A stretch of 49,753 nt of DNA from Octopus bimaculoides (GCF_001194135.2 NC_068981.1:168492710-168542462), one strand, 5' to 3'; shown: positions 1 to 49,753, counted from the stretch's first letter. A program made the numbers and translations. Notes: a model not told the origin generated them from the sequence alone.

Positions 1-32
<32 letters not shown>
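1..32. repeat. Poly(A) run at the window start
   Basis: 32 consecutive A. Confidence 0.95.
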
Positions 33-34
<2 letters not shown>

Positions 35-289
35 AACAGCAAGCATTAAAATCAGTTTCGGTTTTACTGATCATAATATAAAACCGGTTTCGAGCCCTAG
101 TTTCTATCCCTCTGTCACACTCTAACCTGTCATCATCATCTGGCATGAAGCCACCTCCCTCGATACCATTCTCCTCCTCAGCTGAGGGGATTTTGTGTTG
201 CAAATTACTTGGTGATCTTACTGGTGCCTAGTCCCCTCTGTAAAATGGTTGGCAAGAAAAATTAATTTTCAGACAGTTCTATATAAAAC

Positions 290-670
290 AATAGGAGCTA
301 AAAATAGAAAAGCGGAGCAGTCTACACAGCAGCAAATAGAGAAGTGCTTAAAACCAGTTTGGAAAAGTAAAATCTATGTAGCTCGGGGAAGAAATATGAG
401 ACTATCGAGGTGAGGTTTACCTCAGAGGAAAAGGCTAAAAATTTCTAGATAGCTACCCTAACAACTGAGGAACTAATCCTCATCCCTATCTACCTTGGTC
501 GGAGAGTATTCAGAGTTACAATACTCAACATCCCACCAGAGATAAATATTTGCCAGTTAGTGGCTGCAATTCTTCTCGACATAGAAGAGAAAAATCACAA
601 TTCTGTGAATACAGAAAATATACAAGCAGAACTGGTTAGGATAGAGGATGCTGCTACCAACACAAGCTGA
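290..670 (+). mobile_element. Possible LINE ORF1 (L1/Tx1-like RRM region) remnant
   Basis: TIEVRFTSEEKAKNF*..IPIYLGRRVFRVTILNIPPEI; pattern recognition only. Confidence 0.35.
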
Positions 671-951
671 CCAACCAAGTATGGAGGCTATCCCAGATGG
701 TACTAACCTTCACGTGGCTGTTGAAGGCAGAAAGCAAAGGGGTCACCTGCACAGGGTTACAAACCACCTCAAAGCCTTTTGCCCATGTCTGTAAAGTGGT
801 TGGCATTAGGAAGGGTATTTAGTAGCAAAAACCATGCCAGGACAGACAATGAAACTTGGCAGTCCCTAGGTTTACCAGGTCCTGTCAAACCGACCAGCAC
901 ATGCCAGCTTGGAAGATAGATGTTAAATGATGATCATGATGAGGTGCGTGC

Positions 952-995
<44 letters not shown>
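952..995. repeat. (TA)n microsatellite adjoining a gap
   Basis: Direct reading. Other (TA)n tracts at ~6850-6900, 16297-16324, 25858-25881, 26825-26878. Confidence 0.95.
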
Positions 996-1665
996 NNNNN
1001 NNNNNNNNNNNNNNNNNNNNNNNNNNNNNNNNNNNNNNNNNNNNNNNNNNNNNNNNNNNNNNNNNNNNNNNNNNNNNNNNNNNNNNNNNNNNNNNNNNNN
1101 NNNNNNNNNNNNNNNNNNNNNNNNNNNNNNNNNNNNNNNNNNNNNNNNNNNNNNNNNNNNNNNNNNNNNNNNNNNNNNNNNNNNNNNNNNNNNNNNNNNN
1201 NNNNNNNNNNNNNNNNNNNNNNNNNNNNNNNNNNNNNNNNNNNNNNNNNNNNNNNNNNNNNNNNNNNNNNNNNNNNNNNNNNNNNNNNNNNNNNNNNNNN
1301 NNNNNNNNNNNNNNNNNNNNNNNNNNNNNNNNNNNNNNNNNNNNNNNNNNNNNNNNNNNNNNNNNNNNNNNNNNNNNNNNNNNNNNNNNNNNNNNNNNNN
1401 NNNNNNNTTAAGAAAATTCATTTTGAGTAATTTCTATGAAAAAAGAAAAAAAGAAAAAAAGGAAAGAGGAAAAGAAGCACTGCATCCATACAACTGAATC
1501 TCCAATTGACGTGAAGCTAAAGTGACTTGAAAGAAATGTTTTTTACTAAAGATTGAACATTAAAACAGATTTTAAAAAAGAGCTTTTAACATCTTGAAAG
1601 TGAACCTTAAATTAATTTTCAAGTTCCAGAGAAACAGATTGATTGAGATTTTCTGAACATAGGTA

Positions 1666-2052
1666 CAGGTGTGGTTGTGTGATAAGATGTTTACTTTCCA
1701 ACTACATGGTTTTGGGTTCAGTCTCACTGTATGGGACCTTGGGCAAATGTCTTCTACTATAATCTCGAGCAAAAGAAAGTCTTGCGAATGGATTTGGTAG
1801 ATGGAAGCTGAAAGCAGCCAGTTGTCTGTATCTGTGTCTCTTTATGTATGTGTTTGTCCCTCACCACCACTTGACAGCTGGTGTTGGTGTGTTTATGTCC
1901 CTGTAACTTAACAGTTTGGTAAAAGAGACCAACAGAATAAGTACCAGGCTTTATATAAAATAAGTTCTGGGGGAGATAAGTTCAGCTAAAATTCTCCAAG
2001 ACAGTGCCCCAGCACGGCCACAGTCTAATGACTGAAACAAGTAAAAGATAAA
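1666..2052 (+). mobile_element. tRNA-derived SINE (family D)
   Basis: ggtgtggttgtgtgataag..gggttcagtctcac..ttgggcaaatgtcttctac..tgactgaaacaagtaaaag. Partial copies at ~20295-20361(-), 29370-29530(+), 37530-37870(+), 40800-40975(-). Confidence 0.75.
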
Positions 2053-2932
2053 ATCCTCCGACCTTTCAAAGTATTAAATACTCCATATTCGAGAGTGTAT
2101 GTATGAGAGAAATAGAAAGTGTGTGAGTAAAAAAGAAGTGGTGGTGGGTATGTAGAAATGCTTCTTGTTCAATACTTTTGCAGATTTAGCTTGTCTAGCA
2201 TGTGATCAAGCTGGAGCACTGCTGTAAAGCTATGCAAATAACCACTAAGACAGTGAATTGCCAGATTTGTTATAGTGTTGAATAGAATGCCTTGAGGTAT
2301 TTGTTCTGACTGTGTTCTGAGTTCAAGTCCCACTGAGGTAAACACTGCTCTTCATTGTTTTGATATTGATGGAAAAAAAAAAAAAAAAAAAAAAAAAAGC
2401 ACCAATCCAGTATAGTGGATTGGCAGAGCTGAGAGGGTGTCAGATGTTTCACAGCATCTGTTTTGGCTTTTTGTATTCTGACAACAATGCCTGCAATGAC
2501 ACATGCTGGACTGTATGAGTGCAGGTTGGTAGCCTTTTCCTTGGATAAAAATTGGATACTTGCATGCATGAGCATCAGCCAACCATGCTCAAATCTTGAT
2601 CAGGTCTAGACATACATGTGCAGATGCATCTTGGCTGATGGAGACCCTATCATCATCATTTAGTGTCCATTTTCCATGTTGGTATTGGTTGGATGGCTTG
2701 ACAGGAACCAATGAACCTGAGGGCTGTGCTAAGCTTCAGTGTCTGCTTCAGTATAGCTTCTATGGTTGGATGCTCTTCCTAAACACCATCTGCTTTACAG
2801 AGTTTACTGGGTGCTCTTTATATGGCATCAACATAAGTGTGGTCAGCAAGCAACTCAAAAGAGAAGACCCTGACCATTCAACTGAGGTGGGTGTAATACT
2901 AAAGGAGGAGTCATTATGCCAAATGATGAGAT

Positions 2933-2933
<1 letters not shown>

Positions 2934-3007
<74 letters not shown>
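2934..3007. repeat. (TG)n microsatellite
   Basis: Direct reading. Other (TG/CA)n tracts at ~21330-21356, 25138-25195, 33840-33876. Confidence 0.95.
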
Positions 3008-3009
<2 letters not shown>

Positions 3010-3539
3010 CTGATACTGGTGTCACATAACTGGCATCCGTGCTGGTGGTATGTAAAGAGCACTCTTCAAACATTGGATCTCATGGAGGTGATGACAGGTG
3101 GCAGAGACCATTGGTGATATACCGTGCTTGAGAAGACTCGTTAAGCCAAGTGAAATTGTGGTTGTGGCCAATACTGGTGTCATGTAAGTGGCAAGTAAAA
3201 AGCATTCATTACACTCTTGGGGTGGTTGGCATTTGCAAGGGGCATCCAGCCATAGAAACCATGCCAAATCGGACTGGAACCTGATGCAGCTCTCCAGCAT
3301 ACTAGTTCCAATCAAACTGTCTAACCCACGTCAGTATGGAAAGTAGACACTATACATATATAAGCAATACGTTAACTGAAGCTAACATATTCAGTGCACG
3401 ACAGTATTCCATTTCTTTACAGCCATTAAATGTAGATTTTTATAAAAGTTACAATAATTTTCAAAAATAAAATATAGTTAGTCAGATTACTTATAGAACA
3501 TAATGTTAAACTTTCGTTGAGATTATGAAGTCACAAGTT

Positions 3540-3922
3540 GAGGCGATGACTACTGACCGAGACCTTTGGAAATGTGCTGTGCATNNNNNNNNNNNNNNNN
3601 NNNNNNNNNNNNNNNNNNNNNNNNNNNNNNNNNNNNNNNNNNNNNNNNNNNNNNNNNNNNNNNNNNNNNNNNNNNNNNNNNNNNNNNNNNNNNNNNNNNN
3701 NNNNNNNNNNNNNNNNNNNNNNNNNNNNNNNNNNNNNNNNNNNNNNNNNNNNNNNNNNCACTCTCTGAGTGGTTGGCGTTAGGAAGGGCATCCAGCTATA
3801 GAAACTCTGCCAAATTAGATTGGAGCCTGGTGTAGCCATCCGGTTGTACCAGTCCTCAGTCAAATCGTCCAACCCATGCTAGCATGGAAAGCGGACGTTA
3901 AACGATGATGATGATGATGATG
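3540..3922 (+). mobile_element. 3' end of the same RTE LINE family (EAMTTDRDLWKCAV..), with internal gap and (GAT)n tail
   Basis: Shares gaggcgatgact with 8082-8093; ends gcatggaaagcggacgttaaac(gat)n. Confidence 0.8.
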
Positions 3923-4523
3923 AAGTTGAGAGGTTAATGTTTGGTAACTTATTTATGTAGGTATTGTTCTTCAGATAGAAAAGATTTTTTTTTTTCACAT
4001 TCATATCATTGTGCTAACATGAGTGTAGTTGTTTATTTGTTGATTTAATTATTTTTACACTGTTCTCCCTTATTCCTAACAATTCAACTGTGAAATCAGA
4101 ATATAGCTGTTTATATTCAGTCAAATAAATTAGTGTAATCAGAGTTATGTACCTTGTTCAAGAGCATAGCAAACACAAAGTCGATAGCATAAGAACAGTG
4201 GAAATGAACTAACAGAAAATATTGATGGGAGATTATGCTAAAAATCGAAATGAAAATAACATTTTGCTATTTATACTGATAAATTATATTAAATAGAGTA
4301 ACTTCCAGAATAATGAAATCATACAAAAGACACAATAGGCCGAGTGTTTAAACCATAAATCAAGTGGTTTGGTTTATTGAAGTATGTTACAGAAATTACG
4401 AAGTTGGCTGCCTTAATGCATCATCATTCCTATCATCTTGTGTAGGATGTCAGGACTACAGGTTTCAATGAGCACAGACGGAAAGCTAACAAAACCTGCT
4501 AGCTTTCACTTAAATTTTATGTA

Positions 4524-4794
4524 TTACCCTTTTGTGGCCATTTTTCTAACAAAACACACTGCCCTATATGCTTCAATTAATTTTGAAAATAATGAAAAAA
4601 ATTACAGGAATTGAAAAAAAAAATTAATTTACATTATTAAGGTATATTTAGAACATTAGTTATTGAAAGTTTTTTTCTTTTATATATAAAATTATGTTGG
4701 AAGGTTTTTATTTAAATACGAACAGTTTAAAATGGGGAGTTTTTGTTTTGTAGAGCCAGAGACCGTCTTAGGGACATTTATACCAAAAGGATCA
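4524..4794. mobile_element. Degenerate copy of the same piggyBac-like MITE family
   Basis: ttaccctttg.. start, shared internal ttcaattaatttt and agagccagag, ..taccaaaagg end. Confidence 0.45.
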
Positions 4795-6001
4795 AGTAGG
4801 TTTAGTTTTGTTTGTATATCATCCATCAAATGTTTAAGGACTGAAGCCAGTGGGTTACTTACATACAAAAAGCTTGTCTGGAACTCACAGCAACTTAACC
4901 CAACTAATTAAATATATTTTCAGATTAATGTACCTGTTGATGGACACTAATTTAGCAGTGAACATTGAATACTTTGTTCTCTAACCTAAGAGAATAAATC
5001 TAAGTGGGGTGCCACTGCTGCAGACAAGAACTGACTCCAAGAAACGGTAACTCTGAAACCATAACATGAATTGATTTTAGTAGCAATGCAAAGTTTTAAA
5101 ATGTTAAATTAAAAATCCATATTATGTTATTAATTAATTCTCCTTAATGTTGCTCTATGCAAATGTCTTTATTATTATTATAATATCATTACTATTATTA
5201 TTATTACTTATAGGCTGTTCAGGGGCCTTACTTTGGCTGTAGTGGCCAAAGGATAAATTGAACATTTGCTATACATATGTACCTTCTCTGATATATATAT
5301 TTCCAAAAGAGATAAGCACTAATTAGCAAACATTTTCTATCACAGTCAATATTCATTTTTAGAATTAACCACAGGGGAGAAAGAAAAAAAAAAAGATCAA
5401 AATTAAAAGAAAATAAAATGAAAAATTAGGAATAAAAGATAGATTTTTCTTATGGAACAGCAGAAAATTGCACATTTACAATAGAGTATTTCAGTTGTTG
5501 GTAAAACTTCTGTTACCAACAACTGATAACAATTGCATAGTTTTAAACTGTATACAATAAGAGGTGGTGGGTTGGGAATCAAAAGATACTGTCAACCAAA
5601 CTAACTAGGTTTTAAAAACATAACAAGTTAACAAATAAAGATGAATTAAAATACTTGTTAAGAAGTTTAAAAAAAAAAAGAAAAAAAAAAGGAAACTCCA
5701 GGAATTTAGTTTACATCTTTGGTTGTAGCTTTTGTTTCTTGGATTGTAGTAGATTTAGTAGTTATTTTGTATCATTCATCTTAGCTTTCCATTTTCAACA
5801 AGTGTTAAGGAATACTAATTAGGATACAGAAATTAGTTTAGAAGATTTTTAAAAAAAACTGAAAGTGGAGTTAAAAAAAAAACAACAAACAAACAGCTGA
5901 AAACTAAATTGCCACTGTGAACATTTTGTTTCTTCTTTTTATCTAGTTTGAATATAGTAAAGTCAATCTATTCAAACCTCAAAAGCCAGGTAGATAATAT
6001 A

Positions 6002-6007
6002 TTTATT
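6002..6007 (-). promoter_or_regulatory. Candidate polyadenylation signal AATAAA, ~105 nt after the stop codon
   Basis: tttatt on the + strand. The region is AT-rich, so a chance match is possible. Confidence 0.3.
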
Positions 6008-6111
6008 GCTGCAATCATAAGACATCCAAACATAGCCATAGTAACATACATACATACAGTATATGAAAGATGCATGCAAACAAGATGTCCAACAAGGGAA
6101 TAATGCAGACC

Positions 6112-6656
6112 TTAATTTTTGAAATAATGGACATAAACATTATTTCTATGCGAGAAACCATGTACAAGATATCTTTGTCTACCTGTTGTGTAATCATGGA
6201 GGTGTGTGATTGGTGAGGACACAAAAGAAGCAGCAGCAGCAGCTGCAGTACTGCTTACAGGAGGAGGGGAAGGAAGAGCTAGTGTTGACGTGGCAGAGTC
6301 AGAGCTTTCATTGTTAAAGTCTGTACAGTTATCATTACCATCACAACCATCAATTTTACTTGTTCTTTGGTTGCAGCTGCCACCGCTACTGCAACCGCCA
6401 CTGCTATTGCAGCTGTTCAGGTCGTCCATGCCGTTACTGTCTTCAGTGCTGAGCGGCAGCAATTCTCGTGAAAGGTTAATCTGAAGAGGCAGGTTCGGGA
6501 CACGCTTTAAATGGTGATACACATCCATGTCTGCACGCACAAAGAGAGTGATACCAGCACGATAGGCGGCTGGAATGCGGATGTGTTGAGTAAGTTGTGG
6601 TCGGTAGCCAGGGACGCGAGGCATGCTAGCTTCACGGAGTACGTTGACTACTTGAC
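6112..6656 (-). CDS. Terminal coding exon 8 (G-QVVNVLREASMPRVPGYRPQLTQHIRIPAAYRAGITLFVRADMDVYHHLKRVPNLPLQINL...HYFKN*), then a low-complexity tail
   Basis: Acceptor tttctttcag, phase 1, stop TAA at 6114-6112; GC-richer, coding-like composition. Confidence 0.88.
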
Positions 6657-7357
6657 CTGAAAGAAAAAAAGGATAAATGAATTTAAAAACAAACATACAA
6701 TTTAAGTATGAAATATTGATAAACTATTTATCAAGCAAATGAAGGAGCTACTATGTGATTGCTTGACCTGCTAGAATTATCAGCAAAATCCCCTCCAAAT
6801 CACATTCAAGACCCACCCACCACAACAGAATCTATATTCTAAAATCAAGTATGTATATATATATATATATACATGTATATATGTATATATATATATATAT
6901 ATCATCATCATCATCGTNNNNNNNNNNNNNNNNNNNNNNNNNNNNNNNNNNNNNNNNNNNNNNNNNNNNNNNNNNNNNNNNNNNNNNNNNNNNNNNNNNN
7001 NNNNNNNNNNNNNNNNNNNNNNNNNNNNNNNNNNNNNNNNNNNNNNNNNNNNNNNNNNNNNNNNNNNNNNNNNNNNNNNNNNNNNNNNNNNNNNNNNNNN
7101 NNNNNNNNNNNNNNNNNNNNNNNNNNNNNNNNNNNNNNNNNNNNNNNNNNNNNNNNNNNNNNNNNNNNNNNNNNNNNNNNNNNNNNNNNNNNNNNNNNNN
7201 NNNNNNNNNNNNNNNNNNNNNNNNNNNNNNNNNNNNNNNNNNNNNNNNNNNNNNNNNNNNNNNNNNNNNNNNNNNNNNNNNNNNNNNNNNNNNNNNNNNN
7301 NNNNNNNNNNNNNNNNNNNNNNNNNNNNNNNNNNNNNNNNNNNNNNNNNNNNNNNNN

Positions 7358-8093
7358 GATGGCCCTGCTCGATCTGTAGAAAAGGTGTAGGTAGAAACTC
7401 TATAAGATGTACCCAGTGTAAGCTATGGACACATAAGAGGTGCAGCAATATCAAAGGAAGGCTAACTGGGAAGATGGCTTTTGTATGTGGCAGATGCTCA
7501 GGAACAATAAACACTGAAAATGTGCAGAAAACAACCTTTGCCACATTCCAGGGAGAAAAACTAGAAGTAGCTGATAGCTTCCGTTATCTAGGTGATCAAG
7601 TCAGTAGCGGGAGAGGGTGTGCTGAAAGTGTAGCTGCTAGAATAAGAATAGCCTGGGCAAAGTTCAGAGAGCTCTTACCTCTGCTGGTGACAAAGGGCCT
7701 CTTACTCAGAATAAAAGGTAGATTGTATGACGCATGTGTACGAACAGCCATGCTACATGGCAAGAAACATGGGCCGTGACTGCTGAGGACATGTGTAAGC
7801 TCGCAAGGAATGAAGCCAGTATGCTCCGATGGATGTGTAATGTCAGTGTGCATACTCGACAGAGTGTAAGTACCTTGAGAGAAAAGTTGGACTTAAGAAG
7901 CATCAGTTGTGGTGTGCAAGTGAGATGACTGCACTGATATGGTCATGTGGTGAGAATGGATGAGGATAGCTGTGTAAAAAAGTGCCACACCCTAGCGGTT
8001 GAGGGATCCTGTGGAAGAGGCAGACCCAGGAAGACCTGGGATGAGGTGGTGAAGCATGACCTTCGAAAATTGGGCCTCACCGAGGCGATGACT
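7358..8093 (+). mobile_element. RTE-clade LINE, RT C-terminal part with PHD-like finger; frameshifted, lacks its 3' end
   Basis: WPCSICRKGVGRNSIRCTQCKLWTHKRC..VCGRC; FRYLGDQVSS; ARIRIAWAKFRELL; GRGRPRKTWDEVVKHDL. Confidence 0.9.
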
Positions 8094-8597
8094 TTTCAAA
8101 ATCTTTTTTTTTTAAATATTGAAACCAGTCAATCTTTAAAAGACTTCTGCATTTTCAAATTCTCTTCCCTATATATTTTCATTCATGCGGTACCTTCCAA
8201 TTTTACTTTTATATATATATATATATATATAAATAAAACAATGTGTGCATTGCAAGTGTGTAAATGAGTATCACTGTCATGCAAGTAGAATCTTTCATTT
8301 CCAATATTCTGTGGAAATGTGTCTGGTAATGGGAAAATATTACCTTACTTGAGAGCAAGTGAGAATTGGCAATAGGAAAGGCATCCAACAATAGAAAAAT
8401 CTACATCAACAAATCTTGTCTGACCACATGAGTATGGAAAAGTGGACATTAAAATAATGCTGATGATGATTACATGTATACATAAACATATTTTCGCATT
8501 TATATTGGACATTTTGAGCAAGGTAATACGCATCCAATGAACCAACCATTATGAAATCAGCGAAGAAATTAAAAGGTCCAAAAACAGAGCACAATAC

Positions 8598-8780
8598 CTA
8601 ATACATTCATGGTTCTCCACCGAAGGGGTTCATCATGACACATTAAATTGGACAAGTTCGTGTCTTCCTGGAAACGGCTGATGATATCTTGTCGCTTGAT
8701 CAACAGAACCCTATCACTTGTTAGTTGTTGCATTAAATGTTTTCCACTCACCAACTTCAAAGGGTTTGTCATGTAAGCAC
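8598..8780 (-). CDS. Coding exon 7 (G-AYMTNPLKLVSGKHLMQQLTSDRVLLIKRQDIISRFQEDTNLSNLMCHDEPLRWRTMNVL-G)
   Basis: Acceptor gtcatttcag, donor TAG|GTATTG; 183 nt, phase 1/1. Confidence 0.88.
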
Positions 8781-8940
8781 CTGAAATGACAGCGTTTGCA
8801 TTTTATTAAAATAAAGGAAAATAATAAAACAAACAATAGTAAAAATCAAAATTATTTAATGTGAATGCTACAAACAAAATAGCCATCCTTTGTATATTAT
8901 TTACATCTCAAGGATATTTGTCCTCATCTTGTTTGTTGTT

Positions 8941-8983
8941 AACACGTTTCGGCTGATACACGCTCCAGCCTTTATCAGGTGTC
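8941..8983 (-). ncRNA. Degenerate hammerhead-ribozyme-like motif within the PLE terminal part
   Basis: GACAC CTGATAA AGGCTG(gagcgtgtat)CAGCC GAAAC GTGTT: CUGANGA box with G8>A, 5-bp stem II, GAAA box, GACAC/GTGTT stem I. No clear NUH triplet in this copy. Confidence 0.55.
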
Positions 8984-9049
8984 TTGGAGAAATTTCAAAC
9001 CTGGGTTCACATTCCTAAGGTATTTTTCGATATTATTATTATTATTATT

Positions 9050-9124
9050 CAGGTAATTGCCTGGAATTGAACTCGGAATCTTGGGGTTAGTAGCCTGTGC
9101 TCTTAACCACTACGCCATATGTCC
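9050..9124 (-). ncRNA. tRNA-derived (Pol III A box + B box) segment embedded in the PLE terminal part; not an intact tRNA gene
   Basis: TGGCGTAGTGG (A box), GGCTACTAACC (anticodon-arm-like), GAGTTCAATTCC (B box), followed by an (AAT)n tract. Confidence 0.65.
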
Positions 9125-10469
9125 ATGGGAAATTATAGAGTGAATTTTAGGGCTTATAAATCTAATATTTTCTTATCCTTCCTTAATACCGGTCCCCATA
9201 CACTATTCGTATTTGCACTTGGTCTGCTTAAGAGGTTGTTGTATCCTAACATATATGCTGCTTCTTTTAGTTTTCCTATTTTTCAGTGGTGTTCTCTGTC
9301 TATTATTTTAACTTCATCCCACAGGGGAAGGTGGTCTCCATTTTTTCATATATGATCAGCTATACCCGATTTATCAATATCTCCTCATGCCACAGCTTTG
9401 TGATATTCACCTACCATTATTTTGAGGGGGTGATATGTTTCGCCTTTGTATAACCTACCACAGCTGCATGGGAAGGAGTACACGCAGTTCTTAGTCACAT
9501 TCTCTTCTATTGGTGGTTTTACTCGAAGGAGATATTTGTGAAGTGGACGCATTAATAACACGCACCAAGTATGGATTCAGGATATCCATATACTGCAAGC
9601 TGAGCATCACGGACGATACCTCAACTTCAATTCCCATCATTCATACAGTGTAAAGAGAGGGATTGCTCAGTGCCTAAAACATCGAGTAAAGAATATAAGT
9701 AGCGATTGTGATATATATCATGAAGAAATGATCAAGCTCAATAACAATCATTTAAGCAACAACTATCTCAGAAACACACAATCCACTCCAATTATGAAGA
9801 AAAAAGAGAATGAAACCAATAAACTGTCCACAGTCTGTCTACCCCATGTGAAAGGCCTCTCCGAAAAGACACAAAAGATATGCAGCCCATATGACATCAG
9901 GACAGTATTCAAGATTAATACAACACTTCGCAAATATCTCCTTTGAGTAAAACCACCAATAGAAGAGAATGTGACCAAAAACTGCGTGTACTCCGTCCCA
10001 TGCAGCTGTGGTGGGTTATACAAAGGTGAAACATGCAGCCCCCTCAAAATAAGGGTAGACGAACATTGCAAAGCTGTGACATGAGGAGATATTGATAAAT
10101 CAGGTATAGCTGATCATATATGGAAAAATGGAGACCACCTTCCCCTGTGGGATGAAGTTAAAATAATAGACAGACAACACCACTGGAAAATACAAAAACT
10201 AAGAGAAACAGCACATATGCTAGGATGCAACAACCTCCTAAGTAAATAATCCTGTTTATGCAACTGAAGCAGCATCGATTTAGATTGCCATCTATATATC
10301 ATACTCAGTGTATATATGTTATTGACAGGCAAACTACTGTAGGTAAACATACTGTGTTAAAAATACATTATATATCTGAGCGAGTAGTAAGATTGCTTTA
10401 GTTGGCTAGTGAGACTGTTGGATACACTTCAGCCTTCTTGGCCCTTGTCAATGATGTACTTTGCAACCA

Positions 10470-10742
10470 TATGCCTAGACGAGGCCGCCGGACTGGCTCC
10501 TGTGCAGGTGGCACATAAAAAGCACCATTAGAGCATGGCCGATGTCAGTACCGCCTGACTGGCCCTTGTAAAAGCACCCACTACACTCTCAGAGTGGTTG
10601 GTGTTAAGAAGGGTATCCAGCTGTAGAAACTTTGCCAGATCAGATTGGAGATTGGTGCAGCCTTCTGGCTCACCGGCCCTCAGTCAAACCGTCCAACCCA
10701 TGCCAGCATGGAAAGCGAACGTTAAGAAATGATGATGATGAC
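10470..10742 (+). mobile_element. RTE-tail element (family E)
   Basis: Same 3' sequence and (GAT)n tail. Further copies at ~783-941(+), 2651-2830(-), 3100-3350(+), 8262-8470(+), 12280-12420(+), 21990-22195(+), 22480-22685(+), 28459-28600(-), 29860-30012(+), 40560-40780(-), 43690-43815(-). Confidence 0.8.
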
Positions 10743-11157
10743 ATAGTAAATGATGAATAATACATTTATTGGCATTGAGAAAAGCTGCTGGATTGAATAA
10801 ATCATCTGGTGTATGCAATTGAAGCAGTATTAAATTAAAATAGATATGTATAGATCATACTTAATGTATATACAACATTGACAGCAAGTTACTGAGATTT
10901 TTGCCAGAAATGAAGTCTCTTATACAATAATACCATATATATCAGAGGAGACTAAAAATTGTCCTGGCAGAGGCTAGCAAGAACACTAGATGCAGTCTGG
11001 CCTTCTTGAGTCTTATTAATTATGTATACTTGCAGCCACATGTCTAGACAAGATCTGTCACTTTTAGTAAATAAGAGACAGTGAACAATACATTCACTAA
11101 TATTGAGAATAGCTGCTGGGCTGAATTGCATACACCAGAAAACTGAAATGAAAAATA

Positions 11158-11490
11158 GGGTAAAGACCCTCTTTTGTCATGAATGACCAGGGGATTGCAC
11201 CTAGAAAGTTCTCCTCCGAGGCACAAATCTGGGTAAGGTTGTTTTATGGAAGACCAGTAGTCGTCCATGCATACCAGCCTCTCCTCTTCATGCCACTGAT
11301 GTTATCCATAGGAAAGGCAGAAGCAGAAACAGTCTGGCATCAATGATGTTGCAATTCATTTCTACAGCTGAGTGAATCTGAGCAATGTGAAATAAAGTGT
11401 CTTGCTCAAGAACACAATGTACAGCCTGGTCCAGGAACCAAACTCACTACTTCATGATTGTGAGTTTGACGCTCCAGCCACTGAGCCATA
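11158..11490 (-). mobile_element. tRNA-derived SINE (family B)
   Basis: Head tggctcagtgg on the - strand; core tgtgttcttgagcaagacactttatttcac shared with 36501-36833. Confidence 0.75.
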
Positions 11491-12635
11491 AAACTGAAAT
11501 AATTATTAACAAAAAAAAAAAAAAGACCAATTGCCTTGGGCTGACTAATACCTTGTGAGAAGAAAGGGTAAACAGATACTGGTGAGAGCTTCCTNNNNNN
11601 NNNNNNNNNNNNNNNNNNNNNNNNNNNNNNNNNNNNNNNNNNNNNNNNNNNNNNNNNNNNNNNNNNNNNNNNNNNNNNNNNNNNNNNNNNNNNNNNNNNN
11701 NNNNNNNNNNNNNNNNNNNNNNNNNNNNNNNNNNNNNNNNNNNNNNNNNNNNNNNNNNNNNNNNNNNNNNNNNNNNNNNNNNNNNNNNNNNNNNNNNNNN
11801 NNNNNNNNNNNNNNNNNNNNNNNNNNNNNNNNNNNNNNNNNNNNNNNNNNNNNNNNNNNNNNNNNNNNNNNNNNNNNNNNNNNNNNNNNNNNNNNNNNNN
11901 NNNNNNNNNNNNNNNNNNNNNNNNNNNNNNNNNNNNNNNNNNNNNNNNNNNNNNNNNNNNNNNNNNNNNNNNNNNNNNNNNNNNNNNNNNNNNNNNNNNN
12001 NNNNNNNNNNNNNNNNNNNNNNNNNNNNNNNNNNNNNNNNNNNNNNNNNNNNNNNNNNNNNNNNNNNNNNNNNNNNNNNNNNNNNNNNNNNNNNNNNNNN
12101 NNNNNNNNNNNNNNNNNNNNNNNNNNNNNNNNNNNNNNNNNNNNNNNNNNNNNNNNNNNNNNNNNNNNNNNNNNNNNNNNNNNNNNNNNNNNNNNNNNNN
12201 NNNNNNNNNNNNNNNNNNNNNNNNNNNNNNNNNNNNNNNNNNNNNNNNNNNNNNNNNNNNNNNNNNNNNNNNNNNNNNNGGGCATCCAGCTGTAGAAACT
12301 CTGCCAAATCAGATTGGAGCCTGGTGTAGCCATCTGGTTTCACCAGTCCTCAGTCAAACCGTCCAACCCATGCTAGCATGGAAAGCGGATGTTAAATGAT
12401 GATGATGATGATGATGATAATGATTACATTCCACAGCTCTGCACTTTTGAAGTAATGTATCAAAAAAGTTTCCCTTACTTGCACAAAAGGCAAGGGTTGG
12501 GGGTGACAGGAAGAGCATCTGGTTGTGAAATACTACCTTAGAAAAAGTACCATTTCCAATCTGTACCAGTACAAGGAAATGGATGCAGAATGAGTGAATG
12601 AATGAACAAATGAACTAATCAATAAGTATTCTCAC

Positions 12636-12740
12636 CCTTTGAACTAACACCATAGATCATTTGATGATGCCAGGAGTCTGGGATCGCCCAACCTGGTTGA
12701 ACTGCCTTTTGGATATTTAAAGTAGCAATAGGTACTGCAT
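12636..12740 (-). CDS. Coding exon 6 (D-AVPIATLNIQKAVQPGWAIPDSWHHQMIYGVSSK-G); contains candidate catalytic His
   Basis: Acceptor tttatttcag, donor AGG|GTGAGA; 105 nt, phase 1/1. Confidence 0.88.
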
Positions 12741-13409
12741 CTGAAATAAAATATAAATAAATGAATTGTTTTTTTAATAATAATAATAATAATAATATAA
12801 CTTTAATAGTATAATCACTGAGTACCAGCCACATTTAAGTTATGATGGCTGTGTGATCTAAATGCCATGTTCTCAGTTCAGAGTTTAAATCCCATTTGAG
12901 TTGACTTTGCTTTTCCTCCCTCCAAGCTGGATGCTAGATAAAATAAACACCAGTAACATATTGCATCCACCACAAGTGCCATTCTTTGTTATGGTGTAGT
13001 TGGCTTGTTCGTTTCAATGACCCTGAGAGCTATACCAATGGATTGCAAGCTGCTGGGAGGGCCTCCAAAGCTGGACAGGTCAAAGGTTAGAGGTCAGGCT
13101 AATATAGACTTCCTCTTCCTAACAATACTACCTAGAAAAATAAGTGAAGTTGTCAATATTAATTTAAAACCAACAAAACCTGGGAAAAGAAGGCCATCTC
13201 TCAGCTGCATTGAAATCCGAAAGGACCTCCTGCTTTACATGTCATTCTCTGACATGAATCCGCAAGAGAGGTAGAAGAGAGGACTCACTAAAAACAGCTG
13301 GAGGCAAAGTTGGGAAAACAGGGATCCATCTGGATAAAAACAGAAAGCTTGAACAGAGAAAAGTGAAGAAAAGTTATTGCTGCCCTGTGCTCCATACGGA
13401 ATGAAAGTC

Positions 13410-13830
13410 TTAACCCTTTAGCATTTAAACCAGCCCATGTCTGGTAAGTTCACCGTTAACAATTCATTGCAGGGAAAGTTCAGTCATCAGTTCCCTGTTT
13501 TTATTTTTCAATAAAATAGTTTTTGACTATTAATGGTGAGATACTATGGATATATTTTCTTGGTAAACTTTTCTCGCAGTGAACTTTCCTCAAGGTGAAC
13601 TTCCTTCATGGTGAATTGATGGCAGTGAATTCACCTGTAATCAAACTGGCCATATCTGACCCAACTATTCTACCTATGTTATGCACAAACTGGTCAAATC
13701 AAACCTCTTACACCTATTCTACAATCACATCATAAAAAGCTTGAAGCCAGAAGATAATGCATGATTAATTCCATGACGTGAATAAATAAGCATTACATTT
13801 GACAGAGTAAGCTGAATGCTAAAAGGTGAA
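13410..13830. mobile_element. Second piggyBac-like MITE family copy, apparently interrupted by a ~190-bp insert
   Basis: TTAA|CCCTTTAGCATT ... AATGCTAAAAGG|TGAA termini. Confidence 0.55.
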
Positions 13831-14507
13831 GGGAAATGACGTGAACATAGTGTACAAGTAACTATATCATTTCCTATAAAAATCTGTGGCTTTGTAATAA
13901 AGACAGAAACCCACTGTACATTGAAAGGTGCAGTGTGGTTTTGAGTGCAGTATGATAGAGACATGAAATAGTAGGAGGGCTGGATTTTGTGGTCTCATTC
14001 TTCAATAAACTATCAACATTCCACAGGTCTGCTGAAGCAAGACTGACTAGTATGACACAACAGACATTACTGTAGTTATGCATTAACGATTCAAAGAGAG
14101 AAATGGTAGAAATAGTCATAATAAACTTAGTAAAGGTACATAATTTATTAGAACATAAACTGATGAAACTGCGGATTAAGTGGGATTAGTCCAACCAGAG
14201 AGCAGTCAACTCCATGGATCAGATGCAGAGGAGGATACTACATTGCAGAACTGTTGAACCCATAACAACAGAAGAATAAATGTGATGATGATGACAATGG
14301 GAAAACAAATATCAAAGGCCAATTGGGGATAATCAAATATATTACATGAATCTAATATTTTTTTTTACAGAATTTAAATAATCTAATTTTTAGTATTTTA
14401 ATCATGGATACAAAAAAATGTGAGAGATGTTAATGTGAATATGCTAATTATTTCAGCAAATAAAACCAGTTTTAAGAAATCCATGAGAAGGAAAATTTCC
14501 TTTCAAC

Positions 14508-14639
14508 CTTTTTTAATCCATTCTCCAAGCCATTTCAAAACTTGAACATCACGGGGTGGATAGAAATCAAAAAATCTCCCTTTAATGGTTCCATTTGTCA
14601 AAGATTCAACAAACTTGATTAAATCCTCAGCAGTAGTTC
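14508..14639 (-). CDS. Coding exon 5 (G-TTAEDLIKFVESLTNGTIKGRFFDFYPPRDVQVLKWLGEWIKK-D)
   Basis: Acceptor ctctttctag; 132 nt, phase 1/1. The donor is weak (AAG|GTTGAA) but is the nearest GT giving the required phase before the in-frame stop. Confidence 0.85.
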
Positions 14640-15368
14640 CTAGAAAGAGAAGAGAAGAAACACAGAAATACAGAATATGAACAATGGAAGAGGATGGACA
14701 AAGAAATCGGAAAAGAAATCATAAAATTAAAAACAGAATACTTTTTGCTTATTACTACATTTCAAGGTATCTCCATAAACTATAGAATATTTTCTGAAAG
14801 TTGACTTTAGAAGCTGTTTGATTATAGACTTAGAAAAAAAATGCAATAGTTATGAGGTAAAGATACTGCCAGAGCCTTACAATCTGTTGTTAGTGGTATC
14901 TAATACATGTCACATTTATATAGTGAAATTTATTGAGAAAAAAGTATCTGGCTATAAAACAAAATTTCAATACTGAAATGAATTTAACTATAACAAACTT
15001 GTTATATGGTGGATTGCCAGAATCAGTAGAGACACAGATAAAAGTGCCTTGTGGAATCAAACTTTGCCTTCTTACATTCTGTGTTCAAATCTTGCTGAAG
15101 TTGACTTCTGCCTTTTATCTTGGGGTTGCAATAACAATGTATGAAACATGTATCTGTGGTTGATGCAATTAAAATTAAACCCAGTACCCAAAATGTAAAG
15201 CCTTTTGCCTAGGCTAGAAATCCTTAGTTGTAAGGAAAAAGCAAAGAAAAAAAAAGCTATATCTATTTCACATTAATGTTAATAATTTAAAACTAAATTT
15301 CATGGGGTATCATTTGGTACTGAAGCACCTCACAGATAGTTTCTGAGTGTTACAAAAAATTTACTTAC

Positions 15369-15480
15369 CTGCTTTTGCTCTAGAAAATAAGTACTGTGGA
15401 ATTGGAGCTGTGGAGTCTCTCAAATTGATTGGAGCCTTTTCTAATACTTTAGGTTTGTCCAATAAGATATTAAATGCATT
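15369..15480 (-). CDS. Coding exon 4 (NAFNILLDKPKVLEKAPINLRDSTAPIPQYLFSRAKA-G)
   Basis: Acceptor cttctactag, donor CAG|GTAAGT; 112 nt, phase 0/1, open frame. Confidence 0.88.
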
Positions 15481-16974
15481 CTAGTAGAAGTAATAAATAA
15501 ATTAAATTAAAATATCTAATATGAATTCTGCGTAATAAAAGAGGTAAAAAAAAAAGAAAGAAAAGAAAAAGCCTAACATTTGTAACACATTAAAATATAA
15601 GGAAACATGTCACAACAGACCAAGATTGATTTCAATCTCCTTTAGCAGTTCTTATTGCCAACCAAGTTATTGTAAAATATTTAGGGACGATATTTAACTC
15701 TTTATGCTTCATCCGGAAGGCCTCACAACACTTATTCTAAGCAGCCTCAGGAAGGAAGTTTTGCAAACTTTAGTTGTTTTCTTTTTTGCATCTTTTTTCT
15801 AATAGTCGGGTCTGAAGGAAGGGGCAGTGACCTTGGCCTTTGGAGACCCTCTTTGACTAGTAAGATTTGATGTTATTAATGTTTCCACTGAAATTCTGAA
15901 TGTCACCAACACTAGGGAAAAACATGAGTAAGGAGGGAGCTTTAGAGGGAACAACATTCTGGAAAGGGAAGATGGAATGAAGAACTGAGCATAGTGTTTA
16001 GTGTAGAGTCTGGGGTTGGGCATTGGATATAACAAGAGAGGAGAATTAAGATGAGCAAGTTAGAAATGCCTGAGTGAGATGGTATAAGCTCAACAGAAGA
16101 GGCAGAAAAGGCAGAATGAGGAAACGGCAACTGTAGACTTGTTCTAAAACCATTTCCTCAAGGTCTTCCAGTAAAAAAAAAAAAGTAATCCTGCCTCTTC
16201 CACTCATCATAATCATTATCATTTTACATCTGCCTTCTATGCCATACAAAAAGAGAATGGTGTTAATGCAATACTGTGAAATGACAGTAAACAAATGCAT
16301 ATATATATATATATATATATATATNNNNNNNNNNNNNNNNNNNNNNNNNNNNNNNNNNNNNNNNNNNNNNNNNNNNNNNNNNNNNNNNNNNNNNNNNNNN
16401 NNNNNNNNNNNNNNNNNNNNNNNNGGTGCATCTCATGTGCCACCCGCGCAAGAACCAGTCCAGGGGCACTGGCAGCGATATATATATACATACAGAGAGA
16501 CAGACAAACATTTTTATATAAAAATATACAACATAATACACAAACACGCCTGTTTAAATTAAAATATAATATATAAAAAAATAACATTTTTTTAATACAA
16601 ACGTATGTTTATATAAACATAAAAAAAATGAGATAAGGAGAAAAATTCATATAAATGAATTAAAGGATGATATACTGAATGACGATGTACACACAATTTT
16701 TACAATTAACTGAAGTTTCCCTCTTAACTGGATCAAAGCAGTTTCATTGTGACTAAACTTCACGTCTGCAGCTGCCACCTCATCAAAGCTCAGATTTTTT
16801 TTTCCTCTGTTAAGCATGAAAATTCCTGTTTTGAATTCTTGAAATTTTCTCTCCTTTATTTTGAAAATTTGTTAACATTTACCATAAGGGCTTTGTTTTC
16901 TGACTCCAGTTTAGAGGGAAATAGCAATTATTTGAGAATTTTTTTGCATATATCATGTAGTATGTTGGCCAGTA

Positions 16975-17356
16975 TGGAGGCACAATGGCCTAGTGGTTAG
17001 GGCAGCAGACTCGCGGTCATAGGATCGCGGTTTCGATTCCCAGACCGGGCGTTGTGAGTGTTTATTGAGCGAAAACACCTAAAAGCTCCGCGAGGCTCCG
17101 GCAGGGGATAGTGGCGAACCCTGCTGTACTCTTTCACCACAACTTTCTCTTACTTCCTGTTTCTGTTGTGCCTGTAATTCAAAGGGTCAGCCTTGTCAAA
17201 CTAACTGTCACGATGAATATCCCCAAGAACTACGTTAAGGGTACACGTGTCTGTGGAGTGCTTAGCCATTTGCACGTTAATTTCACAAGCAGGCTGTTCC
17301 ATTGATTGGATCAACAGGAACCCTCGACGTCATAAGCGACGGAGTGCCAACAACAA
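16975..17356 (+). mobile_element. Young tRNA-derived SINE (family A) with 13-bp TSD ATGTTGGCCAGTA
   Basis: A box tggcctagtgg, B box ggtttcgattcc, (caa)n tail; TSD at 16962-16974 and 17357-17369. Confidence 0.9.
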
Positions 17357-17454
17357 ATGTTGGCCAGTAACTTACATATTACAAAAGACAGTGGGTGTAT
17401 ATTTAAAAACAAAGAAAAAAGCAATAGGATCGAATAACTTATCGAATAACTTAC

Positions 17455-17595
17455 CAACATGTTAAGGACAGCAATAGGGCCACATGCGGAAACTTCAGTC
17501 TCTGACCGTTTCACTTGTCTATGGTAAGCTTGGTTTTCATCCCAAATCATTACACGTTCTACACTAGATCTTCTTGACTTCATAGAATGGTTCTT
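17455..17595 (-). CDS. Coding exon 3 (KNHSMKSRRSSVERVMIWDENQAYHRQVKRSETEVSACGPIAVLNML); contains candidate catalytic Cys
   Basis: Acceptor ttcttgtgacag, donor TTG|GTAAGT; 141 nt, phase 0/0. Confidence 0.88.
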
Positions 17596-18479
17596 CTGTC
17601 ACAAGAAATAACAGTAAAAATGATGTACAAGCTGAGATACAAGAGGAGTAAGGGGCAGTGACAGGTGGGGGTGGTGCATTACAAAAATAATAAGCAGCAA
17701 ATGAAAGTAAAAAAAATAAAGAAATGTCATTCATATATATATATATAAATTGTCTTGTACCCTTTTCACTCCTCTTTTCTGGCTAGCCAGAAACTAACTT
17801 CCTCCACTTATAGTTTGTCCTTTTTTTCCTTCCTTCTTCCAACTTGCTCTGGATGGTTTGTAGGATTAAGGAAATTCTAATTCACTGTGTAGTAACTGCT
17901 TGATTAGAATAAATTAATTAAATAAACAGGAGCTATCTGTCAGTTGGCAGATATTCACATAAATCTTGTTCTTTATAGGCACTGATGACAGTCCCCCAAA
18001 TGTCTACTATTCCTTTTAAATTCACATTTTAAAGACCACCACACTCAATGTCAGCACAAAGAAAGGTAGGACCAGTTAGATTGTTGAAATGCTAGAGTTG
18101 GAGCATGAAGATGTATGCTATGTGCAAAAGGTAAGATGGAGGAGAGCCTTAGTTAGCTTCTTCATAAGCAAAGAACATAGGTACAAATTCCTTTGGTAGG
18201 CAGTAGAAGTGGGGGAGGTGGTGTAAGCATATTTTTGGAGGAAAAATGTGTAGATAAAGTGAGATAATTAGAGTGTGTGATACTCAAGCTAAGACTAATC
18301 TTAGATAAATTAACAGTTACATTTATATCTGCCTATATGCCACACTCTAGGCTGGCAAATGATAAAAAGGACTAATTTTATGAAGTCCTTTTGCAGATTA
18401 TCTCAATCATGAATGACATTGACTTCGTTATTGGGCCATTAACTTCAACAGACATGTTGGACAGCACCCGGATGAATTC

Positions 18480-19150
18480 CAGGTACAGCACTGACCAGGA
18501 GAAAGTCTTTGACCAAGTCCCTCACTCTGCAATCAGGTTGTCTCTGAGGAAGCTACAGGTAGATGAATAGCTAGTGAAAGTCATATGCAGGGGTACTGTC
18601 AGTAAAGTGAGAGTTAGCCACAAGTGCAGTGACGAATTTAGAGCACAGGTTGGAATTCACTAGGGCTCAATTCTCCATTCTCCCTTATTTATCATAGTCC
18701 TCCAGGCCATAGCACAAGAATTTAAAACCAGTTCTCATAGAAGAATCCACAGAAGAATTCGAAAGGAAATTCCAGATACAGAAGCAAAACTTGGAATGAA
18801 AGGTTCTTAAAGTTAACTTGGCAAAGACTAAAGTTCTAATAAGCAGGACAACAGACAAAACTCTATTCCCATCAAATAAATGGCCTTGCCTGGTATGTAG
18901 GAAAGACGTAGACAGGAAGTGCAAGCTATGAACACACAAGAAGTGTAGTGGAGTCACAGGAGAGTTAGCAGAGTAAGTAGTCTTTGTATGTGGAAAATGT
19001 GTAGGAGTTAAAGACACAGGGGGGAAATAGATTCTCTCAAATGCCTTGGAGGCTCCTTAGAAGCAGTAGATAGTTTCTGTTGCCTAGCTGACCTAATTAG
19101 CAGCTGAGAAGGTTGTTCTGAAAGTATAGCTGCTAGAATAAAAATAGGTA
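18480..19150 (+). mobile_element. Older, degenerate RTE LINE RT fragment
   Basis: DQEKVFDQVP (cf. DLEKAFDRVP), VSKVRV..EFRAQVGIH*GS, WPCLVCRK..THKKC..VCGKC, SESIAARIKIG; several stops. Confidence 0.75.
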
Positions 19151-19348
19151 ATTCATTTTATTCCTCCCAGGAGTAACTATTAAGATTTGACTGCTGAATA
19201 TTTTGTAATATGCAAGCAAATAGCACAAAAATATTCAATTCAGTGCTTTGCTGTCTGTGAAAGCAAATTAAGAGTCATACATAAAATTTATAATTTTCTG
19301 TTGTTTTCCAGTCTGTTCATTTATGAATGTCCGAGGTATGGCTTTAAA

Positions 19349-19465
19349 TTGCATTTAGTCACGGTTCTACACTAAGTCCCCAGTTCTACATTGCATTGAG
19401 TTCCCAGTTCCACTCTACATTGAGTCCCTGGTTCTATTCTGCATTGAGTCCCCGGATCTATTCTG
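19349..19465. repeat. Minisatellite, ~24-bp unit, about 4.5 diverged copies
   Basis: cccagttctacattgcattgagtt / cccagttccactctacattgagtc / cctggttctattctgcattgagtc / cccggatctattctg. Confidence 0.75.
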
Positions 19466-20264
19466 ACCCAGAGCAGTTGTTCTTACGAGGGGACCCAGTT
19501 ATGGGTTAATTAGCATGTCACGAAAGGTCACTCACAGGCATTCTATTGAGCCCAGGCAAATGAGGACTTTGAGCTTTGTAGTTGCTTATCTAAGAGAAAG
19601 TAAACCCATATAAATCCTACATCCTTATAACAACTGGGCTTGTGGCACCTGTTGCATCAGGCCGATACAAGTCTGAAGGAGAAAAGAGCGGGACTGACTC
19701 TGCATAAACCATATCCACTATGATAATAACATTCACTGTGCAGGTTGTTCAGCGAACCAAGACACAAGTCCAAACACTATCTCACTTTCTTCCTAAGTCT
19801 AGTGGTAATAGGGAAAGAGGCAACAGAGATAGGTAGAGGATGCTACAAGAGATTTTCAGCTTTGACCCTGCATACAGGTGGTCATGGATTGATGGTCATT
19901 TTCCATTTATATATAAACAAATATTTTATAGTTATATACATAATTATAACAAGGGCTTGGCTTGCGTCTTGCCACACACTGAAAAATAGATGTCAAAAGA
20001 CACTATTACCACCATAAATTCTCATAATATAATATAATATATATAAGTATCGAACACGTTACAATGAAGTAGAGAAATTTGAAAAGACAACACGAAACCG
20101 GTTATTTCTCAAAATACAATGTTTATATACCAAAAAGATTTTCTAACATTTTTCTAACATAATTTAAATATATACTTTAACCATGTAACACAAGCCTTCT
20201 GTAGTTTTTTCACTCTTATTATCTTTTATACATCCAACCACGTGCTTTCACATACCAACTTTCT

Positions 20265-20295
<31 letters not shown>

Positions 20296-20836
20296 TCTTT
20301 TACTTGTTTCAGTCATTTGACTGCAGCCATGCTGGAGCACTGCCTTAAAAGGTCTTTTTAGNNNNNNNNNNNNNNNNNNNNNNNNNNNNNNNNNNNNNNN
20401 NNNNNNNNNNNNNNNNNNNNNNNNNNNNNNNNNNNNNNNNNNNNNNNNNNNNNNNNNNNNNNNNNNNNNNNNNNNNNNNNNNNNNNNNNNNNNNNNNNNN
20501 NNNNNNNNNNNNNNNNNNNNNNNNNNNNNNNNNNNNNNNNNNNNNNNNNNNNNNNNNNNNNNNNNNNNNNNNNNNNNNNNNNNNNNNNNNNNNNNNNNNN
20601 NNNNNNNNNNNNNNNNNNNNNNNNNNNNNNNNNNNNNNNNNNNNNNNNNNNNNNNNNNNNNNNNNNNNNNNNNNNNNNNNNNNNNNNNNNNNNNNNNNNN
20701 NNNNNNNNNNNNNNNNNNNNNNNNNNNNNNNNNNNNNNNNNNNNNNNNNNNNNNNNNNNNNNNNNNNNNNNNNNNNNNNNNNNNNNNNNNNNNNNNNNNN
20801 NNNNNNNNNNNNNNNNNNNNNNNNTATATATATATA

Positions 20837-21218
20837 GGTGACTGATGACAGTACCGCCTGGTTGGCACCCATGCCAGTGGCATGTTAAAAGCACCATTTG
20901 ACCATGGTTGATGCCTGTGCTGGTGGCATGTAAAAAGCACCATTTGAGCATGGTCATTGCCAGTGCTGCCTGACTGGCTCCAATGCCACTGGCATGTAGA
21001 AAGCACCATTCAAGTGTGGTCCCGCTTGACTGGCCCTCGTGCCAGTGGCATGTAAAAAGCACCCACTACACTCTCGGAGTGGTTGGCATTAGGAAGGGCA
21101 TCCAGCTGTAGAAGCACTGCCAGATTAGATTGGAGCCTGGTACAGCCTTCTGGCTTGCCAGCCCTCAGTGAAACCATGCCAGCATGGAAAGCAGACGTTA
21201 AACGATGATGATGATGAT
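20837..21218 (+). mobile_element. RTE-tail element (family E; SINE or 5'-truncated LINE) with internal tandem units and (GAT)n tail
   Basis: gcacccactacactctcggagtggttggcattaggaagggcatccagc..gcatggaaagcagacgttaaac(gat)n; four copies of gccagtggcatgtaaaaagcacc upstream. Confidence 0.8.
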
Positions 21219-22810
21219 GTAGATATGGAAGACACGACTATGCGTTTTAAGAAATTAATACTGGAACCATGTCATTTTGGTAGTGACCCAAGGCTATTGT
21301 AGAAGAGATAAACAGTCCTGAAGCCTATAATGTGTGTGTGTGTGTGTGTGTGTGTGCATGTGCACATGTATGTATGCACAGTGTGTGTAAGTGCCATGTG
21401 CATATCTTCCCAACTGAATTTTGATGTTTACGTGTGAAACAATGACCCCATTAAGACAGATTCGATGTTTACGTCTGCCACAGAAACATGTCCAGCTGTT
21501 GTGTGGCTTGTCATGTGAAAGGCAAGAAAAATAAATACCTTACTTACAGACAAGTTAAGGTAGGGCAACAAGAAAAGTATTTGGTAGTTGAAAACTGCCT
21601 CCACAAGTTTCAAGCCATAAAAGCAGAAATGTAACAATGACACTGCTCCTGAATCTCTCCTATATTTCTCTTCATCATTTGCTACAGTCACCTCATCCTG
21701 CCCACTCACCCAACTCAAGCCCCTATATCACTACACCTATTCTCACCATCCCCAATGTGTCTTGAGGGTATGTCCCAACACATTTTAGCCATTATGTCTT
21801 TCACTATTGCTCTCTGTATCTTACTCTCTAGCTCACTTTCTCCTGTTTTCCAACTGGGATATTTATGTATCTACACTACAGCAAGACACCTATATCTGTC
21901 CCATCTATGTCTTAAATCTCTCAACTGACACAAAGCCACACCCACTCGATACTACTCTCTCCTCTCCACTCCTCCTAGTTGAGGGGGTTTTTGCTCTGCA
22001 AAGTACTTTGTGATTGTTGGTGCTAGTGCCGTGTAAAAAGCACTCAGTACACTCTGTAAAGTGATTGGTATATCCAGCTGTACAAACCATGTTAAAACAG
22101 ACAACAGAACCTGGAGTGGCTCCTGGCCTTGCCAGCCCCTGTCAAACCATCCAACCCATGCCAGCATGGAAAACAGATGTTAAATGATGATGATATACAG
22201 ATACAATGGAAGAGTGAAATGGGTGATTCTTAGCTGAAGAGCTCTTATGTCACAGCAGCTGTTTCATTGTCTTCAAGAAAGACAATCCTGTAAGATCTTA
22301 TTTTATCAATTGCGATAATAAAATCACCAGTTTGTGTTGTTTGAGAAGTTACCTGTGAGATACTAACTTCCTCTCCGAGGGTAGATCTATCTCATCTTCT
22401 AGGTGCAGATTGGCAGTGTGGGTAAGAAGCTTGTATGTGTGTATACCTTTGACTTGACATCATGTGATGACTTAACAAGTGTCACTGTCATACAAGTGTT
22501 GTTTCTTTTTAGTCTTTCCATAAAAAAAGATGTCTGGCCAAGGGAAATATTACCTTGTTTAGAAATGGGTAAGGGTTGGTAACAGGAAGGGTATCCAGCC
22601 ATAGAAAATCTGCCTCAATGACTTCTGTCTGACCCATGCTGGCTTGGAAAAGTGCTAAGTGGTTGTTAAATGGTGATGATGATCATGTTGTTCAGATATT
22701 GGAGGAGATGGTGTTAGGCGTTGACTCAATGGCTTCTTGTGAGTAGCAAAAAGATTGACAACCTAATACTGGTAAAATCTGGAGTCCTTTGAAATTAGCT
22801 ATGATCTGCA

Positions 22811-23039
22811 TTAACCCTTTTGTTATCATATTTCTGTTGAGATGCTCTGTGTTTCTTTCAATTAATTTTAAATATAACAAAGAATTTAGCAAAATAACTT
22901 AGTTATCATTAAGCTAGTGTAAGGAACATAAATTGTGACTAAGGTTCGGAGAAAAGTTTTAATTCAGAACTTTTGAAAACAAGACATTTGTTCTCAGAGC
23001 CAGAGGTAGTTTCAGCTGGGTTGGTATCAAAAGGGTTAA
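22811..23039. mobile_element. piggyBac-like MITE with TTAA target duplication
   Basis: TTAA|CCCTTTTGTTATCA ... TGGTATCAAAAGGG|TTAA. Confidence 0.8.
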
Positions 23040-23644
23040 TAACCAACAATCAATCCATAGTCCTGTTTGGACTAATTTTGGAAGAGTTTGCTAAGTTCAG
23101 TTGCTGTGAAGAGTGAAGAACCTCATGCTTTCTTCTCTTACTCTCAGGTGAATGGCAGTTGCTGGAAATGTTAAATTCCTAACTAACCTTAGTCTTTATC
23201 TAGTTCGCCATGTTTATATAGAAATGCAAGAATGTTAGAAAGATCAACAGCAAACACAAATGTAATGGTATGAAATAGTAAGAGACTCTTTTTGCAGTTG
23301 TCCTACCTTCTAGAAATAACAGTCAAATCTCCATCAAACCACACTACCACCTTAGAAAAGAATGACACAATGGATAATGGCATAATAAACAATGCAGTAC
23401 TGGGGAAAGAGAGGAAATGCCTTCTGATCATAAATTTTTGTTGATGGATCTGGTTGGCCTATGGTTAAATAACATGAGTAAAATTAAAGAGAGGTAAGAA
23501 TAACTGGCTAGTTTTAAATAGCTGCAAGTATGTACATTCAGTAGATAATTGTCATGTGTAGAAATTCTTTGTGTATAATTATATGGTTTCTGCAATAGTA
23601 GATGTTTTCAAATATTTCATAAAACATAGTTATCAGCAACTTAC

Positions 23645-23807
23645 CTTACTAGTATGCTGCATATTTAAAGCATGCGAGTCTGTCTTGTGATCAGTGTCGG
23701 AAGCAGAGGTGCAGCAGCATTTGTCACCAGGACTGTCAGCAGTGCATTTGTCTAATCGGACCCTGTCGATATCTTCATAGATTGGTTCTTGTGTACTGGG
23801 AATATCA
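23645..23807 (-). CDS. Coding exon 2 (R-DIPSTQEPIYEDIDRVRLDKCTADSPGDKCCCTSASDTDHKTDSHALNMQHTSK)
   Basis: Acceptor tactag, donor AAG|GTAAGT; 163 nt, phase 2 in and phase 0 out, keeping the frame between exons 1 and 3. Confidence 0.8.
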
Positions 23808-23824
23808 CTAGTATATGAAAATAC

Positions 23825-23825
23825 A

Positions 23826-23870
<45 letters not shown>
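23825..23870. repeat. (CA)n microsatellite, read as (UG)n in the pre-mRNA just upstream of the exon 2 acceptor
   Basis: Direct reading. Confidence 0.95.
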
Positions 23871-23873
<3 letters not shown>

Positions 23874-24192
23874 GAAAAAAAAAGAAAAGACAGATGAGAG
23901 ACTGGTTATTAGTAGTGGCTAAAAGATTTCTGAACAAATATACAATAAATTTCATATATAAGAATGTAACATCAGAATGTTAATGGGTTAAGAAATAGGA
24001 GGTAAGGATATTCATGGTTTTTTTTTTTCAGGATGTCAAAAATATGTTAAATGATTCCAACATTACATTTCCCATAATAATGTGTTTGATTATAATGGCT
24101 TTTTTTTTTGTAATCCGCTGAAAGATTACTAAGAGGTAGTACAATGGATTGATAAAATACCAATATATTAATACTACTTATTTTACTGACTT

Positions 24193-24400
24193 CTAAGGTG
24201 GTAAACTGGTGAAATTGTTAGTATGACAGGCCAAATAATTAGTAGCATTTCTTTTGGCTCTTTACATTCCAAGTTCAAGTTCTGTGGAGACTGACTTTGC
24301 TTATTACCCTTTCAGGATCAATAAAATAAGTACCAGTTGAGCACTGGGTTGATGTAATTAATTTACTCCCTCTCCTAGTCTAAAAATTTGAAGCCATTAT
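24193..24400 (+). mobile_element. SINE (family F), degenerate
   Basis: gactttgc..cctttcaggatcaataaaataagtaccagttgagcactggg core shared with other copies. Confidence 0.65.
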
Positions 24401-24479
24401 TTTACTGACTCCGGAAAGATAAACTGTACAACTGATCCATGCATTCCAAACATTGCAGAACATCTGGTCTAAATCTTGT

Positions 24480-24675
24480 TAATAATAATGGTTTCAAATT
24501 TTGCCATAAGGGCTGCAGTTTTGGAGGAGGGGATGAGCTGATTACATCGGGCCCCAGTATTCAACTGATACTTATCGACTCTGAAAGGATGAAAAGTGAA
24601 GTCAGCCCCAGTGGAATTTGAACTCAGAACGTGAAGACAGATGAAATACCATCCAACATGCTAATGATTCTTGCA
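24480..24675 (-). mobile_element. SINE (family F), inverted relative to the neighbouring copy
   Basis: Reverse complement tctgagttcaaattcc..gacttcac..catcctttcagagtcgataagtatcagttgaatactgggg. Confidence 0.65.
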
Positions 24676-25135
24676 AAGTTGCATGACCTAGTGGTTAGGG
24701 TGTTGGACTCAAGATTGTAAGGTTGTGGTTTCAATTCACAAGCTGGGAAGTGTGTTGTGTTCTTGAGCAAAACACTTCACTTCATATAGCTTTGGTCTAC
24801 ACAGCTGAAAATATGTAGAAGTAACAGCTGGTGATGTGGAGTCAGCTCTGCATAAATGGGTGTCCTATTCAGGGAATATTGTACTCGCTCATTCATTTAC
24901 ATGTCGTAGAAGTTGAAATAACCTCTGGCTAAATGCACCAGTAGGCTTGACAAAGACCTAAAACCAATAATAACACCATGCCCTTCTAACATTACTACTA
25001 ATAACGATAATTATTCCTTAATGATAATAATTTACGTTTATTATTTATTTTCTAAGATTCTTAATGTGAAATCCTGTGATGAAACAGATATTGTTATATT
25101 TGGGGGATGGTCATACTTTTTTTTTTGCCAATTAA

Positions 25136-25195
<60 letters not shown>

Positions 25196-25882
25196 NNNNN
25201 NNNNNNNNNNNNNNNNNNNNNNNNNNNNNNNNNNNNNNNNNNNNNNNNNNNNNNNNNNNNNNNNNNNNNNNNNNNNNNNNNNNNNNNNNNNNNNNNNNNN
25301 NNNNNNNNNNNNNNNNNNNNNNNNNNNNNNNNNNNNNNNNNNNNNNNNNNNNNNNNNNNNNNNNNNNNNNNNNNNNNNNNNNNNNNNNNNNNNNNNNNNN
25401 NNNNNNNNNNNNNNNNNNNNNNNNNNNNNNNNNNNNNNNNNNNNNNNNNNNNNNNNNNNNNNNNNNNNNNNNNNNNNNNNNNNNNNNNNNNNNNNNNNNN
25501 NNNNNNNNNNNNNNNNNNNNNNNNNNNNNNNNNNNNNNNNNNNNNNNNNNNNNNNNNNNNNNNNNNNNNNNNNNNNNNNNNNNNNNNNNNNNNNNNNNNN
25601 NNNNNNNNNNNNNNNNNNNNNNNNNNNNNNNNNNNNNNNNNNNNNNNNNNNNNNNNNNNNNNNNNNNNNNNNNNNNNNNNNNNNNNNNNNNNNNNNAGGA
25701 TGGACATAGATGTTCAGAAAACAACACACTGGATAAAATAATCTCTGATATATTGTGTCTGAAGAAAGTTAGGATGTTTATGGCTGGGATCTCACCAACA
25801 CACATTATTATTCTAGGTGTTATTAGAAATGGTATTCGGTCTTAAAACTTCCTAGAATATATATATATATATATATATATAG

Positions 25883-26822
25883 GGCATGATGGGCAAATTG
25901 TTGCCATTGTTTGTTTTTGATTTTGTCAGTTTTACAGTACGGTAGGGTCAGTTGGGCACTGTCTGTGAGAAAAACAGCACCAAGACGCAATTCACTCAGC
26001 CAGAAATTGGAAACGACATGCTGTGCTAATTGGCATTCATACCAGACAATTTTTATCCCAAGCCATTAAGGGCAAGAAGAAAGACTTTTGAACAAACTCA
26101 AGCATTCCCAGTAACTGAACATGCTTTGGTTTTTCTCAGACGAGAAAAATTTCTATCAAGATCAGATGGTGAACACACAAAACAACAGCTGGCTTGCTGT
26201 GTCCCCAAAACATGTACCAAGAATGATAAAAATCAAATATCCAGTCAACACCATGGGGTTTGGAATGATCTCTGGTGATGGAGACATTATGCTTCCATTC
26301 ATCTTCCCACACAGCCTCAGACTCAACATAGAGGCTTACATCAAGTGTCTGGAGGAGATAGTGCTGCCCTGAGTCAAGAGGGTGGCTGCTGGAAGACCCT
26401 ATATCTGGCAACAGGACCCCGCACCATGCCACACAAGCAGTCATAACTCTCAGACAATTTCTGCAATCACAACCCCTAACATCTGGCCACCTAACTCCCC
26501 AGACTGCAACCTCCTTGATTATTATGTGTGGGGTGCAGTTGAGCAAGAGACCAACAAAACTCCTTATAATACCAAAGATGAACCAAAGGCAAGGATTATG
26601 GCAGCATTCACCAACTTAAACAAGGAGACTGTGCAGAAGAGTTGCAGGAGATTCCGAAGTTGTCTGGAGGCCATGGTTGAAACCAATGGCAATTTTACCA
26701 AAAAAATTTATTCTTTAGTATTTCAAGATATTTTTATGTAATTTTGGTAAATATATCTGTTAAATGAGATGTCAGTGTTATTTTCCTTTTTGCGTAATTT
26801 AGATGACAATTTATTCACCACA

Positions 26823-26824
<2 letters not shown>
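25883..26824 (+). mobile_element. Internally deleted Tc1/mariner-superfamily (maT/DD37D-like) transposon flanked by (TA)n
   Basis: FFSDEKNF, WQQDPAPCH, WPPNSPDCNLLDYYVWG (third catalytic residue D; spacing reads D33D in this decayed copy); decayed 23-bp TIRs. Confidence 0.8.
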
Positions 26825-26885
<61 letters not shown>

Positions 26886-27285
26886 GAACTCATGTTAACT
26901 AAAGGAAAGGATAGACCAAAAGTTGAAGTGGTTAGTAAAGTTGGTAGTGTAGTATTTAGTAGATAGAGAGGTGGAGGATATACAGAAAAATAAAAGCTTA
27001 ATGGTTTATAGAAGATGAAGAGATCAGGATATATAATTGAGAAAGTTGTTGGTATATAATAAATTAAACTGTTGCTGTATATAAATAGATGACAAAGTTG
27101 ATAGTCTGAAAAATACAGGGGCATATAACCATTCACTATCAAGTGATACATTTCTGGATGTAGACATAATATTGATAGAAACACAGTAAATGTAAATATT
27201 GAAATATTTCATATTTGAAAATGAAGAGAAAAGTCTGAAAATTTAGTTATAAACAATACCTGTGAGACATTTTAAACATTTCATA

Positions 27286-28091
27286 TACTGTAAAAACCCA
27301 TACGCATGTGATTTTCAGGATAAAAATTGTTAAAAATAGCTTCTACTCATGTAAAATTTGAACCCCAAAGTTTTCAGAATTGCTGATATGGCCAGGGGAA
27401 AAAGGTTTTCAATTTAGTTGTATTTAACATAATTTCACCTACTTATGATTAGATTTTATTAAATTTTCATCAAATAAAAATAATTTCTGTTTAACAGGTA
27501 TCACATTGAAAGCTATCAAATTACAAAGTGTTTGTGTTGTTTATAATAAACTTTATTTTACATTTCTTGCCCACAAGAGATAATATCCGATCTTTAGCAT
27601 ACTGCTGTATGTCTTCTCAATTCACGATCATAGGAAAAGTTGTTGAAAAGAATTATCAACAAAAACAAAGCTGATAAATATGCATAGGTGTTGCAAATTA
27701 AGTTTAATTAACAATAGACATCAGTTTGGATGACACTTTACTCAACTGAGTAAAATATGATCTGGACCGTGATTACTAGTTTGAACATCAGACTTCAAAA
27801 AGTAGTTAACCATTTAATGGTTTTAGTAAATTTATATAGAAAAAGTGAACATTATACTGTCCAGCATAAATAAAAGTAAACTTCATTATATTTAAGCTCC
27901 TATTTTTTCTGACATTAAATGAATCAACTTCTGGTATGAATGTTTACATTTTGTACGTCTTTTTTCAACAAAAAATTTCTAAAAAAATTCTGGAAACAAT
28001 CTACTCATGTAATTTACACATCCCTAAAGTTCATTTTTATTTTTGTGGAAAAAAAAAAAGAAACGTTCAATTTACATGGGTTTTTACGGTA
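27286..28091. mobile_element. Non-autonomous TA-target DNA transposon (TcMar-like), ~800 bp
   Basis: TA|CTGTAAAAACCCAT ... ATGGGTTTTTACGG|TA: 14-bp TIR (1 mismatch) with TA target duplication. Confidence 0.65.
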
Positions 28092-28186
28092 ACTTTAAAC
28101 ATTCTACATTGTTGAGCAATTATCATCATTTAATATTATTATTTCTAAATCTCTCAAACAGAGACATCCAGTAATAGTTCTTTAAA

Positions 28187-28458
28187 GTAAAGGCTGTTTG
28201 TCAACATAATGTGGCTGCTCTGGAAGGAATAATGTTACTGTTGTTTTAGCCCCAAGAAACATTGTTTCTAGCTGGCTATACAACACAATATCTGTGTCCT
28301 AATTTTTTCAAACAGGAGTGCTGAGCTCCCTGTTTGAAAATATAAGGACACAAATATTGTGTCGTATAGCCAGCTAGAAACAATGTTTCTTGGGGCTAAA
28401 ACTACAGTAACATCATCCCTTTCAGGACAACCACATTATGTTGGCAAATAGCCTTAAC
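28187..28458. mobile_element. 272-bp foldback (MITE-like) palindrome
   Basis: Arms of ~130 bp are reverse complements (e.g. gccccaagaaacattgtttctagctggctata / tatagccagctagaaacaatgtttcttggggc), with a loop near 28320. Confidence 0.85.
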
Positions 28459-29651
28459 ATCATCATTTAATGTCCCCTTTTCCATGTTGGCATGGGTTGA
28501 ACAGTTCAACAGGAACTGATGAGCCAGAGGGTGGCACTGAACTCTAATGTCTACTTTGGCATGGTTTCCACAGCTGGATGCCCTTCCTAATGCCCCTTTA
28601 CAGTATACTAGGAGGTTACCAAGTACTCACAAGACCAGGCCCCTCAATTTAGTAGGATATAGTATTAAGGAATGTGAAAGTATGACAGAGGGACAGAAGT
28701 AGATGTCCTGCTGAAGAGGGGGATTTTCACCTAAAATATCATGAAGGTCATTATGATTTAAGGGAGGACAGCAAGTCAGTAAGGTTTGTACAGGGGATAC
28801 ATTTGTAGTATATTGAAGAGGGGAATATGAATATGCTTGCCTTAAGTTCTCAACCCCAGGCGGATTGGAACTGCAGCGGTGCTGTTGCGACATAGGGCAA
28901 GTCTTGGGCATTTCAAACTTGGTGCAGCCCATTCATTCCCAGATCTGACAACAGTCCATTTCTTCTAGAAAGAAGAGACAGACACAAAAAAGAACTGACC
29001 CAAGTAAAGGAATGGAACTTTATTTATTGACTCTTGCCCCAAAAGGAAGAAAGGTGGAGTTGAACTCAGAGTGCAGAGAGACACAAGACAATTTGTTACC
29101 CATTGTCTGACCTCAACCATTTCATCATCTTTGATGTCAATATGGAATATCATGTAGAAAGCTTCTGTATTGAATTGATATGTTGAGTAGCTGTCGATAT
29201 ATGATGTACAGGAGTGAGACTACTGCAACACCAATGCAGTATGAAGAAGGAGAGACCATTGAGATATCAGTATGGTATATAAAAAATCCACACTCATAAG
29301 ATGTCAATGTATTATACAGAGAATAATCTTTCAAATTTTGGGGAATGTCCAAGCTGAGAAAATTTTGCTCCAGGTGTAGCTGTATAGTTAAGAAATCTGC
29401 TTCTCAACCATATGGTTTCTGGTTCAGTCCCATTGCATGGCATCTGGGGCAAGTGCCTTTTACTTTCGTTCTAGGCTGATGACAGCTTTGTGAATAGATT
29501 TGGTAAATGGAAACTGAAAGAAGCTCTTTGTGTATATATGTGCGTTTCCTTGCCTGAACATTGCATGATAATTGGAAACAAATATCACCATCATATAAGT
29601 TGTTTACTTCATTTGCAAGCTTCCACAGAAGCATGCCTGGCCATGGGAAAT

Positions 29652-29860
29652 ATTGGTTTCAAATTTTGGCACAAGGCCAGCTGTTATGGGGAAGGGGCTA
29701 AGTCAATCACATCAACCCCAATGCTCAACTGGCACTTATTTTATTGACCCTGAAAGGATGTAAGGTAAAGTCAATCTCGGCAGAATTTGAAGTCAGAACA
29801 AAAAGACAGACAAAATGCCGCCAAGCATTTTGCCCAGCATGCTAATGGTTCTGCTCGCTT
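29652..29860 (-). mobile_element. SINE (family F)
   Basis: Same core as 24480-24675 with a more complete head (ttagcatgctgggcaaaatgcttggcgg). Confidence 0.7.
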
Positions 29861-30561
29861 TCCACTATAGTTATGGGAAATATTACCTTCTTCGGAAGAA
29901 GGTGAGTTTGGTGATAGGAAGGGCATCCAGTCATAGAAAACCTGTCTCAACAAATTTCATCAGACCCAATTAGGCATGGAAAAGTGAATGCTAAAATGAT
30001 GATGATGATGACTGATGATTGATGAGGTGATAGAATATGGTTAGATGAGTCTGTAAATAGAATGATATGTCCTATTACAGACACATTTAACAGATGCTAT
30101 TAGGGAAGAAGAATAGATGTTAATAATGATGATATGCTAAGAATTTTGAATGAATTAAAATAACAATTTTATCATGAGATAATTACCAACTGCAAAAGAT
30201 GGAACTGAAATATTTTAAACACGGAGACACACACACACATATATACATACATACACACAGGTACATATATATGGAGAGAGAGAGAGAGAGAGAGAGATGC
30301 TATATAATAAGCACACGCTATGCAAACATATACTACAATCTGGCAAGCTGGTAGGTGTGAATAAAAAACTTAAGTTTTAACTAGCATGCTGTATGAGAAG
30401 ATACAAGTAGTTATAAAGAGCAAAACAACATAAAATGAATATGTCAAAAAGATATTGATAATGATGATGGTGATGATAATATAGCAGCTAAATATTACAC
30501 TGTACCACTTGAAATATATATATATATATATACAATTGACAACCTTTTAAAATATGAAGCT

Positions 30562-30567
30562 TTTATT
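30562..30567 (-). promoter_or_regulatory. Candidate intronic polyadenylation signal AATAAA at +8..+13 of the intron after exon 1
   Basis: Minus strand reads TTC CG|GTGAGTC AATAAAAGC. Confidence 0.4.
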
Positions 30568-30574
30568 GACTCAC

Positions 30575-33500
30575 CGGAAATCACTGTCCTCACTAGTAGG
30601 TGAACTTGGAGATGACAGAAAATTGTTTTGATGTCCATTGTGTGAAAGACAAAGAGAAACTAAATGGCAATGATCATCTGCCTCTCCTATTTCATTGCTG
30701 TCATGAGAACCACTTTCTTCTGAACCGACTGACACATCATCTTGATCATCAAGATTTAGATTGGAGAAACATCTCTGTGTCATGTTGTGATGGTTTTGGA
30801 AATTAGAATGACTATGTGGCAGTGTTGGATCTTCAAGAGCAGACAGATTGGAGTTGCTGCTAGATGCACTCAAATCGTTTGTAGCACAATTTGTTAATTG
30901 CGTTTTGGAAGGAGCTGATCCATTAGAATTCATTTGGAGCAAATCTCCTGTCGGACTGGGGCAAGCAGAGTCAACATCATCGGCATAAGGGATTTCACTC
31001 AGTGAAAACTCAAAGCCCATTGCACCAGTTGAGCTACCAGCACTGTTCAAGTTTTGCTCTAAGTTTGGGGTGGTAGTGGAGGCCAAGTCAAAATCAAGAA
31101 ACTCCATGTCCATTGCACTAGTAGAACTGCCAGCACTATTCAAATTTTGTTCCGAGTCTAAATTTGGGGTGGTTGTGGAGACAATGTCAAAATCAAGGAA
31201 ATCTACTTCTGGAGACATCACAGCATCATCAGAAGTTTGGCAGCTGTTTGTTGCTCCACTTAATGGTAATTGCATTGCAGTGAAAGAGTTATGGCACTGG
31301 GGAATTTTGACACCACCATCAAGGATTGAGTGGCTGTCATGGCTGTTTTCAGAGCACCCAACTTCTTTTGCAGGTTTCTTTAGACAGTTGCTTTGCAGAT
31401 GGTTATCACTGGTACATAATAACAATGTAGGAGGGGAGGTGGCAGAAGAGGGAGATGTCGATGGAGATGACTGAGTAGAAGGAGATGATGACAGTAACGA
31501 AGAAGAAACTTTCAGGACATCAGTACATTTTATCACAGAACTACCAGGTTCACGCTTTACACTATTACTATCACCAAATCCAGTCAAACCAACATAGCTA
31601 TTTTCACTACACTTAGAGTTATTGCAAGCACTAATTGAGGGACTGGGAAAAGAGAGTTGGTTGTGCTTTTTATGATCACAATTTTTAAAATAATTACTAT
31701 TAGGAAAATGGCTATAACTGGGTTCATGGCTTGATATTGCCATGTCATTTATACTAGCAACAATCTGTTGGTTATTGGTTTCATTGATGTCACTACTGGT
31801 CAGAGACGAAGATGAATCTGTGGAATCAGTAGAACTTGACATGAGACGGCTAGTCTGTACAGGGGGAAAATCTGCTTCAATAAAATCTCCAAAATCTTCT
31901 TCCCGATTGTCTATAGACCCTGTTCCTGAAGAACCTAAATTGTTTGAGCGAAAGTTATTTGAGTTTAAAGTGGTGTTGCTACAACCAACAGTAGCAGAGC
32001 TCTCTTCTACACAAGTCCCAATCTGACTCTTATAATTATTATCTTTATTATAATGCACAACATTGTCTGGATCACAGTAAGAGTAGCTGGGGCAGAGAAG
32101 TTCAGTTTCCAACTCAAAAGACTCGCCTGATCCACAGCAACCTTCAAAGCTGTTGCAAGCCCGACAGCAGTCTTGCAATGAAGAAATGAACCGGTTTTTT
32201 TGAAACTTACATTGCAAGTTGTAAAGTGCTTTGCATTTCTTGCCCACTAACTTACTGCTAGTGGTGGTATTGGTGTTTGTGCAATTGTTGCAATTAATAC
32301 AAGAAGATACAACTGTTCCTGCAGCACCGGAGGCAGAATTCATCATGTTGCTATTGTTTTCATATTTTAAAGATTTACACGTGTGCTGTTGTTGCTTGGC
32401 GTTTTTCAACTTTGATTGAATCAACAAGTCCGATTTTGATGCAGAAGCCACATCAAGGCTACCTTCATAATTTACCAAGTCACTAACAGCCGAATGTTTC
32501 TTTTGGTTTTGATTCTCAACATGCTGCAGCTGGGACATCTTAGTGATGGTCTTGAAATCTGGAGTCATTATGAGACCATTAGTTTGTTGAAGAGTGTAAC
32601 ACTTGGAGGAACAAGGCATATTACCATTAATAGGCCCATTTACTTGAACCAGAGGGCCTTGTTTGAAAAGGGTGCAATTACTATAAGGCATCATTGTTGT
32701 TGGTATTGTTGAAGTAGTAGTAATAGTGCTTGTAGTTATAGTGGCAGCAGCAGTGTCAGCCATCTGTGCGGAAGAAATCGTATCACTTTTACTCAGTAAT
32801 GATTTCGATAGCTTTGGTTGGTGCAACTTCACTGAAGTGGAGCTATCTTTCTGGATCACCGAAGAGAAAGTGTTTCGCCTGTTATCAGAAGTACTGTAAT
32901 TGTTATGGACAGGGATATTGATCTGCTGCTGGCTATGGTGATGGTGATGATGATGATGATGACTATGGTGGTTCTGGCTGTGATATCGGGGAAGATGGTA
33001 ATGGTAAGAAGGGTTTGGATCGCTACTGGTTTCTTTTGGCCGTGCTGCCTGCAAATTGTTAACAACTGTCTCACAGTTTTCATTGTTTGAGGCACTGACA
33101 GGTTGAAGAGGTGAGCAGCTTTGCCATTTTGGTACAATTCCTGGGTTTGGATCTGTACTTGCCAGGGAAGGTAAGGAATCATGCAAAGAGATTTCACAGT
33201 TACCACTAGCTCCATTACATGATGGTTCTGTAACAGGGTTTTTAGAGTGAAAATCACCTATGGCATGGAAGTTTTGGGGATCGCTTTTTCTTTCTCTACC
33301 AGCACTGCTACATTCATCCTCGAAAGAGCTGTTGTTATTGTAATAACTAATGCGATTATTGTTGTTGTTGTTGTTTTGGGAGCGACTGTGGCTATCTAAA
33401 ATGCTTGCTGGGGTGATGCCATCAGTTTGGCTCTGAGGCAAAGAATAAAAGTCAAAATTTGAATTATCCAAGCCATTCTCACTTGTAGCAATCACCTCAT

Positions 33501-33657
33501 CTTCTATGCTGTTATCATAATCACTATTCCCCACAGCTTCCTTTGTAGAGTTGCCCATCCTTTGGTATAAACTACATCTTTCAATGATACCAGGTGATGC
33601 TGTGGAGTCAGCAGTAATTAATGGTGGGATATGTGCACAGGGAAGAGTGTTCTCCAT
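30575..33657 (-). CDS. Coding exon 1 (1027 codons + 2 nt) of an uncharacterised ~1487-aa protein; low-complexity Ser/Asn/Thr/His-rich N-terminal region
   Basis: 3-kb uninterrupted ORF. Acceptor (pyrimidine tract ...tttcag) puts the exon start at 33724; in-frame TAA upstream of ATG 33657. Donor CG|GTGAGT at 30574, phase 2, matches the next exon. Confidence 0.9.
31018..31203 (-). repeat. Coding tandem duplication (93/99-nt units) inside exon 1
   Basis: DFLDFDIVSTTTPNLDSEQNLNSAGSSTSAM vs EFLDFDLASTTTPNL--EQNLNSAGSSTGAM. Confidence 0.9.
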
Positions 33658-33718
33658 CGCTTACTGACAAAAGTGGGCATTACACAGAACTTACGGACTC
33701 TCCAGTTAGTAACAGCAT
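33618..33718 (-). promoter_or_regulatory. Two upstream ORFs: uORF1 33718-33680 (12 aa) and uORF2 33680-33618 (20 aa, overlapping the main ATG out of frame)
   Basis: Read directly: ATG CTG...GTG TAA, whose last A starts ATG CCC...CAT TAA. Confidence 0.5.
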
Positions 33719-33837
33719 CCAAATCTGAAATTCAGAAAAGAGAACAGGTGAGCAGATTGAAATGGAGAAAAAAACCAAAAAAAAACCCCATAATTTAAAT
33801 CACTATATAAATAATATAATTAAGAATTTAGAGTGTG

Positions 33838-33879
<42 letters not shown>

Positions 33880-35499
33880 ATGCATCTGTTTCTGTATCTA
33901 TTTGTGTATCTATATACATCCCCAACATAATGAGTTCACATTATATAACATAAGTAATTTTTCTTTTAACCTTAGTCTATCTTTATTCAACATTATCTTG
34001 AAAGTAATCAAAGAAGAAAAAGATCCCATAACATTTAAATGGTGCCTGGACTAGAAACCTCAGAAAACCAACACCACTAAGATACATTTTAGCCAACAAT
34101 ACTTCTCAACAAGTGGACTAGGGTATACCAAGACCTAACTTAAAACTTCACAAGATAATGCTATTATGTCAGGCATAATGGCTCCTGGAAAAGACACACA
34201 AAGCTATTTGCTCTATTGGCAATAATCTTCCATTCCTGCATAACTGTTGATTGGTTACTGGCAAGAAGGGCATCTAGCGAAGAAAAAAATCCCATGGAAG
34301 CACAGAATGCAAAGCGGTTATACATGCATACATACATACAAATACTCATTAATGTTTGGATATGTGTGTGTGTGTGTGTATTTATAGACACAAATTCCAT
34401 AAAATTATAATAGAATTTTTTTAAACATTGAATAGATGTGGTAAAATATGAACCAAAGGAGGTCCATAGGCAAAAAATGATTCAGAACCACTAGTTTAGA
34501 GCATTGCTCCTCAACCTGAGAGGTAACATGCTCTTAATGGGGTGCATGCTGTGAAGTCACAATATATCTATCAAGTGAAGTCATCGTTGTGGCCAATGAC
34601 AGTACTGCCTGATTGACACCTAGGCTTGTTGCCTTTCATCCTTTTGTGTGTGTTGGGGGTGGGGCAGTAAAATAAAGTACCATTCAAGTACTAGGGGTCA
34701 ACTTGTTCTTCCCCTCAAAATTGTTGATCTCGTGCCAAGATTAGAAATAATTATTCACAGTGTTTTCAACATTAGAAATAATCACAATAGGATTAAATAT
34801 GGTAATTAGGAAAGTATATTAGAGGCAAGCTAACATCTGCTGGGGAAACAACTTTGTGCACTTTTGAATAATTACCTGTTGTCAGAGGAGATATAGTCAT
34901 TGTTCTTACTTGTTAATCCTGTGGTAACTAGTTTACAACAAAAAATGTTACGAAAAATCCTTGACTGTAGACTATACTTTCATTAAGGACGACTAAGAAA
35001 GTATATCTTCGGAGTTGTCTCCCTTGATTGTCTAACAAGCGAGCAATATTAGCTAACCCCCTAATATTCCCCCCAAATCACTGCAATTTAATTAATATCT
35101 CTGATACTGGAAACGTTGAAAATAATTAAACCAACCTCTTTTATGAATATTTTAAGTTACACTTCATCATGAATGTCTGGTTAAAAATAAGACTCAACAT
35201 GGTTGCTTGACCTGCTCTAAACAGCCGTCAAATCTCCGTTAAATGATAACCTACCATTTTAAAAAGAGCAGGAAGATCTTGATATTCTTGGACCTGGTGT
35301 AAAGGTTTACAACAGTGGAAATGATACCCAAAAGAGATAGGGTAATGTTAAACTGAAAAAACAAATTCTGTTACATATCTTACAACATTACTAACATTAC
35401 CTAAGTTATTTATCTGCTAAGGACCCACCTACATCTCAGAAACAGAACTGTCACATTATGAAATAAATCAATGAGATTAATGAAGTCTATGTTAAGAGG

Positions 35500-35855
35500 T
35501 TGGCACTCCGTCGCGAGTTCCAGTTGATCCGATCAACGGAACAGCCTGCTCGTGAAATTAACGTGCAAGTGGCTGAGCACTCCACAGACATGTGTACTCT
35601 TAACGTAGTTCTCGGGGAGATTCAGCGTGACACAGCTGACCCTTTGAATTACAGGCACAACAGAAACAGGAAGTAAGAGTGAGAGAAAGTTGTGGTGAAA
35701 GAGTACAGCAGGGTTCGCCACCATCCCCTGCCGGAGTCTCGTGGAGCTTTAGATATTTTCGCTCAATAAACACTCAACGCCCAGTCTGGGAATCGAAACC
35801 GCGATCCGATGACCACGAATCTGCTGCCCTAACCACTGGGCCATTGCGCCTCCAC
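35500..35855 (-). mobile_element. Young tRNA-derived SINE (family A) with 11-bp TSD ATGTTAAGAGG
   Basis: Near-identical reverse complement of 16975-17356; TSD at 35489-35499 and 35856-35866. Confidence 0.9.
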
Positions 35856-36500
35856 ATGTTAAGAGGAGGTCCAAAACAACAGAAATGCTTGTATGATGAA
35901 GATGACTGCACATAGTCCAAATATATTTCAAATTAGATTTTTGATGCTCACTCACAACATTAAAATCATTAACGTTTTCTAACGAAGTTATAAATAGTTA
36001 GTCTCCTTGTCATAAATCTGTGTTTAGACAGATCTCCCCGCCCCCACAAACATGCATACATTCTAACATTTCTATCACTTCTTGCATTGCACCTACATTT
36101 AAATGAACTATTCTGAAAAAAACAGGTGATATAGTAAAAAAAAAAAAAAAGAAAAAGCTTGACAAGAATAAAGGAATAAAAGAACAGAAAGAGCTTATAT
36201 TCTACACTACTTCTCCCCCCACTCGATATACCAACTGTACAGCTAACAGGATAGGTGCTCACTGCTGTAATGCAATATTTGATGATGAGTGACATTTTTC
36301 CTTACTGCATATTCAATAACTGCTAGTCATTTTGATTGAGAGGATTAATTATACTTATAATAACCAACACCAGACTAAAGCTAGGTCTCTATATTGCTTT
36401 TATTTCAAACCGTCCAATTGCTACTGGATGTCATTTTCAGCCATTCTAAGTTTACAATTTTCTTAGGCACCCTTGTATCTAATTTCTAGTAGTCTTTGAG

Positions 36501-36833
36501 GGTGAAGGCACATGGCTCAGTGGTTAGTGTTGGGCTCACGATCATGAGGTAGTGAGTTCGATTCCATGTACTAGGCTGTGTTGTGTTCTTGAGTAAGACA
36601 CTTTATTTCATGTTGATCCACTTCACTCATCAGTAGAAATGAGTTGTGATGTCACTGGTGCCAAGCTGTATCAGCCTTTGCCTTTCCTTTGGATAACATC
36701 GATGGCATGGAGAGGGGAGGCTGGTATGCTGGTCTTCCACAAACAACTTTGTCCGGACTTGTGCTTTGGAAGGGAGCTTTCTAGCTGCAATCCCATGGTC
36801 ATTCATGACCAAAGTGGGGTCTTTATCTTATCC
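36501..36833 (+). mobile_element. tRNA-derived SINE (family B)
   Basis: catggctcagtggttag..gagttcgattcc head; homologous to 11158-11490. Confidence 0.75.
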
Positions 36834-39017
36834 TTGAAGAATAAACTATCTACCTTCCCTTTCTAAATCCTGGCATCTTTCGTTTCCTCACTGCCCAACA
36901 TTCTTACCCTCTATAAACCATGAATTCTATGTATCTTTTACTAAAATATTCTAAAATAGCTTTCTGGGTGAAGTTGGTTTGTTCCCCTGCCCACCATTTC
37001 CATCACATATAGTCCTTCCTTCCCCACTAACTGAACATAACTTTTTTGGCTTCAGGCATTGATTCTTTCTACATTTACTTTCCAATTGTAGTTTCTCCCC
37101 ATTTGTTTGCCTGGCTGACCCTACACACCCTCTCATCCAGCCTTTCCCACTTCACTGCATTTCATTTCATTTCATTTCCCCATTTACTTGTTTACAACCA
37201 AAGTGACACCACTACTTTTTTTCTCTCTTTGTCACAACCCTCTTTATAGTAAACTCAGCAAACCAGTTGTCACTGATGCAGACCATCTTCATTGGAATTG
37301 GGATTTTACGATGTAAACTGGACTAGATGACTTAGTGTCAGCATATTCAATGCATTGAGCATTCAAACACTAACTAAAAAAATATGGTTAAGAAAAATTT
37401 TGTCAAGTTCTGTTGAGCTCAATATAAATATATTTGTTCTAAATACTGATTAATATACAAATAATGTGAAAAATTACAATTATTTTAGGAAATCAATCCA
37501 GACTTTCAAAATTTAAAGATAGGTACAAGCATGGGTGTGTAACTAAGAACTAGATTTTAGTATGTGTTCAATCCCACTACATAGCACCTTGGCCAAGTGT
37601 CTACTACTAAAGGCCTGGGCTAACCAAGCAATGCCTTGTGAGTAAATTTTATAGATAGAAACTGTGCGGAAGCCCATTATATATATATATACACATATAT
37701 ATATAATGTGTGTGTGTGTGTATGTTTCTGTGTTTGTCCTACCACTGCTTAACACCTGATATTGGTTTGTTTACATCCTCATAACCTAGTGGTTTGGTAA
37801 AAGCACCAACAGGATAAGTGTCAGATTTGACTTAAAATTTAAGCACTGGGTTGAGTTTGTTTGGCTAAACTCTTAAAAGGTGCAATTCTACTATTGCAAA
37901 AAATATAAAAAAATAACAATAAAAAACAGTACATATCTTTAAACAGAGCATTACAGGTTGAAATGGAAATATTAAATTTAGTTATGAAAGCAATGTACCA
38001 CAACAGAAAGTGGAATCCGGAATGCTGGCAAAATGATGATAAAATTGATACAGAACATTTGACACGCATGCATTTGTGAGCATAGTAGGCCTGTCTGTCT
38101 CCATACTGAACCTACCCAACATTCCTCATAGTAGCATTCTAAACTTAAATCTTAATGAGACTTTCTCCTCACTCCCACAAATCCTCAATTAAAAAAAGAG
38201 AAAATAAAAGAATTGCATCAAACATCAGTTTTCCCTTAACAGCCATATATCTTTTGTAGAAAGATTTCCACAGGTAAATCCCCCCATAAATCTGATTGCA
38301 TATAATAGCCTAAATTAGTCATCAAAATAATTGATTTTTTTTTTGTTTTAATTAGAATTGCTTAATAGTGAAACTATATTTTGATTTGCAGAATATTTTA
38401 ATAAATTCTTTGGATTCCATTCCAACCATACTACAGAGAGGAAGATAGAGAATTAAGTTGCAAATTTAAAAAAAGGATGGAATGTTGAACAATTTTAGAA
38501 AATAAAAAAAAAGTTTCACTTAGATATTTGAAGTTAAATCAAATTTCTTTGAATTCAAATAATTTTAATTTTCAACAATTACTAGAGTCAGTGTTAATTC
38601 AAATAGACTTTGATAGTCCAACCCATGTCAGCATGAAAAATGGACATTAAACGATGATGATGATATATACTTTTTACAAGATTTTATCAGAATCACATAA
38701 GATCCAATATGTAAATATCAGATGTTGGATTACTTTAACCCATTTCCAGTTTACATCCACATGGTTTGACCAGTACCTTGTGACAGGAATTTGAGACGGA
38801 AACTGTATGGTAACTTCTTGTGGATGTGTGAGTGTGTATACTGGTATAAATCACTAAGTCAAGCAAGGGTACCTTGTGGTAAATTCATCCCTAAATAGAC
38901 ATAATACACAAGCAAGCTTAACTATTCAATTAAAAATAGATCAATGAGTACCAGACTAAGTACTGTGATCAACATAATTTACTAAAATCCTTGAAGACTG
39001 TGCCCCAGTAAAGACTC

Positions 39018-39272
39018 AACTTGTCTTGTAATGGTATTCACCCAGGAGGGGTTAAGCTGGCTCCCATTGAGTTCACTGCATCACTGGTCAAGGCAATCCA
39101 TGCAGTTGTGCTGAAGCCATTCCCAATTCCAGTGATGAATGCCAAAGACTCAAGAGCCAGAAGTGAGCTTCATATCTGCTTTGACTGTTGCGTGCCATGT
39201 CTTCAGCTGACCACTTCTCCACTTACGCTAACCCATGGAAGGATCTGGTAGTATTGCCTTCTGGATGAGTTC
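39018..39272 (-). mobile_element. 3' end of a distinct RTE-like LINE ORF
   Basis: ELIQKAILPDPSMG*RKWRSGQLKTWHATVKADMK..W..W.WL pattern typical of RTE C-termini. Confidence 0.55.
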
Positions 39273-39852
39273 ATCATGCAATATGTAACCAAACCACTGT
39301 AGTCTCCTTGTCAGAAGAGTGCTCTCAAGAGGTGAGAAACCGTAATGAGCATAAAGTTGTCAGTTCGAAACGCAGTCTGAGATATGCAACCTACTGATTA
39401 AAAAGAGTCCAAGAATAACTGTAGTTAATCAGAGAACCCACACGTTAATAAACTTATGAAACAGAAACAGGATACACAACTCCATTTGGGCACGTTTGCA
39501 TATATATGTGCCAAATGTTTTAAGCAGTCTTTCAATAATTTTCTTCCTAATCCAAAACAATGATAACTAAAATAGTCTGATAGACTACAAGAAAGTTATT
39601 TATATGTTTGTATGCAATTATCATTATTCTCATTATTATTATTATTATTATCATAATATTTTTTTGCTTTATTTTCAATTAAAGTGGAACACTCACATTA
39701 ATAGTTTTGACAAGTAGCTGAAAGATTTCAATATATTTCAAAACTGCCTTAGTTTTTTTTTTTGGAAAATTTTTGCTTTGCAAGGAGAGCAGTGCTTTTC
39801 CTGAATGTAATAATAGATTAGGTCTTGAATGAAGAAGGAAAGAAATGGAGAG

Positions 39853-39887
<35 letters not shown>

Positions 39888-40999
39888 AACAAAGTTTCTA
39901 TTGATCGGTAGATGAAAACATAACTGAATAGCCAGTGAAAAAGGTCAGGATGAATCCCACCAGTTTTGTGTTTTACTTTTTGTTGGCTGTGCAATTAGAA
40001 GTTTTGATAAGAACAATAAGTTTCCAGACGTATATTGTAATAGAGGTTATTAGATCTCATTTGAATATCTTCAGGCAGAAACCACAATGAATAATAGTAA
40101 TGAAAAAAAAAAATTTTAAGTGAAAAAAATTACATCGAATTTTTCTATACAAGCTTCAATTGATTTTTTTTCCCCCTTTGTGTAGTTTTTTTTACATGTG
40201 TTTTCTCCTAGGTAAGCATGAATAGTTGTTTTAAGAAAAAAAAGATAAAAAAATTATGCTTGCAATATAAATTGCTGGAGCATCTATTTTTTTTTACAGC
40301 TGGAAGTTGAAAAGTATTCTACACAAGTTACTTGCTGTTAGCTCGGTAGACTGATATAAAAACAATGAAGCATCTTGATGTGGGCTGTAACACAATTGTT
40401 GTGATGAGATTTAAAATTATGATCATGCAGTAAGTAACCTCTAAGGTTTTAAGACAATGATTCAGCATAGAATTCTCAACTCTGTATTTTGTGGTCAGAT
40501 ACCCTTCTCAATGCCAATCAGTCAACTGTATAGAAGGGATTCTCATCTATTTTACCGATATTATTATCATTATTTAACATCCAATTTTCCATACTTGTAT
40601 GGGTCAGAAAGAATTTAGTGAGACAGCTGGCTGGATGCCCTTCCTGTTGCTAACCCTCACTTGTTTCTAATCAAGGTGATATTTACCAATGGTTAGATAC
40701 ATTTTTCATGAAAGACTGGAAGCAAACAGCGTAATTTGCAGGATGGTGATGTCTGTTTACAACCATCACATGATGTCAAAGATACAACACACACACACAC
40801 CACATGATGGGTTTCTTTTAGTTGCCATCTACCAAATCCAGTTACAAGCTCACAAAGCTTTGGTTGACAAGGGTCTATAACAGAGGACACTAGCCCAAGG
40901 TGGGACATAATGGGCCTGAACCCAAACTACATGGTTGGAAAGCACACCTCTAAACCATATAGCCACCCCTACACTTACATATATATGTATATGGGCACA

Positions 41000-41260
41000 C
41001 GACTCAGTGGTTAGGGTGTTGCACTCAATCACTAGATCATGATTTCAATTCCTAGACTGGGTGGTGCATTGTGTTCTTGAGCAAAATAATTAATCTCATG
41101 TTGCTCTGCAATCATTTCAATACCTGATGCATGGTACACAGTGCACCTGTTCAGGCAATGTTGATTTGATAGAGAGAGTGAGCTAATGTGCAGCACAAAC
41201 ATTTGATCACTATAAGCAAATCATTTGTACAGGTCGTTCGGCAAAAGCTGAACACTCAGA
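41000..41260 (+). mobile_element. tRNA-headed SINE sharing the B-type core but with a different 3' part
   Basis: gactcagtggttagggtg..tttcaattcc..tgtgttcttgagcaaaa; similar head at ~24685-24800. Confidence 0.55.
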
Positions 41261-41699
41261 CATCGTCTTCAACAAGAGAGTCCATCATATATCTATATAA
41301 TGATTATCAAAATAAGACGCAGTCCTCTTTAGGTAACAAATATATATCAATAACTTCTCAAAAATTGCACCCTGAAATGAATAAGTATGACTCGGGCAGG
41401 TATCTAGATAAGAGTTCATATCCCACTGCATGCAGCCCTGTTTGATGGTACTAAGATACTCGAATGATTCAGTTGATCCAACTGGAGAGTAGATAAGTAA
41501 CCATCTTGAGAAAGATGGTCCAAGACAAGAGATATATTGACTATTCAATGTTAATGAATCCACTCCAAGAACTGATCAGATGGTTCAGTAATTATAAAGA
41601 TTAACATTTTCTTAGGGATAACACAAACAGACCATTGCGTGATCCATAAATTGTATAGTCTACTAAAGGCAGGGGCATCCTTTCTTTTGAGAAGTAGGC

Positions 41700-42245
41700 T
41701 GCACAACATGAATAATTCAAGGTAATTTTTCATTAGGTGTTCAATTCAGAAAGGTTTGTATGCTGCAGGTTACCCATAACTGGGCAAGATAATGTTAAAC
41801 TAGGTGATGTGTTAGGCTTAGCCAATGGCAACAAGAACAGTTGCAATGTTTTATTGACTCCAGCACCAGAAAGGTTATCTTAGAAGGTTTAGAGGCTCCT
41901 TGCTGACCTTGACTTTCATTTCTCTGTGTAGAATGTCATCCAGCTCCAAAATCCCTAGATATCTATAGCCACTACTGTCGGGTTCACCCATGGTCTCTCC
42001 TGATGGTAATCACAAACCTCTGCAGGCTGCTTTCTTCTCTCTTTTCATATTAAGTACTGAGCATTTGGTAATCCCAAGTTCCATACTGATGTCCCTACCA
42101 CACTGTTGGACTGTTTCGGTTAAGGAATCTATCTGTTTTTCAGATTTCCCAAACAATTTCAGGTCATCCATAAACAGAAGATGGTTCAATGATGGGCCTT
42201 TCTTCCCACATCCGTAACCCATCTTAACTTTCCTAAGTGTCATTG
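41700..42245 (-). mobile_element. R4/Dong-like non-LTR retrotransposon RT fragment (pseudogene)
   Basis: LNHLLFMDDLKLFGKSEKQIDSL..DISMELGITKCS; GYRYLGILELDDILHREMK. Confidence 0.75.
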
Positions 42246-45200
42246 TTTAGAGGTTTAGAGGCTGCAAGAGCTGCTGTAGAATCAACTTAGCAGCAGCAGC
42301 AGACTAGCATCCTATCAAAAGGCAGCTTCCTTTCTCATCCACTTAACTCTGGAGAGACCAGAGTTGAATTCTAGTCTTGTTGATCCTTGCGAGCAATAAT
42401 TTTATAAAAGTAAGACATAATAGTTTTCTTTGCAGATTGATGGCAAATATGATGTGATTCAACTGAAGATTTTCATAATATTGGTAAATATTTGAATGGC
42501 TACTTGGTTATGTACGTTTATTGATAGAGATGGAATTATAAATGTGGCAAGGTTATGTGATCAGTGTTTACTGATGTGAATAATTTGCTTAAAAGCAATA
42601 CTAGAAAACAATCAACTAATTAGTAACAGAGTCTGAAATTAGTTGGTTCTGACTACAGTTCTGGCAATGTAGATTAATTGTCTATAGCTTAACCTTGGCA
42701 GCAGTAAGAGTAGACAGGAAGCTGGTAATTAGTAAAGTGGGCTTTATATAAGGGATAGCTTTTATAATGTCATGTAACAGAGGAAATGTATAGCTGCAGA
42801 CAGCAAGTGACATTTAACAAAGATAGTTTTTAGAACTGCAGACCAAGTTTGAGATTAGAGAAAGAAGAGTTTCTTTAGATAGCAAACAACATTAGAAGTG
42901 GAATGCTGAGGAAGACTGAACAGTAGGATAGAAGAGAAAGAAAGAGGAGGATGGAGGTGTGGTGGTGGTAGTGGTGAAAGTAAACAAAAAGAAAGATGTG
43001 CATTTTGATGATAGATGAAAAGATATATATATATATATATATATTTATTTATTTATAAAGAGCTGATGAAATTCCTGATTGTATGAAAGAATTAACCTGA
43101 AAGTTTGTAATAGTGTAACAATGAAAAACAGACAGGATCTTACAAATATTGCAAAACACATAATGGTACTTTTATACCATGGGCTATAAATATATTGAAG
43201 AGAGACCAAAGGTTGCAAAAGTGCAAGTAGTAGTATGCCTGTCATGATTACAGAAGATGTGCGGTTCAAACCCCAGGTAGCTTTTAGCCTTTTTCCATCT
43301 GAGGGGTTTTTAACCTAATATATTACAAGCTAGTACGGACAGCTGTAGTTGCTTTCAGATACACCATTAAATGATTTATTCACACACACACTAAAGTTGC
43401 AATGAATGGCTGCAAAATAATTGTAAATGGTAATGAGGAATCAATTGTATTGAGACTGAAATTGTCTACAACATTACTGAGATGTTCAGTAGTCACAGCG
43501 ATAGAGAAGACAAACGTCTCTGGTGGTTGCTTTAGCCCACTATTAATTTAATTGTATTATATATAAAGTGAGAGGTTATTTTCAAAGTCTGAAATGATAC
43601 ATAAAAATCCTTGTCAATGTTATTTATAGATACAAAAAATACATCTACTGGAGAAGAGAAACTACACTGTTAGCTTCAGAATCATCACTGTCATTTAGCA
43701 TCTGTTTTCCATGCTGGCATGGATTAGATGGTTTGACTGGAACTGTAAGCTGGAGAGCTGTACTAGGCCCCACTCTAGTTTGGCTTGATTTCTATGGCTG
43801 GATGCCCTTCCTAAAACATAATGAAAATAATAAAATGTGCTATAACAGAGCAAATCAAAGTATAGTTGTTTGTCTCCAAGATTAGTCCTGCCTGAACTGA
43901 CATAGGATGAAAGGCATGAACTGTCTGTTGTATTTTCAGCGAAAGTGTATCTCAGATCATATCATCCAATGCATTTGCTTTTCAACATGTTAGAGTATGA
44001 TCAAAGGAAGAATTGGCTATTATTTCTAGTAAAATCAGCCTCAAGCAGTAATACAATTATCCCTTGTGGGTAAAAGTTTTCGTGCCACATGGGTAAATAT
44101 ATTCTGCTTGATCAGATGTTATACAATCCTCAAGCTTTATCAAAAATATTCTAGAGTACTTTTTTACACAGCTTTGCAGTGTATTGCCACAGAAAGTTAT
44201 GCCATCTCTGCTAGAAAATCACTAGAAGCATGTGTAATGCATCAATGGATAGAGAGCAATATGCCCAATGACACCAAATCTAAGAAGAGATTTTATCAAT
44301 GACAATTCCAAAGTTTAATACCTTTTAATGATGTATATACATTTAGTATGATACACAGATAGCAATTTTAATTTAATGCGGATTCAATTGCTGAGAAGAG
44401 GGTTATATGTATATTATGCAATGGTAGAGTGGGGTGTAATGAAAGAATAAACAAATTGTGATGCTTGCTACACATAACATTATTTATTCCATATTTTGGC
44501 ATATAACTAAGGGGGACAAATAGTAAAATACATCAAATTAATGGGGGCAAATGACAGAGGAAGAGCTAAGAATCACTGAAATAGAGGCCACTTCATTGCC
44601 TGCTCAGAACTAGATTTAAATGCAACTAGCAAGTTCTGTAAAGCCATAGTTTGGTATAGTAATAATAGTGACTGCGAAGGAGGGTAGTTTTAAAGTTGCT
44701 ATTGGACCAAGTCTGTCCTGATTGAGTAAGCTTCTAATTAAAGAAGATTTCAACTGTGACCACCCAGTTGTTTTCTGGAAAGTGCATCTGAGACAGCAGT
44801 ACCAGTGTGTTCTTCCACTTCCTTTTATTTTAGATGGTAAGGTGTGATATAAGGGAGATTTGACTGCTATTTATAGTAAGTTGTGTAACCTTACAGAGGT
44901 TACTTAATTTTTCTGTGTTCATTAGAAAGGAGACTCTAGTGATGTGACAATATGTCAACAGAAAAGGGTTATATGATAGTGAAAGTAGAAATAAGATAGT
45001 GAAAGTAGAAATAATGGGACAATTCAGATATTTAAGAACAGGGCCAATTTATAAGATACATTGTGTAATAGTAGTGGTGTTTAATGCGCTAATGCAGCAC
45101 TGGCACAGGTGCTTTTTAAGTGGCACCAGCACAAATTCTGTTTGACCCATGCAAGCACAGAAAAGTGCACATTAAGACAAAACAACTTATCTAACCATAT

Positions 45201-45832
45201 GTAGTAATGTTTGCAGAATATAAGTTAAATTGTTATGAGGAATTGGAGGTCCATATCTTTGGCTCTTACTCTTGTACCAAACTGTTAAATATAAACAGAA
45301 GCAAAAGTTACAGAAAAAACAAACAAACAAAAAAAGCGCTAGTGATGACTAGTGAAGGTATAAATAAATACCCCAGCCTTGTATCCAATCATATTCAAAT
45401 GCCTGAATATAAAATTGTAGCTTAAAGGTAAAATAGATGACGTGCAAGTAAAAATACGGTTTTAATTAAGCTTAATTAAGCTGGAGATTACTAGAAGCAG
45501 CCGAGAAGTCCTGTTAGTTAAATAATAAAAATCACTGGTGTTGGTAGTGGTGGTGCAGTAAGAGAGGTGGTGGGGGAAGGCAGCAAGTGGCATTATGATA
45601 ATTGAAGTTCACAGTGGCAGAACATCTGATGCTGTTAACAAAGAAATAATCACTTTGGATTAAAAACAATATGAAAAGACAAATAGTGGCAAGTGTTTCA
45701 AGTAATCCAATGCCTAAAATCTAGTTTTAATTACACACACATAGCTGTGTGTATGTGTAAGAGTTCGTCAAACGATTTGATAAATCCACTTGCTGTGTAG
45801 TAATGAAGGATCTAAAGTTCCTGGTCTTTGCT

Positions 45833-46217
45833 GAGTGAGTGAGTGAGTGAGTGAGTGAGTGAGTGAGTGAGTGAGTGAGTGAGTGAGTGAGTGAGTGAGT
45901 GAGTGAGTGAGTGAGTGANNNNNNNNNNNNNNNNNNNNNNNNNNNNNNNNNNNNNNNNNNNNNNNNNNNNNNNNNNNNNNNNNNNNNNNNNNNNNNNNNN
46001 NNNNNNNNNNNNNNNNNNNNNNNNNNNNNNNNNNNNNNNNNNNNNNNNNNNNNNNNNNNNNNNNNNNNNNNNNNNNNNNNNNNNNNNNNNNNNNNNNNNN
46101 NNNNNNNNNNNNNNNNNNNNNNNNNNNNNNNNNNNNNNNNNNNNNNNNNNNNNNGTGAGTGAGTGAGTGAGTGAGTGAGTGAGTGAGTGAGTGAGTGAGT
46201 GAGTGAGTGAGTGAGTG
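45833..46217. repeat. (GAGT)n tetranucleotide satellite spanning a gap (45919-46154)
   Basis: The same repeat is read on both sides of the N run. Confidence 0.9.
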
Positions 46218-46555
46218 AAAATTCTTCTGTATGGCCAACAAGTGGAAGGATGTTGCGGCAAAAGAAGACCTCTCCTTAGATATAAGGACAAGTTGAAGCA
46301 ATCACTAAAATTACTATAGCTTAACCCGACATCTTCGGAACGTCATTGCCTAGATTGATATGCATGGCATAAAATGTATCACAACACAACCAAACAATGC
46401 GAGTTGAAGAAAAAGAACAATAGAACTACATCCCACAATCAAGACACACTTGCCCAATCCCTGGCAAAAATCAAAATCATCAATGTCCTGATTGCGACTA
46501 CATAGTAAAATCCATACTTGGACTGAAATTACATTCATGCATCCATCATAAATAG
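46218..46555 (+). mobile_element. 3' end of an RTE (BovB-like) LINE ORF with terminal C2H2-like finger
   Basis: KILLYGQQVEG..RRPLLRYKDKLKQSLK..AW; CPDCDYIVKSILGLKLHSCIHHK*. Confidence 0.7.
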
Positions 46556-48420
46556 ATGCAGCTTCTTAGTTTTTTTCTTCTTTTTTTTCTATTACTCTCT
46601 TTAATTTTAAGTCCTCTCCTTATGTCGAACACTCATATGTCGAAAACAACAGGAGTGACCACTATATGAAAAAAAGAAGTGAAAAAGCTTAGTCAAAAGC
46701 AAATGGTTCCATGAGAATATAGAAATAGAGGTTATAAATACAGACATGTAATTTTTACAAACAATTTCTTAAACACGCACACACATACAAATGCAACTGA
46801 TATCACAATTTCTAATCTACTCTTTATAGTCCCCATCCCAACATTCTCACAAGAGCATGAATGATGCCAATGAAATTCCTTCAACAGGAGGTCAAAGCTA
46901 GGCTGCAGAACCATTCCTTTGAGAAAAACATAGTTGAAAACCAAAACAAGTCAATGAGAAAGATTGTATGTAGGTGTTTGACCTGACTGGGTGGTCGCTA
47001 CATGTCTACTTGACTTGTAAAAAATGTTAACCAACTTTGTAGTATTTAGTTAAATTACAAACAGATAAAAAAAAAAGTGCGTTCACTGGATAATATAGTC
47101 CTATATTCACTATGTTCAACAACAACAGCAACAACAAAAAAGAAACGAATAAAGGGGATGGTCATGGCTAGAATACTTTCGGTGAAAGGACTGCTTGATC
47201 ATGGCTCACCTGTGGTTAAACACTAGCAATAAAAACACAATCATATTTTTTATGACAAAGTTTGGCCATGAAAATAAACAACTGCGTACATTACAAATTT
47301 GATATTGCCAGATGATGGATGACTATTGTTAGGAACCACCCCCCAGAGTATAATAATCATTTCTAACACAGACATACACAATGCCACAATATTGGGCAAG
47401 GCAGCAGTCGATTAAATCAACATATTTTATCAGCCTTGAATGGAAGGAAGGCAAAATTGAATGGCACCAGGCCAAACAATTTTTGTTTTGGAGGAGAAAA
47501 AGTAGTTGATTAACCTTTACATGACTATATTTTTAATGATCAGACTGCCTATGTATTTCAATTAATTTCAAATAGAATCAAGATTTTATGGGGGTTTAAT
47601 GATACATCTTTAACTTGATATACTAGTATATATATTATGCCAGTATTAAACTAAAACTTTAACTATTCATGGTATGAGGTTCTGAGATTTTAATATGAAG
47701 GCACTCCTCAAAATTTGTATGTTTAATTTTTTTCTCTCTCCTTTTTCTGTGTGTGGAGATGAAAATAGTTTTTGTGCATGTACAGGGCAGTCTTCAAAAT
47801 TTGCCTGCTCAAATTGTTCATACTCTTTAGACTTTCTAAAGATCAAAGAGCACAAATATCAAACATACAAATCTTAAGGAGTGCCCATAAATACAGACTG
47901 TTTACTATGAGCTGTCTCAGGTATGCTGGTACTGCAATAGATGACTAGATCTTATTTAATCAATACTTGAAGGATGAAAGAGTGCACAAATACAATGATG
48001 TAACTAAACACAAAAAGACAATTTATGTGGTGCCATACTGATTTTACCATTCACTGCTAACACAGATACAAGGTCCCATACCTTGCAGTGGTAAAATAGT
48101 CGAGTGTACTGACTCCAGTATTTGACTGGTACTTGCTTCATAAACACAAGAAGGACGAAAGGCTAAGTCTACCAAGAGCTTACAGAATATGAATCCACTG
48201 CTATAATAGTATTTTTTAAAATTCAACACAAATCTTATTTCAGTAGAAATGTATATAGTTAATTAATTAAACAATTATAAGATTGACAGAAACATTATAC
48301 TGTTATTGATATCACCTAGAGGAGGTTGCTTCTTTTCCATTCACTAAAGTGAATGGAACTTTGGCTAGGAAGAACTGATGTCATCACCCTCCCATTGATG
48401 GGTCAGCAGAGGTGGCCATA

Positions 48421-48683
48421 TCACTGCTCATCATCTCCTCCTGGCTTCCAGCATAACTTTTCTCTCTTGCTTCATAGCCAGTAAGAGGCTCTTTCTGCTG
48501 CCTCTCCTATCCTGCACTCAGTCATCCTTCACTCTTTTCCTTTCATTCCAATGGCTGTAAGCATATTCCATACCATCTGGGCAGGGAATCCCTTACAGCC
48601 AACCTTGACTAGGAAAAGCCATGACTGCCATCCCCTCTCCCTGCAATCCAGCAGAAGGATCTCATACTTGGAACACTTCAATT
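48421..48683 (-). mobile_element. C-terminal end of an RLE-type (R2/Hero-like) non-LTR retrotransposon ORF
   Basis: SKYEILLLDCRERGWQSWLFLVKVGCKGFPAQ..GEAAERASYWL; internal stops. Confidence 0.65.
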
Positions 48684-49002
48684 TGTGTATATGTGTGTGT
48701 GTATATATAAAGATAACCATTGCAAAGGTAAAAAATGAAAACACTTGATTACATTCTTCTATTCCTTTGTTTTGAGTGTCATTCTTAGGTTACACAAAGT
48801 TTTCAAATTCACTCTGGTATTATGTACAGTACTAAAAAAAGTACAGCCAGCTACCATTTGTAAGTGATTATGGCTTGGTAACATGTACTGTGCCACTGCA
48901 AATTATTTTAGGTCCCTAAGTAGTTATGGGGATGTTAACAAAATACCAGTTATCAAGCAGTGGTGGGGAACAAACACAGACACACATATACACAGATACA
49001 TA

Positions 49003-49753
49003 TTGGGTCATCCCATAAATAATGTGGTTTTTTCAATTGCAACTAAAAGCTGGAGAGGAATGGAATAAACTACCTGCAACAACTTGCCATAAAAGCAGGT
49101 AGTAATTTTACCTTATGCTTATTCTTAGTGCAAGTTTTGAAGAGTGCAGTTCGATTTTAACAATTACTTTTTCCAAGATACAATGGAAGTGACAAAGAAG
49201 CATATTTGGCATATTTTGCTTTATGAGTTCAACAAAGGCAACGACGTAATGGAAAGTGTGAGGAATATTAATGCAGTATATGGGGATTGGACAACAGGAG
49301 CAAGACAGTGTCAACGGTGGTTCTAAAAATTCTGTGGTGGAAACTACAGCCTCAAAAAGACAAGCCCCATGCTGGAAGATCTCTAGAGCTCAATGAAGAC
49401 ATCCTGCAAACTATGGTGGAATAAAATCCCATTGTAACTGTTAAAGAACTAGCAGAGAAGCTTGGATTTGGTCATTCAACCAGTCATTGACACCTGCGTG
49501 CCACCGGAAAAGTCAGCAAATTGAGTCAATGGGTTCCTCACAAGCTTTCTGAGTCTAATTGTGCACAGAGAGTGAATGTGTGCTCTTCTATTTTGGACCA
49601 AATAGTGACTGGTGACAAGAAGTGGGTTTTCTATAAAAATGTCAAGTGCCGAAGACAGTGGGCAGGGAAAGGAGAAACACCGGCACCCCAGGCTAAAGAA
49701 GCTCTTCACCCGCATAAGGTGTTGTTATTTGTTTGGTGGGATATGAAACATTT
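49003..49753 (+). mobile_element. mariner transposon, left TIR plus decayed transposase (ATG 49183), truncated by the window end
   Basis: TA|TTGGGTCATCCCATAAATAATGTGGTTTT terminus; HILLYEFNKG, QRWF*KF, WVPHKL, IVTGDKKW, HPHKVLLFVWWD; stops and indels. Confidence 0.9.

Follow-up and report, generated by a model that had tools for sequence, protein, structure and literature searches.

A predicted C39-like papain-fold enzyme of an undescribed family at the C-terminus of a long cephalopod protein

The initial annotation of the window, the whole stretch of 49,753 nt of Octopus bimaculoides DNA analysed here, proposed eight exons with compatible phases that encode an uncharacterized protein of about 1487 aa ending in a papain-like Cys-His-Asn domain. 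The question raised by this locus is whether these exons belong to a single gene and, if so, what type of enzyme the C-terminal domain may represent.

Gene model of the locus

The eight exons were re-derived on the minus strand with splice junctions taken from the sequence, and the product was of the same length as first proposed (1487 aa), with GT donors and AG acceptors throughout, compatible exon phases (0/2/0/0/1/1/1/1), and one terminal stop. Exon 1 (30575..33657) begins at the ATG at 33657 and encodes aa 1-1027 plus 2 nt before its donor (CG/GTGAGT), and exon 2 (23645..23807) encodes aa 1028-1082, with junctions that match those of the Argonauta protein P0058 without indels. The folded domain begins in exon 3 (17455..17595, aa 1083-1129; MIWDENQAY...), which also carries the nucleophile motif VSACGPIAVLNML, and continues through exon 4 (15369..15480, aa 1130-1166/67; NAFNILLDKPKVLEKAPINLRDSTAPIPQYLFSRAKAG), which includes invariant Arg, Tyr-Leu, and Arg-x-x-Ala-Gly positions, exon 5 (14508..14639, aa 1167-1210/11; TTAEDLIKFVESLTNGTIKGRFFDFYPPRDVQVLKWLGEWIKK), exon 6 (12636..12740, aa 1211-1245/46; DAVPIATLNIQ...PDSWHHQMIYGVSSK), and exon 7 (8598..8780, aa 1246-1306/07; GAYMTNPLKLV...RWRTMNVL). 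It ends at about aa 1372 within exon 8 (6112..6656, aa 1307-1487 and the stop). The five assembly gaps in the window (6918-7357, 11595-12279, 16325-16424, 20362-20824, and 25196-25696) are all intronic, with the nearest exon edge at least about 260 nt away, and no coding segment is missing.

Homologous proteins supported the same arrangement. P0058, an annotated protein of Argonauta hians (1481 aa), was collinear over its full length, with 79.5% identity and no indels at any junction. When the Batillaria homologue P0001 was compared with the window by tblastn (aa 180-447), exons 3 to 8 were covered with zero unmatched residues. P0115, an ORF of 1518 aa encoded on one Logan contig (4763 nt) of a more distantly related cephalopod-like animal, also joined the N-terminal region to the domain, and lacked the end of exon 2 and most of exon 3. 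A chance origin was dismissed because an open frame of 1028 codons has a probability of about 1e-30 at the base composition of the window, and because the best homologue of the domain gave an E-value of 7e-79. The first two introns, at 6.8 and 6.0 kb, are long and hold gaps and transposon fragments, but it is extremely improbable that the exon 1 ORF and the domain exons come from separate genes or that an exon is hidden in a gap, given the collinearity of P0058 over each junction, the homologous N-terminus joined to the domain on the single 4.8-kb contig of P0115, the fitting phases and GT-AG sites, the long N-terminal extension found before the C-terminal domain in most family members, and the EPIYE[DE]I (exon 2) and DFLDFD (exon 1) motifs that precede the domain in other molluscs and phyla. 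The eight exons make up a single genuine protein-coding gene from an octopod-like cephalopod.

Fold and family of the C-terminal domain

AlphaFold2 predicted a confident fold for the domain encoded by exons 3-8 (pLDDT 92.8, reproduced in a second run; pTM 0.90). In the model (domain numbering), helix 38-49 opens with the Cys, the two His residues lie within strand 152-160, and the Asn is in the hairpin that follows; pLDDT falls to 84 in the loop preceding the Cys. The best Foldseek match in the PDB was the bacteriocin-processing C39 double-glycine peptidase LahT150 (6mpz; PF03412/PF13529), with an E-value of 5.6e-4, a probability of 1.0, and a TM-score of 0.62 on the target. Further hits were hydrolases and transferases that are likewise papain-like, including the amide synthase CtaG and AziU3/U2, and the sole deubiquitinase (DUB) was the Josephin-like PcJOS (rank 22, E 0.68). 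In a library of predicted viral structures, the best matches were phage C39-like endolysins and an AvrRpt2-like (C70) protease (E 5e-5 to 4e-4). The minimal papain core is common to these and the octopus domain, whereas identity is 12-17%, TM-scores are 0.35-0.5, and the matched proteins are secreted or lytic enzymes of bacteria and phages from a different biological context. Searches of the domain against Pfam and PDB sequences gave nothing significant. Matches below the Pfam cut-off pointed to one clan only, namely Phytochelatin in 7 of 71 family members (best E 0.005), and also in P0022, and Peptidase_C39_2 in two of the 71 (E about 0.009). The modelled structure thus agreed with the layout first read from the DNA, a Cys-helix, His-strand, and Asn of the C39 or phytochelatin synthase type, and supports the assignment of aa ~1095-1372 (~280 residues) to a C39-like papain-fold thiol enzyme of clan CA.

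The resemblance to C39 peptidases extends to a family Gln at position -6 from the Cys, a helix with the Cys at its N-terminus, a His that opens a strand with Gly at +6, and a third residue located 16 positions past the first His and followed by Pro. In contrast, this third residue is Asn in the octopus family and Asp in C39, and the His is followed by a second His instead of an aromatic residue. The octopus domain is also double the size (~280 vs. ~140 aa) and contains additional helices and strands, and its family is eukaryotic, apparently cytosolic, and without ABC transporter fusions. Sequence similarity to C39 was not significant, Peptidase_C39_2 being below the cut-off, and hhalign against the CvaB domain (using an approximate query) aligned only the Q...C motif.

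The family consists of 864 clusters at 50% identity. In agreement with the initial annotation, which recognized no gene name, its named members are all "uncharacterized", with no Pfam family, and are restricted to protostomes, the rest being unnamed sequences from assemblies and metagenomes; UniRef names the Batillaria member 'Ubiquitinyl hydrolase 1', presumably via an automatic rule. No prokaryotic relatives were found in a limited scan of prokaryotes. On the basis of these sequence comparisons, the domain belongs to a separate, so far undescribed, invertebrate-wide eukaryotic family of papain-like enzymes.

Predicted active site and mechanism

The three residues proposed as catalytic were found in the spliced product at the codons first assigned to them on the minus strand, with the expected spacings of 16 residues from the first His to the Asn and of Gly at +6. 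Cys1120 (TGT, 17484-17482) is the predicted nucleophile, one residue of the His1235-His1236 dyad that opens a β-strand (12664..12669; His1235 at 12669-12667) is the predicted general base, and Asn1251 (AAC, 8766-8764), in a T-N-P motif, is the predicted third residue of the triad. Invariance among homologues, which the initial annotation had put forward for checking, was confirmed for the Asn (47/47, as for the Trp) and for the Cys (20/20 homologues of the first set covering the site), but not for His1235, which was kept in 38 of the 47 sequences of that set; His1236 was kept in 46. The C/W-H-H-Q/N-P pattern was present in 126 of 217 sequences, and many of the remainder were fragments. Two Arg residues (R68 and R81, domain numbering) were also invariant. 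The Gln that usually precedes the Cys had been reported as not lying at its usual spacing; this holds for the octopods, in which both the window and Argonauta contain KRSE[TS]EVSAC with a 2-residue insertion and Glu (Glu1114, GAG, 17500..17502, minus strand) at position -6, but not for the family, of which 145 of 154 members have Gln at that site.

In papain and C39 peptidases, the catalytic His has Gly at +6 and the third residue at +16. His1235 is favored as the base because it has the same spacings, because a non-significant hhalign alignment sets it on the catalytic His of phytochelatin synthase and His1236 on a Phe, and because two Cys-bearing members have W-H-F at the dyad site. On the other hand, His1236 is slightly better conserved than His1235, and the first position is occupied by Gln or Cys in four Cys-bearing members; therefore, the base may alternatively be His1236.

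The domain is probably an active intracellular thiol peptidase or isopeptidase that is C39-like and represents a family of its own, as judged from the sequence and the predicted structure. Cys1120, located where the central helix begins, and a His from the W-H-H-Q strand, preferably His1235, would form a thiolate-imidazolium pair, and the adjoining His1236 would line the S2 site at a position occupied by an aromatic residue in related families. Asn1251 on the next hairpin would orient the catalytic His, and attack on the substrate carbonyl would yield an acyl-enzyme that is then hydrolyzed. The Gln at -6 would complete the oxyanion hole in most family members. As Glu1114 and the insertion replace this side chain in octopods, their enzyme would have to rely on the backbone NH of Cys1120 together with a further donor, possibly with lower activity. 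The likeliest chemistry would be peptide or isopeptide cleavage after small residues of a protein substrate, as carried out by C39 peptidases and by proteases of ubiquitin-like proteins, or alternatively a step in protein-terminus processing. Because the fold neighbors include transferases and amide synthases (AziU3/U2 and CtaG), hydrolysis may not be the sole possible chemistry.

Alternative functions and the regions outside the domain

A new class of deubiquitinase or ubiquitin-like-protein isopeptidase, in which the His-His pair acts as a "gatekeeper" restricting P2 to glycine, is unlikely although several features agree with it. The C39 peptidase that is the fold neighbor cleaves after Gly-Gly, and the catalytic residues of ataxin-3 (Josephin; Q9/C14/H119/N134) follow the same Cys-His-Asn order, with the Asn 15-16 residues past the His and a Gln shortly ahead of the Cys. 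DUBs often carry long disordered regions bearing short motifs, and papain-fold DUBs resemble the octopus protein in combining such regions with a catalytic domain. The UniRef label of the Batillaria member would fit as well, but this name is non-experimental. The gatekeeper motif, common to C39 and most DUB classes, is defined as His-[Phe/Tyr/Trp] (PMC7391069). With His1235 as the catalytic residue, the following position would be taken by a planar His in the octopus, where C39, phytochelatin synthase, and deubiquitinases have an aromatic residue, and by a Phe in two members; however, His-His is not the gatekeeper as such, and if the base is His1236, the next residue is Gln or Arg and the gatekeeper is missing altogether. 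Furthermore, no Pfam DUB family was matched, no ubiquitin-binding domain was detected, and the PcJOS match was non-significant.

A function as an acyltransferase or transpeptidase, or as a protease tied to protein-terminus acylation, comparable to phytochelatin synthase (PCS) or the actin maturation pair of ACTMAP and NAA80, appears rather improbable. PCS (MEROPS C83, PF05023) was the sole Pfam family matched repeatedly, albeit below the threshold, and offered the nearest echo at the sequence level, with Q-x5-C-G-x-x-[AS]-x-x-x-V-L-N-A-L around the nucleophile in both families; the low-confidence hhalign alignment placed G-H-F-S-P-I-G-G in register with the first His, with the aromatic position, and with the Gly at +6. 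In contrast, the profile-profile comparison was non-significant (probability 2.6%), PCS has Asp at +18 instead of Asn at +16, and the octopus family lacks the C-terminal domain of PCS (PF09328) and has a large disordered N-terminus. Both families contain GNAT fusions (P0391 and P0411 for PCS). In three independent clusters of the octopus family (P0141, P0146, and P0175), a GNAT acetyltransferase is fused N-terminally to a domain with intact catalytic residues, and other partners include HDAC and, as weak matches, TTL and M28/M42. The hosts of the fused members are probably microbial eukaryotes because their sequences are alanine-rich. These fusions are rare (3 GNAT among 71 members scanned), could be gene-prediction artefacts, and have no counterpart in the octopus gene, which showed no Pfam match and no partner domain outside the catalytic domain. 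CtaG and AziU3/U2 among the fold neighbors would also be consistent with acyl transfer, and R68 and R81 could bind a carboxylate. ACTMAP (C19orf54), GUCD1, and BIVM form the eukaryotic C39-like "cluster I" of intracellular papain-like proteins (PMC10318531), and ACTMAP is a dedicated protein-terminus cysteine protease operating alongside a GNAT (PMC13557074), a partnership that parallels the GNAT fusions. The octopus protein would likewise be intracellular and of the same broad cluster as C39, but these three are found in vertebrates, whereas the named members of its family are limited to protostomes, and no sequence relation to BIVM or ACTMAP was detectable in a weak test with approximate query sequences.

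Since the octopods lack the Gln at -6, their enzyme could be weakened or inactive, and the dip in pLDDT in the pre-Cys loop and the existence of pseudoenzyme offshoots would be compatible with a catalytically dead scaffold. This is quite improbable, however, because neither the window nor Argonauta has lost the Cys, either His, or the Asn, and the domain is the best conserved part between the two (88.6% identity), the rest of the protein being lower (80% for the exon 1 region, and 65%). The Cys is missing from all recognizable pseudoenzymes (P0128, P0136, and P0155), two of which (P0128 and P0136) lack both His residues as well (W-V-N-R), a joint loss that fits offshoots of an active family. 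Changes of papain Gln19, Glu included, reportedly reduced activity without abolishing it in work by Ménard et al. in the 1990s.

An active C39-like peptidase or isopeptidase in this protein would be cytosolic or nuclear, because neither a signal peptide, whose absence had already been pointed out, nor a membrane segment was found in the 1487 aa. The exon 1 product is disordered-looking, with a composition of 17% Ser, 10% Asn, and 7.5% Thr, and contains two copies of an acidic-aromatic motif, (SP)EVDFLDFD and MEFLDFD, within a duplication of 99-nt period (31087..31209, minus strand). In other phyla, the form SPxMDFLEMDFDP is found again on the N-terminal side of the domain (consensus of 71 members), and the EPIYE[DE]I motif of exon 2 (23768-23788, minus strand) is mollusc-wide. 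Behind the domain, a disordered linker rich in Ser, Gly, Asn, and Cys leads to a cephalopod-specific C-terminal motif, RQRYLVHGFSHRNNVYVHYFKN (6115-6180, minus strand, exon 8). The disordered N-terminus of ~1080 residues, with its DFLDFD-type and EPIYE[DE]I motifs, would probably serve to recruit the predicted enzyme to its partners or substrates.

Gene model and intronic sequences

The eight-exon gene (window 6112-33657), for which the initial annotation had proposed a product of ~1487 aa, was recovered on the minus strand when every junction was re-derived from the DNA, with a product of exactly 1487 aa and one terminal stop. Exons 1 (33657-30575), 2 (23807-23645), 3 (17595-17455), 4 (15480-15369), 5 (14639-14508), 6 (12740-12636), 7 (8780-8598) and 8 (6656-6112), all on the minus strand, were flanked by AG...GT, and their phases joined without a frameshift. 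The three motifs of the putative active site were also found on the minus strand, at the positions given for them in the initial annotation, with the codons of Cys1120, His1235 and Asn1251 at 17484-17482, 12669-12667 and 8766-8764, respectively. Exon 1 forms an open frame of 1028 codons, the chance probability of which is ~1e-30 at the local base composition. The five assembly gaps of the gene are all intronic (introns 1, 2, 3, 6, and 7) and lie at least ~260 nt from the nearest exon. Two homologous proteins served to test whether coding sequence is hidden in a gap. Residues 180-447 of a gastropod homologue (P0001, Batillaria attramentaria KAK7504557.1) were covered by six collinear tblastn pieces that abutted at exon ends, and a protein from Argonauta hians (P0058, 1481 aa), annotated as 'uncharacterized protein LOC115209365 isoform X1', aligned with model residues 1-1487 at 79.5% identity and without an indel at any junction. 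The homologue search returned no cephalopod transcript across the junctions of exons 1 to 8. Exons 1 and 2 are tied to the domain encoded by exons 3-8 because two of their motifs, EPIYE[DE]I and DFLDFD, also occur upstream of the domain in other relatives. For annotation purposes, the locus now has a confident eight-exon model in spite of its five assembly gaps.

In a more distant cephalopod-like relative (P0115), one 4763-nt contig carries a 1518-aa ORF that joins the homologous N-terminal region to the domain. Sequence from the last part of exon 2 through two thirds of exon 3 (model aa ~1066-1116) is missing from it, including the conserved MIWxExEA...Q, and CCC...VAPD runs straight into VSACGP; furthermore, six residues before W-H-H are missing, and N-S is found in place of N-P. 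An alternative isoform or a divergent paralogue could explain these differences, as could an artefact of assembly. On the strand of the gene, a (TG)24 microsatellite (window 23823-23871) precedes the exon 2 acceptor by 16-64 nt, within the polypyrimidine/branch region, and may influence the inclusion of exon 2.

Several plus-strand ORF fragments within introns look like transposable-element remains (7474-7779 and 7947-8267 in intron 7; 26382-26741 in intron 1). One of them resembles a reverse-transcriptase tail (…YDACVRTAMLHG…, …GRGRPRKTWDEVV…), and another resembles the C-terminus of a Tc1/mariner-type transposase (…PPNSPDCNLLDYYVWG…). Pfam gave no match on these short pieces, and the transposon reading draws on resemblance to known elements. 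A short interspersed repeat was present in both orientations (e.g., window 10531-10854, 12357-12420, 21013-21237, 22095-22229, 3022-3315, and 885-995), one frame of which reads …HHHLTSAFHAGMGW…LRAGEPEGCT.LQSDLA.FLQLD…, and (TA)n or (TG)n microsatellites border several of the assembly gaps.

Predicted fold and relationship to known families

A papain-like arrangement of a Cys at a helix, a His in a strand and a following Asn had been proposed for the C-terminal domain, and AlphaFold2 modelling together with Foldseek supports this layout computationally. Residues 1083-1373 were modelled at a pLDDT of 92.8 and a pTM of 0.90 with a 47-sequence alignment, and the domain model was reproduced in a second AlphaFold2 run on aa 1083-1487. 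In the predicted structure, Cys1120 (Cys38 of the domain) is the first residue of a 12-residue helix (38-49, pLDDT > 90), W-H-H-Q opens a nine-residue strand (152-160), and Asn1251 (Asn169 of the domain) is situated in the following hairpin, between strands 165-167 and 172-174. The best PDB match of the model was the C39 double-glycine peptidase LahT150 (6mpz; E 5.6e-4, probability 1.0, TM 0.62 target-normalised), followed by the papain-like CdiA toxin domain CdiA-CT (8ssk/8ssm), the pseudomurein endoisopeptidase PeiR, AziU3/U2 and the amide synthase CtaG, with Foldseek probabilities of 0.54-1.0 for these four. In the viral library, the best matches were phage C39-like endolysin domains and an AvrRpt2-like protease. 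The models support an orphan papain-fold, C39-like cysteine enzyme with a predicted Cys / His-His / Asn centre.

By sequence, the domain stands apart from described families. No Pfam family scored above threshold for the domain, the N-terminus, both cephalopod orthologues or more than 80 relatives, and Peptidase C39 and C39_2 (PF03412 and PF13529) gave no match for the octopus domain or 16 homologues. A permissive Pfam scan of 71 members produced only two recurring peptidase families, namely Phytochelatin (7 of 71, best E 0.005) and Peptidase_C39_2 (PF13529; 2 of 71, E ~0.009). The best score for Phytochelatin (PF05023) was 12.6 bits (E 0.08, family member P0022), the gathering score being 24.9 bits. 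No PDB chain was matched by sequence or by profile search. Membership in the phytochelatin synthase (PCS) family was rejected, and the domain was not filed there, because an hhalign comparison of 159 sequences from the family with 120 from PCS gave a probability of only 2.6% (E 0.017). When the family was compared with single queries, just the Q...C motif was aligned with AtPCS1 and the CvaB C39 domain, at non-significant probability, and nothing was aligned with human BIVM or human ACTMAP, in what is a weak test for the latter two; the AtPCS1 query was validated.

The domain resembles C39 in its spacings, with Gly at +6 and the third residue at +16, followed by Pro. On the other hand, relative to the Gln/Cys/His/Asp tetrad of C39 it has Asn for Asp and His-His for His-aromatic, and octopods are without the Gln. 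In keeping with the intracellular location that had been suggested for the octopus protein, sequence analysis found no signal peptide and, in contrast to the C39 ABC exporters, no membrane segment (maximum KD19 1.48); an ABC domain was detected neither in the octopus gene nor in 71 relatives. Outside the family itself, no sequence comparison reached significance, and the domain is therefore placed in clan CA as a family of its own, near C39 and phytochelatin synthase but belonging to neither.

Active-site residues and distribution of the family

The predicted catalytic residues were largely conserved across homologues. In the first 47-sequence alignment, Trp1234 and Asn1251 were invariant (47/47), whereas His1236 was kept in 46 and His1235 in 38 of the 47 sequences; a Cys was present in all 20 homologues that covered its position. 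Across 217 sequences, the pattern C / W-H-H-Q / N-P was found in 126, and most of the exceptions were fragments. Three clusters (P0128, P0136, and P0155) have His, Ser or Lys in place of the Cys, and P0128 and P0136 are also without both His residues (W-V-N-R), while the rest of the domain is kept. Such a joint loss of Cys and His would be expected of pseudoenzymes that branched off an active family, and all three clusters appear to be such offshoots.

Either of the two adjacent His residues may serve as the base. His1235, the choice of the initial annotation, shares with papain and C39 the spacing to Gly (+6) and Asn (+16), is followed by Phe in two members (W-H-F), and falls in a low-confidence alignment register with G-H-F-S-P-I-G-G of PCS. 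His1236, in contrast, is slightly better conserved, and four Cys-bearing members have Gln or Cys at the first His position. Conservation, pseudoenzyme patterns and remote alignment disagree on this choice.

An exhaustive search of 1.84 billion cluster representatives with the family profile retrieved 864 clusters (50% identity) at E <= 1e-3 and 257 at E <= 1e-30. In most of the clusters, the domain is C-terminal and preceded by a long N-terminal extension, and the octopus domain was 37-61% identical to family members over its whole length. The initial annotation had recognised no name for the protein, and none emerged, as the named members that were looked up were all 'uncharacterized' or 'hypothetical' and Pfam gave no significant match. 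Named members came from molluscs (Pomacea, Aplysia, Bulinus, Lymnaea, Patella, Mizuhopecten, Mactra, Sinanodonta, Batillaria, and Argonauta), annelids (Owenia and Lamellibrachia), arthropods (Tribolium, Tenebrio, Photinus, Coccinella, Andrena, Chrysoperla, Hyalella, Eurytemora, and Strigamia) and rotifers. The remaining members are unnamed and were taken from run assemblies or environmental samples, and some, being rich in alanine, are probably derived from microbial eukaryotes. No deuterostome, and thus no vertebrate, was found among 30 sampled clusters, which is suggestive of absence from deuterostomes in a sample that is not a census. A search of 185,579 bacterial and archaeal genomes for WHHQM[IV][FYW]G, a single motif that divergent relatives could escape, gave no relatives. 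The LOC identifiers of named members were mentioned in no paper, and a 2023 survey of papain-like families and its supplements did not mention these taxa (PMC10318531). P0001 is named 'Ubiquitinyl hydrolase 1' in UniRef and hypothetical at NCBI, and has no Pfam deubiquitinase domain; the UniRef name is probably automatic or rule-based and should not be propagated without evidence.

N-terminal motifs and candidate functions

The N-terminal 1080 residues are rich in Ser, Asn and Thr and contain no Pfam domain. They do hold islands that are conserved across cephalopods, including a Cys-rich island (KKCKALYNLQCKFQKNRFISSLQDCCRACNSFEGCC; aa 473-508, window 32134-32241, minus strand), an island with an FGDF core (EEDFGDFIEADFPP; aa 586-599, window 31861-31902, minus strand), and EIPYADDVDSAC. 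The two DFLDFD-type motifs and EPIYEDI, described below, belong to these islands as well. A further conserved island of exon 1, a run of His (aa 230-241, window 32935-32970, minus strand), is encoded by a (CAT)n microsatellite. Exon 1 also carries SPEVDFLDFD and MEFLDFD, two copies of an acidic-aromatic motif in a duplication with a 99-nt period (aa 817-857, window 31087-31209, minus strand). DFLDFD matches the consensus SPxMDFLEMDFDP, which lies on the N-terminal side of the domain in an alignment of 71 members, mostly from other phyla; the motif looks like a clathrin-box or acidic activation-domain motif. In exon 2, EPIYEDI (aa 1035-1041, window 23768-23788, minus strand) belongs to an EPIYE[DE]I motif that precedes the domain by 30-60 residues in gastropods, bivalves and cephalopods. 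The optimal ligand of Src-family SH2 domains is pYEEI, and EPIYEDI, by its resemblance to this ligand, may be a tyrosine-phosphorylation or docking site. At the opposite end of the protein, the last 22 residues (RQRYLVHGFSHRNNVYVHYFKN; window 6115-6180, minus strand) were kept in four other cephalopod-like sequences (P0025, P0031, P0058, and P0115) and were absent from other molluscs. Docking of this motif on the domain was unsupported, as the AlphaFold2 model of aa 1083-1487 placed it in a hairpin of pLDDT ~50 after a disordered linker of ~95 residues.

The domain is probably part of an intracellular enzyme, a peptidase or isopeptidase that acts on protein substrates and is recruited via the disordered N-terminus. 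A more specific role as a deubiquitinase or ubiquitin-like protease seems unlikely. Most deubiquitinase classes share with C39 a His-aromatic gatekeeper for Gly at P2 (PMC7391069). Where these enzymes have His-[Phe/Tyr/Trp], W-H-H-Q of the family presents His-His, or Phe in two members, provided that His1235 is the base, and the position would favour such a role to that extent; if the second His is catalytic, it reads His-Gln/Arg. However, none of the classes USP, UCH, OTU, Josephin, MINDY and ZUFSP gave a Pfam match, and the Josephin-like bacterial deubiquitinase PcJOS was reached by Foldseek at an E of 0.68 only.

A transferase or acetylation-coupled role was considered as a further alternative to a peptidase or isopeptidase. 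In a few unnamed, alanine-rich members, probably from microbial eukaryotes, the domain occurs in fusions with all of its catalytic residues kept. The partner is an N-terminal GNAT acetyltransferase in three clusters (P0141, P0146, and P0175); the others are a histone-deacetylase domain, a PhyH dioxygenase, LRRs and, as weaker cases, TTL and M28/M42 peptidase domains. In parallel to the GNAT fusions, some proteins of the phytochelatin-synthase family (P0391 and P0411) also carry a GNAT (PF13508 with PF05023). The fusions are rare. What they suggest is a chemistry of protein modification that acts on amino groups or termini; a role as a transferase or one coupled to acetylation is itself judged very unlikely. 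The GNAT, HDAC and TTL fusions of a few unnamed members hint at acetyltransferase-linked terminus maturation, and a precedent for the pairing of a protease with a GNAT is provided by the cysteine protease ACTMAP, which works with NAA80 in actin maturation (PMC13557074).

The initial annotation had correctly stated that the Gln usually preceding the Cys is off its spacing in octopus. This Gln was located exactly at -6 from the Cys in 145 of 154 family sequences, whereas octopus and Argonauta both read KRSE[TS]EVSAC, in which two residues are inserted and Glu takes the -6 position. Orthologues that bear the Gln include those of Aplysia (LOC101850074) and Tribolium (LOC100141576). Because the change is shared by octopus and Argonauta, it is an octopod-lineage change and not an assembly error. 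Papain tolerates substitutions of its Gln19 at reduced activity. Between octopus and Argonauta, no other part of the protein is as well conserved as the domain (88.6% identity, compared with 80% in exon 1 and 65% in the linker), which retains the Cys, both His and the Asn, and we therefore think that the octopod enzyme is still active, although perhaps less so. Octopod-specific inactivity, for which the lost Gln would speak, is considered very unlikely given this conservation.

In the boldest reading, which we regard as doubtful, the family would form a new class of eukaryotic protein-modification protease, either a vertebrate-absent ubiquitin or ubiquitin-like isopeptidase or an acetyltransferase-partnered terminus-maturation protease, recruited via N-terminal motifs of the DFLDFD and pYEEI types. 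Families of this kind have repeatedly proved to be missing protein-modification steps, as with ACTMAP, vasohibins, ZUFSP and MINDY. Overall, the domain is a new family-level variant of moderate interest, which would become more interesting if its substrate class were found. With members in tractable organisms, Tribolium and Aplysia among them, the family is open to direct functional tests. The family has had no Pfam model, solved structure or name so far, and a family profile would name hundreds of 'uncharacterized' proteins. If active, the members would make up a large group of well-conserved cysteine enzymes inside the cell, and their apparent absence from vertebrates could allow them to be targeted selectively in arthropods and molluscs that are pests or vectors.
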